Assembly (NCBI RefSeq): GCF_015490265.1
Contig: NZ_WFYD01000062.1
Coordinates: forward strand, 3,748 to 67,747
Direction: 5' to 3'
From: Sulfurivirga sp.
GTDB lineage: Bacteria > Pseudomonadota > Gammaproteobacteria > Thiomicrospirales > Thiomicrospiraceae
DNA: 64,000 nucleotides
Part shown: in pieces, positions 1 through 64,000 of the stretch
Layout of the letters: the number at the start of each line of letters is the position of its first letter
Position numbering within the stretch: position 1 is the stretch's first letter
Position numbers and translations under genes: made by a program
Notes under the pieces: generated by a model
What the model was told of the DNA's origin: nothing
Databases searched by the model: none
Seen by the model: the letters and a program-made list of their open reading frames with translations, nothing else

Positions 1-1
1 G

Positions 2-367
2 GGCGTGGAAATCGAATTCCCCATCATCGCCGCCACGGACACCATCGCCGCCTCCATCGGCATGCTGCACCCGGGCAAGGGCAGCAACACCGTGCGCGCC
101 GTGTTTGTCATCGATCCTGAGGGCGTGATCCGCACCATCCTCTACTATCCGCAGGAGATCGGCCGCAACATCGACGAGATCGTGCGTGTGGTGAAGGCGC
201 TGCAGACGTCCGACGCCAATGGCGTGGCTACCCCTGCCAACTGGCCGGAGAACAGCCTTGTGGGCGACCATGTCATCGTGCCGCCGGCGGCGGACGAGAA
301 GACCGCCGCCGAGCGCGAGAAGCAGTACGAGTGCTTCGACTGGTGGTTCTGCCACAAGTCACTGTAA
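2..367 (+). CDS. peroxiredoxin (1-Cys / Prx6-type), C-terminal part; 5' end lies outside the window
   Basis: The frame is open from the window edge. [35 protein letters not shown] and ATPANWP match the conserved C-terminal half of Prx6-like peroxiredoxins. A hairpin terminator follows. Confidence 0.8.
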
Positions 368-391
368 GAGCAGCTCATCTGAGCGGTGGAG

Positions 392-419
392 AAAAGCGGG
401 CCTCTGTGCCCGCTTTTTT
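392..419 (+). terminator. rho-independent terminator after the peroxiredoxin gene
   Basis: GCGGGC (396-401) pairs with GCCCGC (408-413) and is followed by TTTTTT (414-419). Confidence 0.7.
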
Positions 420-474
420 ATTGGCATGATGGTTGCTATGTAGCCCCTGTCAAACTGTCGTCAAGGAACGGATT

Positions 475-2463
475 ATGACCATTCGCGCCAAACTCTACAT
501 GGGGATGATCGGGGTGTCGCTGCTGCTGGTGGTGATCACCGCCATGGCCCTGATGAACCTCAATCTGGTCAAGTCGCAGCTGAATACGGTGATCGTGGAG
601 GATCAGCCGCGCGCCTTTGCCACGCTGGAGCTGGCGCGGGACGTGGAGCGCCTGTCGGCTCATCTGGTCAGCTACATGCTGACGGGCGAGGAGGCCAAGC
701 TGCAGAAGGTGCAGCAGGATCTGGAGCAGCTGGAACGCCGGGCCAGTCGGCTGGAGAAGCAGCTGGCCTCCCCGTCCGACCGGCAGGTGCTGGCCGGCAT
801 CCGGCAGAAGATCGATCTGGTGCGGCAGAAGTTGCCGCAGATTGAGGCGATGGAGAAGGACGACACCATCAAGTATCCGGCGCTGAAGGTGGTCTCCAGC
901 GGCATGGACAGCGCCGCGCAGAAGATTCAGGGCGCGCTCTCCCAGATGATCCTGTCCGAACTGTCCGACATGGATCCGGAGCGGGCGGACCTGTTGCAGC
1001 AGCTGATCGACCTGCAGAAGACCTGGCTCAACATCATGATCAACCTGCGCGGGTTCGTGGCCTTCCGCAGCCATAACATGCAGGAGAACATCGACAACTT
1101 CCTCGACGTGTTCGAGAGCAAGCTGGGTCAGCTGGAAAAGGTCGAGGACCTCACGCTGGAGGAGGAAGAAGGCATTCCGGTGGTGCGTGAGAACTACCAG
1201 ACCTGGCGTGAGAACTACATGGTGCTCAAGGGCGTGCTCACCAGCGACAAGTGGCGCATGGACGCCTGGATGTTCGTCCATGAGGTGGACCCCATCCTGA
1301 TGGAGATCGAGCAGGATCTGCAGAAGCTGCTGCAGTCGGTCATTCAGGGCATTCAGGCCAAGGGCAGGGCGGCCGAAGAGCAGACCCACCGCAACATCTG
1401 GATCATGAGCGCGCTGGCCGGTGGCGGCCTGTTGCTGGGCTTCGTGGTCATGGGCTTCGTGATGCGCTCCATTCTCTCCTCGCTGGATGACCTGCGCGAG
1501 GCCATGAAGAATGTCTCCAGCGGCGAAGCGGACCTGACCTTGCGCCTGCCTGAGGACGGCAAGGACGAGCTGGCGGAGATCTCCCACTACTTCAACCGCT
1601 TCGTGGGGCGCATTCAGGAGGTGGTGCGCCAGCTGGTCAGTGATGCCCAGCAGCTGGAGCGGGCCGCGCTAGTGCTGTATGAGCAGAGCGAGGGCGCGCA
1701 GAAGGGGATTGACACCCAGTTCAGGAGCGTGGAGCAGCTGCAGACGCTGATGGACAAGCTGGAGCAGGAGGCCAACGAAGTGGCCGGCTTCTCCACCAAC
1801 ACCGCCCGTGCGGCCAATGACGCCATCGAGCGGGTGGACGACGGTGTGAGCAAGGTGGCCGGCACCCAGCGCACCATCGAGACCCTGGCGGAAGTGATGG
1901 TCAGCCTGCGCGACAGCATTCAGCTGCTGGATCAGGAGAGTGAGACCATCGGTTCGGTGATCAATGTCATTGAGGACATCGCCGAGCAGACCAACCTGCT
2001 GGCGCTCAACGCCGCCATTGAGGCGGCGCGGGCCGGCGAGCACGGTCGCGGCTTCGCGGTGGTGGCCGACGAGGTGCGTCAGCTGGCGCAGCGCACCCAG
2101 GAGTCCACGCAGGAGATTTCCAATGTCATCAACCGCATCCGTGACAACACCCGCCAGACGGTGGAGCGCATGGAGGCGGGCGAGCAGGCGACCGAAGAGA
2201 GCCGGGCGTCCATCGCCGCCGCCGAGCAGGGCCTCAAGCCGGTGGTGGAGTTGATGCGCGACCTCAACAGCCTCAGTGGTGAAATGCAGCAGGTGGCCCA
2301 GCAGGAGACGGAGCTGGTGCGCACCGTGGGACAGCAGATCACCCAGATCCGTCAGGTGACCGAAGAGACGGTGCGCCAGGCGCAGGCCACCAAGGAGGAG
2401 GGCGAGAAGCTGCGGCAGCTGGCCCACCACCTGGACGAGTTGCTCAAGCGCTTCCGCGTGTAG
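475..2463 (+). CDS. methyl-accepting chemotaxis protein (N-terminal TM, sensing region, second TM/HAMP, MA signalling domain)
   Basis: It carries the MCP signalling hairpin motif [38 protein letters not shown]. The ATG at 475 lies after AAGGAA. The track ORF begins at a TTG at 433, which is less likely. Confidence 0.9.
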
Positions 2464-2483
2464 GGTTTTTCAGCTGGCAAAAG

Positions 2484-2513
2484 AAAAGGCCACCGTGAAG
2501 GTGGCCTTTTTCA
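2484..2513. terminator. bidirectional rho-independent terminator between convergent MCP and mscS-family genes
   Basis: The sequence is AAAAGGCCACC-GTGAA-GGTGGCCTTTTT, with A and T runs on both sides. Confidence 0.8.
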
Positions 2514-2531
2514 TTTGGTGTGGGAAGGTTG

Positions 2532-3338
2532 TCAGCCTTCCTGCTTGTGCAGGTGCACGTCCATCTGCGGATAGGGGATGGAGATGCCCTTCTCGTCGAA
2601 GGTGAGTTTGACCTTCTCGTTCATGTCCCACAGCACGGCCCAGTAGTCGCTGCTCTTGACCCAGGCGCGCACGGTGAAGTTGACGCTGGAGTCAGCCAGT
2701 TCGGCCACCGCCACCACGGGCGCGGGGTTGTCCAGAACGCGCGGGTCCGCCGCCAGCAGGGCTTCCAGGGTTTCCTTCGCCAGCTTCAGATCGTCGTCAT
2801 AGCCGATGCCGAAGGTCATGTCCACGCGACGGGTGTCACGGGCGGAGTAGTTGGTGATGGTGTCGCCGTAGATCTTGCCGTTGGGCACGATGATCTCGCG
2901 GTTGTCGCCGGTGTGCAGCTGGGTGGAGAACAGGCTGATCTGATCCACCACGCCGCTGATGCCGGCGATCTCCACGAAGTCACCCTTCTTGAAGGGGCGC
3001 AGCAGAATCAGCATCACGCCGGAGGCGAAGTTCTGCAGCGAGTCCTTCACCGCCAGACCGACGGCCAGGCCGGCGGCACCCAGCAGTGCGATCAGGGAAG
3101 TGGTGTCCACGCCCAGCTGGTTGAGCGCGGCGATGACCACCACCAGCAGCAGCACCGCCTTGAGAATGGTGCCGAGAAAGTCGGTGAGCATGGGATCCAG
3201 CGGGATGCGGTTGAGGCTCTTTTTGACCAGTTGCACGATCCAGCCGGTCAGCCAGTAACCCACTACGGCGATGACAATGGCCATGGCGATCTTGATGCCC
3301 CACGGCAGGGCCATGTCGACAAGCGCTTGGGTATCCAT
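2532..3338 (-). CDS. small-conductance mechanosensitive channel (MscS family)
   Basis: 268 aa with three N-terminal TM helices. NFASGVMLILLRPFKKGDFVEIAGISGVV...IVPNGKIYGDTITNY is typical of the MscS pore and beta domain. Confidence 0.85.
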   Translation of the reverse strand: MDTQALVDMALPWGIKIAMAIVIAVVGYWLTGWIVQLVKKSLNRIPLDPMLTDFLGTILKAVLLLVVVIAALNQLGVDTTSLIALLGAAGLAVGLAVKDSLQNFASGVMLILLRPFKKGDFVEIAGISGVVDQISLFSTQLHTGDNREIIVPNGKIYGDTITNYSARDTRRVDMTFGIGYDDDLKLAKETLEALLAADPRVLDNPAPVVAVAELADSSVNFTVRAWVKSSDYWAVLWDMNEKVKLTFDEKGISIPYPQMDVHLHKQEG

Positions 3339-3446
3339 CGAGGGTATCCTCCTGTGTTGTCAAATTATTGATGCCAGTGTTCAAAAAATGGCGGCGGAAT
3401 TATTGACGATGTTGCGGCATAATACAAGCCGTTTCTGATCGGGGGA

Positions 3447-4262
3447 GTGGGTGTGCTGACCTATCCGCAGCTGGATCCTGTTGCGCTGGATCTGGGGTTT
3501 TTCCAGGTGCGCTGGTACGGGCTGATGTATCTGATCGGGCTGGGGCTGGGCTGGCTGATCGCCCGCCATCGGGCGCGCGCCTCCCACATCTGGACGGCCG
3601 AGAAGGTGGACGATCTGCTTTTCTACGTAGCCTTCGGGGTCATTCTCGGCGGACGTCTGGGCTATGTGCTGTTCTACAACCTGCCCTACTATCTGGATCA
3701 CCCGCTGGAGATCTTCCAGCTGTGGCACGGTGGCATGTCATTCCACGGTGGCCTGCTGGGGGTGATCACCGCCATCTGGCTGTTCCACCGTCGTCACCGC
3801 ATTCCCTTTCTGGCCATCGGCGATTTCATCGCCCCGCTGGTGCCGCTGGGCCTGCTGGCCGGGCGGCTGGGCAATTTCATCAACGGCGAGCTGTGGGGAC
3901 GGGCCGCCCCCCCGGACAGCCCGTTCGGCATGCGATTTTTCGATCCCGCGCTGGGGCATGAGGTGGTGCGCTATCCCACCCAGCTGCTGGAGGCGACGCT
4001 GGAAGGGCTGGTGCTTTTCGCGCTGCTCAACTTCTATGCCCGCTGGAAACCGCCGGTGGGGGCGCTGTCCGGTGCCTTCCTGGTTGGCTACGGGCTGTTC
4101 CGTTTCATCGTGGAGTTCTGGCGCGCGCCCGACCCGCAGCTGGGCTATCTGGCCTTCGGCTGGTTGACCATGGGGCAGGTGCTCAGCACGCCCATGATCA
4201 TCGCCGGCCTGTGGCTGTGGCGCCGGGCCTATCGTCACAACCGCGGCATGACCGCCTGGTGA
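3447..4262 (+). CDS. lgt: prolipoprotein diacylglyceryl transferase
   Basis: [30 protein letters not shown] and [14 protein letters not shown] are Lgt signatures. The start is a GTG at 3447 or 3453. Confidence 0.9.
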
Positions 4263-4269
4263 GGAGACC

Positions 4270-5103
4270 ATGAGACAGTATCTGGACCTTCTGCAGCACA
4301 TTCTGGACCACGGCACCGACAAGGGGGATCGCACCGGCGTGGGCACCCGGTCGGTGTTCGGCTATCAGATGCGCTTCGACATGGCGGACGGCTTTCCGCT
4401 TCTGACCACCAAGAAGCTGCACATCCGCTCCATCATCTACGAGCTGCTGTGGTTTCTGCGCGGGGACACCAACATCCGCTATCTGCATGAGCATGGGGTG
4501 ACCATCTGGGACGAATGGGCCACGGAGGATGGTGAGTTGGGGCCGCTTTACGGCAAGCAGTGGCGCGCCTGGCAGACGCCCCATGGTGAGGAGATCGACC
4601 AGATCAGCGAAGTGATCGAAACGCTGAAGACCAACCCCAACAGCCGCCGCATGATCGTCACCGCCTGGAATCCGGCCGATCTGCCGGATGAGTCCCTCTC
4701 ACCGCAGGAGAACGTCAAACGGGGCAAGATGGCGCTGGCCGCCTGCCACGCCTTCTTCCAGTTCTACGTGGCCAACGGCCGGGTGTCGCTGCAGCTGTAT
4801 CAGCGCAGCGCAGACACCTTCCTCGGCGTGCCCTTCAACATCGCCAGCTACGCGCTGCTGCTGCACATGGTGGCGCAGCAGACGGGCTATGAGCCGGGCG
4901 AGCTGATCTGGACCGGCGGAGACGTGCATCTGTATCACAACACGCTGGAACAGGCGAAACTGCAGCTGACCCGCGAACCGCGCCCGTTGCCCAGGCTGCA
5001 TATCCGACGCAGGCCGGAGAGCATCTTCGACTACCGTTTCGAGGATTTCGAGATCGTGGACTACGATCCGCACCCGCACATCAGGGCCGAGGTGGCGGTG
5101 TGA
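4270..5103 (+). CDS. thyA: thymidylate synthase
   Basis: [41 protein letters not shown] and [13 protein letters not shown] are present. GAGGAG lies upstream of the ATG. Confidence 0.95.
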
Positions 5104-5600
5104 TCAGCCTGATCGCCGCCATGGACCGCAACCGCGCCATCGGGCGCGGCAATGCCCTGCCGTGGCACCTGCCGGATGACCTGAAGCATTTCAAGCGTCT
5201 GACGCTGGGCAAACCGGTCATCATGGGGCGCAGGACCTTTGAGTCCTTGGGTTGCCGGCCGCTGCCGCAACGGCCCAATTTCGTCGTCTCCCGTTCAGGG
5301 TTGGATGCGGAGGGCGTGACCGTGCTGCCCGATCTGGATGAAGCGGTGGCAGCGGCGCGGGCCACCGGTGCGGAGGAGATCATGATCATCGGCGGGGCGC
5401 AGATCTACCGCCAGATGCTGGACTGGGCCGAGCGCATCTATCTGACGCTTGTGGAGACGGAGATCGACGGGGCGGACGCCTGGTTTCCCATGCTGCCGGA
5501 GGCGGACTGGCAGCTGGTGGGGCAGGAGAGCCACCCGGCGGATGAACGGCATCCGTGGCCGTTTCACTTTCAGGTATGGCACAGAAAAGCCCCTCAGTGA
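5100..5600 (+). CDS. folA: dihydrofolate reductase
   Basis: [51 protein letters not shown] is present. The GTG start overlaps the thyA stop (GTGA). Confidence 0.92.
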
Positions 5601-5612
5601 GGGGCCTTCCAT

Positions 5613-6479
5613 TCAGAACATCAGCATCTGCAGGCGGCGGCGGTATTTCTTGACCAGTTCCGGGGCTTCGTCCGCCAGCATGTCGAACACGTCCAGCAGC
5701 AGCGCCTTCACCTTGCCGTCCATCACGTTCACATCGGGGGTAAGCGCCTTCATGAAGGCTTCAAACGCGCCTTCGTAATCCTGCCGCAGCAGCTTGTGGG
5801 CCGCCTCGGCCACCCGCAGCTCCGGGTTGTTGGGGTCTTCCGCCAGTTTCTTTTCCACTTCTTCCAGCGGGCCGGCGGACTGGGCGGTGCGGGCGAATTT
5901 GAGAATCAGACCCAGCGGCTTCCCCTGGGCGCTGTTGCGCACTGCTTCCGGCAGGCTGTTGTAGAGTTCCGCCGCTTCGTCGATGCGGCCGGTCTTGAGG
6001 AAGATGTTGACCAGATCCAGATGGATGCGGGTGTTGCGCGGGTCTTCCGCCGCCGCCTTCTTGAGCAGTGCGATGGCAGTGTCCGCGTCTCCGGCGCGGA
6101 AGGCGGCCAGCGCCTGCTGGCGCAGGTCATCGGAGGCACGCACCAGATGGGGTTCCAGCAGCTGACGGAAGGCGGATTCCGGCTGGGCGCCCATCAGCTC
6201 GGCCACCGGCTGGCCGTTCTTGAACAGCTTGAAGGTGGGCACGGAACGCACCCCATACTGCATGGCCAGCGTCTGCTGTTCGTCGATGTTCACCTTGGCG
6301 AGAATGAACTGCCCGGCCATCTCTTCGGCCAGCTTTTCCAGCACCGGCATCACCATGCGGCACGGGCCGCACCAGGGTGCCCAGAAGTCCACCAGCACCG
6401 GCTGCTGGCTGGAGCCTTCGATGACCACCTGATTGAAGTTGTCCTGGGTGACGTCGATGATGAATTCACTCTTTGCCAT
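5613..6479 (-). CDS. thioredoxin-domain plus TPR protein (YbbN/CnoX-like), with an intact WCGPC active site
   Basis: The N-terminus has [23 protein letters not shown]. The C-terminal part is about 180 aa of TPR-like helical repeats. GGAGAT lies upstream of the ATG, and the start overlaps the mutS 3' end by 14 nt. Confidence 0.85.
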
Positions 6480-9015
6480 GGTCTCGCATCTCCTTCAGTT
6501 CGTAGAGTGTCTGCAGCGCCTCTCGGGGTGTCATGGCGTCCGGTTCCAGCGTGTCGATAAATTCCAATATGGGGTCGGGTTGCGGGGTTTCAACAAACAG
6601 ATCCAGCTGCGGCTGGGCAGGCTGGGCGTTGAGGCTGTGGCGTTCCAGCTCGGCCAGTTTTTTCCGGGCGCGGGCGATGACGGCGCGGGGCACGCCCGCC
6701 AGCGCCGCCACCTGCAGGCCGTAGCTCTGGGAGGCGGGGCCGGGTCTGACCTGATGCAGAAAGACGATGCGGTCACCATGCTCCACCGCGTCCAGATGCA
6801 CGTTGGCCACGCCGTCCAGCTGCTCGGCCAGCTGGGTCAGCTCGAAGTAGTGGGTGGCGAACAGGGTGTAGGCGCCCACCTTGCGCGCCATGTGTTCGGC
6901 CACCGCCCAGGCCAGCGCCAGCCCGTCGAAGGTGGAGGTGCCGCGGCCGATCTCGTCCAGCAGCACCAGTGAGTCGGCGGTGGCGTGGTGCAGGATGTTG
7001 GCCGTCTCGCTCATCTCCACCATGAAGGTGGAGCGGCCGGAGGTGAGGTCGTCGGAGGCGCCGATGCGGGTGAAGATGCGGTCCACCGGCCCGATGACCG
7101 CTTTCTCGGCCGGCACGAAGCAGCCGGCATGGGCCATGAGCACGATCAGCGCCGTCTGGCGCATGTAGGTGGACTTGCCGCCCATGTTGGGGCCGGTGAT
7201 GATCTGCATGGGCTGCTCCACCAGCACCGTGTCATTGGCGATGAAGGGCTCGTCCGAGAGCGCTTCCACCGTCAGGTGGCGGCCCTGTTCGATATGAATG
7301 CCCCGTTCATCGGTGAGGGCGGGGCGGGTGAGGTTGAGGCTGCGGGCCCGTTCGGCGAGCGCGGCCAGCACATCCAGCTCTGCCAGCGCGGCGGCGGCCC
7401 GCTGCAGCGGAGCCAGATGTTCATTGAGCCGTTCCAGCAGCTGCTGATAGAGCCACTTTTCCCGCGCCAGCGCCTTTTCGCCGGCGGAGAGGATTCTGTC
7501 CTCGAATTCCTTCAGCTCCGGAGTGATGTAGCGTTCGGTGTTCTTGAGGGTCTGGCGGCGCACATAGTCGGCGGGCACGGCATCCGCGTGGGTGCGGGTG
7601 ACCTCGATGTAGTAGCCGTGCACCCGGTTGTAGCCCACTTTCAGGGTGGGAATGCCGGTGCGTTCCCTTTCCCGCGCTTCCAGCGCCGCAAGAAAGTCGC
7701 CCGCCTCGTCCCGGAGGGCGCGCAGTTCATCCAGCTCCGCATCGAAACCCGGCGCGATCACGCCGCCGTCACGAATGGTCATGGGCGGGTTGTCCACCAG
7801 CGCCCGGGTGAGCAGGTCGTGCAGCTCAGGCTGTGGCGCCAGCGCCTCGGCCTGTTGCGTCAGACCCGCGCCTGTCAGCGCCTCCTGCAGGGCGGGCAGC
7901 TGGCCCAGCGCCGTGCCCAGCTGCACCAGATCCCGCGGGCGGGCGGAATAGAGGGCCACGCGGGAGAGAATGCGCTCCACATCGCCCACCGGCTTGAGCA
8001 GCTCGCGCAGGGTGTCCTCATGCCAGCCGTCCAGAAGCTGCTCGATGACGTCGTGCCGGGCGCTGAGGGTGGCACGGTCACGCAGCGGCTGGGTCAGCCA
8101 GCGTCTGAGCAGGCGGCTGCCCATGGGCGTGCGGCAGGTGTCCAGAATGGACGCCAGGGTGTGTTCCTCGCCGCCGCGCAGGTTCTCGACGATTTCCAGA
8201 TTGCGGCGGCTGACCGCATCCAGAATGAGAGTGTCGCCCAGATGCACCCGGCGGAAGCCTGTCAGGTGCTTGAGATCGTGGCGCAGCATGGACTGGGCAT
8301 AGTGCAGCAGCGCGCCCGCCGCGCCCAGCAGGGCGGGAGCGCCGTCCAGCCCGAAGGCGCGCAGGTCTTCGGTGTCGAACTGGTCGCGCACCTTGCGCGC
8401 GCCCGTGTCCGGCTCAAAGTGCCAGTCGGCCAGCGGCGTGACGGCCGCCTCCACCGGCAGGTTCAGTGCGCTGCCTTCCGGCAGCAGGATCTCCGCCGGA
8501 CTCAGGCGGGCCAGTTCGGCGCGCAGCGCAGTCTCGTCGTCGCATTCACACCCTTCGAAGCGGCCGCTGGAGACCTCCAGCCAGGCCAGCCCGAACCCTT
8601 TTTTGAAGGGAAGCACCGCCGCCAGCAGGTTGTCGCGGCGGGCGTCCAGCAGGTCGTCCTCGGTAAGCGTGCCCGGCGTGACGATGCGCACCACCTTGCG
8701 CTCCACCGGCCCCTTGCTCGTGTTGGGGTCGCCCACCTGCTCGCAGATGGCCACCGACTCGCCCGCCTGCACCAGTCGGGCCAGATAGCTTTCCACGCTG
8801 TGGTAGGGCACGCCGGCCATGGGGATCGGCTCGCCGGCGGACTTGCCCCGTTTGGTGAGGGTGATGTCCAGCAGCGCCGCGGCCCGCTCGGCATCCTCGT
8901 AGAACAGCTCGTAGAAGTCCCCCATGCGGTAGAACAGCAGATGGTCGGGATACTCCGCCTTGATGCGCAGATACTGCTGCATCATGGGGGTGTGCTGGCT
9001 GAGATCCTGGTTCAT
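6466..9015 (-). CDS. mutS: DNA mismatch repair protein MutS
   Basis: 849 aa. The N-terminus reads [34 protein letters not shown], the Walker A motif is [13 protein letters not shown], and [14 protein letters not shown] is present. Confidence 0.97.
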
Positions 9016-9070
9016 GGCAAACCTGTGGGAAATGGGCGTGATATGCTAAAAGACCCTCGGGAGTAAAGCA

Positions 9071-9556
9071 ATGGAACCAAGGGTTGAGCTGACTGAGCGT
9101 CTGGCGCAGGCGCTGCTGGCACGGGGCTGGATGCTGGTGACGGCGGAGTCCTGCACCGGTGGCATGGTGGCCGAGTGGTGCACGTCGATCTCCGGCAGCA
9201 GCCGCTGGTTCTTCGGCGGCTTCGTCACCTATGACAACCGCGCCAAGATGGAGTGGCTGGGCGTGCGGGAGGAGACGCTGCGGCTGCATGGCGCGGTCAG
9301 CGAGCAGACGGTGCGGGAGATGGTGGACGGGGCGTTGAGCCGCTCGCCGGCACAGGCGGCGCTGGCCATCTCCGGCATCGCCGGGCCGACCGGCGGCACG
9401 CCGGACAAGCCGGTGGGCACGGTGTGGATCGGCTGGGGGATCGAGGATCGGCGCTGGGCCGAGCGCTTCCACTTCGACGGGGACCGGGACGCGGTGCGCC
9501 GGCAGGCGGCGCAGGCGGCGCTGGAAGGGCTGTCGACCCGCCTGCAACTCCTGTAA
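9071..9556 (+). CDS. pncC: CinA C-terminal-domain protein / nicotinamide-nucleotide amidase
   Basis: LVTAESCTGGMVAEWCTSISGSS, GGFVTYDNRAK and GIAGPTGGTPDKPVGTVWIG are present. Confidence 0.8.
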   Translation: MEPRVELTERLAQALLARGWMLVTAESCTGGMVAEWCTSISGSSRWFFGGFVTYDNRAKMEWLGVREETLRLHGAVSEQTVREMVDGALSRSPAQAALAISGIAGPTGGTPDKPVGTVWIGWGIEDRRWAERFHFDGDRDAVRRQAAQAALEGLSTRLQLL

Positions 9557-9599
9557 AATGAAACGCTTATCACACAACCGCCGTTGATTGACGCCATCT

Positions 9600-10406
9600 A
9601 TGAAAAACAGCCGTTTTGAGCGCGGAATCTATTTTCTGCCCAACCTGATGACCACCGCGGCGCTGTTCGCCGGCTTCTACGCGGTCATCGCCGGGCTGAA
9701 CGGCCAGTTCGAGGCGGGAGCCATGGCCATCTTCATCGCCATGGTGTTCGACGGACTGGACGGGCGCATCGCGCGGCTGACCAACAGCACCAGCGCCTTC
9801 GGAGCGGAGTATGACTCGCTGGCGGACATGGTCTCCTTCGGGCTGGCGCCGGCGCTGCTGCTCTACAGCTGGGGGGTGAGCGAATTCGGCAAGCTGGGCT
9901 GGCTGGCGGCGTTCGTCTATGTGGCGGGCGCGGCGCTGAGGCTGGCGCGTTTCAACGTGCAGGCCGGCAGCCTGAGCAAGAAATACTTTCAGGGTCTGCC
10001 GTCACCGGCGGCGGCGGCCTGGGCGGCCGGCTGGATCTGGGTGGTGGAGCATTACGCCCTGCCGATGGAGGTGTCGGCCCATTTTGTCGGGGCGGTGCTG
10101 CTGGTGCTGGCCGGGCTGCTGATGGTCAGCAATGTGCGCTATTTCAGCGGCAAGGAACTGAATCTCAAGAAAAAGGTGCCCTTCGTGGCCCTGCTGGTCA
10201 TGGTGCTGGTGCTGGTGGTGATCGCCATCGAGCCGGCGCTGATCCTGTGGAGCTTTTTCAGCCTGTATGCGCTGTCGGGGCCGGTGATCACGCTCCGGCA
10301 GCTGCAGCTGCGCCGCCGACTACGGGCGCAGGCCCGTGAGAATCTGCGCAAGCGGCGCGAACAGGCGGCCGCGCCCGAGGCTGACATGCCGCCGAAGAAC
10401 AGTTGA
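9600..10406 (+). CDS. pssA: CDP-diacylglycerol--serine O-phosphatidyltransferase
   Basis: It has the CDP-alcohol phosphatidyltransferase motif [31 protein letters not shown] and multiple TM helices. I prefer the ATG at 9600 over the TTG at 9588. Confidence 0.85.
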
Positions 10407-10417
10407 GGAACCGAGAC

Positions 10418-11980
<1,563 letters not shown>

Positions 11981-12040
11981 GCCTCGGCGCGTGCCTGCCG
12001 TCGTGGTCGCCTGCGTCGTCTGTCGGCAGGGCGTGCGCGC

Positions 12041-12478
12041 ATGAGCGGCCGGCTGCCGGCCGAGCTGCTGCTGGACTGGGGTGAACCCGTCTGGCGGCTG
12101 CGAGACGGGGTCTCCCCCATTTTTGCAGGCCGCCGTGCCGGCGCGCCGGTTGCGTCCGAGGACAATGCCCCGCAGAACCCCGGTTTTGCGGGGTTTTTCG
12201 TCCCTGAGGCGCTGGATGCGCAGGAAAGCGCCCTGCTGTCTGCCATCGAACGGGTGTTTCCCCAACTGGGCGCGCGTTGTGCGCTGGAGGATCCGGCGCC
12301 GCTGCTGGAGGCGGACGGTGGCCGGGCGGTCATCTTCGGCGAGGCGGACTGGCTGGCGGACGCCGATGAACTGCCGGTGCGCCTGTGTGTCGTGCCCGCT
12401 CTCGGCCAGATGCTGGAAGACCCGCTGGCCAAGAAGCGCGCCTATCTTGCCCTGCTGAACTTCCTTGCCGACGCATGA
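12041..12478 (+). CDS. holD: DNA polymerase III psi-subunit-like protein (tentative), carrying an in-frame copy of the dispersed repeat
   Basis: Its stop overlaps the rimI start (ATGA), matching the holD-rimI arrangement in enterobacteria. The N-terminal LLLDWGEPVWRLR resembles E. coli psi LQQLGITQWSLRR. The C-terminal VPALGQMLEDPLAKKRAYLALL resembles SPALTDLRANPTARAALWQQI. Codons 22 to about 53 are encoded by repeat copy 12105-12200. Confidence 0.5.
   Translation: MSGRLPAELLLDWGEPVWRLRDGVSPIFAGRRAGAPVASEDNAPQNPGFAGFFVPEALDAQESALLSAIERVFPQLGARCALEDPAPLLEADGGRAVIFGEADWLADADELPVRLCVVPALGQMLEDPLAKKRAYLALLNFLADA
12105..12200 (+). repeat. dispersed repeat unit (forward orientation) lying inside the holD-like ORF
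   Basis: The core ACGGGGTCTCCCCCATTTTTGC is at 12105-12126. It is followed by a GC-rich arm (GCCGCCGTGCCGGCGCGCCG) and the hairpin CCCCGCA/TGCGGGG plus TTTTT at 12168-12198. Confidence 0.8.
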
Positions 12479-12945
12479 GTTGCTTTTCCCATCTGCGTGT
12501 CATGGACGTGGACGATCTGGACTGGGTGGAATCCGTGGAGCGGCGCTGCTACCCCATGCCCTGGTCCCGTCGTGGACTGGAACTGGCGCTACGCAACGGG
12601 CTGGGCTTCATCTTCTGCGCCGCCGATGAAACGCCACTGGGCTACTGCTTCGTGCAGACGGCGGCCGACGAGGTGGAACTGCTCAACTTCGCCGTGGCTC
12701 CGCAGCAGCAGGGACGGGGTGTCGGCAGCGCGGCGCTGCGGGCGCTGCTGGGCCGCTTCGAAGGCGGGCGCTTCGCCCAGATGTTTCTTGAAGTGCGCGC
12801 GTCCAACACGCCCGCCATCCGTCTCTACCAGCGCGCCGGCTTCAACGAGATCGGCCTGCGTCCCGGCTACTACCGCAACCCCGACGGCAGCCGCGAGGAC
12901 GCCGTGCTGATGGCCCACACCTTTCTGCCCGACTTTCCAGCCTGA
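12475..12945 (+). CDS. rimI: ribosomal-protein-alanine N-acetyltransferase
   Basis: It has the GNAT motif LLNFAVAPQQQGRGVGSAALRALL...FLEVRASNTPAIRLYQRAGFNEIGLRPGYY. The ATG at 12475 overlaps the upstream stop. Confidence 0.85.
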   Translation: MSCFSHLRVMDVDDLDWVESVERRCYPMPWSRRGLELALRNGLGFIFCAADETPLGYCFVQTAADEVELLNFAVAPQQQGRGVGSAALRALLGRFEGGRFAQMFLEVRASNTPAIRLYQRAGFNEIGLRPGYYRNPDGSREDAVLMAHTFLPDFPA

Positions 12946-12974
12946 AAAGCCTGCCTGAAATCGGGGAAAGCGTG

Positions 12975-13345
12975 GCGATTTTCCGCCGCGACAGACCACC
13001 GTCCGGCAAAAATGGGGGAGACCCCATCGTCAGGGCGCTTTCAGCATGGCAGGGCGACTTCTGCGGTGTCGTGCCGTTCGCCGGTGGCGGTGACCGTGGC
13101 GTATCGGGTCGGCCTGCAACAATGGAGGGCGCCACACCGGAAAAAATCGACGGAAGGCCGCATTTCCCCCTGTTTTCCGCCAGGCCGCCGGCGCGGTTGC
13201 GCGGCGGACCGTATAAACGGGAGAGACCCCGTTCAGTGGGCGTTGCGGGGCGGAAAAGGGTTGTTGGGCGGGCTTTTTCCGATGTGCCGCGGGCGGGTCG
13301 GACAGGCATTGGGCAAAAATGGGGGAGACCCCGTGTGGGACGGTG
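12975..13345 (-). repeat. array of dispersed repeat units (reverse orientation): type A, type B, type A
   Basis: Cores are GCAAAAATGGGGGAGACCCCAT at 13006-13027, type B GTATAAACGGGAGAGACCCCGTTCAGTGGGCGTTGCGGGG at 13211-13250, and GCAAAAATGGGGGAGACCCCGT at 13313-13334. Each is preceded by a TTTTCCG...GCCGC arm. Confidence 0.85.
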
Positions 13346-13387
13346 TCTGCCGGTTGCCCGGCAGAGCCTTTGAGAAGCCTCGGCCAC

Positions 13388-14761
13388 TCAGTGACCGCCG
13401 TGGCCGAGGCTGCGGGCGTAGAGGGTGAGGGCAAACAGAGCCAGATAGCCCCAGATGACCAGCCCGGCCAGCAGGGTGGCGCCGGTCAGGCGCAGACCGG
13501 TCAGCCCCAGCTGTTTCAGCTGGCGCACCAGCACCCACAGGGCGGCGATGGCGGCCAGCACATTGAACAGATTGAAGGCGCGCAGCCACGGGTCATGGCG
13601 GAAGCTGGCCCAGGGTTCCGCCGTCTGGGGCAGACCCACCAGCCAGTAGAAGGCGTTCTGCAGATCCGGCGCGTAGTGCAGGAAGAAGAAGGCGCCCACA
13701 TGGCTGAGGGCGCCGATGAGCATCAGCGGCCCGAGCGCCAGTCCGGCGTGGTCGAACATCTGCCAGAAGGGCACGCGGGCAAATCGGGCCGCCAGCCAGA
13801 AGCCGCCGAACACCAGCGCCAGAGTGCCGGCGGTGGCGGTGACCAGCGCACTGAAACCCACCCAGTCCAGCCCACCGAAATCCGGCAGGTGAGCGGCCAG
13901 CCAGTGGCCCATCTGCACCCACGGCAGCTGTTCCTTGAGGGCGGAATGCCCCAGAGCGTGATGCAGGCGCATGGTCATGGTGATGACAATCAGCAGGGTG
14001 AGAAACACCCACACGGTCATGCGCCGGTCCAGTTTTCCGGAATGGCTCAGCTGGGTCATGGGCGGCACCAGATCCCACCGGACGGCGCTGCAGGCCTGCG
14101 CGCAGTCCATGCAGGTGGTGCAGTCCTGCATGTCGTTCTTCTGCTCGAACAGGTAGGGGCGCAGTTTCCACTGGCACGCCTTGACGCAGTCGAAGCTGCG
14201 GCAGCTGGTGCAGCGGCTCTGGTCCGTCTCCAGCCGGGCGAAGCCCACCTTGCTGAACGCCTTGGTGACGCTGCCGATGGGGCACAGATAGCGGCAGTAG
14301 TCCATGTTGCGGTAGCGGTAGAACATGAACCAGGCCAGCAGGGTCAGCGCCAGAAAGTAGCTGGCGGTGACCAGCGGGTTTTTCAGCAGCCCCGGCCACA
14401 GGTAGAGCGGCACCCAGTAGCTGACCACCAGCAGTCCCAGCCCCCACCAGCGGTTGCGCAGCCAGTTGGGCATCAGCTTTTGCGGCCCGGACCGGTTGAG
14501 CCAGCGACCGATGAAGCTGTGGGGGCAGATCATGCAGAACACCGGCCCCAGCGTCACCATGGTGGTGATGAGAAAGAAGGGCCAGAACAGTGACCAGAAC
14601 AGCGCCGTGGTGTAGGGGTTCTCCTCCGCCTTCGGGTAGATGAAGCCGAAGGCGATGGCGGAGAGAAACAGCAGCAGCACCGCGGCCCGCAGGCCCTCCA
14701 GCAGCGCGTGGCGGCGCAGCAGCGGGCCGATCAGCGGCCAGTCGAGCAGGTTGCGGGTCAT
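13388..14761 (-). CDS. integral-membrane 4Fe-4S (polyferredoxin) protein, NapH/MauN/YccM-like
   Basis: 457 aa with about 10 predicted TM helices. Cys motifs are FCMICPH, CRYLCPIG, CTSCRSFDCVKAC and CTTCMDCAQAC, which is the pattern of membrane-bound NapH-type Fe-S proteins. Confidence 0.7.
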   Translation of the reverse strand: MTRNLLDWPLIGPLLRRHALLEGLRAAVLLLFLSAIAFGFIYPKAEENPYTTALFWSLFWPFFLITTMVTLGPVFCMICPHSFIGRWLNRSGPQKLMPNWLRNRWWGLGLLVVSYWVPLYLWPGLLKNPLVTASYFLALTLLAWFMFYRYRNMDYCRYLCPIGSVTKAFSKVGFARLETDQSRCTSCRSFDCVKACQWKLRPYLFEQKNDMQDCTTCMDCAQACSAVRWDLVPPMTQLSHSGKLDRRMTVWVFLTLLIVITMTMRLHHALGHSALKEQLPWVQMGHWLAAHLPDFGGLDWVGFSALVTATAGTLALVFGGFWLAARFARVPFWQMFDHAGLALGPLMLIGALSHVGAFFFLHYAPDLQNAFYWLVGLPQTAEPWASFRHDPWLRAFNLFNVLAAIAALWVLVRQLKQLGLTGLRLTGATLLAGLVIWGYLALFALTLYARSLGHGGH

Positions 14762-14773
14762 GGCCGGATGTCC

Positions 14774-16879
14774 TCAGAAGGTGTATTTGTAGCGCAGCTG
14801 CACATAGCGCGGCTCGCCCGGCACATAGCTGGTCTTGCTATAGGAGCCATACCAGGTTTTGCTGGCCTCCTCCGCGTAGCGCAGGTCGAACAGGTTGTTC
14901 ACATTCAGCTGCAGGTCATGGTGGCCGTGCCGCCAGCCCACCATCAGGTCGGCCACCATGTTGTAGCCGGGGTAGCGCTCGGTGTTTTTGTCATCCATGT
15001 AGTAGGCGTCCATGCCCCGGCCGGACAGGCGTGCCCGCCAGGCGCCGCGGTGGAAGTCGGCATACAGCATCCAGCGCTGTTCCGGGGTGAAACGCACCGC
15101 ATTGCCGGAGTAGTCGATGCCGTCGTCCTTGAAATCGATGTAGCGGTAGTCCAGTCCTTCCCAGTTGGCGCCCACATCCAGCCAGCTGAGCAGGGTGTAG
15201 CCGAGGCTCAGCTCCAGCCCTTTCTTTTCCGTCCGTCCGGCATTGGTGTAGTAGGTGGCGCCGGTGGCGTCGGTGCGTTTGACGATCTCGTCCTCCAGGT
15301 TGATCAGGTAGGCGGCCAGCTCTCCGTGCAGTTTGCCACGGCGGAACCGGGCGCCCACTTCATACTGGGTGCTGGTGGAGGCTTTCAGATCGGCCCCCCT
15401 GCCGACGGCATAGTTGGCGGAGACCTCGTTGTCGGTGGGCGCCTGCTGGCCTCGGCTCACATTGGCGTACAGGTTCACGCCCGGCAGGGCCTTGTAGAGC
15501 AGCCCGATCTTGGGGGAGAGCAGGTCGTAGTCGGCGCTGTAGCTGTAGCGGCCTGCGCCGGTCACATAGTTGCCGGCGGCGTAGTCATAGCGCTCCCATT
15601 GCATGCCGCTCACGTCGAAGTTGAGCCGGTCATAGCGTACGCCGGCGTCCATGGACAGGCGGTCGGTCAACTGCAGGTGCTGCTGGATGTAGCCGCCAAA
15701 CAGGGTCGAGGTGCTGTCGCTGCGCTCCATCAGCGCGCCTTTTTCGTCGGAGAGCACCTCGGTGATTCTGGTTCCGCTCCATCCTGATGTAACCAGATAA
15801 TCACGATAGCGGTAGCGCTCGCTCTTGTCGGTGGCGTCCTGCCGTCCGGTCAGGCCCACGACCAGCTGTCCCTTGCGGCCGAACAGGGTGTTGTGGCGGC
15901 TCAGCGGCAGATCCAGCCCGACCACATGGTCATACTTGACATTGATGGTACCGGTGACCGGGTGGAAGTGATCCCACCAGTTGGCATAGATGCGCGGCTG
16001 GAACCGCCAGTCGCCCAGACGGGTGTCATAGCGGCTGTTGAGAAAGAAAATGTGGCTGTAGCGCCCGCTTTTGACGAAGGCGCTGCCGGTGGCATCCGGC
16101 GTGTTGCGGGTCTTGCCGCTGTCCATGTATTCATCGAAACCGGTCTGGTTGAGCGTGCCCGGCAGCTGCAGGTTGGCCTCCGTGTAGCTCAGTTCCGTCT
16201 CCAGCGCGCTGTCGTTGTTGAAAAAGTGCCCGTGCTTGAGGCTCACCTGCGTGGTGTCGAATTTGTTCCACTCGCGCCAGTCATTGTCGGAGGCGCGGCG
16301 GCTCACATTGAGGGAGAACATGTCATCGGCCCCGGCGCTGAAATGCTTGCGGGCGTTCAGGTCATAGCTGCCGAAGCTGCCCCTGGCCGCCTTGACGCGG
16401 TCGCCGGTGGTGTCGAACACCGACTTGGAATGCAGGTAGATGACACCGCCGGTGGCATTGGCCGCCTCGATGGAACCGGGCCCCTTGAACACTTCAAGAC
16501 TGTCCAGATCGTCAATGTCGATGTAGTCGAAGCGGGTGAAGCTGTCCGGGTCGGTCATGGGCACGCCATCGCGGATGACCATGATTTCGCGCACCCCGTA
16601 GCGGGCCTTCAGCCCAGCGCCACGGATGATCAGACGGCTGTCGTAGCCGTTGCTTTTGCTGATGGCCGTCACGCCCGGAATGCCCTTGAGCACGTCGTTG
16701 ATATTGCGGGGAGCGCGCTGTTCAACCGCCTGCTGGTCCACCACCGTGACGGCGTGGGGCACTTCGCTGGCAGGGGTTTCCATCTTGGTGGCGGTGACGC
16801 TGACGGCCTCCATCTCTTCGGCCAGAGCGGGGGTCGATACGGCTGCGAGCACGGCTGTGGCAATAAGCGTTCGGCGCAT
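14774..16879 (-). CDS. TonB-dependent outer-membrane receptor
   Basis: The signal peptide is MRRTLIATAVLAAVSTPALA. The plug region reads VVDQQAVEQRAPRNINDVLKGIPGV...IRGAG, and the protein ends in the typical terminal aromatic (RYKYTF). AAGGAG lies 7 nt upstream of the ATG at 16879. The track ORF extends further upstream, to 17140, than I think is real. Confidence 0.9.
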   Translation of the reverse strand: MRRTLIATAVLAAVSTPALAEEMEAVSVTATKMETPASEVPHAVTVVDQQAVEQRAPRNINDVLKGIPGVTAISKSNGYDSRLIIRGAGLKARYGVREIMVIRDGVPMTDPDSFTRFDYIDIDDLDSLEVFKGPGSIEAANATGGVIYLHSKSVFDTTGDRVKAARGSFGSYDLNARKHFSAGADDMFSLNVSRRASDNDWREWNKFDTTQVSLKHGHFFNNDSALETELSYTEANLQLPGTLNQTGFDEYMDSGKTRNTPDATGSAFVKSGRYSHIFFLNSRYDTRLGDWRFQPRIYANWWDHFHPVTGTINVKYDHVVGLDLPLSRHNTLFGRKGQLVVGLTGRQDATDKSERYRYRDYLVTSGWSGTRITEVLSDEKGALMERSDSTSTLFGGYIQQHLQLTDRLSMDAGVRYDRLNFDVSGMQWERYDYAAGNYVTGAGRYSYSADYDLLSPKIGLLYKALPGVNLYANVSRGQQAPTDNEVSANYAVGRGADLKASTSTQYEVGARFRRGKLHGELAAYLINLEDEIVKRTDATGATYYTNAGRTEKKGLELSLGYTLLSWLDVGANWEGLDYRYIDFKDDGIDYSGNAVRFTPEQRWMLYADFHRGAWRARLSGRGMDAYYMDDKNTERYPGYNMVADLMVGWRHGHHDLQLNVNNLFDLRYAEEASKTWYGSYSKTSYVPGEPRYVQLRYKYTF

Positions 16880-17214
16880 GATGGACTCCTTTTTCATATT
16901 GCAGACCCTAAACACTGATGGATGTGCGGGTATTAGACGATTGAGTGTTCGGGAAAAGTCTGAAGAAAGCCTTGAAACAGGCTTGCGAAAGTATTGAGGT
17001 GGCAGGATGGGGATTGACAGCCGGTTTGAGATTTGTTGCCACTGTTGCCGCCTGCCTGGAGAACGGATGACCAGGGCTGAAGGTGACAGGCCGTGACGCT
17101 GCATTCGGAGCAGGTCGCACGGCAAAAGGGCGCTCGTCACACCGGAAAAGCCGGCTGACCGCGCATTTCCACGCCATGCTCCGCTCGGCCATCAGCGCGG
17201 TTGTACGGCAGGCT

Positions 17215-17345
17215 GTAAAAACGGGGGAGAGCCCGTTCAGCGGGCATTGCGGGGTGGGATATAGCCACGGAAAGGGCGTTTTTCCGGCACGCCGCAGGCG
17301 CGTCAGACGGGCGTTCGCTAAAAACAGGGGAGACCCCGTGCGGAG
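17215..17345 (-). repeat. composite dispersed repeat (type B plus type A, reverse orientation), homologous to 13211-13345
   Basis: Cores are type B GTAAAAACGGGGGAGAGCCCGTTCAGCGGGCATTGCGGGG at 17215-17254 and type A GCTAAAAACAGGGGAGACCCCGT at 17317-17339. The spacing of about 100 nt matches the 13.2 kb locus. Confidence 0.85.
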
Positions 17346-17380
17346 TCTGTCATTGCGGGCGCGGTCGTGCCCGCCGGGAT

Positions 17381-18184
17381 TCAGGTGCGGTATTCCTGCG
17401 GAATGGTGCGGGCGATCACTCTGGCCATCTCGCGGAGCATGGCCGGGTTGGCCGCCAGAATGTTGCCGGACTTGAGGAAGTTCTCGCCCCCGGCAAAATC
17501 GGTGACGATGCCGCCGGCTTCGCGCACGATCAGCGCACCGGCCGCGATGTCCCATGGGCGCAGGTTGAACTCCCAGTAGCCGTCCACCCGTCCGCAGGCC
17601 ACATAGGCCAGGTCCAGCGCGGCGGAGCCGGGACGGCGGATGCCCGCAGTATGCATCATGAAGTGGCGCAGGCTGGCCATGTAGCTGTCCACGAAGTCGA
17701 ACTCCCGGTAGGGGATGCCGGTGGCCAGCAGCGCCTGTTCCAGCCGCCGCGTCTCGCTGACGCGGATGCGGCGGTTGTTGAGCCGTGCCCCTTCACCCCG
17801 GCTGGCGGTGAACAGCTCATCCCGGATCGGGTCGTAGATGACGGCGTGCTCCAGCCGTCCCCTGATGCGGATGGCGATGGAGACGGCGAAGTGGGGAAAG
17901 CCGTGCAGGAAGTTGGTGGTGCCGTCCAGCGGGTCAATGATCCACTCCGCCTCGGCGTTCTGCACCCGTCGGCCGTGACCCTCCTCCGCTATAATGCTGT
18001 GCTTCGGGTAATACTTCTCGATGGTGTCCACGATGGCCCGTTCGGCCTCGCGGTCCGCCTCGGAGACAAAGTCGTTGTAGGCCTTCTGTTCAACATTCAG
18101 GCGGTCGAGGTCGTCAAAGTGGCGGCGCAGCAGGCCGCCGGCCTTTTCGGCCGCCCGGATGGCGATGTTCAGATAGGGATGCAT
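17381..18184 (-). CDS. suhB: inositol monophosphatase family protein SuhB
   Basis: MHPYLNIAIRAAEKAG, WIIDPLDGTTNF and AAGALIVREAGG are present. The ATG is at 18184, and the track ORF extends further upstream than I think is real. Confidence 0.9.
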   Translation of the reverse strand: MHPYLNIAIRAAEKAGGLLRRHFDDLDRLNVEQKAYNDFVSEADREAERAIVDTIEKYYPKHSIIAEEGHGRRVQNAEAEWIIDPLDGTTNFLHGFPHFAVSIAIRIRGRLEHAVIYDPIRDELFTASRGEGARLNNRRIRVSETRRLEQALLATGIPYREFDFVDSYMASLRHFMMHTAGIRRPGSAALDLAYVACGRVDGYWEFNLRPWDIAAGALIVREAGGIVTDFAGGENFLKSGNILAANPAMLREMARVIARTIPQEYRT

Positions 18185-18262
18185 GGGTGTCCTGACATTG
18201 AATTTCGGGCGCGGAATTATACCCCACGGGCGGAGCGGAAGGGGCCTTTGAAGGAGTGTGGC

Positions 18263-19042
18263 ATGGAAGCAGTCGTCCGGCCGGACAACCACTGTGACGA
18301 CCCGCATCTGTCCCGGCTGCGGGTGGTGCTGGTGGAGCCCTCCCATCCGGGCAACATCGGTGGCGTGGCGCGGGCCATGAAGAACATGGGCCTGTGTCGG
18401 CTGGCGCTGGTCAATCCGCCGGCGGACTGGGCCGGCGAGCAGGCGCGCGTGCGCGCCACCTCGGCGCTGGATGTGCTGCAGCGGGCGGAGGTCTTCGACA
18501 GTCTGGAGGCGGCCATCGCCCCCTGCTCGCTAGTGCTGGGGGCCAGCGCCCGGCTGCGTTCCAGCCGCTGGCCGCAGCTGCCGGTGGACGAGGCGGCCTC
18601 GCTCGCCTTCGCCCGGGCGCAGGAGGGGGAGCATGTGGCGCTGGTGTTCGGACGGGAGAAGTCCGGTCTGACCAATGCCGAGCTGGATCTGTGCCATGCG
18701 CTGCTGCACATTCCCACCAACCCGGCGTGCAGCTCGCTGAACCTGGCCGCGGCGGTGCAGGTGGTGGCCTGGGAGGTCTATCAGCGCTGGCTGGGTGACG
18801 AGAAGCCGGTCAGCAGCACCTTCGAGGGCGCGCCGCGGGTCAGCGCCGAGGTGATGGAGGGCTTCTACGACCACCTGTTCACCCTGCTGGAGCAGGTGGA
18901 GTTCATGGACCCGAAGCAGAACGCACATTTTCGCCGGCGCATGCGCAAGCTGTTCCACCGCGCCGGGCTCAATCAGAAGGAAGTGGACATTCTGCGCGGC
19001 ATTTTCCGCGCCTGTCAGCGCAAACTGGGTGTACTGGACTGA
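18263..19042 (+). CDS. trmJ: tRNA (cytidine/uridine-2'-O-)-methyltransferase TrmJ (SpoU family)
   Basis: LRVVLVEPSHPGNIGGVARAMKNMGL, ALVFGREKSGLTNAEL and SSLNLAAAVQVVAWE are present. AAGGAG lies upstream of the ATG at 18263. It is divergent from suhB, as in Pseudomonas and E. coli. Confidence 0.88.
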   Translation: MEAVVRPDNHCDDPHLSRLRVVLVEPSHPGNIGGVARAMKNMGLCRLALVNPPADWAGEQARVRATSALDVLQRAEVFDSLEAAIAPCSLVLGASARLRSSRWPQLPVDEAASLAFARAQEGEHVALVFGREKSGLTNAELDLCHALLHIPTNPACSSLNLAAAVQVVAWEVYQRWLGDEKPVSSTFEGAPRVSAEVMEGFYDHLFTLLEQVEFMDPKQNAHFRRRMRKLFHRAGLNQKEVDILRGIFRACQRKLGVLD

Positions 19043-19045
19043 ATC

Positions 19046-19807
19046 ATGTGGGAACGTATTCGAGAAGACATCCGCTGCGTGTTCGACCGGGACCCGGCGG
19101 CGCGCACCACCTTTGAGGTGCTGACCACCTATCCGGGGGTGCACGCGGTGCTGTGGCACCGGCTCAACCACTGGCTGTGGCAGCGCAACTTCAAGTGGCT
19201 GGCCCGCTGGCTCTCCACGCTGGCCCGCTGGCTCACCGGCATCGAAATCCACCCGGGGGCGAAGATCGGCCGGCGCTTCTTCATCGACCACGGCATGGGC
19301 GTGGTCATCGGCGAGACGGCGGAGATCGGCGATGACGTGACGCTCTATCACGGCGTCACGCTCGGCGGCACCAGCTGGCAGCCGGGCAAGCGCCACCCCA
19401 CGCTGCGCGATGGCGTGGTGGTGGGTGCCGGCGCCAAGGTGCTCGGCCCCATCGAGGTGGGCGAGAACGCCCGTATCGGCGCCAATGCCGTGGTGGTGCG
19501 GGACGTGCCGGCGGGCGAGACCGTCGTGGGCGTGCCCGGTCATCTGGTCAAGCGTGCCAAGGCCGAGCAGGCGGAGAAGCGCAAAAAGGCCGAGGCGCTC
19601 GGCTTTGACGCCTACGGCATCACCCCCGACCTGCCGGATCCGGTGGAAAACGCCATCTACAGTCTGCTGGAGCACATCCACGCGCAGGACTGCAAGCTCC
19701 GCGCGCTGGAGGAGGCGGTGGAGAAGCTGGGAGGGCGTGTGGAGGACAACTGCCCGCTGCCGCCGCTGGATGAGGCCGCACTGGATGACGCGTCCGACAA
19801 GATGTGA
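19046..19807 (+). CDS. cysE: serine O-acetyltransferase
   Basis: It has the hexapeptide-repeat region [44 protein letters not shown]. Confidence 0.92.
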
Positions 19808-19810
19808 TAT

Positions 19811-19835
19811 ATTTCCGACCAAAACAGTCGGAAAT
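19811..19835 (+). promoter_or_regulatory. putative IscR type-1 operator upstream of iscR
   Basis: The inverted repeat is ATTTCCGAC-CAAAACA-GTCGGAAAT. By my count it matches 19 of 25 positions of the recalled type-1 consensus ATASYYGACTRWWWYAGTCRRSTAT. It ends 27 nt upstream of the iscR ATG. Confidence 0.5.
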
Positions 19836-19861
19836 AGACATATCAACACGCGGGTGACATT

Positions 19862-20311
19862 ATGAAACTGACCTCACGAGGACGCTATGCGGTCACCGCC
19901 ATGCTGGACATGGCGCTGCGGCCGGAAGGCGAGCGGGTGACCCTCAACGAGATTTCCAGACGTCAGGGCATCTCCCTGTCCTATCTGGAGCAGATCTTCG
20001 CCAAGCTGCGCAAGGCGGGGCTGGTCTCCAGCCTGCGCGGGCCGGGGGGCGGCTACACGCTGGCCCGTCCGGCGGATGAGATCAGCGTGGCGCAGATCAT
20101 CCATGCGGTGGACGAGGTGCTGGATGCCCGCTACTGCGGCGGCGGGCGTGACTGCCACAACGGACAGGAGTGCCTTTCACACCAGCTGTGGAACGACCTG
20201 AGCGAGCGTATCGAGAGCTATCTGGACAGCATTACCCTTCAACAGCTGCTCGACGCCCGCCAGCTGGGCGGGCCGGTCGAGGTGACCTTTTCGCGGGAGG
20301 CGGCATACTGA
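19862..20311 (+). CDS. iscR: Fe-S cluster assembly transcriptional regulator IscR (Rrf2 family)
   Basis: MKLTSRGRYAVTAMLDMAL and LSYLEQIFAKLRKAGLVSSLRGPGGGY are present. The three cluster-ligand Cys lie in RYCGGGRDCHNGQECLSH. Confidence 0.9.
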   Translation: MKLTSRGRYAVTAMLDMALRPEGERVTLNEISRRQGISLSYLEQIFAKLRKAGLVSSLRGPGGGYTLARPADEISVAQIIHAVDEVLDARYCGGGRDCHNGQECLSHQLWNDLSERIESYLDSITLQQLLDARQLGGPVEVTFSREAAY

Positions 20312-20637
20312 TGGCAGTGACACTGACGGAATCGGCGGCGGAGCGGGTGAAGCAGATGCTGGCCAAACGGGGCCACGGCGTCGGCATGCGCGTGGGCGTG
20401 AAGAAGTCCGGCTGCGCCGGCTACAGCTATGTGGTGGACTACGCCGACGAGGTGGGGCCGGAGGACGAGGTGTTCGAAAGCCACGGCGCCAAGGTGGTGG
20501 TCAGCCGCAAGGATCTGGAATTCATCGACGGCATGACGCTGGACTACGTGAAGGAGAACCTGCTCAACGAAGGGTTCCAGTTCAACAACCCCAACGTCAA
20601 GGACAGCTGCGGCTGCGGCGAGTCATTCAGTATCTGA
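20311..20637 (+). CDS. iscA: A-type Fe-S cluster carrier IscA
   Basis: 108 aa. TLTESAAERVKQML, GVKKSGCAGYSY and NPNVKDSCGCGESFSI are present. The ATG overlaps the iscR stop by 1 nt (TGATG). Confidence 0.9.
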   Translation: MAVTLTESAAERVKQMLAKRGHGVGMRVGVKKSGCAGYSYVVDYADEVGPEDEVFESHGAKVVVSRKDLEFIDGMTLDYVKENLLNEGFQFNNPNVKDSCGCGESFSI

Positions 20638-20673
20638 TAGAATAGCCGCAGTTTTTCAACGGATGGAACACGC

Positions 20674-21096
20674 GTGGAACGAACTTTTGCCATCATCAAG
20701 CCGGACGCGGTGGCGCGCGATCTGATCGGAACCATCATCAGCCGCATCGAAGCGGCTGATTTGCATATTGAGGCCATGAAAATGGTGCACATGAGCCGGC
20801 GCGAGGCGGCGGGCTTCTACGCCGAGCACGAAGGCAAACCCTTCTGGGAGACGCTGCTGACCAACATGACCGCCGGCCCCAGCGTGGTGATGGTGCTCTC
20901 CGGCGACGACGCCATTGCCCGCTGGCGCGCGCTGATGGGGCCGACCGACCCGGCTCAGGGCGAACCGGGCCAGCTGCGTCATGATCTGGCCGAAAGCATG
21001 GAACGCAACAGCGTGCACGGCTCGGATTCGCCGGCCAGCGCCGTGCGCGAGATCGCCTGGTTCTTCGCCGGCATGGAGCTGCATCCCCGTGGCTGA
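20674..21096 (+). CDS. ndk: nucleoside diphosphate kinase
   Basis: [12 protein letters not shown] and [20 protein letters not shown] are present. The start is a GTG. Confidence 0.93.
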
Positions 21097-21118
21097 CGAA
21101 CGCGTCGATCTGCTGGGC

Positions 21119-22194
<1,076 letters not shown>

Positions 22195-22198
<4 letters not shown>

Positions 22199-23475
22199 GC
22201 AAGACCATCAGCGCCGTGCGCGGCATGAAGGACATTTTCGGCGACGAGGCGCGCGCCTTCGACCACCTGGTGGACACCGCCACCGACCTGCTGCGCCGCT
22301 ACGGCTTTCAGCCCATCCGCCTGCCGGTGGTGGAGAAGGTGGAGCTGTTCGTGCGCTCCATCGGCGAGGTCACCGACATCGTCGAGAAGGAGATGTATGT
22401 CTTCGAGGACCGCAACGGCGATGTGCTCGCCCTGCGGCCGGAAGGCACCGCCGGCTGCGTGCGCGCCGTGGTGGAGCACAACCTCACCCGCGGCCAGATC
22501 CAGAAGCTGTTCTATGTCGGTCCCATGTTCCGCCGCGAGCGTCCGCAGAAAGGGCGCTACCGCCAGTTCCACCAGCTGGGGGTGGAGGTGTTCGGCGTGG
22601 AGACGCCGGAGGCGGATGCGGAGCTGATCGCGCTCACCGCCCGCCTGTGGGAGGCGCTGGGCATCAATGGCCTGCGGCTGGAGCTCAACTCCCTCGGCAG
22701 CGCCGACAGCCGCCGCCGCTACCGCGAGGTGCTGGTGGCCTATTTCCGCGAGCACTACGACCAGCTGGACGAGGACTCGAAGCGGCGGCTGGAGACCAAC
22801 CCGCTGCGCATTCTCGACAGCAAGAACCCGGACATGCAGGCGCTGATCGAGGCGGCCCCCAAGCTGACCGACCATCTGGACGAGGCGGATCGGGCGCACT
22901 TTGAACAGGTGCGCGCCTATCTGGACGATCTGGGCATCGAGCATGTGGTCAATCCCACGCTGGTGCGCGGGCTGGACTACTACAACCGCACGGTGTTCGA
23001 GTGGATCACCACCGATCTGGGTGCCCAGGGCACCGTGTGCGCCGGCGGTCGCTACGACGGACTGGTGGAACAGATCGGCGGCAAGCCGACGCCGGCGGTG
23101 GGCTTCGCCATGGGCATCGAGCGGCTGATGGCGCTGCTGCTGGAGCGCAACCTGCTGCCGTATCGCAGCGTGGCAGATGTCTATGTGGTGGCCGTGGGCG
23201 AGGGGGCTCAGCGGCCGGCCATGGTGCTGGCCGAGCAGCTGCGCGAGGCGCTGCCTACGCTCAAGGTGCAGCTCAACGCCGGTGGCGGCAGCTTCAAGAG
23301 CCAGTTCAAGAAGGCGGACAAATCCGGCGCGGCCTACGCGCTGGTGCTGGGCGAGGACGAAGTGGCCGCGCGGCAGGTGGGCGTCAAGCCGCTGCGCGGT
23401 CAGGGCGAGCAGGAGATGGTGGGCTGGGATGAGCTGGCCGATCACCTGCAGGGCCTGTTCTGTTGTTATCTGTAA
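22195..23475 (+). CDS. hisS: histidine--tRNA ligase
   Basis: [47 protein letters not shown] and GGRYDGL are present. The ATG overlaps the rlmN stop (ATGA). Confidence 0.95.
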
Positions 23476-23487
23476 GGAGTTGAATCC

Positions 23488-24144
23488 ATGAGCCGCTACG
23501 AGACCGACGAGGAACAGTGGGAAGCCATCAAGCAGTGGTGGAAGGAGAACGGCAAGTCCATCGTGCTGACGGTGGCCATCACCCTGGCGGCGGTGTCCGG
23601 CTGGAAGTGGTGGCAGACGCAGCAGCTCAACAAGGCGCTGCACGCCTCCGGCACCTTCGAGCTGCTGCAGCTCAAGGCCCAGAGCGGTCAGTTCGAAGAG
23701 GTGGCCCGCGAGGCCGAACGCCTCAAGACCGAGCAGCCGGACAGCCCCTATGCCAGCGGTGCGGCCCTGTTGCTGGGCAGGTATTTCGCCGAACGCAAGC
23801 ATGATGCCGCCAAGGCGGCGGAACAGTTCAACTGGGTGGTCGAGCACGCCCCCGAGGCGGCCATGAAGGATGTGGCCCACCTGCGTCTGGCCCGGCTCTA
23901 TGCCGATCAGAAGCAGTTTGACAAGGCGCTGGTGGAACTGAACAGGGTGCCGCAGACGGGGCTGCCCAAGGCCGAGCAGGCACTCTATCAGTATGTGGCC
24001 GGCGAGGTGGCGCTGCTGAAGGGGGACCGTGCGGCGGCCAGAGCGGCCTTTGCGAAGGTGCTCGAGCTGACCGACGCGCAGGACCTGAAACAGCTGGCGC
24101 AGCTGCAGCTGGACGATCTGGCCGATGTGGCCAAGGGTGGCTGA
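23488..24144 (+). CDS. YfgM-like membrane-anchored TPR protein (UPF0070)
   Basis: It has an N-terminal anchor (EEQWEAIKQWWKENGKSIVLTVAITLAAVSGW) and a TPR-like C-terminus. It sits between hisS and bamB, the conserved position. Confidence 0.75.
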   Translation: MSRYETDEEQWEAIKQWWKENGKSIVLTVAITLAAVSGWKWWQTQQLNKALHASGTFELLQLKAQSGQFEEVAREAERLKTEQPDSPYASGAALLLGRYFAERKHDAAKAAEQFNWVVEHAPEAAMKDVAHLRLARLYADQKQFDKALVELNRVPQTGLPKAEQALYQYVAGEVALLKGDRAAARAAFAKVLELTDAQDLKQLAQLQLDDLADVAKGG

Positions 24145-24148
24145 GACC

Positions 24149-25384
24149 ATGCGCCTTTTTCTGACCGTTCTACTGCTCGCACTGCTGGCCGGTTGCGGTC
24201 ACATCACCACCGACGATGGCGAGACGCTCGACTGGACGCCGGTGGTGGATCGGGCCGGGCAGAAGCTGGTGGAAGGGGAGCATGACCGCAATGCCCTGCC
24301 GGGCATCGGCGCCCACAATCCCGTGGCCGCGCGTCTGGTGTGGACCCTCTACTACAAACCGCTCAACAGCGCCGACACCCGCGGTCTGCAGTGGGCCGAG
24401 GACGGTCAGCGTCTCTATCTGGCCATGCCCAACGGCATGGTCACCGCCTTTTACCGGGAGGAACAGCCCACCTGGGCCAGTCAGGTGGCGTGGCAGACGC
24501 TGCTGTCCAGCCCGGTGCTGGCCGGGCCGATCAAGCACGGTGATGTCCTCTACGTGGGCACTGCGGATGGTCAGCTGGTGGCGCTCAACGCCCGCAACGG
24601 CGAGGTGGTGTGGAACCGCCAGTTGAGCAGCTCCATCGACGCGGCGCTGGTACCGGCAGGCGACCGGCTGATCGTGCGTACGCTGGACAGCAAGGTGTAT
24701 GCGGTGCGGCTCGCTGATGGCGGAACGCTGTGGAAGACGGATCACGAGGCGCCGCCGCTGGCGTTGCAGGGGGAGTCTGCGCCGGTGGTCACCGGTGGCA
24801 AGGTGGTCGTGGGCTGGGAGAACGGGCTGCTTGAAGCACTCGACCTGACCAACGGTGAGCCGCTGTGGCAGCGTCGTCTGGCCACGCCGTCCGGGCGCAC
24901 CGATCTGGAACGCATGGTGGATGTGCAGGCGCAGCCGCTGCTGGTCAATGGACGCCTGTATGCGGTGGCCTTCAACGGTCGGCTGGCGGCGCTGGATCCG
25001 GACACCGGCGCGCTGGTGTGGGTCAAGGACTTCTCCAGCTACCGGGACATGGTGGCGTTGGATGACCGGCTGGTGGCGCTGGACGATGAGGGCGACCTGT
25101 TCGCCTTCGACCTGATCACCGGCACGCGCATCTGGGAACAGAAGGCGCTGCGCCACCGCCAGCTGACCGACCTGCGCCTGTGGCCGCTGGCCAGGAAGGT
25201 GGTCACCGGCGACCGGGCCGGGCTGATCCACTTCGTCGAGCCGCTCAACGGCGCCCTGTGGGGCCGCCTGCGCCACCACAGCCATCCGATCGCCGATCTG
25301 ATGATGCTCTCCGACCATCAGATGGTGGTGGTGGACAACGAAGGCTATCTGTCGCTCTACGAGGTCAGACTGGCGGATGAGTGA
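24149..25384 (+). CDS. bamB: outer-membrane protein assembly factor BamB (lipoprotein, PQQ-like beta-propeller)
   Basis: The lipobox is LLALLAGC. Repeated WxxxL, G.VY and DG.L.ALD.. blades are present. Confidence 0.88.
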
Positions 25385-26933
25385 CGTCACACGCACGCAG
25401 GATGAGGCGCTTCGCCGCGCGCTAGAAGGGGCCCAGCCGGAAGAGCAGTCTGCTGAACGGCAGCCGTTGCCTCAGCCGGCATCCCGGCGCAAGCGCAAGC
25501 CGGTGGTGGCGCTGGTGGGGCGGCCCAACGTGGGAAAGTCCACGCTGTTCAACCGCCTGACCAAGAGCCGTGATGCCATCGTGGCCGACTACCCGGGGCT
25601 GACCCGCGACCGCCAGTATGGCACCGGCAAGGTGGGACGCTTCCCCTACATCGTGGTGGATACCGGCGGTCTCAGCGGCGAGGAGCAGGGTGTGGACCCG
25701 CTGATGGAACAGCAGGTGCGTGCCGCGCTGGAAGAGGCGGACGCCATTCTCTTTCTGGTGGACGCGCAGGCGGGCCTGACGCCGGCGGATGAACAGATTG
25801 CCGATATGCTGCGCCGCCACTACGGCGACAAGCCGCTCTACGTGCTGGTCAACAAGGCGGAAGGGCGCGATGCGGACAGCGTCCGCGCCGAGTTCTTCGG
25901 GCTGGGGCTGGGCGAGCCGCTGGTCATCTCCGCCGAGCACGGCGACCATGTGCGCGAGACCATCGACCATGTGCTGGAGATCGTCGAGCCGCGCCTGCCG
26001 GAGGATGATCAGCCGCTGCCGGATGAGCAGGGCGGCATCCGCGTGGCGGTCATCGGCCGGCCCAACGTGGGCAAGTCCACCCTCATCAACCGCATGATCG
26101 GCGAGGAGCGGGTGGTGGCCTATGACATGCCGGGCACCACCCGCGACAGCATCCGCGTGCCCTTCGAGCGGGACGGGCAGCGCTACACGCTGATCGACAC
26201 CGCCGGGGTGCGCCGCCGCAAGAAGGTGTCCGACCGCATCGAGAAGTTCAGCGTCATCAAGGCCATCGAGGCCATGGATCAGGCTCATGTGGTGGTGCTG
26301 GTCATCGACGGCTCCGAGGGCATCACCGACCAGGATCAGACCCTGCTGGGCCATGCGCTGGAATCCGGCCGTGGGCTGATCATCGCCATCAACAAGTGGG
26401 ATGGGCTGGATCCCGACCAGCGCCGGCAGGTGAAGGCGGATCTGGACATCAAGCTGCAGTTTGCCGAGTTTGCCCCGCGCCATTTCATCTCCGCGCTGCA
26501 CGGTACCGGCGTGGGCAACCTGTTCGACACCATCCGCAAGGTGTATGAAGCGGCCACCCGGCGGGTGTCCACCAGCCAGCTCAACCGGGTGCTGGAGCAG
26601 GCGCTGCTGGAGCATCAGCCGCCGCTGGTCAGCGGCCGGCGCATCAAGATGCGCTACGCTCATCTGGGCGCCCTCAACCCGCCGACGGTGGTGATCCACG
26701 GCAACATGGTGGACCGGGTGCCCCAGCACTACACCCGCTATCTGACCAATGTCTTCCGCAAGGCGTTCGGCTGGCAGGGCACGCCGGTGAAGATCGAATA
26801 CCGCGTGACCGAGAACCCCTACGAGGGCCGACGCAGCAAGATGACCCGCCGCCAGATCGAGCGCAAGCGCAAGCTGATGGCCTTCGTCAAGCAGAAGAAA
26901 AAGGCCCTGCAGCGCAAGAAACGCGGCAGATGA
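25377..26933 (+). CDS. der: ribosome-associated GTPase Der (EngA), two G domains plus KH-like domain and a basic tail
   Basis: Two GxxxxGKS motifs are present ([14 protein letters not shown] and [14 protein letters not shown]). The first 42 codons have atypically AT-rich third positions, so the real start may be the GTG at 25503. Confidence 0.9.
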
Positions 26934-26985
26934 CGGGGTCTCCCCCATTTTTGCCGGGTCGAATTTCCGCACGCCGGGAAAAGAC
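26933..26985 (+). repeat. single dispersed repeat unit (forward), starting at the last base of the der stop codon
   Basis: The core ACGGGGTCTCCCCCATTTTTGC is at 26933-26954, followed by the arm ...CGCACGCCGGGAAAAG. Confidence 0.8.
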
Positions 26986-27029
26986 GTGGACGTGTGCTAA
27001 AATTGCCGGCTTTTCATTGATTTGGAGCG

Positions 27030-30000
27030 TTGGAGCGCATGACTGACCGCATCCGCGAAATCCCCTACAACTACACCTCCTTTTCCGACCGGGAGATCGT
27101 CATCCGCTTTCTCGGCGAGGACGGCTGGCGCGTCATCGAGGCGCTGCGCGGCCAGCGGCGCACCGGGCGCTCGGCGCGCATGCTGTTCGAGGTGCTGGGG
27201 GACATGTGGGTGGTCACCCGCAATCCCTATCTGCAGGACGACCTGATCGAAAACGAGAAACGCCGCGCCCAGCTGATCGAGGCGCTGCGCCACCGCCTGC
27301 GCCAGGTTGAAAAACGCCTCAACGGCAATGAGCAGGCGGCGGAGCTGCTGGAACGGGTGCGTGATGCGGTCACGGAATTCGAGGCCTGGTTCCCGGAACA
27401 GGCTGCATTGCGGGAGAAAATCCTCAAACGGCTGAAAAAGGTCACCCGTGCCGACAATGTGGACTTCTCCGGTCTTGCGCGCATCAGCCATGCCACCGAT
27501 GCCACCGACTGGCGCGTGGAGCTGCCGCTGGTGGTCATCAGCCCCGACACCGAGGCGGAGATCGCCCCAATCGTGCAGGCGTGCATCGAGCTGGGCCTGA
27601 CCATCATTCCCCGCGGCGGCGGCACCGGCTACACCGGCTCGGCCATTCCGCTGGTGCCCAACACCGCCGTCATCAACACCGAGAAGCTGGAATACATCGG
27701 CCCGGTGGAGGAGATTCCCCTGCCCGGGCTGGAGGCGGTCAAAGTCAAGTCCGTCCATGTGGAGGCGGGGGTGGTCACCCGCCGCGTGTCCGAGGTGGCC
27801 GAGGCCCACGGACTGGTGTTTGCGGTGGATCCCACCTCGCAGGATGCCTCCACCATCGGCGGCAACATCGCCATGAACGCCGGCGGCAAGAAGGCGGTGC
27901 TGTGGGGCACCACGCTGGACAACCTCATCAGCTGGAAGATGGTCATGCCCGACGGCCGCTGGCTGGAGGTGACCCGTCTCGAACACAACCAGGGCAAGCT
28001 GCACGACCAGAAGACGGTGCGCTTTTCCGTGCAGTGGTTCAAGCACGACGGCCTGAGCAAGGACGGCGACCCCACCATTCTGGAAATGCCCGGGGCCATG
28101 TTCCGCAAGCACGGGCTGGGCAAGGATGTCACCGACAAGTTCCTCGCCGGCCTGCCCGGGGCGCAGAAGGAGGGGTGCGACGGCATCATCACCTCCGCCC
28201 GCTTCATTCTGCACCGCATGCCGGCGTTCACCCGCACCTTCTGTCTGGAATTCTTCGGCCACGACCTGAGCCAGGCGGTGCCCGCCATCGAGGAGATCAC
28301 CGCCTTCATGGAGAAGAAGCGGGCCGAGGGCGTGGTGCTCTCCGGGCTGGAGCATCTGGACGAGCGCTACATCAGGGCAGTGAAATACAATACCAAGGCC
28401 GACCGGCGCGAGCTGCCCAAGATGATCCTGCTGGGGGATGTGTCCGGCGACAACGGCTTCGAGGTGGCCAAGACGGTGGAAGAGATCGTCGAGATGGCCC
28501 GAAAGCGTGACGCCGAGGGCTTCATCGCCATCGACGAAGCCTCGCGCAAGGCCTTCTGGGCCGACCGTGCCCGCACCGCGGCCATCTCCGCCCACACCAA
28601 CGCCTTCAAGATCAACGAGGACGTGGTCATCCCGCTGTCCCGCCTCAACGAATACAACACCGGCATCGAGAAGATCAACATCGAGCTGTCGCTGGACAAC
28701 AAGCTGGCCTGCGTGGACGCCATGCTGGCCTGGCTGCGCTCCGATGCGCCGGAGCTCAAGGCGCGCGAGTGCATCGAAACCGGTGAAGGGACGGTGGAGG
28801 ATCTGGTGCACCATCGGGTGCAGGCGGCCATCGACCATCTGGAGGCGGTGCGTGCCCGCTGGCAGCTTTGGCGGGACAACTTTGACACCCCCGCCGCCGA
28901 GCTGATGGACAGACTGCCTGAAGACGTGCGCGGCCGGGTGCGGGCGGGCGACACCCTCATGGACCTGCTGCTGCGCCGCGACCTGCTGGTCAAGTTCCGC
29001 ACCGAGGTGACCCCCTTCCTGCGGGAGAACTTCCTCGGTTACGACTTCGAGCCGGTGCTGGACAGGCTGCGCCAGATCCATGCCGATTACAAGAACGTGC
29101 GCCTGTTCGTGGCGCTGCACATGCATGCCGGCGATGGCAACGTGCACACCAACATTCCCGTCCACTCCGACAACTACGAGATGCTCAAAAAGGCCGACGA
29201 GGTAGTGGACCGGGTGATGGAGCTGGCACTCTCACTGGATGGGGCCATCTCCGGCGAGCATGGCATCGGCCTGACCAAGATCAAGTATCTGGAGCCGGAG
29301 AAGGTCGAGAAGTTCGTCGAATACAAGAACCAGATCGACCCGAACCATGTGTTCAACCGCGGCAAGCTGATGCCCGACTCCAGCCTCGATGTGGCCTACA
29401 CCCCGTCGCTGACGCTGGTGGAGCAGGAGGCGCTCATTCTGGAGGCCACCGATCTGGACGCGCTCAACAACGAGATCCGCCACTGCCTGCGCTGCGGCAA
29501 GTGCAAGCCGGTGTGCCAGACCCACATTCCCCGCGCCAATCTGCTCTACTCGCCGCGCAACAAGATTCTCGCCACCGGCAGCGTCATCGAAGCGTTCCTG
29601 TATGAGGAGCAGACCCGCCGCGGCGTGTCGCTGCACCACTTCGACGTGATGAACGACATCGCCGACCACTGCACCGTGTGCCACAAGTGTGCCAATCCCT
29701 GCCCCGTGGACATCGACTTCGGGGATGTCACCATTCACATGCGCAACATCCTCACCCGCATGGGCAAGAAGCGCACCAGCCTGATGACGAAGGCGGCGCT
29801 GTTCTACCTCAACGCCAAGTCGCCCAATGTGGTCAAGGCGCTGCGCACCACCCTCATCGGCTGGGGCGCGACCGCCCAGCGCATGGGCTACCGCCTGTTC
29901 CGCGTACTGGGCGTGTTCAAGCCCCAGTTGACCGAGCTGCCGGAACGCACCGACAGACCGCAACCGGTGCAGAAACAGGTGATCCACTTCGTGCGCAAGC

Positions 30001-30902
30001 CGCTGGACACCGGTCCCAATGAGCCGCCCATGCGCGCCCTGCTGGGGCTGGAGGATCCCCGCTACGTGCCGGTGCTGCGCCGTCCGGACGTGGGCGAGGA
30101 CGCCGAAGCGGTGTTCTATTTCCCGGGCTGTGGCTCCGAGCGGCTGTTCTCCGACGTGAGCCTGGCCACCCTGGCCATGCTCTATGACGCCGGCGTGCAG
30201 ACCATCCTGCCGCCGGGGTATCTCTGCTGCGGCTACCCGCAGACCGCCGCCGGACAGGAAGACAAGGGCATGCAGATCACCACCGAGAACCGCGCCCTGT
30301 TCCACCGGGTGGCCAACACCCTCAACTATCTGGACATCACCACGGTGATCGTCTCCTGCGGCACCTGCCACGACCAGCTGCTCAAATACGAGTTCGAGCG
30401 CATCTTCCCCGGCTGTCGCCTGCTGGACATTCACGAGTTCCTGCTGGAGCGGGGCTACAAGGTGGAAGACGTGCCCGGCGTGAAATATCTCTACCACGAC
30501 CCGTGCCACACACCCATGAAGAGTCACGACCCGCTCTCCGTGGCCCGGGGATTGATGGCCGGCACCGAAGTGAAGCTCACCGACCGCTGCTGCGCCGAAG
30601 CCGGCACGCTGGCGGTCAGCCGTCCGGACATTTCCAACCAGCTGCGCTTCCGCAAGGAGCAGGAGCTGTTCAAGGGCATCGAGGACCTCACCGGCGAGGC
30701 GCACCGGGTCAAGGGCGAGGTGAAGATTCTCACCAGCTGCCCCGCCTGTCAGCAGGGCCTCAACCGCTATCAGGACAGCACCGGCCTCAAGACCGACTAC
30801 ATCGTGGTGGAGATGGCGCGCCTGCTCAAGGGCGAGGGCTGGAAGCGGGACTTCCTTACCGAACTGCGCCAGAAGAACGCCGTGGAGAAGGTGCTGCTCT
30901 GA
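27030..30902 (+). CDS. 1290-aa fusion protein: N-terminal DUF3683-like domain, FAD-linked oxidase (GlcD-like), and Fe-S/CCG oxidoreductase (GlcF-like); YdiJ-type 2-hydroxyacid dehydrogenase relative
   Basis: The N-terminus reads [17 protein letters not shown]. The FAD-binding region reads [15 protein letters not shown]. Two ferredoxin motifs ([23 protein letters not shown]) and two CCG-type Cys-rich regions (FPGCGSE, YHDPCH) are present. Confidence 0.8.
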
Positions 30903-30923
30903 TGAGCGTTTTCGGGCAGGCGC

Positions 30924-32635
30924 TCAGTCCCCTCTGGGTGCCTGCTCAAGCCACGCATCCATGGCCTCGACATCCATGGGGCGCCCGTAGAGATAGCCCT
31001 GCGCCCGGCGGAAGCCCAGGGCGGTGAGGAAGGCCGCCTGTTCGGCGTTTTCCACCCCTTCGACCACGCTTTCAAGCCGGAAGGTGTCCACAATGTTCTT
31101 CAGCAGGCGCACCAGATCGGCGTCCTGCGGGTTGTCCGGCAGGCCGCTGACGAAGGCGCGGTCGATCTTCAGCTCGTCGATGGGCAGGCTGTGCAGGTAG
31201 CGCAGGGAAGAATAGCCGGTGCCGCGAAGTCGTCAATGGAGATCTTCGCCCCCAGGCCACGCAACTCGGCCAGTCTGGTCAGCTCGGCCTCATCGCACTT
31301 GAGAATTTCCGCTTCGGTCAGCTCCAGCGTGAAGCCCGGTTCACCGGCGGCCTCCCGCAACCGCTCGAACAGCCGCGGATTCTCAAGATCGCTGATGACG
31401 CAGTTGACCGACAGGTTCAGCGCGCCATGCTGCTGGCGCCAGCAGTGCCACTGATTCAGGGCCTGTTCCAGCACCAGTGCGTCCAGCTGGGCCATCAGCC
31501 CCTCTTCACGGGCGATGGAAAGGAACTCGGCGGGACTGATCAGACCTTCATCGGGGCGGTGCCAGCGCACCAGCGCTTCCATGCCCACCGGTCGGCCCGA
31601 GGTCATCTCCACCTGCGGCTGGTAGTGCACTTCGAAACGTTCCGGGTGGGCATGCAGATCGTTGCGCAACGCCTCGGCCAGCTGATGCCGGCGGCTGAGG
31701 GTTTCCAGCATGGAGGGCGCAAAGGCGAGAAAGTGTGTGCCCGGCAGGGTGGCATGATTGCGTTTGAGATAGCGCAGCGCCGTCTGAGCGGTGCGGATCA
31801 GGCCATCTGGCGTGTACGCATCCTGCGGGGCACGGCTGCAGCCCATGCTGGCTGACAGGTGCAGCACGTGATCCTCCACTTCCAGCGGTTCACGCACCAG
31901 CGCGTGCAGCCGTTCACAGTGGAGTGACCACTCTCCGGCAGGCAGGATGATGGCGAATTCGTCCGCATTGTAGTGAAACACCTGATCCGGATAGGCGGCA
32001 GTGAGTCGCTGCCCCAGCGCCTTGAGCACCGCATCGCCGAAGCGATGGCCATGGCGGTTGTTGAGGGTGCCGAAATCGGCCAGATCCAGCATGGCCAGAT
32101 AGAAGGTCTGGCCTGAGGTCAGCAGGTGCGCCAGCGTCTCCTGTAGAGAGCGTTTCCCGGGCAGGCCGCTGACCGGGTTGTAGGCCTGGAGGTAGTCGAG
32201 CCGCCGGCGCTGGTCGCGCAGCAGCTCCATCAGCTGCATGCGGTCGGTGATGTCATAGACGATGCCTTCCATACGCAGCGGTGTACCGTCCCGGTCCCGG
32301 ATCACCAGTCCCTTTTCATGGATCCAGGCAGTGCGGCCATTGCGCAGGTGGATGCGGTGCTGCAGGTCGTAGTAGGGTTTCTCGCCCTTGAGCACGGCGT
32401 CGATTTCCGCCATGACTCGCTGGCGTGTGGGCTCGTCCAGCACGGCCAGAAAAGCCTCGAACGAGGGTTTGAAGGTAGCGATGTTCTCGCCGTAGATGCG
32501 GATTTTGGTCTTGCTCCAGACCACCTCCCCGGAGGCGATGTCCCACATCCAGTAGCCCACATGAGCCACTTCCTCGGCCAGCTTGAAAAGGTCGAGACAG
32601 GCTTCGGGCGAAATTGCAGGGATGTTCCTGTCCAT
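30924..32635 (-). pseudogene. PAS / degenerate GGDEF / EAL signalling protein, disrupted by a 2-nt (CG) duplication in the EAL domain
   Basis: The 488-aa ORF (31169-32635) ends in ISIDDFAAPAILPC... instead of [10 protein letters not shown]. Removing 2 nt at about 31224-31227 restores [28 protein letters not shown] and joins the 30924-31112 ORF (EGVENAEQ...QGYLYGRP). The GGDEF motif reads NADEF. Confidence 0.8.
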
Positions 32636-32715
32636 GGGGTGAGTTTAACCCACATGGACGGACGGAAGGAAGGCGCAGGGGCGGACGCGCCGCACCCGCT
32701 CGATGGCAGGAAAGC

Positions 32716-33015
32716 TTACTTGGCCTTCTGGCTGGAGAAATACTGGGCGATGGCCTTGATGTCTTCGTCGCTCAGTCCCTTGGCGAAGCGGTTCATCATG
32801 TCGTTGCGGCGGAAGCCGTCACGATAGGCCTTGAGTGCGTTTTCCAGATACTGGGCATGCTGACCGGCCAGTTTGGGAAAGATGGGAGAGGTGCTGTTGC
32901 CGTCTGCGCCATGACAGCCGATGCAGGCCTGTGCCTTGGCCGGCATGTCGGCAGCCAGAGCGGCGGTTGAGATCAGAGCGGCGCCCAGCGCCAGTGCAGC
33001 AATACGCATTTTCAT
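32716..33015 (-). CDS. monoheme class I cytochrome c (periplasmic)
   Basis: The signal peptide is MKMRIAALALGAALISTAALA and the single heme motif is CIGCHG. A distal Met region (NDMMNRF) is present. AGGAG lies upstream of the ATG at 33015. Confidence 0.85.
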   Translation of the reverse strand: MKMRIAALALGAALISTAALAADMPAKAQACIGCHGADGNSTSPIFPKLAGQHAQYLENALKAYRDGFRRNDMMNRFAKGLSDEDIKAIAQYFSSQKAK

Positions 33016-33126
33016 GGTGAGACTCCTGTCGGTTTCATGAAGATGGCTCACATTTTAGCCAAAGGCGGCGCATCCGGCCATGCAGAAAGGTGATGGCCGC
33101 ATAAGCAGGGGGTTCGAGTGCTCCAA

Positions 33127-33158
33127 AATGGAAAAACCGCCCGAAGGCGGTTTTTCCA
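33127..33158 (-). terminator. rho-independent terminator (palindromic, could act in both directions) after the cytochrome c gene at 33180-33494
   Basis: The sequence is AAAAACCGCC-CGAA-GGCGGTTTTT, flanked by A and T runs. Confidence 0.75.
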
Positions 33159-33179
33159 TCACTGAATCGCCGTGCTGAA

Positions 33180-33494
33180 TTACTTCAGGGTGGCGATGTA
33201 GGCAGCGATGTTTTCGATGTCCTGATCGGACAGGCCCTGCGCCATGGGCGCCATCATGGAAGTCATGGGGCCCACCTGTTCGCCAGCCTTGTACTTGTGC
33301 AGCTTGGCAGCGATGTCAGCAGCGGACTGACCGGCCAGCTTGGGACCGACACCGCCTTCACCGTTGGCGCCGTGGCAGCCAACGCAGGTGGAACCGTAGG
33401 TAGCCTTGCCGGCGTCAGCGTTGCCGCCTGCGAAAGCAGACGCGCCGAAGGAAACCAGACCAGCAGTTGCCAGAGCGATGATCATCTTTTTCAT
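33180..33494 (-). CDS. monoheme class I cytochrome c (c-551/c-552-like)
   Basis: The signal peptide is MKKMIIALATAGLVSFGASAFA and the heme motif is CVGCHG. A Met-rich distal region (GPMTSMMAPM) is present. GGAGAG lies upstream of the ATG at 33494. Confidence 0.85.
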   Translation of the reverse strand: MKKMIIALATAGLVSFGASAFAGGNADAGKATYGSTCVGCHGANGEGGVGPKLAGQSAADIAAKLHKYKAGEQVGPMTSMMAPMAQGLSDQDIENIAAYIATLK

Positions 33495-33631
33495 AGGATC
33501 TCTCCTTTGTGTTTGAAAACGTGCGCTGTGCGCTCGATTTCTATTATCGGTGCCTGTCGCCGTTTTGGAAGACGTCAAGCATGACAGAAGTCTTGAGATA
33601 TCGCCGGTTGCCCGTTGACATCATTCGGCAC

Positions 33632-33660
33632 ATTATCTGCCATGCCCGCACCGTTTGCAA
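33632..33660 (-). promoter_or_regulatory. candidate sigma-70 promoter for the cytochrome c gene
   Basis: On the minus strand it reads TTGCAA (33655-33660), 17 nt spacer, GATAAT (33632-33637). It lies about 135 nt upstream of the ATG. Confidence 0.35.
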
Positions 33661-34254
33661 TTACTTCTCGCGCAGCTTCTGCGGCAGGATGAACGCCAGC
33701 GCGATCAGCGCGCCGCCGAATACCAGCGCCACCACGATGCCCGGCACGGAATCGAAGATGGCCGGCATCACATGGCCGTGACGCACCACACCGTCGGCCA
33801 GCGTCACCTTCGGGCCCAGATCGCTGACCAGCTGGAACAGCGGGGTGGAGGTGAGCCAGCCCCAGCTGAGGGCGATCAGGAAGGTGCCCACCAGGCCGCC
33901 GATGACATAGACCACCGCGTCCAGACGGCCTTCGCCCAGCGCCGCCACGCCGGTGCCCGGGCACAGGGCTGCCAGGGCGAAGCCCACACCGAAGATCAGT
34001 CCGCCGACGAAGGTGCCCCAGTAGGCGGCGCGGATGCTGAAGTGCACCGCACCGGGCGCCACGGTGTTGATGGTGAAGATGGCGATCATGGTCAGACCGA
34101 TGGAGAAGAGGATGATCTTCTCCAGCTTCAGGTCCGAAAGGCGCAGCATGTCGATCAGACGGGTCGGGTTGGTGGCGCCGATGCGGTGCAGCACGAAGCC
34201 GAAGGCGCCGCCGAGAATGATGGCCAGCAGGATTTCCATGTCACTGTCCTCCAC
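33661..34254 (-). CDS. YeeE/YedE-family sulfur-compound transporter half (DUF395)
   Basis: It is hydrophobic, about 6 TM helices, with LIFGVGFALAALCPGTGVAALGEG. It overlaps the upstream half by 14 nt, or starts at the ATG at 34239. Confidence 0.75.
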   Translation of the reverse strand: MEDSDMEILLAIILGGAFGFVLHRIGATNPTRLIDMLRLSDLKLEKIILFSIGLTMIAIFTINTVAPGAVHFSIRAAYWGTFVGGLIFGVGFALAALCPGTGVAALGEGRLDAVVYVIGGLVGTFLIALSWGWLTSTPLFQLVSDLGPKVTLADGVVRHGHVMPAIFDSVPGIVVALVFGGALIALAFILPQKLREK

Positions 34255-34825
34255 GCTTGCGGTAGATGAGAATGGCCAGCGGAATGGCGGTGGCGAACAC
34301 GCCAGCGGCGAACAGCAGGCTGGAGACCGCCGTCTGCGAGATGCCGCTGATCATGTGGCCGGAGGTGCAGCCGCCGGCCAGACGGGCGCCGTAGAGGGTC
34401 AGCACGCCGCCGACGAACGCCATGGCGTAGCGCAGCAGCGGCCGGTCGCCGAAATAGCGGCGGAAGCCTTCCGGCGCCATCTTGTCCTTGCCTTCCGGCT
34501 TCGGGCCGCCGGTGAGCACGGAGAGGAAGGCGCCGCCGATCATGGCCAGCACGAAGATGAAGCCGTAGTTGACCGGATTGTCAGCCGCCTTCGCATAGGC
34601 GCCGTGGGATTTGTTGATGTAGGGGTTGGGGGAGTGATAGACCTGCCTGCCGTTCTTCTCCTCGACGGTGTAGATGTCGGGATCAATAGCCTTCCAGATC
34701 ATGGTGTCGAGCACGGCGAACTGGGTGGAGACGCCGATGGGCTTGACCAGCAGGAAGGCGGCGATGGCCACGGCGGCCATGGCCAGCCCCCCCTTGAGCC
34801 AGTTCCATTCACCTTTTGGATACAT
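34241..34825 (-). CDS. YeeE/YedE-family sulfur-compound transporter half (DUF395)
   Basis: ARLAGGCTSGHMISGISQ is the conserved Cys motif of YeeE/YedE transporters. Confidence 0.8.
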   Translation of the reverse strand: MYPKGEWNWLKGGLAMAAVAIAAFLLVKPIGVSTQFAVLDTMIWKAIDPDIYTVEEKNGRQVYHSPNPYINKSHGAYAKAADNPVNYGFIFVLAMIGGAFLSVLTGGPKPEGKDKMAPEGFRRYFGDRPLLRYAMAFVGGVLTLYGARLAGGCTSGHMISGISQTAVSSLLFAAGVFATAIPLAILIYRKRGGQ

Positions 34826-34927
34826 GACGGTTCCTCCGTTTGCAGGGGGTTGGATTTTCAGGGCCGAAAAAATTCTAACATGCTGAAGATAAGAGAATAA
34901 TAATCACTTTATGGGGAGGAATAAGTC

Positions 34928-35107
34928 ATGCTGATCATCATCCGCTTCTGGCTGTTTGTCATCGCCATGACGGCGCTGAGCTTTCTGGTGTTGCGGTTGC
35001 TGGGGCGCACGGTGGCGCTGTTGAAGCTGTTTCTGTTCTGGCTGGCGGTGACACTGGCCTCCGTGGCGGTGCTCTACGGCTTTTCGCTGCTGCTTTCCGG
35101 CGCCTGA
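34928..35107 (+). CDS. small (59 aa) two-TM membrane protein, not in the supplied ORF track (below the length cut-off)
   Basis: The ATG lies after GGGGAGGAATAAGTC. The translation is MLIIIRFWLFVIAMTALSFLVLRLLGRTVALLKLFLFWLAVTLASVAVLYGFSLLLSGA. GC3 is high and a strong terminator follows directly. Confidence 0.5.
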   Translation: MLIIIRFWLFVIAMTALSFLVLRLLGRTVALLKLFLFWLAVTLASVAVLYGFSLLLSGA

Positions 35108-35111
35108 ACGC

Positions 35112-35149
35112 AAAAACCCCCGCAGAACAGCTTTTCTGCGGGGTTTTTC
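35112..35149 (+). terminator. rho-independent terminator
   Basis: The sequence is AAAACCCCCGCAGAA-CAGCTT-TTCTGCGGGGTTTTT. Confidence 0.8.
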
Positions 35150-35300
35150 GTGACATGTCCGGTCGCGTGCTGCGGCCGTCCGGCAAAAATGGGGGAGACC
35201 CCGTCCCGACCCGCCTTTTACGGCATGAGTGTGGGTTTTTCGCGCATTTTTTCGGCGCGTCCGCGCGCCGCTGCGCAAAATCAGGGGAGACCCCATTGGC
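35145..35300 (-). repeat. two dispersed repeat units (reverse orientation)
   Basis: Cores are GCAAAAATGGGGGAGACCCCGT at 35183-35204 and GCAAAATCAGGGGAGACCCCAT at 35275-35296. Each is preceded by a TTTTTCG...GCCG arm. Confidence 0.85.
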
Positions 35301-35405
35301 CAGACGAGCTTTCCGGCCAGAAAGGGGGCGGCGCGGCCTGCTGGTGACCCTGTGCGGCGTGGTGTGCCCCGGTGGTGAAACGGGCAACTCCCGCTTCAGG
35401 GGGCT

Positions 35406-35924
35406 TCAGCGCATGCGTCTGAGCACGTCGTCGCCGTCGATGAAGTGGTGCTTGAGGGCGGCGGCCACATGCACGCCCACCAGCATCAGCAGCAGCCAGG
35501 CCAGCAGCTCATGGCCTTCCTTGAAAAATTCGTGCAGCATTTCGTTCTCGCCGATGAGCATCGGCATGGCTACACCGAAGAACAGGGGCGCCTCGCCCTT
35601 GGTGGTGATGGCCAGATAGCCGAAGGCGGCCACCAGCAGCACGCCCAGATTGAGCGCTATCTTCATCAGGTCGGCCAGCCGGCATTCCCACGGACCCATG
35701 TGGGGCGGATAGACAGGCTGGGTCTGCAGCTTGCTGACGGGAATGCGGATCAGCACCAGCAGCGCCAGCAGGATGCCGAGGCTGGTGTGCAGGCCCAGCT
35801 GTGAGGGATCATCGTCGTCCATGAGGTCGCCAATGACGAACTGCACGAAAAACAGTGCGGCGATGCCCCAGTGCAGCAGTTTGCTGACCAGACCGTAGCG
35901 TTCGGTGGTGTTCCACAGTTGCAT
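35406..35924 (-). CDS. cytochrome b561 family protein (CybB-like)
   Basis: 172 aa with 4 TM helices. Conserved His residues lie in LVSKLLHWGIAALF and HELLAWLLLMLVGVHVAAALKHHF. Confidence 0.8.
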   Translation of the reverse strand: MQLWNTTERYGLVSKLLHWGIAALFFVQFVIGDLMDDDDPSQLGLHTSLGILLALLVLIRIPVSKLQTQPVYPPHMGPWECRLADLMKIALNLGVLLVAAFGYLAITTKGEAPLFFGVAMPMLIGENEMLHEFFKEGHELLAWLLLMLVGVHVAAALKHHFIDGDDVLRRMR

Positions 35925-35945
35925 GGTTGTCGTCTCCTCTGATGG

Positions 35946-36935
35946 TTAAAGGTCGAATTCTTCCCGCAGCCGCTGGAAGCTGTGATAGCGGCTGAAGGCG
36001 ATCTCACCGTCGGCCACGGCGGCCAGCACGGCGCAGCCGGGCTCGTCGGTGTGGGTGCAGTCATTGAAGCGGCAGCCTCGCGCCACCTCGTGAATGTCCG
36101 GGAAGCAGGCTTCCAGCGCCTTGAGGTTTTCCGGCCTCTCCGGGCTGAACAGGCGCACGCCGGGCGAATCGATCAGATCGCCGCCTTCCGGCAGATGATA
36201 CAGCACGCTGTTGGTGGTGGTGTGCCTGCCCAGTCCCGTGGCCTCGGACAGGGCGCCGATGCGGATGTCCAGGTCGGGAATGAGTGCCTTGATCAGCGAC
36301 GACTTGCCGGCGCCGGAAGGACCTACGAACACCACGGTATGCCCTTTGAGCGCGTCGCGCAGGTCGTCCAGGCCGCTGCCATCTACCGCCGAGACGGGCA
36401 GGATGGGCAGCTCCAGCTCGTCATAGGCCAAGAGCGTTTCCGCCAGCGCTTCCCATTCCTCTTCGCTTTCGATCAGGTCGGTCTTGTTGATGATCAGAAG
36501 TGGCTCGAAGCCTTGCTGGCAGCAGGCCACCAGATAGCGGTCGATCATGTCCGGATGCACGCCCGGGTCCAGCGGCGCCACGATGCCGATGCGATCGATG
36601 TTGGCGGCGATCATGCGGTCCTGCCCGCGGAAGCCGGGACGGGCCAGCAGGCTCTCGCGCGGTTCCAGCGCGATGACCACGCCTTCGCCTGGCACGCCGG
36701 TTTCCGTCCACAGCACCCGATCGCCAGCCACCAGCTTGCCCAGGTTCTGGCGGATGGCGCAGTTGTGGTGTTCTCCCTGTTCGTCCTCCACCAGCACCCG
36801 CTTGCCGAAGTTGGTGATGACCACGCCGTTGCAGGCGCTGGCGCGTTCCTCCGGTGTCAGCGCCTCGGCGTTGCGGCGCTTTTCCACCCGGCGCTGCTGC
36901 TGGCGGTTGAGTTTGCGGCGCGTGTGCTTGCCCAT
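35946..36935 (-). CDS. rsgA: ribosome small-subunit-dependent GTPase A
   Basis: It has a circularly permuted GTPase (NKTDL...GPSGAGKSSL) and the C-terminal zinc motif CRFNDCTHTDEPGCAV. Confidence 0.92.
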   Translation of the reverse strand: MGKHTRRKLNRQQQRRVEKRRNAEALTPEERASACNGVVITNFGKRVLVEDEQGEHHNCAIRQNLGKLVAGDRVLWTETGVPGEGVVIALEPRESLLARPGFRGQDRMIAANIDRIGIVAPLDPGVHPDMIDRYLVACCQQGFEPLLIINKTDLIESEEEWEALAETLLAYDELELPILPVSAVDGSGLDDLRDALKGHTVVFVGPSGAGKSSLIKALIPDLDIRIGALSEATGLGRHTTTNSVLYHLPEGGDLIDSPGVRLFSPERPENLKALEACFPDIHEVARGCRFNDCTHTDEPGCAVLAAVADGEIAFSRYHSFQRLREEFDL

Positions 36936-36940
36936 GGGTT

Positions 36941-38368
36941 TCAGGTCCCGCAGAAAGTCTGTGTGATGCGCTCATGGGGCTTTGGCGGCGCCATGAACGG
37001 TCGTGTGGACGCATTGTCGCAGAAAGGCTGTCGCACTGCATCCAGCAGGGTGTGCAGCGGGGCAAGATCGCCCGCCTCCGCCGCATCCAGCGCTCGCTGC
37101 ACCTGATGGTTGCGGGGAATCACCGCGGGGTTGGCCTTGTCCATGTCTGCGGCGGCCTGCTCGGGCGGCCGTGCCAGCTGGGTGCGCCAGCGTCGCAGCC
37201 ACGCCTGCCAGCGGGCGTCGTCCGGCAGGCCGTGAGAGGGATCGCCCCGCAGCCAGGCCGCCAGCCGGCGGAAGGTGAGGGTGTAGTCCTGTTCCGTTTC
37301 CGCCATCAGTGTCAGCAGGTCGTAGATGAGCGCGCGGTCCGGTTCGGGCAGGGCCAGCTTATCCGCCATGCCCGCCAGCCAGTGCTTTTCCAGTTGCGGG
37401 CCGAAGCTTTCCAGCGCCGTCTGCGCCAGCGTGCGCGCACGGTCGGCGTCCGTATCCAGCAGCGGCAGCAGGGTTTCGGCCAGACGGGTCAGGTTCCACG
37501 CTCCCATGGTGGGCTGGTTGGCGAAGGCGTAGCGTCCGCCGGTGTCGATGCTGCTGAACACCGTGTCCGGATGATAGGTGTCCATGAAGGCGCAGGGGCC
37601 GTAGTCGATGGTCTCACCGGCGATGCTCATGTTGTCCGTGTTCATCACCCCGTGGATGAAACCCACCTGCAGCCAGCGGCTGATCAGCCCGGCCTGCCGG
37701 GCAATGACGCTTTCCAGCAGCGCCAGATAGGGGGTGTCCGCTTCCCGGCAGGCGGGATAGTGGCGGTCGATGGCGTAGTCGGCCAGGGCACGCACCGTAT
37801 CAGCGCTCAGGCGGGCCGCCAGCTCGAAAGTGCCCACGCGGATGTGGCTGGCCGCCACCCGTGTCAGCACGGCGCCGGGCAGGGGGCGCTCCCGCCATAC
37901 CGTTTCACCTGTGGCGACCACCGCCAGCGAGCGGGTGGTAGGAATGCCCAGCGCGTGCATCGCCTCGCTGATGACATATTCCCGCAGCATGGGGCCAAGC
38001 GCCGCGCGCCCGTCGCCTTGGCGGGAGAAGGGCGTGCGTCCGCTGCCCTTGAACTGAATGTCCCACAGACGGCCGTCAGGGTCGCGCCACTCGCCCAGCA
38101 CCACGGCGCGGCCGTCGCCCAGCAGGTTGAAGTGGCCGAACTGATGGCCCGCATAGGCCTGCGCGAAGGGGCGGGCGCCCGGTGGCAGGCGGTTGCCGGA
38201 AAAGACTTCGGCCCTGTCGATGTCGGCCAGCCACGGGGTCAGGCCCAGCGCATCGGCGAGCCGGTCATTGAAGAGCATCAGGTGCGGGGCACGCACCGGC
38301 ACCGGGTCGATGCGTACCCACAGCGGTTGTGGCAGGGTGGTGTAGCCGTATTCCAGCGGCCAGTTCAT
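36941..38368 (-). CDS. selO: protein adenylyltransferase SelO (YdiU/UPF0061)
   Basis: AQAYAGHQFGHFNLLGDGRAVVLGE and GFIHGVMNTDNMSIAGETIDYGPCAFMD are present. Confidence 0.9.
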   Translation of the reverse strand: MNWPLEYGYTTLPQPLWVRIDPVPVRAPHLMLFNDRLADALGLTPWLADIDRAEVFSGNRLPPGARPFAQAYAGHQFGHFNLLGDGRAVVLGEWRDPDGRLWDIQFKGSGRTPFSRQGDGRAALGPMLREYVISEAMHALGIPTTRSLAVVATGETVWRERPLPGAVLTRVAASHIRVGTFELAARLSADTVRALADYAIDRHYPACREADTPYLALLESVIARQAGLISRWLQVGFIHGVMNTDNMSIAGETIDYGPCAFMDTYHPDTVFSSIDTGGRYAFANQPTMGAWNLTRLAETLLPLLDTDADRARTLAQTALESFGPQLEKHWLAGMADKLALPEPDRALIYDLLTLMAETEQDYTLTFRRLAAWLRGDPSHGLPDDARWQAWLRRWRTQLARPPEQAAADMDKANPAVIPRNHQVQRALDAAEAGDLAPLHTLLDAVRQPFCDNASTRPFMAPPKPHERITQTFCGT

Positions 38369-38721
38369 TCAGCCAGCAGCTGGTCGATCTTGGCGGCCAG
38401 AATCAGGTCGTTGAGGGTGATGCCCTTGGCGGCATGGGTGGTGAGGGTGATGCGCGCCTCGTTGTAGCCGAAGCAGATTTCCGGATGGTGATCCTCTCGG
38501 TGCGCCAGCCACGCCACGGCGTTGATGAAGGCCATGACCTGATAGTAGTTCTTGAAGGAGAAGGTCTTGCTGATCGTCTTGTAGTCCAGACTCACCTCCC
38601 ACCCTGGCAGCTGGGACAGATAGCTCTCGATGGTGGGGATGATCAGCGGCTTGCTGCCCTTGGGAATGTACTCGCAGCGTTCTTCCAGCAGGATCTTGAT
38701 CGGTTCTGCGGTGTCAGTCAT
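38365..38721 (-). CDS. phhB: pterin-4-alpha-carbinolamine dehydratase
   Basis: AFINAVAWLAHREDHHPEICFGYNEARITLTTH is present. The stop overlaps the selO start (ATGA). Confidence 0.88.
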   Translation of the reverse strand: MTDTAEPIKILLEERCEYIPKGSKPLIIPTIESYLSQLPGWEVSLDYKTISKTFSFKNYYQVMAFINAVAWLAHREDHHPEICFGYNEARITLTTHAAKGITLNDLILAAKIDQLLAE

Positions 38722-39964
38722 GTTTCAGGCCCTCCAGATGTTGAATGCGTATCGGCGCCGGCGGATGGCTGTCATGCCAGGCGGAATACCACGGGTCCGG
38801 CGTCAGGGTGGCGGCGTTGTCCCGATAGAGCTTGAGCAGGGCGCGGATCATGGGATCGGCACCCACGGTTTCCACCGCGAAGGCGTCCGCCTCGAACTCA
38901 TGTCTGCGGCTGAGCCACGCCATCAGCGGGCCCAGCCAGAAGAAGAACACGGGCACGGCGGTGACAAACAGCAGCAGCGCCATGCCCGGCGTCTGGTATT
39001 CGGTGCCGAGACCGGTGTAGAACTCGGGTCGCTGCATCAGGGTGTTGAGCAGCCAGAAACCGGCCAGGCTGATCAGCCCAGACAGCAGCAGGCGCTTTTT
39101 CACATGCCCGTGTCTGAAATGGCCCAGCTCGTGGGCCAGGACGGCTTCGATCTCCTCCGGTGCCAGTTTTTCCAGCAGGGTGTCGAAGAAGACGATGCGC
39201 TTGTGCCGACCCGTGCCGGTGAAATAGGCATTGCCATGACTGGAGCGGCGCGAGCCGTCCATGACGAAGATGCCGTCCGAGGCAAAGCCGGTCTTCTCCA
39301 GCAGCGTCTCGATGCGCTGGCGCAGCGAGGCATCCTCAAGCGGGGTGAATGTGTTGAACAGCGGTGCGATCCACCTGGGGAAGGCCCACAGCAGGGCGAA
39401 TTGCACGCCCATCCACAGCAGCCAGGCCCACAGCCACCACTGGGCATCCATCAGCCGGGCCATCAGCCACAGCAGCGCATAGACCAGCGGCACGCCCAGT
39501 ACCGCCCCCAGCAGCCAGCCCTTGATCAGGTCGATGACGAACTGCTTTGGCGTGGTGCGGTTGAAGCCGAATTCCGCCTCCACCCTGAAGGTGCGCAGAA
39601 TCTGAAACGGCAGGTGCAGCAGGCTCAGGAACCACAGGGTGCCGAGCACGAACAGGGTGTCCCGCCACAGCGGCGGCAGATCCACCTGCTGCCAGGCGGC
39701 GTAGAGGTCGTTGAAGCCGCCGCCCAGAGTCATCACATACAGCAGTGCCGTGTCGAAGAAGAGCCGGTAGCGTTCCAGCTGCAGCCGGGCACGGGTGTAG
39801 TCGGCCGCCTTCTGATGGTCTGCAAGGCTGACGGTGTCGGCAAAGGCCGGCGGCACCCTGTCGCGGTTGAGGGCCACCGCCAGCAGCTGGCGGATGTTGA
39901 GCAGCAGTTCGATGGCCAGCTGGGCCGCCAGCGCGGTGACGAAAAGGGTGGAGATCCAGTTCAT
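38714..39964 (-). CDS. M48-family zinc metalloprotease (Ste24/CAAX-protease-like, membrane)
   Basis: The HEXXH motif lies in [13 protein letters not shown], and the N-terminal half has multiple TM helices. It overlaps the phhB start by 8 nt. Confidence 0.85.
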
Positions 39965-40017
39965 TTCGGTGTTCGCCTGTTGCGATAATAGGCAGGTTAT
40001 TTTACGGGAGCGCGACC

Positions 40018-40587
40018 ATGGACAAGGACAACAATCTCATCTGGATCGATCTGGAGATGACCGGGCTGGACCCGCAGCGGGACACCATCATCGAGATCGC
40101 CACTCTGGTAACCGACAGCGAACTGAATGTGCTGGCCGAAGGGCCGGTGCTGGCTGTCGCCACCGACGAGGCGGTGCTGGCGGCCATGGACGACTGGAAC
40201 AGGACGCATCACGGCGCCTCCGGCCTGCTGGATCGCATCCGCAGCGAGGGGGTGCCCATGGAGGAGGCGGAGCGGGCCACGCTGGACTTTCTCAGCCAGT
40301 GGGTGAACCCGGGCAAATCCCCCATGTGCGGCAACAGCATTTGTCAGGACCGCCGCTTCCTCGCCCGCCAGATGCCAGAGCTGGAGGCCTTCTTCCACTA
40401 CCGCAATCTGGATGTGAGCACCCTCAAGGAGCTGGCCCGCCGCTGGGCGCCCGCCGTGCTGGACAGCGCCGGGGACTGCAAGCGCGACATCCATCTGGCG
40501 CTGGAGGACATCAAGGATTCCATCTGTGAACTGCGTCACTATCGCCGCCACCTGTTTGCGCCGGAATATCGCGGTGCGGGTGAGTGA
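40018..40587 (+). CDS. orn: oligoribonuclease
   Basis: [28 protein letters not shown] and [12 protein letters not shown] are present. Confidence 0.95.
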
Positions 40588-40592
40588 TAGAT

Positions 40593-40601
40593 TGTTATAA
40601 T
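40593..40601 (+). promoter_or_regulatory. candidate extended -10 promoter element upstream of ilvI
   Basis: TGT-TATAAT lies in an AT-rich 60-nt gap. No good -35 element is present. Confidence 0.3.
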
Positions 40602-40647
40602 ATTTCGTTCTTTTCCATTTTTAACCAACACTTTGGAGGACGAAGTT

Positions 40648-42354
40648 GTGGAATTGACAGGGGCCCAGATCGTCATCAAGTTTCTTGAAGACGAGGGCGT
40701 AGAGCACATCTGGGGGTATCCGGGCGGCGCCGTGCTGCCCATCTACGATGCCCTGGACACGGACGCCGAAAAGCTCCAGCACATTCTGGTGCGTCACGAG
40801 CAGGCGGCCGTGCACGCAGCAGACGGCTACGCGCGCTCTACAGGCAAGCCCGGTGTGGTCCTGGTCACCTCTGGTCCCGGCGCAACCAACGCCGTGACCG
40901 GCATCGCCACCGCCTACATGGACTCCATTCCCCTGGTTGTGCTCACCGGTCAGGTGCCCACGGGCATGATCGGTCTGGACGCCTTTCAGGAGGTGGATAC
41001 GGTTGGCGTGACCCGGCCCATCGTCAAACACAACTTCTTGGTCAAGGATGTCAACGACCTGGCGATGACGCTCAAAAAGGCGTTCCACATCGCCACCACG
41101 GGCCGACCGGGTCCGGTGGTCGTGGACATTCCGAAGGATGTGCAGACCGCCACAAGCGACTACGAATATCCCCAGGAAGTGAAACTGCGCTCCTACCAGC
41201 CGGTGACCAAGGGGCACAGCGGCCAGATCCGCCGTGCCGTGGACATGATGCTGGAGGCGGAGCGCCCCATCTTCTACGTGGGCGGCGGCGTGGTGCTGGA
41301 CGACGCCTCCGAGCAGCTGACGGCGCTGGCGCGCAAGCTGGGCTACCCGGTCACCACCACGCTGATGGCGCTGGGCGCCTATCCGGCGTCCGACCGGCAG
41401 TGGCTCGGCATGCTGGGCATGCACGGCACCTATGAGGCCAACCTGGCCATGCACCATGCCGACACGCTGATCGCCATCGGCGCGCGCTTCGACGACCGGG
41501 TCACCGGCAACATCGAGCGTTTCTGCCCCAATGCGAAGATCATTCACGTGGACATCGATCCTGCGTCCATCTCCAAGAACGTGCAGGTGGACATTCCCAT
41601 CGTGGGGTCGGTCAGAAGCGTACTGGAGGACATGAACCACCTGCTGGACCGCCAGCTGGAGAAGGGGGTTGCGCCGGACGAGGAAAAGCTGAAGGCCTGG
41701 TGGGATCAGATCGAACAGTGGCGCGCGGTGGACTGCCTCAAATACGGCCCGTCCGTCGGCCAGATCAAGCCGCAGGCGGCGGTGGAGGCCGTGTGGAAGG
41801 TGACCAACGGCGACGCCTTCGTCACCTCGGATGTGGGCCAGCACCAGATGTACGCGGCGCAGTACTATCGCTTCGACAAGCCGCGCCGCTGGATCAACTC
41901 CGGCGGTCTGGGCACCATGGGCTTCGGTCTGCCCGCGGCCATGGGCGTGGCGCTGGCGCATCCGGACGAGACGGTGGTGTGCATCACCGGCGAGGGCTCC
42001 ATCCAGATGAACATTCAGGAGCTGTCCACCTGCCTGCAGTACGGCTTCCCGGTGAAGATCGTCAACCTGAACAACGGCTTCCTCGGCATGGTCCGCCAGT
42101 GGCAGGAGCTGTTCTACGAGCGGCGCTACTCCATGTCCTACATGGACTCCCTGCCGGACTTCGTGGCGCTGGCGGAGGCCTACGGCCACGTGGGCGTGCG
42201 CATCGAGAAGCCGGAGGAGCTGGAGTCGAAGCTGGCGGAGGCCTTTGCCATGAAGGACCGGCTGGTGTTCATCGACATTCAGGTGGAGAAGGCGGAGAAC
42301 GTCTATCCCATGATCCCGGCCGGTGCGGGCCAGGACGAGATGATTCTGGTGTGA
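40648..42354 (+). CDS. ilvI: acetolactate synthase large (catalytic) subunit
   Basis: [34 protein letters not shown] and the ThDP motif [14 protein letters not shown]...[12 protein letters not shown] are present. A GTG at 40648 lies 7 nt after GGAGGA. The track start, a TTG at 40633, is less likely. Confidence 0.93.
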
Positions 42355-42367
42355 GGAGGGCGTCCGC

Positions 42368-42859
42368 ATGAAGCATGTCATTTCAATTCTGCTGGAAAAC
42401 GAAGCCGGCGCCCTGTCCCGGGTGGCCGGGCTGTTCTCCGCGCGCGGCTACAACATTCAGGCGCTGACCGTGGCGCCCACCGAAGACCCGACCCTGTCGC
42501 GCATGACGCTGACCACCATCGGCAACGCGCGGCAGATCGAGCAGATTATCAAGCAGCTCAACAAGCTGATCGATGTGGTCAAGGTGGTGGACCTGACCGA
42601 GGGCGCCCACTACACGGTGGAGGTGATGCTGGTCAAGTTGCGTGCCGTGGGGCCGCAGCGGGAGGAGTTCAAGCGGCTGGCCGACATCTTTGATGCGAAG
42701 ATTGTCGATGTGACGCCGACCACCTACACCCTGCAGCTGCTGGGCGACAGCAGCACGCTGGACCGCCTGCTGGAAAACGTGCATCCCGACTACATTCTGG
42801 AGACGGTGCGCTCCGGCGCGGTGGGCGTGCAGCACGGCGACAAGTTTCTACACGTTTGA
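42368..42859 (+). CDS. ilvH: acetolactate synthase small (regulatory) subunit
   Basis: The ACT domain reads HVISILLENEAGALSRVAGLFSARGYNIQALTVAPTEDPTLSRMT. Confidence 0.93.
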   Translation: MKHVISILLENEAGALSRVAGLFSARGYNIQALTVAPTEDPTLSRMTLTTIGNARQIEQIIKQLNKLIDVVKVVDLTEGAHYTVEVMLVKLRAVGPQREEFKRLADIFDAKIVDVTPTTYTLQLLGDSSTLDRLLENVHPDYILETVRSGAVGVQHGDKFLHV

Positions 42860-43909
<1,050 letters not shown>

Positions 43910-43931
43910 TCCTTTCCGGTTCCCGAGACAG

Positions 43932-43958
43932 AAAACCCGGCCGCGCGCCGGGTTTTTT
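43932..43958. terminator. rho-independent terminator between convergent ilvC and the toxin-antitoxin pair
   Basis: The sequence is AAAACCCGGC-CGCGC-GCCGGGTTTTTT. Confidence 0.8.
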
Positions 43959-43968
43959 CGTTTGAAGG

Positions 43969-44301
43969 TCAGGAGCCTTTCAATGCTTCCAGTGCGGCTT
44001 GTGGGGCCCGGTCCAGCACGCGCAACAGTGCCTGCGCTGCTCCGGTCGGGCTGCGTTTGCCCTGCTCCCAGTTGCGCACGGTTTCCACGGAAACATGGAT
44101 GCAACGCGCAAAGGCCTGCTGGCTGAGGCCCAGCTTGTGGCGAACATGACGGGCGTAGCGGGCTGCATCTTCACGTGCGGCCCGCTCGTCTTCTGCCATC
44201 TGGCGGGCAATATCGATTTCACTGGTGGCGTCCACCCGCTCGGAATCGATGCGCCCTACGGGCTGATGACCTTCAAGTCTGATGCGAACAGTCTTTCCCA
44301 T
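43969..44301 (-). CDS. XRE-type HTH antitoxin partner of the BrnT-like toxin
   Basis: The C-terminal HTH reads LGLSQQAFARCIHVSVETVRNWEQGKRSPTGAAQALLRVL. The ATG at 44301 lies inside the 3' end of the toxin gene (29-nt overlap). Confidence 0.75.
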   Translation of the reverse strand: MGKTVRIRLEGHQPVGRIDSERVDATSEIDIARQMAEDERAAREDAARYARHVRHKLGLSQQAFARCIHVSVETVRNWEQGKRSPTGAAQALLRVLDRAPQAALEALKGS

Positions 44302-44557
44302 ATTTTCGAACCTCCCGTCTGTTGGCTTTGCGGGCTGAGATAATCCGAATGGCCTGACCACGGGGTGTGTAGACCACAACGAACAGGCGTCCTTCGATGC
44401 AGCCATACACCCGAAACCGCTGCTCGCCATATTCGTATCGAGCATCCGGTTCTTCTACACGGTTGGGATCAAAGAAGATGCGGGCTGCGTAAAGGAAGTC
44501 AAAGCCCCGTTCCCGAAAACAGCGTTCGCTTTTTTCCTCGTCCCACTCGAATTCCAT
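44273..44557 (-). CDS. brnT: BrnT-family toxin (DUF497 ribonuclease)
   Basis: MEFEWDEEKSERCFRERGFDF, FFDPNRVEEPDARYEYGEQRF and VVVYTPRGQAIRIISARKANRREVRKY match the DUF497 pattern. Confidence 0.8.
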   Translation of the reverse strand: MEFEWDEEKSERCFRERGFDFLYAARIFFDPNRVEEPDARYEYGEQRFRVYGCIEGRLFVVVYTPRGQAIRIISARKANRREVRKYGKDCSHQT

Positions 44558-44594
44558 GGAGTGAGTATAGCATGTGTAGGCCTCTGAACCATGT

Positions 44595-45188
44595 TCATGC
44601 ATGCAGCCAGTTCAGCCAGCCATGAGTAAGCGTGTATCCGGCACCCACCCAGAAGCCGGCCCAGAGGAGGGAGGCGACAAGGCTGCGCAGCGCGAAGGGC
44701 GCCCAGCGGATGCCGCTGATGCCGGCCATGGGAGGGGCGGCGGTGCGGCTGACCGGGTTGAACTTGGCCACCAGCAGCGCCAGCGCCAGATAGCGGTGCA
44801 GCTGGTGCTGCAGGGCGTCCACGCTTTCGTCGCGCAGGTGGAGGCGGCGTTGCAGCCAGCTTCTTGCCGGCGTGCCGATCTGCCGGCCGAGCAGGTAGCC
44901 GATCTGGTCGGCCAGTGCCGAGCCTGCGGCCGCGCTCAGCCAGACGCCGATGAAGGAGAGCTGACTCTGGTGGGCGCTGTAGCCGAGAAAGGCCAGCAGC
45001 GGCTGCACCAGAATGAGCGTGCCGATCACAGGCAGGTTTTCCACCGCCACCACCACGGCCAGTGCCATATAGAAGCTTGAGCCGTGGTGGGCGTTGAGCC
45101 AGCCAATCCAGTCGAATTCCAACGGGGTCTCCTCTGATTTTGCCGAGTGCCGGTCTGCCGCGCCGGGCGCGCGCTTGCGGCGGATCAA
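44595..45188 (-). CDS. DedA / SNARE-associated family membrane protein
   Basis: VENLPVIGTLILVQP, DQIGYLLGRQIG and LVAKFNPVSRTAAPPMAGISG are present. The first 22 codons of the track ORF run through a repeat copy. A TTG at 45122, 5 nt after GGAGA (which is part of the repeat core), is an alternative start. Confidence 0.7.
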   Translation of the reverse strand: MIRRKRAPGAADRHSAKSEETPLEFDWIGWLNAHHGSSFYMALAVVVAVENLPVIGTLILVQPLLAFLGYSAHQSQLSFIGVWLSAAAGSALADQIGYLLGRQIGTPARSWLQRRLHLRDESVDALQHQLHRYLALALLVAKFNPVSRTAAPPMAGISGIRWAPFALRSLVASLLWAGFWVGAGYTLTHGWLNWLHA

Positions 45189-45206
45189 TTATCGCCCCAT
45201 TTTTGC
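45122..45206 (+). repeat. dispersed repeat unit (forward) plus a partial second core
   Basis: The core ACGGGGTCTCCTCTGATTTTGC is at 45122-45143. A partial core ATTATCGCCCCATTTTTGC is at 45188-45206. Confidence 0.7.
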
Positions 45207-45258
45207 CGCAAGGCACGGTTGTGGCGTTAAACTCGTAAAAAAATCCGGAGTGCGATGC

Positions 45259-47826
45259 ATGGAGAAGACCGAACACGTCTATCCCTGTCTGGACAGTGAG
45301 ACGGCGGAGCAGAAGCTCAGTGAGGTCGGCCCCAACGAGATCCGCGAAAGGAGCGTGCCCGGGTGGCTGCGGCTGCTCAGGCGCTTCTGGGGGCCGATTC
45401 CGTGGATGATCGAGGTGGCGGCCATGCTCTCCGCGGCGGTGCAGCGCTGGGAGGATTTCACCATCATCATGATTCTGCTGCTGGTCAACGCCATTGTGGA
45501 TTTCTATCAGGAATCCAAGGCGCTCAGCGCGGTGGCGGCGCTGAAGAAGAAGCTGGCGCGCACGGCCATCGTCTGCCGGGACGGCCAGTGGCAGACGATT
45601 CCGGCGCGGGAGCTGGTGCCGGGGGATGTGATCCGTCTGCGCATCGGCGACATTGTGCCGGCGGACGCGAAGCTGCTGGATGGCGACTATCTGCTGGTGG
45701 ATCAGTCGGCGCTGACGGGGGAATCCCTGCCGGTGCAGAAGCGCGCAGGTGACGAGCTGTATGCCAACAGCGTCATCAAGCAGGGGGAGATGGTGGCGCA
45801 GGTGACCGCCACCGGCGCCAACACCTTCTTCGGCAAGACGGTCAAGCTGGTGGCCCGGGCGGAGCGGGAGGCGCGCAGCCACTTCCAGCGCATGGTCATC
45901 CGGGTGGGCAACTTCCTCATCGCCATCACGCTGGTGATGGTGGCCATCATCGTGGCGGTGGGGCTGTGGCGGCACGAGTCGCCCATCGAGCTGCTCATCT
46001 TCTCGCTGGTGCTGACGGTATCGGCCATTCCGGTGGCCATGCCGGCGGTGCTGACGGTGACCATGGCGGTGGGGGCCATGGCGCTGGCGCGGCGGCAGGC
46101 CATCGTCAGCCGGCTGGCGGCCATCGAGGAGCTGGCGGGCATGGACGTGCTCTGCTCCGACAAGACCGGCACTTTGACCCAGAACCGCATGACCCTGGCC
46201 GAGCCGTGGCTCTATGGCGAGCACACGGCGGAGGAACTGTTCCTCATGGCGGCGCTGGCCAGCCGACGGGAGAACAACGATCCCATCGAGCAGCCGATTT
46301 TTCAATGGCTGGAGCAGAACGGACTGAGCGAGCGGCTGAACGGCGCGCGGGTGGAAAGCTTCATTCCCTTCGACCCGGTCCGCAAGCGCACCGAGGCGAA
46401 GGTGGCGCTCGATGGCGAAACCCTCACCGTGGTCAAGGGGGCGCCGCAGGTGGTGCTGGGCCTGTGCGAGCTGCCGCTGGAGAAGCGGGAGCAGGTGCAG
46501 GCGGCCATCGATGCGCTGGCTGCAGACGGCTACCGCACGCTGGGCGTGGCGGTGAGGCGGGAGAAGAGCGACCGCTTCGACCTCATCGGCCTGATCCCGC
46601 TGTTCGACCCGCCGCGGGAGGATTCCCGCGAGGCGGTGCGGCAGGCCAAGGCGCAGGGGGTGACGGTGAAGATGGTCACCGGCGACAACCTGGCGGTGGC
46701 CCGCCACATCGCCCGCATGCTGGACATTGGCGACAACATCCTTGACGTGCGCGAGCTGCGTGGCCAGTCCATGGAGGAATATCTGGTGCTGGCGGAGGTG
46801 CTCTCCGAGGCCTTCGTCAAGGTGCTGGGGGCGGCGCGCAGCGAGGAAGAAATCCGGCGTCTGAGCCGCCAGATCGTGGAGACGGTCAAGGATGAGCTGC
46901 ATCAGCGCCCGCTGCCGAGCGGCTCGGTGCGGCGGCACGAGTCGGAGATCATCCGCCTGATCGAGCAGGCGGACGGCTTCGCGCAGGTGTTCCCTGAGGA
47001 CAAGTATTTCATCGTCGATGAGCTGCAGAAGGCGGATCACATCGTCGGCATGACCGGCGACGGGGTCAACGACGCCCCGGCGCTGAAGAAGGCCGACTGC
47101 GGCATCGCGGTGGAAGGGGCCACCGACGCAGCGCGGGCGGCGGCGGACATCGTGCTCACCCAGCCGGGGCTGAAGGTGATCGTGGAGGCGATCGATGTGG
47201 CGCGGGTCACCTTCGAGCGCATGAAGAGCTACACCATCTACCGCATCGCCGAGACGCTGCGCATCATCTTCTTCATGACGCTGGCGATCACCATCTTCCA
47301 GTTCTATCCGGTGACGGCGATCATGATCATCCTGCTGGCGCTGCTCAATGACCTGCCGATTCTGATGATCGCCACCGACAACACCCACCACCCGCAGCAC
47401 CCGGTGCGCTGGGACATGCACGAGATGCTGGTGCTCTCCAGCTGGCTGGGGCTGGCGGGGGTGGTCTCGTCCTTCACGCTGTTCTGGATCGTGATGACCT
47501 GGTTCAACCTGCCGCATGAGTTCATCCAGACGCTGTTCTTCACCAAGCTGGTGGTGGCGGGGCACAACACCATCTTCAACACCCGCATCGACACCTGGTT
47601 CTTCAGACGGCCCTGGCCTTCGGCCAAGCTGTTCTGGACTTCTCAGGCCACGGCGCTGATCGGTACGGTCATCGCCGTCTATGGCTTCGGGCTGATCACG
47701 CCCATCGGCTGGCAGTGGGCGGGCATCATCTGGGCCTACGCGCTGGCGTGGTTTGTGTTCAATGACGCGGTCAAGGTGGCGGTGGTGCGCTACTACCGCC
47801 GCAGGAAGGGGGTTGACGTGCTATGA
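45259..47826 (+). CDS. plasma-membrane-type proton-efflux P-type ATPase (type IIIA-like)
   Basis: CSDKTGTLTQNRM, MVTGDN and MTGDGVNDAPALKKADCGIAV are present. The N-terminal GPNEIRERSVPGWLRLLRRFWGPIPWMIE is typical of H+-ATPases. Confidence 0.85.
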   Translation: MEKTEHVYPCLDSETAEQKLSEVGPNEIRERSVPGWLRLLRRFWGPIPWMIEVAAMLSAAVQRWEDFTIIMILLLVNAIVDFYQESKALSAVAALKKKLARTAIVCRDGQWQTIPARELVPGDVIRLRIGDIVPADAKLLDGDYLLVDQSALTGESLPVQKRAGDELYANSVIKQGEMVAQVTATGANTFFGKTVKLVARAEREARSHFQRMVIRVGNFLIAITLVMVAIIVAVGLWRHESPIELLIFSLVLTVSAIPVAMPAVLTVTMAVGAMALARRQAIVSRLAAIEELAGMDVLCSDKTGTLTQNRMTLAEPWLYGEHTAEELFLMAALASRRENNDPIEQPIFQWLEQNGLSERLNGARVESFIPFDPVRKRTEAKVALDGETLTVVKGAPQVVLGLCELPLEKREQVQAAIDALAADGYRTLGVAVRREKSDRFDLIGLIPLFDPPREDSREAVRQAKAQGVTVKMVTGDNLAVARHIARMLDIGDNILDVRELRGQSMEEYLVLAEVLSEAFVKVLGAARSEEEIRRLSRQIVETVKDELHQRPLPSGSVRRHESEIIRLIEQADGFAQVFPEDKYFIVDELQKADHIVGMTGDGVNDAPALKKADCGIAVEGATDAARAAADIVLTQPGLKVIVEAIDVARVTFERMKSYTIYRIAETLRIIFFMTLAITIFQFYPVTAIMIILLALLNDLPILMIATDNTHHPQHPVRWDMHEMLVLSSWLGLAGVVSSFTLFWIVMTWFNLPHEFIQTLFFTKLVVAGHNTIFNTRIDTWFFRRPWPSAKLFWTSQATALIGTVIAVYGFGLITPIGWQWAGIIWAYALAWFVFNDAVKVAVVRYYRRRKGVDVL

Positions 47827-50246
47827 AGTTCATCAAGTGGTTTGCCGAGATCGGCGCGCAGGACGTGCTGGAAGTGGGGGGCAAGAACGCCAATCTGGGG
47901 GAGATGTATCGGGCGCTGACACCGCTGGGCGTGCGGGTGCCCAACGGTTTCGCCGTCACCGCGGCGGCCTACCGTCATCTGCTGGACGTGCATGGGGCCT
48001 GGGACAGGCTGCATGAACTGCTGGACGACATCGACCCCGATGATGTGGCCCAGCTGCAGCAGCGGGGGCAGGCGGCGCGGGCACTGATCCTGTCGCTGGA
48101 GCTGCCGGCAGAGATCCGGGAGGAGATTCTCGCCGGCTATGCGAAACTGCGCGAGGAGTATGGCGACACCCTGTCGCTTGCGGTGCGCAGCTCCGCCACG
48201 GCGGAGGACTCGCCCGGCGCCTCCTTCGCCGGCCAGCACGACACCTACCTGAACATTCAGGGCGATGAGGCGCTGCTGGACGCCTACCGACGCTGTCTCG
48301 CCTCCCTGTTCACCGACCGGGCCATCCACTACCGCATTGACAAGGGCATCAGCCACTTCACCACCTGGAACGCCGTTACCGTGATGAAGATGGTGCGCTC
48401 CGATGTGGGGGCCAGCGGAGTGATGTTCTCGCTGGATACGGAGACCGGCTTTCGTGACGTGGTGTTCATCAATGCCGCTTACGGTCTGGGTGAGAATGTG
48501 GTGCAGGGGGCGGTGGATCCCGACACCTTCTATGTGCACAAGCCCACCTTCGAGAAGGGGCATCGGGCGGTGCTCAAGCGTCGGCTGGGGCGCAAGCAGA
48601 TCAAGATGATCTTCTCCGACACCCTCAATACCGACAACATCGCCGTGGAGTTCACCCGCAATGTGGATACCACCCCGGAGGAGCGCCAGCGCTACGCCCT
48701 GACCGATGAGGAGGTGATGGTGCTGGCCGACTACGCCATCAAGGTGGAGCGCCATTATCGGGAGCAGGTCTATGGCCACGACCAGCCCATGGACATGGAG
48801 TGGGCCAGGGACGGGCTGGACGGGCAGCTCTACATGGTGCAGGCCCGTCCAGAGACGGTTCACTCCGTGCGCAGAGGCACGGTGCTGACCCGTTACGTGC
48901 TGGACGAGACCGGGCCGGTGCGCATCGAAGGGCTGGCGGTGGGCACGAAAATCGCCGCCGGCCCCGTGCGGGTGATCCGGGATGTGAGCGAGCTGGACAG
49001 CTTCCGGGATGGCGAAGTGCTGGTGGCCGACATCACCACGCCCGACTGGGAGCCGGTGATGCAGCGGGCCAGCGCCATCGTCACCAACCGGGGCGGGCGC
49101 ACCTGCCACGCCGCCATCGTGGCGCGGGAGCTGGGCCTGCCCGCAATCGTGGGCACGGGCAACGCCACCGAAGTGCTGCGCAATGGCGAAGAGGTGACCG
49201 TCTCCTGCGCCGAGGGCGAGGTGGGCCGCGTCTATGCCGGCCGGCTCAAATGGCATGTGGAAAAGACCGATCTCAGCCAGCTCCCCCGTCCGAAGACGGA
49301 GCTGATGCTTAACGTGGGCAATCCCGATCTGGCCTTCTCGCTGGCGGCATTGCCCGCCGACGGTGTCGGCCTTGCGCGCATGGAGTTTGTCATCAACAAC
49401 GCCATCAAGGCGCATCCCAGGGCGCTGCTGGAAATGGACCGGCTGGATGCGGACATCCGCGCCCGGATCGAGCAGCTTCTGGTGCCTTTTGATGGGGATG
49501 CCGAGCGCTTTTTCATCACCACCCTGTCGGAGGGCATCGCCACCATCGCCGCCGCCGTATGGCCCAGGCCCTGCGTGGTGCGCACTTCCGATTTCAAGTC
49601 CAACGAATACGCCCAGTTGATCGGCGGAGACGTTTTTGAGCCGCAGGAGGCCAACCCCATGCTCGGCTTCCGCGGCGCCGCCCGCTATGTGGATCCGGAC
49701 TACCGGTCCGCCTTCGCACTGGAGTGCGCCGCCATCAGGCGGGCGCGGGAGGTGATCGGCATGGACAACATCATCCCCATGATTCCCTTCTGCCGCACGG
49801 TGAAGGAGGCGGAGCAGGTGGTCGAGGTGCTGGCGGAAAATGGGTTGAAGCGGGGTGAGAACGGCCTTCAGATCTACATGATGTGCGAGATTCCCAACAA
49901 CGTCATTCAGGCCGATGCCTTCGCCCGCCATTTCGATGGCTTCAGCATCGGTTCCAACGACCTGACCCAGCTCACCCTGGGCGTGGATCGGGATTCCGAC
50001 AGGGTGGCGCGGGACTATGACGAACGTGATCCCGGCGTGCTGGAGATGATCCGTCTGGCCATCGAGGGCTGCCGCCGCAACGGCATCCATTCCAGCCTGT
50101 GCGGACAGGCCCCGTCCGACTATCCGGAAGTGGCGGAGTTTCTGGTGCGCCATGGCGTTGACGCCATCAGCCTCAACCCGGATGCCTTTCTGCTCACCTG
50201 GCAGCGAGTGGTCGAGGTGGAAAGGGCGCTGGCGGCACAGGCCTGA
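47823..50246 (+). CDS. ppsA: phosphoenolpyruvate synthase
   Basis: VGGKNANLGEM is present, with the phosphohistidine region TNRGGRTCHAAIVARELGLPAIVG and the C-terminal PEP-utilising domain GFSIGSNDLTQLTLG. The ATG overlaps the ATPase stop (ATGA). Confidence 0.95.
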   Translation: MKFIKWFAEIGAQDVLEVGGKNANLGEMYRALTPLGVRVPNGFAVTAAAYRHLLDVHGAWDRLHELLDDIDPDDVAQLQQRGQAARALILSLELPAEIREEILAGYAKLREEYGDTLSLAVRSSATAEDSPGASFAGQHDTYLNIQGDEALLDAYRRCLASLFTDRAIHYRIDKGISHFTTWNAVTVMKMVRSDVGASGVMFSLDTETGFRDVVFINAAYGLGENVVQGAVDPDTFYVHKPTFEKGHRAVLKRRLGRKQIKMIFSDTLNTDNIAVEFTRNVDTTPEERQRYALTDEEVMVLADYAIKVERHYREQVYGHDQPMDMEWARDGLDGQLYMVQARPETVHSVRRGTVLTRYVLDETGPVRIEGLAVGTKIAAGPVRVIRDVSELDSFRDGEVLVADITTPDWEPVMQRASAIVTNRGGRTCHAAIVARELGLPAIVGTGNATEVLRNGEEVTVSCAEGEVGRVYAGRLKWHVEKTDLSQLPRPKTELMLNVGNPDLAFSLAALPADGVGLARMEFVINNAIKAHPRALLEMDRLDADIRARIEQLLVPFDGDAERFFITTLSEGIATIAAAVWPRPCVVRTSDFKSNEYAQLIGGDVFEPQEANPMLGFRGAARYVDPDYRSAFALECAAIRRAREVIGMDNIIPMIPFCRTVKEAEQVVEVLAENGLKRGENGLQIYMMCEIPNNVIQADAFARHFDGFSIGSNDLTQLTLGVDRDSDRVARDYDERDPGVLEMIRLAIEGCRRNGIHSSLCGQAPSDYPEVAEFLVRHGVDAISLNPDAFLLTWQRVVEVERALAAQA

Positions 50247-50335
50247 CCGTCCTCCGGCGGCATCAGGTCGATGCCTCTTTGGGGCGGCTGGCAGGCGGGC
50301 GACCCGCCGCCGTGGGCGCTGTCAGGCCGCAAACC

Positions 50336-50700
50336 ACGGGGTCTCCCCTGATTTTGCCCGACGCCGTGTCACCGCGCTGCCAGCGCGCCGCAAAAATGCC
50401 TGCAAAAGTTGCTTCCATGCCGGAAAGGGGCCGTCAGAACGGGGTCTCCCCCGATTTTGCAGGCTGCCCGTGTCGCCCCGCTGCGGAAAACCACCGTCAT
50501 GCCGCCTCTGAAGGTTTTTTCGCCCGGAAAAGGTATGGGCAACGGGGTCTCCCCTCATTTTGGCAAGTGTCCTGCCACCGCACCGGGAAAAAATCCGCAG
50601 AAGTGGACTGTTCACGCCGGATAAGCCGGTCTGCAACGGGGTCTCCCCCATTTTTGCCGAATGCCGTCCGACCGCGCCTCGCGCGTGCCGGAAAAAACGC
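50336..50700 (+). repeat. tandem array of four dispersed repeat units (forward orientation), periods of about 103, 103 and 94 nt
   Basis: Cores are at 50336-50357, 50439-50460, 50542-50564 and 50636-50657 (ACGGGGTCTCCCC[CT][GCA][AG]TTTTG[G]C). Each is followed by a GC-rich arm ending in CCGGAAA(A). Confidence 0.9.
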
Positions 50701-50714
50701 TGCTGGGAGGCGTT

Positions 50715-51887
50715 TCAACCGGTCTTGCGCACCAGCATGGCCGCCAGCAGGATGAAGGTGCCGGAGCAGAGCAGCACCATCTCCATGCCGCCCGCCTGAT
50801 AGAGCGCGCCGGAGAGCACCGTACCCAGCAGCCGCCCGCCGGCATTGGCCATGTAGTAGAAGCCCACATCCCTGGAAACCCCATCCTCCGTGGCCATGGC
50901 CACCACCAGATAGGAGTGCACGGCGGAGTTGAGGGCGAACAGCACGCCGAACAGCGCCAGACCGATCAGCAGCGTGGCGGTGGGAGAGAGCGGAAACAGC
51001 GCCGCCATGGCGAAGGGCACGGCGGCGAGTACGAAGGCCAGCAGACTGGCGGTGCCCGCCGTGGGGTGGGGGGTCAGCCGGGCGGTCAGCCGGGGGCTGA
51101 TGCCCTGAATGAAACCGTAGCCGATGACCCAGGTGGCGAGAAAGCCGCCGCTCTCAACAAACGACCAGCCGAGCACGCCTTCCAGATAGACCGGCAGCGC
51201 CACTACGAACCATACATCCCGCGCCGAAAACAGAAAGAAGCGCGCCGCAGACAGCCAGTTGAGCGCGGCGGACTTGGAAAAAATCTCGCGGAACCGGCTT
51301 TTGGCCTTTGCCTTGCCCAGATCGGTCCTGAGCCAGATGAGCGAGCCGGTCAGCACCACCGCCAGCATGGCAGAAAGCAGCATCAGTGCCGGGCGGAAGC
51401 CGATCCACTCCAGCAGCGCCGCACCTACGAAGAAGCCCACGCCTTTCAGGGCATTCTTGGAGCCGGTCAATGCCGCCACCCAGCGATAGAGCTGGCCGGA
51501 GGCATCATCCGCCAGCAGCTTGACGCTGGATTTGGCCGACATCTTGTTGAGATCCTTGGCGATGCCGGAGAGCATCTGGGCGAACATCACCCAGGCCACG
51601 GACAGATACTGATCGGGCACGGTCAGCATCATCAGCGCCACGATCTGCAACGCCAGTCCCATGTTCATGGTGCGGTTGAGGCCATGGCGCGCCCCCAGCC
51701 AGCCGCCGACGAGGTTGGTGAACACGCCGGCCAGCTCGTAGAGGATGAACAGAGTGGCGATGGCGAACGGCGAATAGCCCAGCTGGTAGAAGTAGAACAG
51801 CACCAGCATGCGGATGGCGCCGTCGGTGATGGTGAAGGCCCAGTAGTTGCCGGTGATGAGGGCGTACTGCTTCAGCCGGGGCGACAT
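50715..51887 (-). CDS. MFS transporter, ArsJ-like (tentative family assignment)
   Basis: 390 aa with 12 TM helices. From memory, the N-terminal YALITGNYWAFTITDGAIRMLVLFYFYQLGYSPFAIATLFILYELAGVFTNLVGGWLGAR resembles the ArsJ organoarsenical efflux family. GAGGAG lies upstream of the ATG at 51887. Confidence 0.6.
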   Translation of the reverse strand: MSPRLKQYALITGNYWAFTITDGAIRMLVLFYFYQLGYSPFAIATLFILYELAGVFTNLVGGWLGARHGLNRTMNMGLALQIVALMMLTVPDQYLSVAWVMFAQMLSGIAKDLNKMSAKSSVKLLADDASGQLYRWVAALTGSKNALKGVGFFVGAALLEWIGFRPALMLLSAMLAVVLTGSLIWLRTDLGKAKAKSRFREIFSKSAALNWLSAARFFLFSARDVWFVVALPVYLEGVLGWSFVESGGFLATWVIGYGFIQGISPRLTARLTPHPTAGTASLLAFVLAAVPFAMAALFPLSPTATLLIGLALFGVLFALNSAVHSYLVVAMATEDGVSRDVGFYYMANAGGRLLGTVLSGALYQAGGMEMVLLCSGTFILLAAMLVRKTG

Positions 51888-52207
51888 GGCGTGCTCCTCA
51901 GCGCGCGGCGGCCCGGTTGAGCCGGCCCACCTTGCGCGCCAGCACCGGCGGCGGCAGAAGCCGCCTGATGGCCGCATGAATCTTCATGATGCATCTGCCT
52001 TTATTCGTTTATGCGGATAAGGGAACTCTATAAGCATGATGTATGGTGAAGCATGAACATTTTGTGACAGGGCGTCCCGGGCCGTGAGTGATGCGGGGAG
52101 ACGGACGCTGATGGCACCGTCGCTCTGGGGGGTCTAACGGCTTTTGCCGGGCACCGGGCAGGAACGCCTGTGCGGGCGGATGAGGGCGGTGGCAGAGGTC
52201 GTGCCGG

Positions 52208-52588
52208 TCAGCCCGTGCAGCCGCCCTTGCTGCACAGTGCCTGATTCAGCGCGGCGTCATCCCTCCTGAGCTGATCATCCGTCGCCTTCAGCTGGCGCAC
52301 CGCTTCCAGCGCCTGCCGCTGCCAGTCGGAGAGGTCTGGATTGAGGCGGTAGTGCATCCAGGTGCCCTGGCGTTCCGCCAGCACCAGACCGCCATTGCGC
52401 AGCAGCGACAGATGGCGTGACACCGTGCTCTGGGGCAGTCCCAGCACGCTCACCAGATCGCACACGCAGTGGCTTTCGCCATCCATCAGCAGGGCGACCA
52501 GCCGCAGCCGCACCGGCTCGCTCAGCAGTTTGAAGAACCCGCTTGCCTGTTCCATCATTTTGTCTTTTCCCGGAAACGGTGTGTCCAT
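52208..52588 (-). CDS. arsR: ArsR/SmtB-family metalloregulator
   Basis: The wHTH reads FKLLSEPVRLRLVALLMDGESHCVCDLVSVLGLPQSTVSRHLSLLRNGGLV and carries the CVCDL metalloid-binding motif. An extra Cys pair lies at the C-terminus (LCSKGGCTG). The start could instead be at the MMEQ methionines (52558/52555). Confidence 0.85.
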   Translation of the reverse strand: MDTPFPGKDKMMEQASGFFKLLSEPVRLRLVALLMDGESHCVCDLVSVLGLPQSTVSRHLSLLRNGGLVLAERQGTWMHYRLNPDLSDWQRQALEAVRQLKATDDQLRRDDAALNQALCSKGGCTG

Positions 52589-52676
52589 ATTGTGTCATAC
52601 CGGATTTGTTCTTGCATATATCCGCATATCCGAATAAAGTAATGTCATACCTTGTCATCACGGAGGACGCTGATCC
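52589..52676. promoter_or_regulatory. divergent arsR / permease control region with repeated motifs (candidate ArsR operator)
   Basis: It is AT-richer than its surroundings. TGTCATACC occurs at 52593-52601 and 52643-52651. A tandem GCATATATCC/GCATATCC lies at 52614-52631. GGAGGA lies 9 nt upstream of the permease ATG. Confidence 0.35.
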
Positions 52677-53639
52677 ATGTTTCAGGCACTGGGCGACTGG
52701 GTCGCCTACTCGCTGCTGGGACTGAGTCCGGAGAGTCATCTGGGCCAGGCGGTGCAGTTCTTCGTCATGGACACCGCCAAGATTTTCTTCCTGCTGGTGG
52801 TGATCATCTACGTGATGGGGCTGCTGCGGGCCATGGTGTCACCGGAGCGGGTACGCGAGTATCTGCGCGGCAAGCCGGTGTGGCTGCAGCGTGCGCTGGC
52901 CATCACGCTGGGGGCGATCACCCCCTTCTGTTCCTGTTCCTCCATTCCGCTGTTCATCGGCTTCGTAGAGGCGGGCATTCCGCTGGGAGTCACCTTCTCG
53001 TTTCTGATCGCCAGCCCCATGATCAACGAGGTGGCGGTGGTGCTGCTGGCCACCATCGTCGGCTGGAAGATCGCCGTCCTCTATGTCATCGCCGGCATGG
53101 TGGTGGCCTGGTTCGGCGGCATCATCCTGCAGAAGATGAAGCCGGAGCGCTGGGTGGAAGAGTATGTGTGGAAGATCCACATGGGCGAAACCCCGGCCAT
53201 CGAGCAGGACACCTCGCTGGCGGGCCGCCACCGCTTCGCCATGCAGGAGGTGAAGGAGATCGTCGGACGCATCTGGAAATGGGTGCTGGCTGGCGTGGCG
53301 CTGGGGGCGCTGTTCCACGGCTTCGTGCCCCAGAGCTGGGTGAGCGAACACCTCTCCGGCGGCGACTGGTGGTCGGTGCCGGCGGTGGTCATCCTCGGCG
53401 TGCCGCTCTATTCCAACGCCACCGGTGTGGTGCCGGTGGTGGAGGCCTTGCTCAGCAAGGGCGTGCCGCTGGGCACCACGCTTGCGCTGATGATGAGCAT
53501 CGCCGCGCTCTCCCTGCCGGAGATGCTCATTCTGCGCAAGGTGATCAAACTGCCGCTGATCGCCCGGTTCGTCGCCGTGCTGGCGGTCAGCTTCATTGTG
53601 GTGGGCTATCTGTTCAACTTTCTGGAGCATCTGATATGA
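52677..53639 (+). CDS. ArsP-like permease (UPF0718 / DUF318 family)
   Basis: 320 aa, polytopic, with the characteristic TPFCSCSSIPLF motif. Confidence 0.8.
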   Translation: MFQALGDWVAYSLLGLSPESHLGQAVQFFVMDTAKIFFLLVVIIYVMGLLRAMVSPERVREYLRGKPVWLQRALAITLGAITPFCSCSSIPLFIGFVEAGIPLGVTFSFLIASPMINEVAVVLLATIVGWKIAVLYVIAGMVVAWFGGIILQKMKPERWVEEYVWKIHMGETPAIEQDTSLAGRHRFAMQEVKEIVGRIWKWVLAGVALGALFHGFVPQSWVSEHLSGGDWWSVPAVVILGVPLYSNATGVVPVVEALLSKGVPLGTTLALMMSIAALSLPEMLILRKVIKLPLIARFVAVLAVSFIVVGYLFNFLEHLI

Positions 53640-54097
53640 CTCAACAACCGCAACTGCACAAAAACATTCAGAACCTGGTGGCGCTGGGCGCCGCCATCGC
53701 CAGCAAGTGCCTCAAACAGGCGTGGCTGCTGGAGCAGGAACTGCTCAAGGCAGGCGTGCCGCAGCATCAGATCGACCAGGCGGTGGAGATCGCCGCGGCC
53801 ATGCGCGATCAGGCCCATGCCAATACCGTCGCCCTGTTCAGAGCCGGGCCGCAGGCGCTGATCGACGGCATCAGCCAGCTGGAGATCGACAAATCCGCCC
53901 CCTGTGACTGCGAAGGAGATAGCTGCTGTACCCCGGCGGACAACGCGGACGAGGGTTGCTGCGAGAGTGAAAGCAGCAGCTGCTGTGGCGAAGAGCGTGT
54001 GGAGTCGTCCGGCTGCTGTGGTGAGGACAGCGCGGAATCGTCCGGTTGTTGTGGCGGTGATGACGATGTGACCACACCAAAAGGATGCTGTGGCTGA
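53636..54097 (+). CDS. 153-aa protein: helical N-terminal domain (possibly AhpD/CMD-like) plus an acidic poly-Cys tail with six vicinal CC pairs
   Basis: The ATG overlaps the permease stop (ATGA). The tail reads APCDCEGDSCCTPADNADEGCCESESSSCCGEERVESSGCCGEDSAESSGCCGGDDDVTTPKGCCG. It is the 3' third of the spurious 481-aa track ORF. Confidence 0.7.
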   Translation: MTQQPQLHKNIQNLVALGAAIASKCLKQAWLLEQELLKAGVPQHQIDQAVEIAAAMRDQAHANTVALFRAGPQALIDGISQLEIDKSAPCDCEGDSCCTPADNADEGCCESESSSCCGEERVESSGCCGEDSAESSGCCGGDDDVTTPKGCCG

Positions 54098-54345
54098 TCT
54101 TTGTAGAGGGCGAACAGAGCGGCGATGCGATTTGTGGAGCCATCCTGGTGGTTGTTGGCATCAGGGCCGGAAGTGCGCGGCGCATGTCTGACCGCAGGGA
54201 GTTTGCGCCGCGCCCGGCCCGGCCTTACAACCACTTGATGGCGGAACCCATGAGCGAGCTGGTCTGTCCGCCCGACAGGGGGTACAAATCGCTACGCAGG
54301 CTTATCAGTCACAGCAAGTCAGAATTTTGTAAAAAGGAGAAAACC

Positions 54346-54579
54346 ATGAAAGAAATCAAAGTCCTCGGTTCCGGCTGCGCCAACTGCCAGACCACCGCCA
54401 GGCTGATTGAAGAGGTGGCCAGAGAACTGGGCGTGGAGGTCAACATCGAAAAGGTGGAAGACATCGCCCAGATCATGAGCTATGGCGTCATGTCCACCCC
54501 GGGTGTGGTGATTGACGGCAAGGTGGTGCACGCCGGTGGCGTGCCCGGCCGTGACCAGATTGCGGGCTGGCTCAAGTGA
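54346..54579 (+). CDS. small thioredoxin-fold protein (redox-active disulfide protein 2 type)
   Basis: 77 aa. MKEIKVLGSGCANCQTT and VMSTPGVVIDGKVVHAGGVP are present. AAGGAGA lies upstream of the ATG. Confidence 0.85.
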   Translation: MKEIKVLGSGCANCQTTARLIEEVARELGVEVNIEKVEDIAQIMSYGVMSTPGVVIDGKVVHAGGVPGRDQIAGWLK

Positions 54580-54896
54580 GCCACTGCGCCCTGCCGGTTC
54601 AGGGGGAGATCATCAACGACCACCGTTCGGACTGGCCGCTGATCGAGCTGACCCTCTACGGCAGCCGCAACGAGACGGCCAAACTGGCCAAACGGGTCAA
54701 CTGCGCCCTGCGCACGTTGCCGTTGCGGGCGCGGCTGCACTATGTGCGCGACCCGCTGGCCTGGGCGGAGGCGGGCATCGGGCGGCTGCCGGCGCTGGCC
54801 GCGCCCGGCTGGCGGCACGAGGGCTGGCTGAGCACGGAGGAGATCGCCCGCGCGCTGGCGGCGCTGACAGATGGCAAGGAGGGAGAAGGAGCATGA
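54576..54896 (+). CDS. hypothetical protein; apparent CxxC-less paralogue of the preceding thioredoxin-fold gene
   Basis: The GTG overlaps the upstream stop (GTGA). IELTLYGSRNETAKLAKRV...GRLPALAAPGWRHEGWLSTEEIARAL aligns by eye with IKVLGSGCANCQTTARLIEEV...MSTPGVVIDGKVVHAGGVPGRDQIAGWL. Confidence 0.4.
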   Translation: MSHCALPVQGEIINDHRSDWPLIELTLYGSRNETAKLAKRVNCALRTLPLRARLHYVRDPLAWAEAGIGRLPALAAPGWRHEGWLSTEEIARALAALTDGKEGEGA

Positions 54897-55256
54897 AACG
54901 GACGGTTCTTCTGGCGGGAATGCTGCTGAGCGCGGCAAACGGCTGGGCCGGTCGTGGCTCGAACTGATCCTGTGGACTTTGCCCAAGTGGGGCTGGAGGA
55001 GGGCATGGGGCTGCGCGAGGCGCTGCTCAAGGCGGTGGACCTGCGCACCCGGCCCATCCTCATGACCGCCACCGCGGCGGGCGTGGGCATGATCCCCATC
55101 GCGCTGGAGTGGGCGGTGGGCATCGAGCGCCTGTCACCGCTGGCGGTGGTGGCCATCGGTGGCCTGATTACCGGCACCTTCCTCACGCTGGTGGTGGTAC
55201 CCGTGTTCTTCCACCTGCTGGAGAGTGCCAGGCACCGCATTTATGCAAAATATTGA
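54893..55256 (+). pseudogene. remnant of a heavy-metal RND efflux operon: a 24-codon signal-peptide stub followed by the last ~90 codons of a CzcA/CusA-type pump
   Basis: The stub MKRTVLLAGMLLSAANGWAGRGSN* (54893-54967) is followed by the frame 54954-55256, which encodes REALLKAVDLRTRPILMTATAAGVGMIPIAL...VVAIGGLITGTFLTLVVVPVFFHLL. That is the C-terminal TM11-12 region of RND permeases. Confidence 0.65.
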
Positions 55257-55280
55257 TGCAAATCAGTCAAAAAGTGATTA

Positions 55281-55305
55281 AAAGGGGCTCCGCGCCCCTT
55301 TTTTC
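55281..55305 (+). terminator. rho-independent terminator after the RND remnant
   Basis: The sequence is AAAGGGGC-TCCGC-GCCCCTTTTTT. Confidence 0.7.
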
Positions 55306-55317
55306 ATGGGAATTTCA

Positions 55318-55361
55318 CACGGCGAAAAATTGCCGCTGTGCAAAAATAGGGGAGACCCCAT
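55318..55361 (-). repeat. single dispersed repeat unit (reverse orientation)
   Basis: The core GCAAAAATAGGGGAGACCCCAT is at 55340-55361. Confidence 0.75.
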
Positions 55362-55399
55362 GAACAAGACAAAGAACAGCACACACAAGGAGAACGCTT

Positions 55400-55957
55400 A
55401 TGGTCAGTCTGGTGACGCCCGTCTGTGAGTTTGACAAACCTGCGCCGGATTTCGCTCTGCCGGGCGTGGACGGCGAGATCTGGACGCTGGAGAAGGCCCG
55501 CGGCGAAAACGGGCTGCTGGTGATGTTCATCTGCAACCACTGTCCCTACGTGAAGGCCATCCTGCCGCGGCTGGTGCGGGATGCCCGTCAGCTGCGGGAC
55601 GAGCATGGCATCAACAGCATCGCCATCATGTCCAATGATCCCACGCAGTATGTGGAGGACTCCTTCGACAACATGAAGAAGGTGGCGCGGGAATGGGACT
55701 TCCCCTTTCCCTATGTGTATGACGAGACGCAGGAAGTGGCCCGCGCGTTCGGCGCCGTGTGCACGCCCGACTTCTTCGGCTACAACCGGGACCTCAAACT
55801 GCAATACCGTGGCCGGCTGGACGCCTCCCGCAAGGAGCCGGCGCCGGAAGACGCCCGGCGTGAGCTGTTCGAGGCCATGGTGCAGGTGGCCGAGACGGGG
55901 CGCGGCCCCGAAGACCAGATTCCCTCCATGGGCTGCTCCATCAAGTGGCGCGATTGA
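55400..55957 (+). CDS. thioredoxin-fold thiol-disulfide oxidoreductase (AhpC/TSA-like family)
   Basis: PAPDFALPGVDGEIWTL, the redox motif LVMFICNHCPYV and VCTPDFFGYN are present. Confidence 0.8.
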   Translation: MVSLVTPVCEFDKPAPDFALPGVDGEIWTLEKARGENGLLVMFICNHCPYVKAILPRLVRDARQLRDEHGINSIAIMSNDPTQYVEDSFDNMKKVAREWDFPFPYVYDETQEVARAFGAVCTPDFFGYNRDLKLQYRGRLDASRKEPAPEDARRELFEAMVQVAETGRGPEDQIPSMGCSIKWRD

Positions 55958-56029
55958 CAGGGAAAACCTCATTCCTGGCACAGGAATTGCTGATCGTCTG
56001 ATGTCAAGTCAGCCTGAAGAGGAGTGTTC

Positions 56030-56575
56030 ATGGCACGTCAGACCATCACGCCCACGGGGCGGGAGAAGCCGTTTACCGGTGAGCGCATGATCGTCTCCAA
56101 GACCGATCTGCGCGGCACCATCACCTATGTCAACCGTGCCTTCATGGAGGTGTCGGAGTTTCCCTACACCGAGCTGCTCGGCCGGCCCCACAACGTCATC
56201 CGTCATCCGGACATGCCGCGCACGGCCTTCCGCCACCTGTGGAAGACCCTCCAGAGCGGCGAGGAGTGGTTCGGCATGGTCAAGAACATCACCGCCAGCG
56301 GCGACCACTACTGGGTGTTTGCCAATGTCACCACCGACTACCGTGACGGTCAGGCCATCGGCTACTACTCCATCCGCCGCCCGCTGCCGGAGCCGCTCAA
56401 GCAGCTGGCGGGCGAACTCTATGCCGAGCTGCGCCGCATCGAGGCCGGCGAGGGCATGGACGCGGCGGAAAAGTGGCTCATGGAGCAGGTGGAGGCGGCA
56501 GGATTTGCCTCCTACCGGGACTTCATGCTGCAGACCTATCTCAGGCACGCCGGGCAGGCAGGAGGTGAGGCATGA
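56030..56575 (+). CDS. stand-alone PAS-domain sensor protein (Aer-type PAS)
   Basis: [76 protein letters not shown] is present. GAGGAG lies upstream of the ATG at 56030. Confidence 0.85.
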
Positions 56576-58080
56576 TGAAGCCGGAACGTCTGTTTTCCCG
56601 TGGGCACCTGAGCGCCGGCGCGCTCAAGATGTGGGATCAGGGCATGCTGCATACCGCCATTTCATTCGTGGTGGTATGGGCCATCGCCATCGCCTACGGT
56701 TTCACACACGGGCTGGACCCCCTCGGCTGGGTGCTGTGGGCGCTGGCGCTGGGCATGGTCGTCAAGGCGCTCTGGTCACTGCGCTTCATCAAGCGCAGCG
56801 TCAACCTCATCAGCGAGATCGACAAGGTGATCAACGCCGCGCTCAGGGGCAACACCAGTCAGCGCATCACCGCCAACACCCGCTGCATGGGTGAGCTGGG
56901 CACGCTGGCGTGGGACATCAACGACTTCCTCGACATCGTCGAGTCCTATCTCAAGGAGGTCAACACCTGCTTCAGCGCGGCGGCACGGGAGGACTTCGAC
57001 CGCGTGCCTATTGGAAAGGGCTATCCGGGCAACTGGCGCCGCACCCTGCGTGACATCCGCACCGCACTGGAAGCCATGGAGCAGGCGGCCAGCTTCTCCC
57101 GCAGGAACCGCCTGCTCAGCGAGCTGCATCATCTCAACACCAGCCGGCTGATTCCCAATCTGTTCAAGAACCAGCAGTCGGTTACCACCGTCAAGGACAA
57201 GCTGGAGGATGCCCTGCAACTGTCCGAGCAGAACCGCCAGGTGGCGGTGGACAGCGAAGCCCAGCTGCAGCAGCTGGCGCGCACCATTCAGGAGTTCGCC
57301 GAGCAGATGGACGAGATGGGCCAGTCCGCCGGGGTGCTGGACGAGGCCAGTCGCGAGATCGGTGACACCGTGGACATCATCAGCGACATCGCCGAGCAGA
57401 CCAACCTGCTGGCACTCAACGCCGCCATCGAGGCGGCGCGGGCCGGCGAGCACGGCCGGGGCTTCGCCGTCGTGGCCGACGAGGTGCGCGCGCTGGCGAG
57501 CCGCACCGGTCAGGCCACCGAGCAGATCAGCACCCTCATTGGAGATCTTCAGCAGCGTATCGGTGCCATGGTGACCACCACCCAGGGCATGCAGGAGGAC
57601 ACCCAGCAGGTGCACGAGGCCATGATGCGCTTCAGCCAGCTGTTCGAGGAGGTGGCGCGCAAGTCCGAGCAGATGCTGCGTGCTCTGCGCGAGAGCGAGG
57701 ATTGGCTGTTCGGCACGCTGGTCAAGGTGGATCACATTCTCTACATGCAGCGCGGCTACATTGCCGTGGAGCGTGCCGGCGAAGGCGAGGAGGCGCAGGC
57801 GGTCGCGGTGGATCACCACAACTGCCGGCTGGGCAAATGGTATTACGAAGGCCACGGTTACGAGGCCTTCCACGAGCTCAACGCCTACCGCGAACTGGAG
57901 AAGTGGCATGCACAGGTGCATCAGGGTGTGCACAGAGCGCTTGCGCTTTCCAAGGAGGACTGGATGCACGATGAGACGGTGCTCAACGGCATTGTCGAGG
58001 CCATGAAGCAGGCCGAAGAGGGCAGCGAAAAAGTGATCGAGCTGATCGACCGCATGATGTGCGAGAAGCACGGTTGCTGA
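56572..58080 (+). CDS. methyl-accepting chemotaxis protein with a short TM hairpin and a C-terminal CZB (zinc-binding) domain
   Basis: The MA domain reads [38 protein letters not shown]. The C-terminal [14 protein letters not shown]...[10 protein letters not shown] matches the CZB H-x3-C ... H pattern. The ATG overlaps the PAS gene stop (ATGA). Confidence 0.85.
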
Positions 58081-58116
58081 AAGTTGTTGATTTTCAAAGG
58101 ATGATGGCTAAAATGC

Positions 58117-58144
58117 GCCCCTTTCTCGTGAAAGGGGCTTTTTG
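58117..58144 (+). terminator. rho-independent terminator after the MCP gene, ending 4 nt before the purE ATG
   Basis: The sequence is GCCCCTTTC-TCGT-GAAAGGGGC followed by TTTTT. Confidence 0.7.
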
Positions 58145-58147
58145 CTT

Positions 58148-58648
58148 ATGAGCGCGCAGTCACCCAAAGTCGGCATCATCATGGGCTCGAAATCCGACTG
58201 GCCCACCATGCGGCACGCGGCGGCCATGCTGGACGAGTTGGGCGTGCCCTACGAGGTGCGCGTGGTTTCCGCCCACCGCACGCCGGATCTGATGTTTCAG
58301 TACGCCGAGCAGGCCGAAGGCCGTGGCCTGAAGGTGATCATCGCCGGCGCCGGCGGCGCGGCGCATCTGCCGGGCATGGTGGCGGCCAAGACGCTGGTGC
58401 CGGTGCTGGGCGTGCCGGTCAAATCCCGCGCGCTCAACGGGCAGGACTCTCTGCTGTCCATCGTGCAGATGCCCGGCGGGGTGCCGGTGGGCACCCTGGC
58501 CATCGGCGAGGCGGGCGCCAAGAACGCGGGCATTCTCGCCGCCCAGATCGTCGCCAATGAGGATCCCCGGGTGCGCGAAGCGCTGCGTGCCTGGCGTCAG
58601 GCCCAGACGGACGCGGTGCTGGCCCATCCCGACCCGCGCGAGGACTGA
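58148..58648 (+). CDS. purE: N5-carboxyaminoimidazole ribonucleotide mutase
   Basis: [51 protein letters not shown] and the C-terminal [16 protein letters not shown] are present. Confidence 0.95.
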
Positions 58649-58673
58649 TCGTTCATCCAGCCCGTTTCCACGG

Positions 58674-58703
58674 AAAACCGCAGGTAAAATGACCTGCGGT
58701 TTT
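58674..58703 (+). terminator. terminator-like hairpin between purE and purK
   Basis: The sequence is AAAACCGCAGGT-AAAATG-ACCTGCGGTTTTTT, located 19 nt upstream of the purK ATG. Confidence 0.55.
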
Positions 58704-58721
58704 TTCGTTTCAGGAGCACCC

Positions 58722-59828
58722 ATGACGCCCATTACCCGCAATATCGGCATTCTCGGTGCCGGCCAGCTGGGCCGCATGCTCGCCATGGCCGGCTATCCGC
58801 TGGGGCAGAAGTTCGGTTTCTACGGCTTCTCGAAGGACGAACCCTCCGCCATGCTGGGGCACATGTTCACCCATGACGATGAGGTGGACGCTCTGGAGCA
58901 ACTGATCAACTGGGCCGATGTGGTCACCTACGAGAGCGAGAACACCGATCCTGCCGTGGTGGACGCCATCGAAGCCGCTGGCGTACCGGTGCTGCCCGGG
59001 CGGGACGCCCTCTACTACAGCCAGCACCGCGGGCGGGAAAAGACGCTGTTCCGCGAGCTGGGCATTCCCACGGCGCCTTTCCGCGTGGTCGACAGCGAGG
59101 CGGCGCTGGCGCAGGCGGTGAGGGAAATCGGGCTGCCGGCCATTGCCAAGACCACCACCGGCGGCTATGACGGCAAGGGACAGTATCGCCTGAAGACGGC
59201 GGTGGAGGTGCCGGAGGCGTGGCGGACATTGGGCGGACGGGAGCTGATCGTGGAGGGGTTCGTGCCCTTCGAGCGGGAGCTGTCCATGCTGGCCGCCCGT
59301 GGACGGGATGGGCAGATGGTGTTCTGGCCCTTGGTGGAGAATGTGCATCATGAGGGCATTCTGCGGCTGACCCGCGCGCCGGCGGAAGATGTGGATCCCG
59401 ACACGGAACAGGCGGCGCAGGGCTACCTGCGCAGGCTGATGGAACGGCTCGACTATGTGGGCGTGCTGGCGCTGGAGCTGTTCGACACCGCCGACGGACT
59501 GGTGGCCAACGAGATGGCGCCCCGGGTGCACAATTCCGGCCACTGGAGCATCGAGGGGGCCGACACCAGCCAGTTCGAGAACCATGTGCGCGCGCTGGTC
59601 GGTCTTCCGCTGGGCAGCACGCGTCCCGTCAGCCCGTGGTGCGCCATGATCAACATCATCGGCGAGACCGGCCCGGTTGAGGAGGCGCTGCGTCTGCCCG
59701 GCGTGCATGTGCACCTGTATGACAAGGCCGAGCGTCCGGGCCGCAAGCTGGGGCACATCAATGTGGTGGCAGGCAGCCGCCATGAGCTGGAGGCGCGCCT
59801 GCAGGTGCTGGCCCCTTTCTTGCCATAG
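58722..59828 (+). CDS. purK: N5-carboxyaminoimidazole ribonucleotide synthase
   Basis: IGILGAGQLGRMLAMAG is present, with an ATP-grasp region (GGYDGKGQ...NEMAPRVHNSGHW). CAGGAG lies upstream of the ATG at 58722. Confidence 0.93.
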   Translation: MTPITRNIGILGAGQLGRMLAMAGYPLGQKFGFYGFSKDEPSAMLGHMFTHDDEVDALEQLINWADVVTYESENTDPAVVDAIEAAGVPVLPGRDALYYSQHRGREKTLFRELGIPTAPFRVVDSEAALAQAVREIGLPAIAKTTTGGYDGKGQYRLKTAVEVPEAWRTLGGRELIVEGFVPFERELSMLAARGRDGQMVFWPLVENVHHEGILRLTRAPAEDVDPDTEQAAQGYLRRLMERLDYVGVLALELFDTADGLVANEMAPRVHNSGHWSIEGADTSQFENHVRALVGLPLGSTRPVSPWCAMINIIGETGPVEEALRLPGVHVHLYDKAERPGRKLGHINVVAGSRHELEARLQVLAPFLP

Positions 59829-59877
59829 AAACGCACAGCGTTGATAATGCCAATGAATTCGATAGGAGTTCTGCGGC

Positions 59878-60762
59878 ATGAAGCGACGCACGCTGTTGAA
59901 AGGACTGGCCGCGCTCGGCGCGGCTCCACTTGCCGGCTGCGACCGCTTCGGCAGTGAGCCGCTGACAGTCAGTGTCAACGCCTGGATCGGCTATGCGCCG
60001 CTGGTGTATGCCGACTCGCGCGGCTGGCTGGCGCCGTTGAACGTCCGTCTGTTCACCACCGTTTCCCTCGGCGAATCCCTCACCCTGTTCGAAACCGGCA
60101 CCGCCATGGCCTTCAGCGCCACCCAGTATGAGTTTCATCTGGCGCGGCGGGATGTGCCGGATCTGGTGCCCGCCATACTGTTGGATCGCTCCAACGGTGG
60201 CGATGGCGTGGTGGGCAACCGCACCTTGGCGCAGCTGCAACGGGATACCGGACCCATCGACGTCTTTCTCGAGGCCGACAGCGTCAACCGCGAGGTGCTG
60301 GATCAGTTCGTGCGTCAGCACGGCCTGACGAACAGGAAGCTGGTGCTGCACGATCAGGATCAGATGCGCAATACGGAGCTGGATCCGGCGCGTCCGGCGC
60401 CGACGCTGGTGGTGACCTACAGCCCCTACATGGAGCAGATGGTCAGGAAAGGCTTCCGCCTGCTGGCCAGCACCCGGGACCTCTCCCTGCTGGTGGTCGA
60501 TGGGCTGTTCGTGCGTCGCCCGCTGCTGCAGGCGCGGCTTGAACAGTTCCGCCGTCTCAAGCAGGTGGTGGACCGGGCCATCGACGACTTCCGCGCCCGG
60601 CCGGAGACGGTCTTCCCTCATGTGCGCGAATTCCTTGCCATCAAGAACGTGGCCGAACTGAAGACGGCCATGGCGGGCATCGAGTGGATCAACCATCCGC
60701 CCTCCGATCTGCTCCAGCGCATCGCTGCGGTGGGAATTCCTGTGGAGACGGTGCTGCCATGA
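59878..60762 (+). CDS. periplasmic solute-binding-protein-like lipoprotein (NMT1/TauA-like fold, tentative)
   Basis: The signal MKRRTLLKGLAALGAAPLAGC has an RR motif and a lipobox. VNAWIGYAPLVYADSRGW is typical of NitT/TauT-type binding proteins. Confidence 0.6.
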   Translation: MKRRTLLKGLAALGAAPLAGCDRFGSEPLTVSVNAWIGYAPLVYADSRGWLAPLNVRLFTTVSLGESLTLFETGTAMAFSATQYEFHLARRDVPDLVPAILLDRSNGGDGVVGNRTLAQLQRDTGPIDVFLEADSVNREVLDQFVRQHGLTNRKLVLHDQDQMRNTELDPARPAPTLVVTYSPYMEQMVRKGFRLLASTRDLSLLVVDGLFVRRPLLQARLEQFRRLKQVVDRAIDDFRARPETVFPHVREFLAIKNVAELKTAMAGIEWINHPPSDLLQRIAAVGIPVETVLP

Positions 60763-62774
60763 GTCGTGCGCCCGCCCGTCCCGTGCCATTGCGACGGCTG
60801 GTGCTGCAGCTGGGCCTGCTGCTGGTGACCGTTCTTCTGGTGCTGGGCGGCGGATTTGCCTTTTTCACCTATCAGGAGGTGCTTGAGAAGGCCAGCCACG
60901 AAATCCAGAGCGCCCATACCCAGCTGGTGTTCGATCTGCGCCGCAACCTTTCCCGGAAGGATCGTCGCAGCCTGACCAGTCTGCTTCAGCAGTATGTCTA
61001 CAGCCATCCGGTCTTCAGACGCATTGATCTCGTGATGGATGACGAGCGGGGCCGTCGGCTGATCGCCAGCAGCCGGCTCAATGCGACCACACTCCGCACG
61101 CTCACGCACTGCAGGCCTCTGGCCCGGCCGCCGGCGCTGGACTTTTCTACCGAATGTCTCGTTGGGCGGCTGCGCATCTTCGATGCCCATGAAAATCGCA
61201 TGAGGCCACTTACGGTTGCCTATACCGTCAACCGACAGCATCTGCTCAATCACTTTCTGCCCTATCTGACCTTTGTGACGCTGGAGCTGCTGTTCGCGCT
61301 GGCATTCATCTGGTGGCTGCTGCGCAGGGTGCGTCAGACGCTGCAGCGTCCCATGGAAAAGCTGGCAAAAGTGGTGGAGCAGACCCACAGCGAGTTCCAG
61401 TTGCCCGCCCAGCTGCCGGTGGAGGAGCTGGCCCGCCTGAGCGAGCGCTTTGCCGAATATCACCGTCGACAGAGGGAGATGCACGACGAGCTCTACCGTC
61501 TGGCCATGGAGGACAGCCTCACCGGCGTGCTCAACCGGCGCGGCATCGTCGAAGAGCTGGACCGGCTGGTGGCCAGCTGTCCCCACAGTGATCAGGTGGT
61601 GGTCATGCTGGTGGACATTGACAACTTCAAGACCATCAACGAGTTGTATGGCCATGCCGCGGGAGATGAGTTGCTGCGCCATCTGGCCCGTGCCTGCCGG
61701 TCGCAGCGCAGTAGTGCCCGGCTGGGGCGGCTGGGCGGTGATGAGTTCCTGCTGGTGTGGTGTCAGTCGAAAAGCGAACCGGTCAATCCCAGGCTGCCCC
61801 GACTCAAGGTGACGCTGCCGGAGGCGGGCGAGATCGAGGCCAGTTGCAGCGCCGGTGTGGCCTGCTGGCCGGATCATGGCCAGAACGTGGACGAACTGCT
61901 GCAGGCGGTGGATGTGGCCCTGCTGGAGTGCAAGCGGCAGGGCGGCGGACATGTGCGCTGGTTCGACAAGGCGATGCAGGCGCGCATGCTGCGCGAGGCG
62001 CAGCTGCGCATGGACATGCACCGGGCGCTGGAGGAGGGCTGGTTCCATCTGGTCTATCAGCCACAGGTGGAGACACGGGAGGGGCGCATCGTCGCCTTCG
62101 AGGCGCTGGCGCGGCTGGAGCATCCGGAATTCGGGCCCGTCTCGCCGGCGGAGTTCATTCCCCTGGTGGAGAACTCCGCGCATGCCCGCGCCTTCGGCGA
62201 GTGGGTGGTGGACACGGCGTTGCGCTTTCTCGCCGGGCTGAAGGATAACGGGCGAGTGTGCATCTCCCTCAATATCCACAGGCAGATGCTGGAGCCGGCA
62301 TTCATCGGCATGATCGCCTCGCGCTGCGAGGCACTGGGGCTGTCACCCTCACAGGTGATTCTGGAGCTGCTGGAGCGGGATGCGCTCATCACCCATCTGG
62401 GAGAGCACGCCGAGCTGCTGGCCGAAATCGAGCGCCACGGCATGCATCTGGCCATCGACGATTTCGGCACAGGCTATTCGGCGCTGGGCTATCTGGACCG
62501 CCTGCCGGTGGACGAGCTGAAGGTGGACCGCAGTTTCGTGCTGGCGCTCAACGAGCAGGGTGACGCGCCCCTGCTGCGCGTGGTTCGCCAGTTGGCCGAG
62601 ACGCTGGAGATGGAGGCGGTGGTGGAGGGCGTGGAAAGCGCTCTGCAACTCCAGCGCCTGCGTCAGATGGGCTACAGCCGCTTTCAGGGCTTCCTGTTCA
62701 GCCGCCCGCTGCCGGAGAATGAGGCGCGCGCGCTTTTCGAGTCCTCGCCGGCACCGTTCGCTTCCCTGCTCTGA
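60759..62774 (+). CDS. membrane-anchored GGDEF-EAL c-di-GMP signalling protein
   Basis: It has two TM segments flanking a periplasmic region of about 180 aa. The GGDEF domain reads RLGGDEFLLV. The EAL domain shows FEALARLEH, DDFGTGYSALGYL, EGVES and QGFLFSRP. The ATG overlaps the upstream stop (ATGA). Confidence 0.88.
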   Translation: MSRAPARPVPLRRLVLQLGLLLVTVLLVLGGGFAFFTYQEVLEKASHEIQSAHTQLVFDLRRNLSRKDRRSLTSLLQQYVYSHPVFRRIDLVMDDERGRRLIASSRLNATTLRTLTHCRPLARPPALDFSTECLVGRLRIFDAHENRMRPLTVAYTVNRQHLLNHFLPYLTFVTLELLFALAFIWWLLRRVRQTLQRPMEKLAKVVEQTHSEFQLPAQLPVEELARLSERFAEYHRRQREMHDELYRLAMEDSLTGVLNRRGIVEELDRLVASCPHSDQVVVMLVDIDNFKTINELYGHAAGDELLRHLARACRSQRSSARLGRLGGDEFLLVWCQSKSEPVNPRLPRLKVTLPEAGEIEASCSAGVACWPDHGQNVDELLQAVDVALLECKRQGGGHVRWFDKAMQARMLREAQLRMDMHRALEEGWFHLVYQPQVETREGRIVAFEALARLEHPEFGPVSPAEFIPLVENSAHARAFGEWVVDTALRFLAGLKDNGRVCISLNIHRQMLEPAFIGMIASRCEALGLSPSQVILELLERDALITHLGEHAELLAEIERHGMHLAIDDFGTGYSALGYLDRLPVDELKVDRSFVLALNEQGDAPLLRVVRQLAETLEMEAVVEGVESALQLQRLRQMGYSRFQGFLFSRPLPENEARALFESSPAPFASLL

Positions 62775-62787
62775 ACGGGGCTTTCCT

Positions 62788-62816
62788 TTGCCTGCCCGGA
62801 AGTCCACCCGTATAAT
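62788..62816 (+). promoter_or_regulatory. candidate sigma-70 promoter of modA
   Basis: TTGCCT (62788-62793), 17 nt spacer, TATAAT (62811-62816). The small palindrome ATAA-N7-TTAT overlaps the -10 element and could be a ModE-type site. Confidence 0.4.
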
Positions 62817-62845
62817 CAGGCGTTATTTCTCACCGGATATCACGC

Positions 62846-63589
62846 ATGCGCGCGCTGCTTGTTCTGTCTCTCTTGCTGCTTGTCGTGCCCGTTCGCGCCG
62901 AGCCGCCATTGCTGGCGGCTTCGGCGGCCAACTTCGCCGACACCCTGCGGGATCTGGCCGCCCTCTACCGGCAGCGCGGTGGGGCAGAAGTCAGGGTTGT
63001 CACCGGCTCCACCGGCCGACTGTTCCACCAGCTGGCTCATGGGGCGCCCTATGGACTCTTTTTCGCCGCCGATGTGGCGCGACCGGACAAGCTGCACCGC
63101 ATGGGACGGGCCGGGGTGCCGCAGGTCTATGCCCTGGGTCGGCTGGTGCTGTGGTCGCCCAGCGGCGAGCCACTGGCTCGGCTCCGCAGGGGGGATTTCC
63201 GTCATCTGGCCATGGCCAATCCGCGCACCGCACCCTATGGTCTGGCGGCCCGGCAGACACTGAAAAAGCTGGGGCTGTGGCCGCGCTACGCCGCCCGCAC
63301 CGTGCGGGGCGAAAATGTTGGGCAGGCGTTCGAGTATGTGCGCAGCGGCAATGCCGAGCTGGGGTTCGTGGCCCTGAGTCAGGCGGTGCGGGCACGCCTG
63401 CCGGCGGCGCAGCTGTGGCAGGTGCCGGCGGATCATCACGCGCCACTGGCGCAGGCGGCGGTGGTCACCGCCCGTGACCCGGCGCAGCGTGAGCGGGCGC
63501 GCGCCTTTCTCGACTTTGTGCTGCACGATCCGGCGGCACGGACGCTGATCCGCCGCCATGGCTATGACCTGCCGGAGGAGAGCGGATGA
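62846..63589 (+). CDS. modA: molybdate ABC transporter periplasmic binding protein
   Basis: A signal peptide is present, then AASAANFADTL...VTGSTGRLFHQLAHGAPYGLFFAAD...NPRTAPYGLAARQTLKKLGLW. Confidence 0.85.
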   Translation: MRALLVLSLLLLVVPVRAEPPLLAASAANFADTLRDLAALYRQRGGAEVRVVTGSTGRLFHQLAHGAPYGLFFAADVARPDKLHRMGRAGVPQVYALGRLVLWSPSGEPLARLRRGDFRHLAMANPRTAPYGLAARQTLKKLGLWPRYAARTVRGENVGQAFEYVRSGNAELGFVALSQAVRARLPAAQLWQVPADHHAPLAQAAVVTARDPAQRERARAFLDFVLHDPAARTLIRRHGYDLPEESG

Positions 63590-64000
63590 TGGAAGAAAGG
63601 GTGGCGCTGTTCGGTGGGCTGATGGCGCTGATCATGCTGCTCAATCTGCTGCTGGGCGTGATCAGCGTGGTGTGGGTCTGGCGGTATCGGTCGCTTTCCC
63701 GCCTGCTGGCGCAGCGGCCGCCGGAGCACCCGCGGCAGGGGCGCTGGGCGCTGTGGCTCATGGTGCCGGCCATCAGTGCGGCGGCCTTTTCCATGTTCCT
63801 GCTGGGGCCGGTGGGACTGGTGCTGCTGCTGGTGCTCGTCGTGATGTGGATCGTGCTGGTGATACGCAGGCCGTGGCATGCGCTGGCGCTGGGCGGGCCT
63901 GACGGGCGCTCGCAGCTGATGGTCATGCTGGTCGCCGGACTGGTGGGTGGCATGCTGATCGACTGGCTGCGCGTGGCCGTTCCGGGCGATCTGCCGCAGG
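63586..64000 (+). CDS. membrane protein of unknown function, 3' end outside the window; not ModB-like at its N-terminus
   Basis: The ATG overlaps the modA stop (ATGA). The frame is open with high GC3 to the window end, 138 codons. The translation MMEERVALFGGLMALIMLLNLLLGVISVVWVW...LLLVLVVMWIVLVI has at least 3 hydrophobic segments. It is absent from the ORF track because it has no stop. Confidence 0.55.
   Translation, partial: MMEERVALFGGLMALIMLLNLLLGVISVVWVWRYRSLSRLLAQRPPEHPRQGRWALWLMVPAISAAAFSMFLLGPVGLVLLLVLVVMWIVLVIRRPWHALALGGPDGRSQLMVMLVAGLVGGMLIDWLRVAVPGDLPQ

Follow-up and report, generated by a model that had tools for sequence, protein, structure and literature searches.

REPs occur near the 3' ends of upstream genes, in gaps whose flanking ORFs converge or run in one direction, and also within replication and repair genes (PMC3733652); according to work cited in PMC12306157, ribosomes are stalled by REPs situated no more than 15 nt from a stop codon. 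In a NIME, a conserved 20-bp repeat recurs in an array, its copies set apart by variable stretches of 50-150 bp (PMC1797815). The repeat family described here was identified in a 64-kb stretch of Sulfurivirga sp. DNA (the window). It resembles REPs in its presence at gene 3' ends and within replication and repair genes (PMC3733652), and NIMEs in consisting of a conserved short head repeated in arrays with variable bodies between (PMC1797815). Classical REPs are defined by GTAG/CGTC tags, long stems and inverted dimers, whereas the present family lacks all three. The head contained no GTAG tag and no transposase was found among the scanned window genes, in agreement with the original prediction; a CGTC tag was absent too.

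Every position at which a copy had been predicted carried one, and the window held 15 copies at eight loci together with one partial copy and two decayed heads (Table 1). A search with the 22-mer core, allowing up to three mismatches, returned 10 matches against 0.00 expected in the 64-kb window. The 11-mer GGGGTCTCCCC with up to one mismatch returned 15 against 2.26 expected, the highest count in 100 shuffles being 5. At the scale of the window, the copy number was far above chance. A profile HMM trained on complete units recovered exactly 15 window copies at E ≤ 1e-3. Units cover approximately 1.4 of 4.4 kb of intergenic DNA, around 30% of the non-coding sequence of the window. The comparison with Rfam that had been suggested yielded no family match, and a search of viral contigs yielded none either. 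The repeat family was confirmed as genuine and confined to one bacterial lineage.

Table 1. Copies of the repeat in the window. Heads of the 15 copies start at the first coordinate on the plus strand and end at the last coordinate on the minus strand.
Feature	Coordinates	Strand	Evidence or context
Full unit in ψ (HolD)-like ORF 12041-12478	12105..12199	+	22-mer and profile matches
Head of 12105 unit	12105-12132	+	translated D-G-V-S-P-I-F-A-G
Terminator-like hairpin in 12105 unit	12168-12193	+	T-run after hairpin encodes G-F-F-V
Unit 1, A type	13241..13334	-	array downstream of Fer4-domain gene 13388-14761(-)
Unit 2, B type	13163..13232	-	Fer4-gene array; diverged head ACGGGGTCTCTCCCGTTTATAC
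Decayed head CCCTCCATTGTTGCAGGCCG	13110..13129	-	between units 2 and 3 of Fer4-gene array; alignment
Unit 3, head ATGGGGTCTCCCCCATTTTTGC	12979..13027	-	Fer4-gene array; 22-mer and profile matches
Unit 1, A type	17244..17339	-	head starts 42 nt downstream of suhB stop (17381-18184, minus strand)
Unit 2, B type, head ACGGGCTCTCCCCCGTTTTTAC	17180..17236	-	suhB array; profile match
Decayed head	17116..17133	-	homologue of decayed head 13110-13129; alignment
Unit at der	26933..26987	+	head overlaps final base of der stop TGA (26931-26933)
Unit 1	35213..35296	-	downstream of cytochrome b561 gene 35406-35924(-)
Unit 2	35121..35204	-	cytochrome b561 array; ends in bidirectional terminator hairpin 35118-35143
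Unit with head GGGGTCTCCTC	45122..45174	+	divergent region; profile match
Partial head without GGGG arm	45195..45213	+	near 45122 copy
Unit 1 of four-unit head-to-tail array	50336..50434	+	90 nt downstream of ppsA (47823-50246)
Unit 2, ppsA array	50439..50537	+	period 103 nt
Unit 3, ppsA array	50542..50632	+	period 103 nt
Unit 4, ppsA array	50636..50717	+	period 94 nt; adjoins 3' end of convergent MFS gene 50715-51977(-)
Unit antisense to the plus-strand genes on either side	55282..55361	-	profile match

Each unit of approximately 95 nt comprised a conserved 28-nt head followed by a diverged GC-rich body. The head, with the consensus (g)ACGGGG(T/C)CTCCCCC(A/G)(T/A)TTTTGC(A/C)GG(G/A)T(G/C), consists of a small G/C hairpin, GGGG-YCU-CCCC, then a U5 tract, then GCMGGRUS. 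Across 63 copies the profile had a sharp 5' boundary, with conservation spanning -2 to +26 and decaying beyond. The longer unit that had been claimed was borne out by an A-run, GGAAAAA, at the constant position +56 to +61 and by alignment of most copies to the unit profile over 80-100 nt. Body identity averaged 43% compared with 36% for shuffles, and heads were near-identical; the 28-nt head is best explained as the conserved, functional part of the unit. Arrays ran head-to-tail, and 21 of 23 unit lengths fell at either 92-94 nt (8 cases) or 102-104 nt (13 cases). The second subtype reported at 13211 and 17215 proved real, and belongs to a block of approximately 300 nt that both loci carry, made up of an A unit, a B unit and a decayed head, in which 81% of aligned columns were identical. 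The partial copy formerly placed at 45188 also exists, its exact site being the half head CCCCATTTTTGCCGCAAGG given in Table 1.

The shared block and the sharp 5' boundary could have arisen from a selfish mobile element without host function, similar to a Rickettsia palindromic element or a non-autonomous MITE, moved by an enzyme encoded elsewhere and tolerated at 3' ends and in linkers. Dispersal of the family (15 copies across the 64-kb window and, on 27 stretches of the sister MAG, at least 45 heads), its expansion in the high-GC lineage in comparison with relatives, and the in-frame units in coding linkers described below fit the same explanation. It is nevertheless unlikely, since no terminal inverted repeats were found at unit ends and the only near-identical copies were orthologues or a single local duplicate, in tandem within dnaX, non-orthologous bodies otherwise being at most 71% identical. 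Conservation of the head amid decay of the body would be unexpected for neutral junk, the window genes scanned include no transposase and viral contigs lack matches. The orthologous comparison proposed at the outset also counts against it: copies at der and rsgA occupied orthologous sites in species whose Der proteins are 80-88% identical. In five related species of 52-65% GC (window, L035, L036, L037/L038 and L039) a head stood 0-3 nt past the stop codon of der, and in L036 one stood 1 nt past that of rsgA; none was present at der in Thiomicrorhabdus and Hydrogenovibrio. Of the REP/BIME- or MITE-like element first envisaged, the MITE was not supported, given the missing inverted ends, the body identities and this inheritance, while REP/BIME behaviour was.

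The head variant was specific to each lineage and common to several loci within it. In the window lineage the copies at holD and der have a single variant in common (TCT loop, CATTTTTGC), and in L033, L035 and L043 they have a different one, GGGGGTCCCCC(T)GAAA(A)TTTT; we would term this pattern concerted evolution. The remainder of the der spacer bears TGCTAAAAT (26995-27003), a conserved motif of the extended -10 type serving the gene that follows.

Intergenic DNA makes up 6.9% of the window and received 14 of the 15 heads at seven of the eight loci (binomial P = 5e-8 by locus), the sole exception being the copy at 12105 within a conserved ORF. Copies had been predicted between housekeeping blocks and accessory modules; their intergenic location holds, and is better described as downstream of genes, in gaps between convergent or co-directional neighbours. 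Arrays followed the direction of the upstream gene at six of eight window loci and at approximately 14 of 19 arrays in the sister genome, about a quarter having the opposite orientation; gene calls outside the window were crude and GC3-based, and sister and relative genomes were sampled as fragments. Some arrays began 0-9 nt past the stop codon of the upstream gene, and 8 of 42 array starts lay no more than 9 nt past the end of an ORF that had the same orientation and 115 or more codons.

Within the window lineage, the head hairpin had a free energy between -6.8 and -9.9 kcal/mol; the range in relatives was -5 to -12.9 kcal/mol, and a T5-7 tract followed the hairpin in every lineage. At der, stem and T-run were separated by at least 3 nt in three of five orthologues, which would be a weak design for an intrinsic terminator. 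The reading of the head as a strong terminator is weakened because one sense unit lies within an ORF upstream of rimI, where such a terminator would do harm. For 61 units RNAalifold returned the 4-bp head hairpin as the sole consensus structure, with no covarying base pair and no pair that varied; the stem is limited to 4 bp in most copies, a candidate extra pair, 2-15, being unpaired in 39 of the 61. Folding z-scores were approximately -0.8 when whole units were folded and -0.3 when bodies alone were. With these results and the blank Rfam search, a structured RNA, which had been among the options first raised, was not supported.

Structured small RNAs forming a family, or else an array of the CRISPR type, would be suggested by conserved repeats of approximately 28 nt alternating with variable 'spacers' of 65-75 nt, and by a terminator hairpin at the unit end in 21 of 63 scanned regions against approximately 3 expected, several of these being merely the next head. 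This reading is scarcely credible, and is largely refuted already by folding, Rfam and the 'spacers', which are mutually homologous and share the fixed A-run. Each unit is also too short to hold a promoter, and the window has no cas genes. Two of the terminator hairpins in the window are bidirectional: that at 35118-35143 is shared with the convergent small ORF 34928-35107(+), and that at 55280-55302, at the far end of the 55282..55361 unit, is the terminator of an AcrB-like gene.

Two oppositely oriented loci place the reverse-read head immediately ahead of a start codon. Reverse-complemented, the 45122 head reads GAGGAGACCCCG and supplies the Shine-Dalgarno sequence for a DedA/VTT gene with a TTG start at 45113 on the minus strand; the 55361 head then reads GGGGAGACCCC and is followed directly by the ATG of a 22-codon upstream ORF (55360-55428) preceding an AhpC-like gene at 55400. 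The sister genome has conserved the two copies, with bodies 93% identical to L023 and 86% identical to L016, respectively. In reverse, the head could then be a compact expression cassette, in which an extended -10-like TGCAAAAAT, a transcription start and a Shine-Dalgarno GGAGA drive antisense RNAs or downstream genes. This seems very improbable: the -10-like hexamer is lost in the der orthologues of L036 and L037, which keep the hairpin and T-run, TG occurs only in the GCAGG variant, and transcription from most copies would run into a convergent gene at its 3' end. The short ORF at 55360 has a different reading frame in the sister genome.

A/T tracts in the body were found solely at 31-35, 47-50, 56-60, 68-71, 79-81 and 88-92 nt, approximately 10.5 nt apart, with a best period of 10.7 nt (R = 0.75, compared with 0.29 at the 99.9th percentile of the null). 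AT/GC autocorrelation had maxima at lags of 10-12 and 20-22 nt that were not seen in control windows. Units correspond to 9 or 10 helical turns, and successive heads would therefore lie on one face of the predicted curved DNA; further head spacings of 113, 186 and 205 nt are likewise whole helical turns. The phasing and the quantised unit lengths suggest new support for a protein-binding site, also among the options first raised, or an architectural role, comparable with the IHF and gyrase sites of BIMEs and the proposed recombinase sites of NIMEs. BIMEs bind both gyrase and IHF, and gyrase sites have flanks with a periodicity of about 10.5 bp. The family might thus be a purely DNA-level site, at which curved arrays bind a nucleoid protein or gyrase (as in BIME-2 or BIME IHF sites) and, downstream of transcription units, relieve supercoiling or insulate it, with an incidental RNA hairpin; the lack of excess RNA folding in bodies and the position of copies between convergent or co-directional genes are compatible with it. 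We regard this as distinctly unlikely, since a symmetric site would give no orientation bias relative to the upstream gene, lone heads such as that at der are conserved without an array, and the phasing could stem from slippage of an 11-nt sub-repeat (CCGGAAAAANN) instead of selection.

Copies within protein-coding genes were found in the ψ-like ORF of the window and, in relatives, in dnaX (three copies), uvrD and cysG. All occupy poorly constrained protein linkers, in three different frames or orientations. The units in dnaX, uvrD and the holD-like ORF are complete and in frame; in cysG the head substitutes a patch of approximately 25-45 nt with a gain of only 2 aa, and no whole unit was inserted. 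The ψ-like ORF (12041-12478) is open through the unit in eight homologues with identity down to 44%, and E. coli ψ gave the best two matches in a structure search.

Three of the four host genes serve genome maintenance, and this, the linker positions and the patch replacement in cysG would each be expected if the head were a DNA-uptake-like motif (USS/DUS), kept and spread by sequence-specific uptake or recombination machinery, its orientation pattern arising secondarily from selection. Conservation of primary sequence over approximately 22-28 nt while flanks drift, and the lineage 'dialect' common to several loci, point the same way, as do the A/T tracts in helical phase after the core, a feature also of the extended Haemophilus USS. 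Known USS/DUS occur at about 1 per kb; heads are sparser, with approximately one every 4 kb across the window and one every 10-20 kb in relatives. A position in terminators is also known for uptake sequences (Kingsford 2007, as listed in PMC12306157). Nearly all copies are, however, intergenic and biased in orientation relative to transcription, units of approximately 95 nt homologous throughout and in tandem head-to-tail arrays are unlike uptake sequences, and REPs too are found within repair genes (PMC3733652). An uptake motif is accordingly quite improbable.

The 3'-end location, orientation bias, contact with stop codons and copies in replication and repair genes support, by analogy, behaviour of the REP/BIME type. 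Co-transcribed with the upstream gene, the head would form a short G/C hairpin (approximately -7 to -10 kcal/mol) followed by U's, and may act as a weak factor-independent terminator, a pause site or a hairpin protecting the 3' end. Heads that lie approximately 10 nt or less from the stop codon may couple to the ribosome as it terminates, a behaviour reported of REPs, and arrays would stack several such RNA signals. The phased A/T tracts probably curve the DNA and may add an architectural or protein-binding role. Spread, we infer, could proceed by tandem duplication with short-patch conversion or insertion.

We therefore favour, at a probability of roughly one half, lineage-limited small interspersed repeats of the REP/BIME/NIME kind that punctuate gene 3' ends. 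Location and in-gene presence are already published behaviour of REPs and the novelty is therefore moderate. Conservation over 28 nt and lineage-specific variants exceed the needs of a plain terminator, which would point to a putative sequence-recognising factor.

The repeat family is real. At up to 3 mismatches the 22-mer ACGGGGTCTCCCCCATTTTTGC has 10 matches in the window against 0 expected, and at up to 1 mismatch the core GGGGTCTCCCC has 15 against 2.26 expected, with a maximum of 5 in shuffled sequence, so that both lie well above chance. A search with a profile of the full-length unit (E ≤ 1e-3) returned the same 15 copies and none beyond them in the window. A copy was present at every position where the original prediction had placed one, and a half head and two decayed heads are listed with the other features in the table. 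The longer unit that had been proposed around each core was recovered by nhmmer, which aligned most copies to the unit profile across 80-100 positions; whole units are therefore homologous. The window has a GC content of ~64%, and no tRNA genes or tmRNA were found in it.

Each unit comprises a conserved head of 28 nt and a diverged, GC-rich body. An alignment of 63 copies anchored at the core has an abrupt 5' boundary, information rising from ~0.1 to 2.3 bits at the 'AC' preceding GGGG. The head consensus from these copies, (g)ACGGGG(T/C)CTCCCCC(A/G)(T/A)TTTTGC(A/C)GG(G/A)T(G/C), is conserved to approximately +26 and decays beyond. The unit has no comparably defined 3' limit and does not close with an inverted head; within the body an A-run (GGAAAAA) is fixed at +56..+61 and a T-run lies near +79. 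Successive heads are always arranged head to tail, forming arrays of 2-4 units at many loci in which 28-nt heads alternate with 65-75-nt bodies. Unit lengths fall almost entirely into two classes, 92-94 nt (8 units) and 102-104 nt (13 units), which together account for 21 of 23. Mean body identity is 43%, compared with 36% for shuffled sequence, and reaches 48% within one array. The best non-orthologous pair of bodies is 71% identical, orthologues are 86-93% identical, and one local tandem duplicate (88%) was set apart.

The second subtype described in the original prediction exists, as the B unit within a block of an A unit, a B unit and a decayed head. The block spans ~300 nt and recurs at 13.1-13.3 kb and at 17.1-17.3 kb, the two versions agreeing in 81% of aligned columns. 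Inverted heads at 12105 (+) and 13027 (-), 46 nt long, 78% complementary and 833 nt apart, bracket the 3' part of the holD-like ORF and rimI; they probably belong to two separate arrays placed this way by chance, rather than to a composite element.

The arrangement invites comparison with mycobacterial interspersed repetitive units (MIRUs), whose copies within an array are near-identical and variable in number, and whose small ORFs overlap neighbouring start and stop codons. Shared features are the head-to-tail order, intergenic units of ~50-100 nt, co-orientation with flanking genes and abutment on stop codons. The units described here differ in being diverged and in showing no coding potential, since 15 of the 23 lengths are not divisible by 3 and no 3-nt periodicity is seen in the bodies.

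As anticipated, copies lie almost only in the gaps between genes. Intergenic DNA, although just 6.9% of the window, contains 14 of the 15 heads and 7 of the 8 loci (P = 5e-8 by locus), and units fill ~1.4 kb of its 4.4-kb total, or ~30% of the non-coding DNA of the window. Using gene orientations taken from the gene calls of L032, a metagenome scaffold, and from Pfam, heads were co-oriented with the gene just upstream at 6 of the 8 loci. At 45122 and 55361 the reverse-complemented head (GGAGA) immediately precedes a start codon, and both copies are kept in the sister genome, the MAG JALVTA01. Approximately 14 of 19 arrays in the latter are co-oriented with the upstream gene according to crude GC3-based gene calls. 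In 8 of 42 cases an array begins no more than 9 nt past an ORF of 115 codons or longer that runs in the same direction. Copies at 3' ends are mostly sense, and those within genes are antisense in 5 of 6. Such a distribution is consistent with a signal that does harm ahead of a gene or within it but is harmless or of use once the gene has ended.

Several features adjoin these loci. A uORF of 22 codons (55360-55428, +) lies right after a reverse-complemented head and overlaps the start of an AhpC-like gene at 55400; its frame is lost in the sister genome through an indel (in the contig L016), and a small-ORF reading at 55360 was rejected because the ATG opens just 22 codons. A membrane ORF of 59 aa (34928-35107, +; MLIIIRFWLFV...), missed by the GC3-based gene caller, converges on a repeat array and has ~70% identity in the related sequences L035, L036 and L039. 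At the suhB locus, gene order differs in relatives without the repeat. A BrnT toxin is paired with an HTH (MqsA/XRE-like) antitoxin at 43969-44602 (-), between ilvC-like and DedA-family genes.

The scaffold L032 is 99.5-99.9% identical to window positions 12057-33477. The only break between them (21702-21941 versus L032 9646-9747) gives the window an additional 138 nt inside rlmN, as judged from relatives; the rlmN region of L032 is called as two short ORFs, and the break reflects either a difference in assembly or a deletion in the strain. A head-pattern scan of one genome per species drew 27 among the 31 stretches listed from JALVTA01 ('Thiotrichales bacterium'), two contigs of which are 89-92% identical to the window. 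The nearest named relatives by Der identity (~70%) are Thiomicrorhabdus, Hydrogenovibrio and Thiomicrospira. Matches in Rothia, Aminicenantia and a gammaproteobacterium of 51% GC were rejected as chance or ordinary terminators, and the head variant of the window lineage yielded 0 matches in IMG/VR viral contigs and JGI metagenome contigs.

The spacer between der and the DUF3683 gene was recovered from four further species, in which Der is 80-88% identical and GC content 52-60%. A head-like hairpin and T-run starts 0-3 nt past the der stop codon in the window and in all four species (table); no such head follows der in Thiomicrorhabdus chilensis or Hydrogenovibrio marinus. Heads also occur at another orthologous site, downstream of rsgA/cytochrome b561 and facing a conserved membrane ORF of 59-62 aa, in the window, in L036 (1 nt past the rsgA stop codon) and in L039. 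An extended -10-like motif, TGCTAAAAT, lies at 26995-27003 ahead of the 1287-aa DUF3683/FAD-oxidase gene and is kept in L035 (TGCTAAAAT), L037 (TGATAAAAT) and L039 (TGGTAGAAT); given this conservation, the gene probably has its own promoter directly past the der head.

The holD-like and der copies of the window lineage both carry the exact consensus 22-mer. The corresponding copies in the relatives L033, L035 and L043 have the common variant GGGGGTCCCCC(T)GAAA(A)TTTT, two copies in L036 both carry TCCCCGACTTTTT and two in L039 both carry TTTTTCAAAGTCG. Head variants common to different loci within a lineage are, as far as these few loci allow the alignments to be read, the mark of concerted evolution. 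That heads remain constant or change together while bodies drift argues for sequence-level constraint or homogenisation. A scan with GGGGGTCCCCC(N)GAAAWTTTT returned 46 JGI metagenome contigs (L044-L089), most of them representing one unrelated AT-rich repeat family with a GC content of ~0.42-0.50 and long conserved flanks (...GCTAGCGCACACCCCAACTGGGAC-GGGGGTCCCCC-...AATCGTGAAAATTTAAAATTTGGCTTAAAATTCAGCG...).

Coordinates and sequences of repeat copies and associated features (L-handles denote sequences from related genomes and metagenomes; JALVTA01 is the sister MAG)
Feature	Source	Coordinates	Strand	Setting or sequence
Half head	window	45195-45213		
Decayed head	window	13110-13129	-	
Decayed head	window	17116-17133	-	
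Canonical terminator closing a unit	window	12168-12193		
Canonical terminator closing a unit	window	35118-35143		
Canonical terminator closing a unit	window	55280-55302		
Upstream genes co-oriented with heads	window			leuA (copy inside next ORF), Fer4-domain gene, suhB, der, cytochrome b561, ppsA
Copy not co-oriented	window	45122		divergent region
Antisense copy	window	55361		between two plus-strand genes
Unit inside ψ (HolD)-like ORF	window	12105; ORF 12041-12478	ORF +	between leuA and rimI
Three antisense units in dnaX (τ)	L010 (JALVTA01)	gene 3627-5969	gene +	between domain III and domain V
One antisense unit in uvrD-like helicase gene	L031 (JALVTA01)	gene 2-1768	gene +	linker before Tudor domain
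Head in cysG	L003 (WFXP01)	gene 1454-2380	gene +	interdomain linker
Sequence past der stop	window			GGGGTCTCCCCCATTTTT
Sequence past der stop	L035			CAGGGGGGTCCCCCTGAAATTTTT
Sequence past der stop	L036			GGGGGTCCCCGACTTTTT
Sequence past der stop	L037/L038			GGGGTCTCCCCCTTTTTTT
Sequence past der stop	L039			GGGGGGGTCTCCCCTAATTTTT

The ORF that contains the unit at 12105 is open through that unit in 8 homologues, with identity down to 44%, and holds the whole unit in four lineages: head, A-rich stretch, terminator-like hairpin and T-run. The arms of its hairpin show two compensatory pair changes between lineages (CCCCGCA/TGCGGGG versus GCCCTGAAA/TTTCAGGGC), and the T-run encodes an invariant G-F-F-V. 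The protein had no sequence match in Pfam, NCBIfam or PDB. In its AlphaFold model residues 1-46, covering most of the unit, are disordered and precede a confident α/β domain; the top two PDB structure matches of the model, both with weak E-values, are the ψ subunit of Escherichia coli Pol III (3sxu_B, probability 0.87; 1em8_D, 0.72). The modelled fold suggests that the ORF is probably a divergent holD.

The copies in dnaX, the uvrD-like gene and cysG are in frame and always at interdomain linkers. All dnaX units translate as G-K-N-G-G-(G/D)-P-V-S, and the uvrD-like unit as P-A-K-M-G-E-T-P. The head region of cysG is just 2 aa longer than in the CysG of L033 (73% identical), and clear DNA homology resumes immediately past the head and remains alignable upstream, indicating that a patch of ~25-45 nt was replaced and not that a unit was inserted. 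Rickettsia palindromic elements (RPEs) are long palindromes of 100-150 bp. The present family resembles them in lying in frame inside conserved proteins at tolerant linkers (the ψ-like ORF, τ, UvrD and CysG), but differs in using three frames/orientations and in that cysG holds a head-sized patch only.

A structured RNA had been offered as one identity for the element. No Rfam family matched at gathering thresholds across the whole window, and at E ≤ 10 the four-unit array gave chance-level matches only. The sole helix predicted by RNAalifold from 61 units was a 4-bp GGGG/CCCC stem with no covarying pair; an extended 6-bp head helix performed no better than shuffles, and its pair 2-15 was unpaired in 39 of 61. 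Folding energy was close to that of shuffled sequences (mean z of -0.8 for whole units and -0.3 for bodies), closure between the T-run and A-run was found in 12 of 63 units only, and self-complementarity of the body was also without support. The structured-RNA option was rejected on these grounds.

The head resembles an intrinsic terminator in being a G/C hairpin with a T-run, in sense orientation and downstream of genes. Hairpin free energy is -6.8 to -9.9 kcal/mol in the window lineage and -5 to -12.9 kcal/mol in relatives, and T5-7 follows, often after a spacer of 2-3 nt or more. The der copy of L037, AAGGGG-TCTC-CCCCTT-TTTTT, is a plausible small terminator. The differences are a stem mostly of 4 bp, the distance of 2-3 nt or more to the T-run and a conservation that extends beyond the needs of a terminator; a head hairpin with a spaced T-run is weak as an intrinsic terminator, and a consensus scan (stem of at least 5 bp) flags heads only via an alternative GAGAC/GTCTC pairing. 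Canonical terminators close a unit at three sites (table) and also occur elsewhere in the window. Such a terminator was rejected as a property of the unit 3' end, being found in 21 of 63 regions only, several of which are the next head.

The bodies show a regularity of composition. Leaving out the T-run of the head itself, A/T runs of at least 4 nt are confined to 31-35, 47-50, 56-60, 68-71, 79-81 and 88-92 nt into the unit. These runs fit a period of 10.7 nt best (R = 0.75, against a 99.9th percentile of 0.29 for the null maximum), although phasing statistics are inflated by the shared ancestry of the units. Autocorrelation of AT/GC inside single units peaks at lags of 10-12 and 20-22 nt, whereas control windows show the 3-nt coding period only, and the amplitude of the periodicity is 0.22 in units against at most 0.004 in 200 control sets. 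Unit lengths of ~93 and ~103 nt correspond to 9 and 10 helical turns at 10.3 bp each. The pattern could also have arisen through slippage of a sub-repeat of 11 nt, CCGGAAAAANN, which is present in several bodies. Whatever its source, such phasing leads to the prediction that the DNA is curved and that successive heads share one face.

A MITE-like element had also been suggested. Such an element would have inverted ends, and none were seen; the 3' end is ill-defined, and identity between non-orthologous bodies does not exceed 71%, so that near-identical copies are lacking among them and there is no sign of recent transposition. The MITE reading was rejected, and, in agreement with the original prediction, neither a transposase nor a RAYT gene (the Y1 transposase gene that accompanies tagged REPs and is flanked by them) was seen among the genes scanned in the 64-kb window. 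The alternation of constant heads with variable bodies recalls a CRISPR array, but the would-be spacers are mutually homologous and share the A-run at +56..61, which rules this out, and no cas domains were present in the scanned window proteins. A sigma-54 promoter was dismissed by eye on a misfit of the GG-N10-GC register; integron attC, dif/Xer and IHF sites and iterons were also dismissed by eye. Two further repeats in the window are probably paralogous coding segments unrelated to the head family: a direct repeat of 143 nt, 86% identical (1975-2117 and 57385-57527), the second copy of which is probably in a chemoreceptor gene, and an inverted repeat of 75 nt, 79% complementary (31150-31224 and 62465-62539), in two GGDEF-EAL genes.

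The REP-like option fared better. REPs are found mainly between convergent or co-directional ORFs and within ~20 bp of upstream 3' ends, sometimes supply the stop codon, and when inside genes are common in those of DNA synthesis and repair; termination, mRNA stabilisation and supercoiling have been proposed as roles of REP/BIME (PMC3733652). Ribosome stalling at REPs no more than 15 nt from a stop codon is cited in PMC12306157. The present repeats are likewise short and numerous, mostly occupy spacers between convergent or co-directional genes, close to where the upstream gene ends, touch or provide the stop codon in some copies, and have some copies inside genes, notably those of replication and repair. 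Their location, orientation and in-gene copies are all as reported for REPs, so that the behaviour observed here has for the most part already been published for such elements. There are differences of structure. Tagged REPs have an unpaired GTAG or CGTC tetranucleotide at one end of the palindrome, and neither tag occupies that position here; CGTC does occur in heads, but solely on the reverse strand, towards the 3' side, and then just where position -3 is a G. The stem is 4-6 bp, compared with 8 or more, and the unit of ~93 or 103 nt has a non-palindromic body with phased A/T tracts. Units here lie head to tail, whereas REP dimers are mostly inverted (head-to-head or tail-to-tail) and head-to-tail dimers are 'negligible' among tagged REPs (PMC3733652).

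The nearest architecture is that of the neisserial intergenic mosaic element (NIME; dRS3 repeats plus RS spacers), in which a conserved repeat of 20 bp alternates with variable spacers of 50-150 bp in arrays with a regular composition profile; the spacers form many diverged families, for which 'specific physical or conformational properties' were suggested, and the repeat was suggested to be a recombinase site (PMC1797815). The repeat in question, dRS3, is a palindrome of the symmetric form ATTCCC-N8-GGGAAT and has been classed among the CGTC-1 REPs. The 28-nt heads and 65-75-nt diverged bodies reproduce the short repeat and variable spacers of this design. The head is unrelated in sequence, asymmetric and oriented with transcription, the arrays are of 2-4 units with a quantised period, and no link to a recombinase, to phage or to surface-protein genes was seen, viral contigs giving 0 matches.

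The family is a variant of the REP/BIME/NIME type, carried by an uncultured clade of sulfur oxidisers that are thermophilic; a literature search found no paper on repeats in Sulfurivirga. Our main reading, to which a probability of about 0.5 is attached, is that of a gene-3'-end element. Its head, once transcribed, would serve as a weak terminator or a protective hairpin, with coupling to the stop codon wherever the two are adjacent. A further, DNA-architectural role is probable for the phased arrays.

A different account, which we regard as unlikely, is that the head is the recognition site of a putative co-evolving factor, whether an uptake receptor, a site-specific recombinase or a termination/RNA-binding protein. 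The factor, or conversion that it promotes, would write the head into new sites, including the linkers of ψ and τ, which are essential proteins of the replisome, and the head would be homogenised within each lineage. This account is kept because sequence conservation, lineage variants and the cysG patch are otherwise unexplained. Uptake sequences (the USS of Pasteurellaceae and the DUS dialects of Neisseriaceae) likewise have a motif conserved at the level of sequence, lineage dialects and A/T tracts beside the core, with copies in terminator-like sites and in loose coding segments that include genome-maintenance genes. The present family differs from them in a density about 4-fold lower or more, in that nearly all copies are intergenic (14 of 15 in the window), in its biased orientation and in the homologous flanks that form tandem arrays. 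To our knowledge, no uptake-signal-like or NIME-like system is known in the thermophilic, sulfur-oxidising clade related to Thiomicrospira; a head-recognising factor would place one there, with an extended, helically phased signal of ~100 bp.

One undescribed family occupies ~30% of the non-coding DNA of the window, and genome annotation must therefore recognise it; the same recognition is needed to predict operon ends, 3' UTRs and small ORFs in these genomes. Whole-turn unit lengths and phased A/T tracts provide a concrete, testable tie between REP-like repeats and DNA geometry. Copies also sit in frame in linkers of DNA polymerase III subunits. With a head that is near constant at orthologous sites across species of 52%-65% GC while the remainder of the unit decays, the family constitutes a clean natural experiment on the persistence of short repeats, and a factor that recognises the head, if found, could bear on the long-standing question of what keeps repeats of the REP/NIME type in place.

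Follow-up and report, generated by a model that had tools for sequence, protein, structure and literature searches.

What does a small protein made of a helical domain and a tail crowded with cysteine pairs do in an arsenic resistance locus? The question is raised by gene X of Sulfurivirga sp., found in the window analyzed here (the whole 64-kb stretch of DNA). The sequence-only reading had placed X between a permease and a thioredoxin-fold protein, and this location was borne out, with X forming part of an ArsP-X-Trx_3 module under an ArsR regulator (Table 1).

Table 1. Features of the X locus, in window coordinates
Feature	Position	Strand	Basis
ArsJ organoarsenical MFS efflux permease, downstream of arsR	50715..51977	-	NCBIfam NF033734 equivalog
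ArsR/SmtB repressor, divergent, CVCD metal(loid) site (HCVCDL)	52208..52588	-	Pfam HTH_5, NCBIfam NF033788
ArsP_1-family permease, TPFCSCS motif; stop overlaps X start	52677..53639	+	Pfam ArsP_1, E 3.4e-73
Gene X, acidic CMD/AhpD-like helical domain and Cys-pair-rich tail	53636..54097	+	Translation, homologues, selection, synteny
X, N-terminal helical domain, residues 1-88	53636..53899	+	AF2, Foldseek, hhalign, motif mapping
X, acidic tail predicted to be disordered, residues 89-153	53900..54094	+	Translation, pLDDT <50, Cys conservation
X, three tandem 33-nt (11-codon) units SS(S/G)CCG(E/G)(E/D)xx(E/V)	53972..54070	+	TRF, protein register
Thioredoxin_3 / "MTH895/ArsE family" thioredoxin-like protein, CANC active site	54346..54579	+	Pfam, E 4.4e-29
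orf106, small protein; GTG start overlaps stop of thioredoxin-like gene	54576..54896	+	Found only in close relatives
AhpC/TSA-redoxin-like thiol oxidoreductase	55400..55957	+	Pfam AhpC-TSA, E 2.6e-18

Reading frame and cysteine-rich tail of X

Translation of X yields 153 aa followed by a stop codon and matches the sequence quoted in the sequence-only reading. The start/stop overlap with the ArsP-like permease claimed there was confirmed as an ATGA, in which the ATG of X at 53636 overlaps the TGA ending the ORF at 52677-53639, and a GGAG lies 8 nt 5' of the X start codon. A promoter and terminator scan of positions 51900-56100 returned nothing exceeding shuffle expectation, and Rfam gave no match over the whole 64-kb window.

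High-GC DNA yields many long spurious ORFs, several of which overlap the X region on both strands, and X could accordingly be a low-complexity read-through or a spurious ORF rather than a functional gene. A word-indexed search with the window protein, however, recovered eight close homologues with 68-92% identity, and the synonymous to non-synonymous codon differences in the N-terminal domain were 26:5, 31:9, and 24:9 in comparisons with three relatives, or about 3-5:1, with third-position substitutions prevailing. The tail indels found among relatives are all in frame, with 11, 19, or 22 residues missing in the repeat region, and Cys codons swap between TGC and TGT while the Cys is kept. Synteny is moreover conserved over about 100 loci, and the helical domain is modeled with confidence by AF2. 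The X frame is under purifying selection, and X is a real, conserved small gene; the reading of X as a spurious ORF, to which we attach next to no probability, is already refuted by these conservation data. The reading frame is conserved in relatives, and the homologues do not prove to be a known metallothionein.

As previously read from the sequence, X is an acidic protein (pI 4.23) whose 65-residue tail (residues 89-153) contains 14 Cys, including six CC pairs. Its Cys residues lie at positions 25, 90, 92, 97-98, 108-109, 116-117, 127-128, 138-139, and 151-152, C25 being an additional Cys outside the tail. The tail, which runs SCCTPADNADEGCC...GCCG, is composed of a CxC followed by the six CC pairs and ends with ...TTPKGCCG-COOH. 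Its Cys content reaches 21.5%, compared to 1.07% in ten large ORFs of the window, in which only 2 CC pairs were found in 7,377 residues. The claim of a disordered acidic tail was also supported, both by the AF2 prediction (pLDDT <50) and by a pI of 4.05, with 17 D+E residues versus 2 K+R.

The approximate 33-nt tandem repeat that had been placed at 54001-54066 is real, but these coordinates were slightly narrow, as the units span 53972-54070. TRF detected a period of 33 nt at 53979-54056 (2.4 copies, 77% matches), corresponding to the successive 11-residue units SSSCCGEERVE, SSGCCGEDSAE, and SSGCCGGDDDV. The copy number of this 11-codon unit varies among close relatives of X. Two other interpretations of such a protein were considered. 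A lipoprotein or secreted protein was rejected in view of the lack of a lipobox and of any signal-peptide- or TM-like hydrophobic stretch (maximal 19-residue Kyte-Doolittle mean of 1.36), and a RiPP precursor with a conserved leader and a Cys-rich core was set aside, as maturase-type genes are not recurrent in about 100 loci.

An ArsP-associated family and its gene neighborhood

The wider family escaped the word-indexed search with the window protein and came to light in a genome scan and in a further search that started from a Thiohalobacter homologue. It comprises at least 1,422 clusters, every one annotated as hypothetical, with a core of about 100 aa ending in CCTPTxSGQSCC, and sequence comparison places X as a long-tailed offshoot of it. 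The helical domain of the window protein shares 34-50% identity with the core family in tblastn (E 1e-12 to 1e-15) and 32-43% in alignments A2 and A3, and its tail fits the family pattern, starting with CC(T/S)P and ending with a CC pair. When a plasmid collection was searched, the window protein gave no match and a core-family query gave one. Several near-invariant core residues are nevertheless lost in X: NHPxMGxCQ and EIARHIRDEA of the core become SKCLKQAWLL and EIAAAMRDQA, and the equivalents of core residues H25, C31, R54, and H55 are replaced in the window subfamily, with C25, L31, and A55 standing for H25, C31, and H55. The window subfamily and the core family may accordingly work by different mechanisms.

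The terminal CC...CC is near-invariant across the family, and extra CC units were gained repeatedly in other branches, such as L054 and P0132/P0136, each with four CC. The 14-Cys tail is not what defines these proteins: it goes back to an ancestral C-terminal CC-x8-CC motif, expanded in the window lineage.

The co-occurrence of X with the permease extends well beyond the window. Across 89 related loci, X is directly preceded by ArsP in 70 of the 76 that could be tested and adjoined by a thioredoxin-like gene in 66 of 82, with ArsM following immediately in 20 of 79. The gap between ArsP and X is only about 15-50 nt in many relatives; ArsR is located upstream in many of these loci, and ArsJ is recurrent as well. 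In P0133, ArsM and X are joined in a single polypeptide, in which an ArsM (NF008823, 331 bits for a cut-off of 263) precedes an X domain ending with CCTPTKSGQSCC. On plasmid pSCD of Sulfuricella denitrificans, the gene order is ArsR, rhodanese, ArsC, ACR3, GDCCVxC protein, permease, X (WP_009207731.1), and arsenite methyltransferase, followed further on by thioredoxin and ArsC.

In the window itself, the thioredoxin-like protein and ArsJ score well above their NCBIfam cut-offs (103.9 bits versus 62 for TIGR00412 and 564 bits versus 400 for NF033734, respectively). The permease has no NCBIfam equivalog, ArsP_1 being a broad permease family, and contains the motif TPFCSCS, whose CxC we take to be the functional Cys site of ArsP; this motif string had no match in the literature text searched. 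Among close relatives, orf106 is found with 72% identity in L003 and L004 and 45% in L006-L008, with no Pfam or NCBIfam match, and the AhpC/TSA-like gene occupies the same position with 88-90% identity in L001, L003, and L004. No arsM was found in the window.

The partial similarity of the permease to the models for SO_0444 Cu/Zn efflux and SaoE suggests another possible role, in which X would be a metallothionein-like general buffer of soft metals (Zn, Cd, Cu, or Hg) serving a cation-exporting ArsP_1 permease. The CVC site of ArsR/SmtB regulators, which is also found in Cd/Pb sensors, the resemblance of the acidic Cys-rich tail to metallothionein chemistry, and the GDCCVxC-domain protein adjoining the permease in Sulfuricella are all consistent with such a role. 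However, the permease falls far under the cut-offs of both curated models (132.8 versus 325 and 102.3 versus 300), and the neighboring genes are arsenic-specific, both in the window and family-wide (ArsJ, ArsM, ArsC, ACR3, and GAPDH). X also has no Pfam metallothionein match and carries a folded 88-residue domain, and we consider a general soft-metal buffer unlikely.

The family hosts are mostly sulfur-oxidizing Gamma- and Betaproteobacteria, including Thiohalobacter, Thiohalophilus, Thiobacillus, and Sulfuricella, and rhodanese genes occur in some related clusters, flanking ArsP in L013 and following ArsR on pSCD. Both observations fit with a sulfane-sulfur carrier, whose CC pairs would take persulfide or polysulfide from rhodaneses for thioarsenical export or for sulfur trafficking in these hosts. 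Yet rhodanese is missing from the window module and from most related loci, and the Pfam and NCBIfam comparisons of X showed no resemblance to the persulfide carriers TusA and DsrE. Rhodanese folds in ars clusters may also be arsenate reductases, which further speaks against this role. We regard it as very improbable; the persulfide or polysulfide carrying put forward by the sequence-only reading has weak circumstantial support from the rhodanese genes of some related loci.

The view that X is not a described ars component held up: no Pfam or NCBIfam family includes it, and all sources use the name "hypothetical protein". A published ArsEFG system, reportedly from Chen, Zhang and Rosen in 2019, is said to include a protein named ArsF, as in S. 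putrefaciens 200, and X may correspond to this candidate, for which secondary papers only give names. Against this identity, no model of NCBIfam release 20 matches X, and the homologue WP_009207731.1 from Sulfuricella is named "hypothetical protein" in RefSeq.

A degenerate CMD/AhpD-like domain

Assigning the N-terminal domain directly by profile yielded only sub-threshold matches. Pfam CMD (PF02627) aligned to residues 7-65 of X (profile positions 20-78 of 84) with 20.6 bits for a gathering cut-off of 23 (E 4.6e-4), NCBIfam returned only TIGR04169 (E 0.037, 14 bits for a cut-off of 120), and the core-family member P0129 had no Pfam CMD match. These sub-threshold matches were each judged insufficient alone, and direct family assignment by Pfam or NCBIfam was rejected. 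The family profile, run against 1.84 billion sequences, picked up two-repeat proteins (E 1e-9 to 1e-4) that clear the Pfam CMD threshold by themselves. The hhalign comparison of alignment A3 with bona fide CMD proteins (alignment A5) gave a probability of 98.2% (E 3e-14), X aligning to the second, CxxC-less repeat of the two-repeat CMD relatives.

Structure prediction led to the same superfamily. An earlier AF2 model, built from a 9-sequence alignment, was poor (pLDDT 53.7), and modeling was repeated with 129 sequences, resulting in a pLDDT above 95 at residues 10-70 and predicted helices at residues 6-22, 26-38, 43-70, and 72-81. When this model was searched against the PDB with Foldseek, the top 15 matches were all CMD/AhpD entries, led by 3bey, 7y4r, 1vke, AhpD (1lw1/1knc), 2cwq, and 2af7. 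The match to 3bey had a probability of 1.00 and a TM of 0.50-0.61, with the E-values of all matches being individually weak (all at least 0.06, none below 1e-3). A PDB sequence search with the family profile gave nothing significant, 3bey appearing at E 0.086 after chance matches to a designed protein and ribosomal L12.

The AhpD/carboxymuconolactone-decarboxylase type of fold previously proposed for residues 1 to about 90 is thus supported by profile, hhalign, and Foldseek, but the catalytic CxxC...H of AhpD is absent. In alignment A4, X shows C25-L-K-Q28...L32 where CMD proteins have C-x-P-C-x-x-x-H, such that C25 aligns with the first Cys of the AhpD CxxC, and Q28 and L32 stand in place of the second Cys and the His, respectively. 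The core family has H-P-x-M at the CxxC positions, with the CxxC...H missing there also. The N-terminal domain of X is a divergent, degenerate single-repeat CMD/AhpD-like domain without the CxxC...H redox motif.

This ancestry bears on the main rival to arsenical binding, namely, a redox relay that would carry no arsenic. The C-terminal CC pairs of X would cycle between the dithiol and an eight-membered-ring disulfide and, together with ArsE, would re-reduce the catalytic ArsM disulfide, reduce pentavalent organoarsenicals, or keep the CxC of ArsP reduced. Descent from the AhpD/CMD thiol-oxidoreductase superfamily, the placement of C25 described above, the CxxC thioredoxin-like neighbor, and the AhpC/TSA-like protein located nearby in close relatives all point in this direction, as do the ArsM genes downstream of X or fused to it and NCBIfam NF041537 ("arsenite methyltransferase/AhpD domain selenoprotein"), which has an analogous architecture. 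X moreover ends with GCCG and the core family with SCC, and these termini resemble the C-terminal arm (SCCS/GCUG) of high-Mr thioredoxin reductase. On the other hand, the AhpD-defining CxxC...H is lost in the core family as well as in the window subfamily, and X matches the repeat that has no CxxC in the two-repeat relatives. A tail that is acidic, disordered, and expanded to six CC pairs suits binding capacity better than catalysis, and the gene most tightly linked to X is that of the permease, rather than ArsM, which is missing from the window. We consider a redox relay rather doubtful.

Proposed function and comparison with known systems

From guilt by association and analogy, we infer that X may be a cytosolic As(III)- and methylarsenite-binding arm that feeds ArsP and is kept reduced by ArsE, a reading whose chances we judge to be about even. 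ArsP-type permeases rank among the commonest transporters of arsenic, and methylarsenite is viewed as a primordial antibiotic. To our knowledge, there is no account of how the toxic trivalent product of ArsM is shielded from cell thiols and routed to ArsP. As(III) binds strongly to vicinal thiols, the As(III) chaperone ArsD is encoded by a gene that nearly always adjoins that of its partner ArsA, and ArsP exports MAs(III) and trivalent roxarsone, not inorganic arsenite (PMC6205960).

In the proposed mechanism, X would act as a small cytoplasmic thiol-rich accessory protein of the ArsR-controlled arsP-X-arsE module. Its flexible CC-bearing arm would capture trivalent arsenicals as thiolate complexes, with three sulfur ligands for As(III) and two for methylarsenite or aromatic As(III) species, and would deliver them for export to the CxC site of ArsP through ligand exchange, buffering free cytosolic As(III) during the hand-over. 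ArsE would hold the arm reduced, and the helical domain could provide an oligomerization or docking scaffold; CMD proteins form trimers or hexamers. In the window lineage, tandem duplication of the 11-codon unit would have expanded two CC pairs into six, raising the binding capacity.

A broader and more tentative proposal, possible but on the doubtful side, is that X and its family of about 1,400 clusters represent the first metallochaperone dedicated to a secondary organoarsenical permease, an ArsD-like partner of ArsP built on a degenerate AhpD domain. The arm would take methylarsenite or As(III), including the product of an adjacent or fused ArsM, to the CxC of ArsP, with its capacity tuned by slippage of the 11-codon CC unit. 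The X family is a cheap-to-test candidate for the missing step between the ArsM product and ArsP. If a chaperone role is true, the annotation of ars operons would gain a component, ArsD would no longer be the sole type of arsenic metallochaperone, and the six-pair tail would offer biosensing or remediation a compact, naturally occurring tag that binds As(III)/Sb(III). A metallochaperone for ArsP would also deserve a new ars gene name. If X instead acts as a redox relay, it would reveal the way in which ArsE-type thioredoxins connect to arsenic methylation.

The CMD ancestry of X and its thioredoxin-like neighbor suit a redox role equally well.

ArsD (PF06953) is similar to X in being a small cytosolic protein with vicinal Cys pairs, encoded beside its transporter partner in an ars operon. 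It has a Cys12-13-18 site and C-terminal CC pairs that are non-essential, and X likewise carries CC pairs at its C-terminus. Paired with ArsAB, ArsD acts by lowering the apparent Km or raising resistance. By analogy, the job proposed for X would be the same as that of ArsD, namely, As(III) binding followed by hand-over to an efflux system (PMC6205960). However, ArsD adopts a thioredoxin fold and works with the ArsA ATPase, whereas X is all-helical and CMD/AhpD-like, with the secondary permease ArsP as its putative partner. X had no ArsD match in Pfam or NCBIfam, and inspection of the window module and of related loci revealed no ArsA-like gene.

Bacterial metallothioneins of the SmtA/BmtA type are also small and Cys-rich, with thiolate-cluster chemistry and ArsR/SmtB-type regulators. 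X shares no sequence or family match with them and has a conserved helical domain with a single Cys before the tail; its Cys residues are nearly all CC doublets in a very acidic repeat rich in Ser/Gly, and its neighboring genes relate to arsenicals, not Zn/Cd. The C-terminal arms of MerA (...CCAG) and thioredoxin reductase (...GCUG/SCCS) have, like X, a CC at or near the C-terminus on a flexible segment. The MerA arm is used for soft-metal pick-up and transfer, handing Hg(II) to the active site, and the thioredoxin reductase arm is a mobile redox center. Both arms carry a single pair on a large flavoenzyme, while X has no catalytic domain and six pairs in the window lineage.

The helical domain of X is homologous to the CMD/AhpD superfamily (PF02627), which includes the NF041537 ArsM-AhpD selenoproteins and the TIGR04169 arsenosugar-associated peroxidase-like protein and recurs beside or fused to arsenite methyltransferases. 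Many two-repeat CMD relatives have, as X does, CGC or CC tail ends and ArsR-controlled clusters. X differs from this superfamily by its single repeat of about 80 residues without CxxC...H, below the Pfam gathering threshold. X also resembles, in both position and tail, the CCTPTxSGQSCC-tail family, represented by WP_009207731.1 and the Thiohalobacter thiocyanaticus Hrh1 homologue, which share 35-41% identity with the helical domain of X, the same ArsP-X-(ArsM)-Trx_3 position, and the same CCTP...CC tail start. The window subfamily, for which eight clusters were found, has KCLKQAW and AAA instead of the NHPxMGxC and ARH of that family, no adjacent arsM, and a tail enriched by an added CDC motif and four more CC pairs.

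The cysteine-rich tail and selection on the gene

The gene under study (X, 53636-54097) starts at an ATG overlapping the TGA of the upstream ORF (ATGA), with GGAG 8 nt 5' of the start. The product quoted in the sequence-only reading is identical to the translation of this ORF. Residues 89-153 form an acidic, 65-residue tail (17 Asp+Glu versus 2 Lys+Arg; pI 4.05) holding 14 Cys, namely C90, C92 and six CC doublets, and the sole Cys outside it is C25. The Cys content is 21.5% in the tail versus 1.07% in ten large ORFs of the window, which together hold two CC doublets in 7,377 residues. Tandem Repeats Finder detected a 33-nt period at 53979-54056; the tandem repeat noted earlier is confirmed, although its extent had been drawn slightly too narrow and is widened here to 53972-54070.

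A search of 5.8 billion proteins retrieved eight close homologues (68-92% identity), whose first 100 residues are nearly invariant and whose tails vary by in-frame gain or loss of CC-containing units. At the codon level, X differs from three close homologues mostly at third positions (4, 4 and 24 substitutions at the first, second and third codon position against L003, the closest related locus), and synonymous to non-synonymous codon differences in the N-terminal domain amounted to 26:5, 31:9 and 24:9 against these three. In the tail, spacer residues drift while all shared Cys are retained, their codons switching between TGC and TGT. X is a gene under selection. Antisense and out-of-frame ORFs overlapping the region were set aside as a customary by-product of 64% GC DNA.

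A degenerate AhpD-like domain

The suggestion that the N-terminal domain resembles AhpD/carboxymuconolactone decarboxylase (CMD) folds is supported by sequence profiles and structure prediction alike. X falls just below the Pfam CMD threshold (20.6 versus 23 bits) and weakly matches TIGR04169. The family profile also picks up 160-200-aa two-repeat proteins that carry GCxPCTxxH and in very many cases end in CGC or CC. The ones tested score above the Pfam CMD threshold by themselves and match NCBIfam AhpD-domain models, among them, in its AhpD portion, the model 'arsenite methyltransferase/AhpD domain selenoprotein'. Aligning 129 X sequences with 22 two-repeat CMD proteins in hhalign gave a probability of 98.2% (E 3e-14) and paired X with their second, CxxC-less repeat. 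AlphaFold2, run with a deep alignment, predicted helices at residues 6-22, 26-38, 43-70 and 72-81, with pLDDT above 95 over residues 10-70 and below 50 from residue 87 on. Every leading place in a Foldseek comparison of this model with the PDB was a CMD/AhpD entry, none with E below 1e-3: 3bey came top (probability 1.00, TM 0.50-0.61), followed by RclX 7y4r, TM1620 1vke/1p8c, M. tuberculosis AhpD, TTHA0727 and MTH gamma-CMD.

Alignment with CMD proteins showed that the catalytic CxxC and His motif of AhpD is absent from X: C25 occupies the position of the first Cys, and Q28 and L32 replace the second Cys and the His. The core family, comprising the shorter ArsP-associated homologues, reads H-P-x-M at the CxxC positions, plus a Cys six residues on. 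In X, a degenerate helical domain of AhpD type is thus joined to a disordered arm with vicinal dithiols. The AhpD ancestry favors a role for X as a redox relay linking ArsE with ArsM or ArsP, in which the terminal CC pairs would form a mobile disulfide centre, but the loss of CxxC speaks against it.

Two of three two-repeat relatives with readable context lie in ArsR-controlled clusters, one ordered ArsR - GAPDH - ACR3 - ArsP - Trx_3 (Thioredoxin_3) - sigma - CMD, and the other adjoining an HgcA-like corrinoid protein, a ferredoxin and an ArsM-like methyltransferase. On metagenome contigs L102/L103 (about 960-4650), a Cys-tailed two-repeat CMD protein ends the order ArsR - CdhD-like corrinoid protein (HgcA-like) - ferredoxin - ArsM-like methyltransferase - YgaP-like TM protein - CMD, which links the clade to hgcAB-type loci.

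Genomic setting and the wider family

Features in and around the arsP-X module (window coordinates)
Feature	Position	Strand	Remarks
X ORF	53636-54097	+	153 codons + stop
Units SSSCCGEERVE, SSGCCGEDSAE, SSGCCGGDDDV	53972-54070	+	three 11-residue units; protein register of the 33-nt repeat
ArsP_1-family permease	52677-53639	+	upstream of X; TPFCSCS motif; Pfam E 3.4e-73
Thioredoxin_3 protein (Trx_3)	downstream of X, past 248-nt spacer	+	77 aa; CANC site; passes NCBIfam TIGR00412, 'MTH895/ArsE family thioredoxin-like protein'
ArsR/SmtB regulator	divergent from arsP-X		HCVCDL site
ArsJ equivalog	divergent from arsP-X		NCBIfam 564 bits versus cut-off 400
orf106	54576-54896	+	small ORF downstream of Trx_3 gene; GTG start overlaps Trx_3 stop
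RND pump C-terminal remnant	54954-55256	+	100-aa ORF; ACR_tran 937-1020 of 1021, E 8e-23
AhpC/TSA-like redoxin	downstream of RND remnant		Pfam
Repeat-family sites	50335-50703; 12105; 13015-13334; 17224-17339; 26933; 35192-35296; 45122; 55349		core ACGGGGTCTCCCC(n)TTTTGC

Close relatives maintain the order ArsR / ArsP - X - Trx_3 - small ORF - AhpC/TSA; at locus L001, an MBL-fold (Lactamase_B) gene (L001 2728-3657) is inserted between ArsP and X. ArsE has been cited as a PF13192 protein of organoarsenical resistance (bioRxiv 10.1101/2022.10.17.512643). The small ORF, orf106, matches no Pfam or NCBIfam family and is kept in close relatives (45-72% identity); on visual inspection its sequence recalls a glutaredoxin-like fold whose CxxC has been lost. 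The RND remnant aligns solely to the C-terminal 84 positions of the model for AcrB/RND transporters and separates the ars-like module from the AhpC/TSA gene; it is absent at the matching spot in L003. The X-Trx_3 spacer is unusually long (14-230 nt in relatives) and holds a GC-rich inverted repeat at 54163-54225 (22-nt arms, 77% complementary, 19-nt loop). An interspersed intergenic repeat family that looks REP- or MITE-like has 15 copies in the window, where 0.13 would be expected. Many of the copies stand in tandem, spaced about 94-103 nt apart, and four lie between ppsA and arsJ.

Scanning genomes, one for each species, yielded nine further loci with X-like proteins (34-50% identical, about 100-110 aa, CCTPTxSGQSCC terminus in all) in Thiohalobacter thiocyanaticus, a Thiobacillus MAG and various gammaproteobacterial MAGs. 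At E <= 1e-3, a search seeded with the Thiohalobacter homologue gave 1,422 clusters; no Pfam domain is present in any of them, and where named they are all 'hypothetical protein' save one evident misnomer. An exhaustive HMMER search of 1.84 billion representatives, using a profile built from 30 sequences, returned just 122 at E <= 1e-3, indicating a family compact at the 50% identity level. Relative to the core family, the near-invariant NHPxMGxCQ and EIARHIRDEA read KCLKQAWLL and EIAAAMRDQA in the window protein, a CDC motif has been gained, and the ancestral CC-x8-CC ending has become six CC pairs through tandem duplication of an 11-codon unit. Extra CC units were acquired independently elsewhere in the family (e.g., L054, L041, L037, P0132 and P0136), and the window protein is an extreme tail variant within it.

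Among 89 related loci from genome and metagenome scans, an ArsP homologue lies upstream of X, in the same orientation, in 70 of the 76 with enough flank. A Thioredoxin_3 homologue adjoins X in 66 of 82 (53 downstream, 13 immediately upstream), several non-adjacent cases being contigs that stop within a downstream arsM, and ArsM directly follows X in 20/79; ArsR and ArsJ are often farther upstream. The sole annotated replicon found carrying a homologue (WP_009207731.1, RefSeq 'hypothetical protein') is Sulfuricella denitrificans plasmid pSCD (L099), ordered ArsR - rhodanese - ArsC - ACR3 - GDCCVxC protein - permease - X - arsenite methyltransferase - two hypotheticals - thioredoxin family protein - ArsC. 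Its ArsE-type thioredoxin (8820-9089) terminates in ESCCGCCGKE, and the GDCCVxC-domain protein preceding the permease (5719-5937) ends in HSCCEGNKS, so that vicinal-Cys tails recur on several module proteins. The genetic linkage of X to ArsP is very tight, and that to ArsE-type thioredoxin and to ArsM is strong. At locus L013, two signal-peptide-bearing rhodanese-domain genes flank ArsP (3621-4559 and 5544-5987).

The 380-aa protein P0133 fuses ArsM to X: residues 5-257 score 331 bits on the NCBIfam arsenite methyltransferase model (cut-off 263), and the X domain (268-380) ends in CCTPTKSGQSCC. In P0217 and P0155, X looks fused to the C-terminus of ArsP and to the C-terminal half of a Thioredoxin_3 protein, respectively; both are probably frameshift or assembly artefacts, because these genes overlap or are closely spaced. 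ArsM fusions and GCCG/SCC C-termini also argue for the redox relay, whereas it is disfavored by the multiplication of CC pairs and by the lack of an arsM in the window; we regard this main rival as possible but rather unlikely.

Proposed role and known systems

Vicinal thiols bind As(III), the As(III) chaperone ArsD is nearly always encoded next to its partner, and arsenite, unlike methylarsenite and trivalent roxarsone, is not exported by ArsP (PMC6205960). Given this background, the selection on X, its dithiol arm and its linkage to ArsP, ArsE and ArsM, we propose, at what we consider an even chance, that X is an arsenical-binding arm. The arm would buffer trivalent arsenicals and feed them to ArsP through thiol ligand exchange, ArsE would hold it in the reduced state, the helical domain may serve docking or oligomerisation, and the expanded tail of the window protein could offer higher capacity. 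Arsenical binding and redox relay are not mutually exclusive. Less well supported than these two models are a general soft-metal buffer, which we consider improbable, and a persulfide carrier, which appears more improbable still.

Among known systems, ArsD is the closest in proposed working mode, but X differs from it in fold, family match and partner. X is homologous to the CMD/AhpD superfamily, yet it stays below the cut-off of the Pfam model and has lost the catalytic motif; it is not a metallothionein. The initial impression that X is not a described ars component is supported: X belongs to a sizeable family that carries no name in the current state of Pfam, NCBIfam (June 2026) or RefSeq and is left there as 'hypothetical'. 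Unless the 'ArsF' of ArsEFG proves related, the X family would be, judged by sequence, a new accessory family of ars operons.
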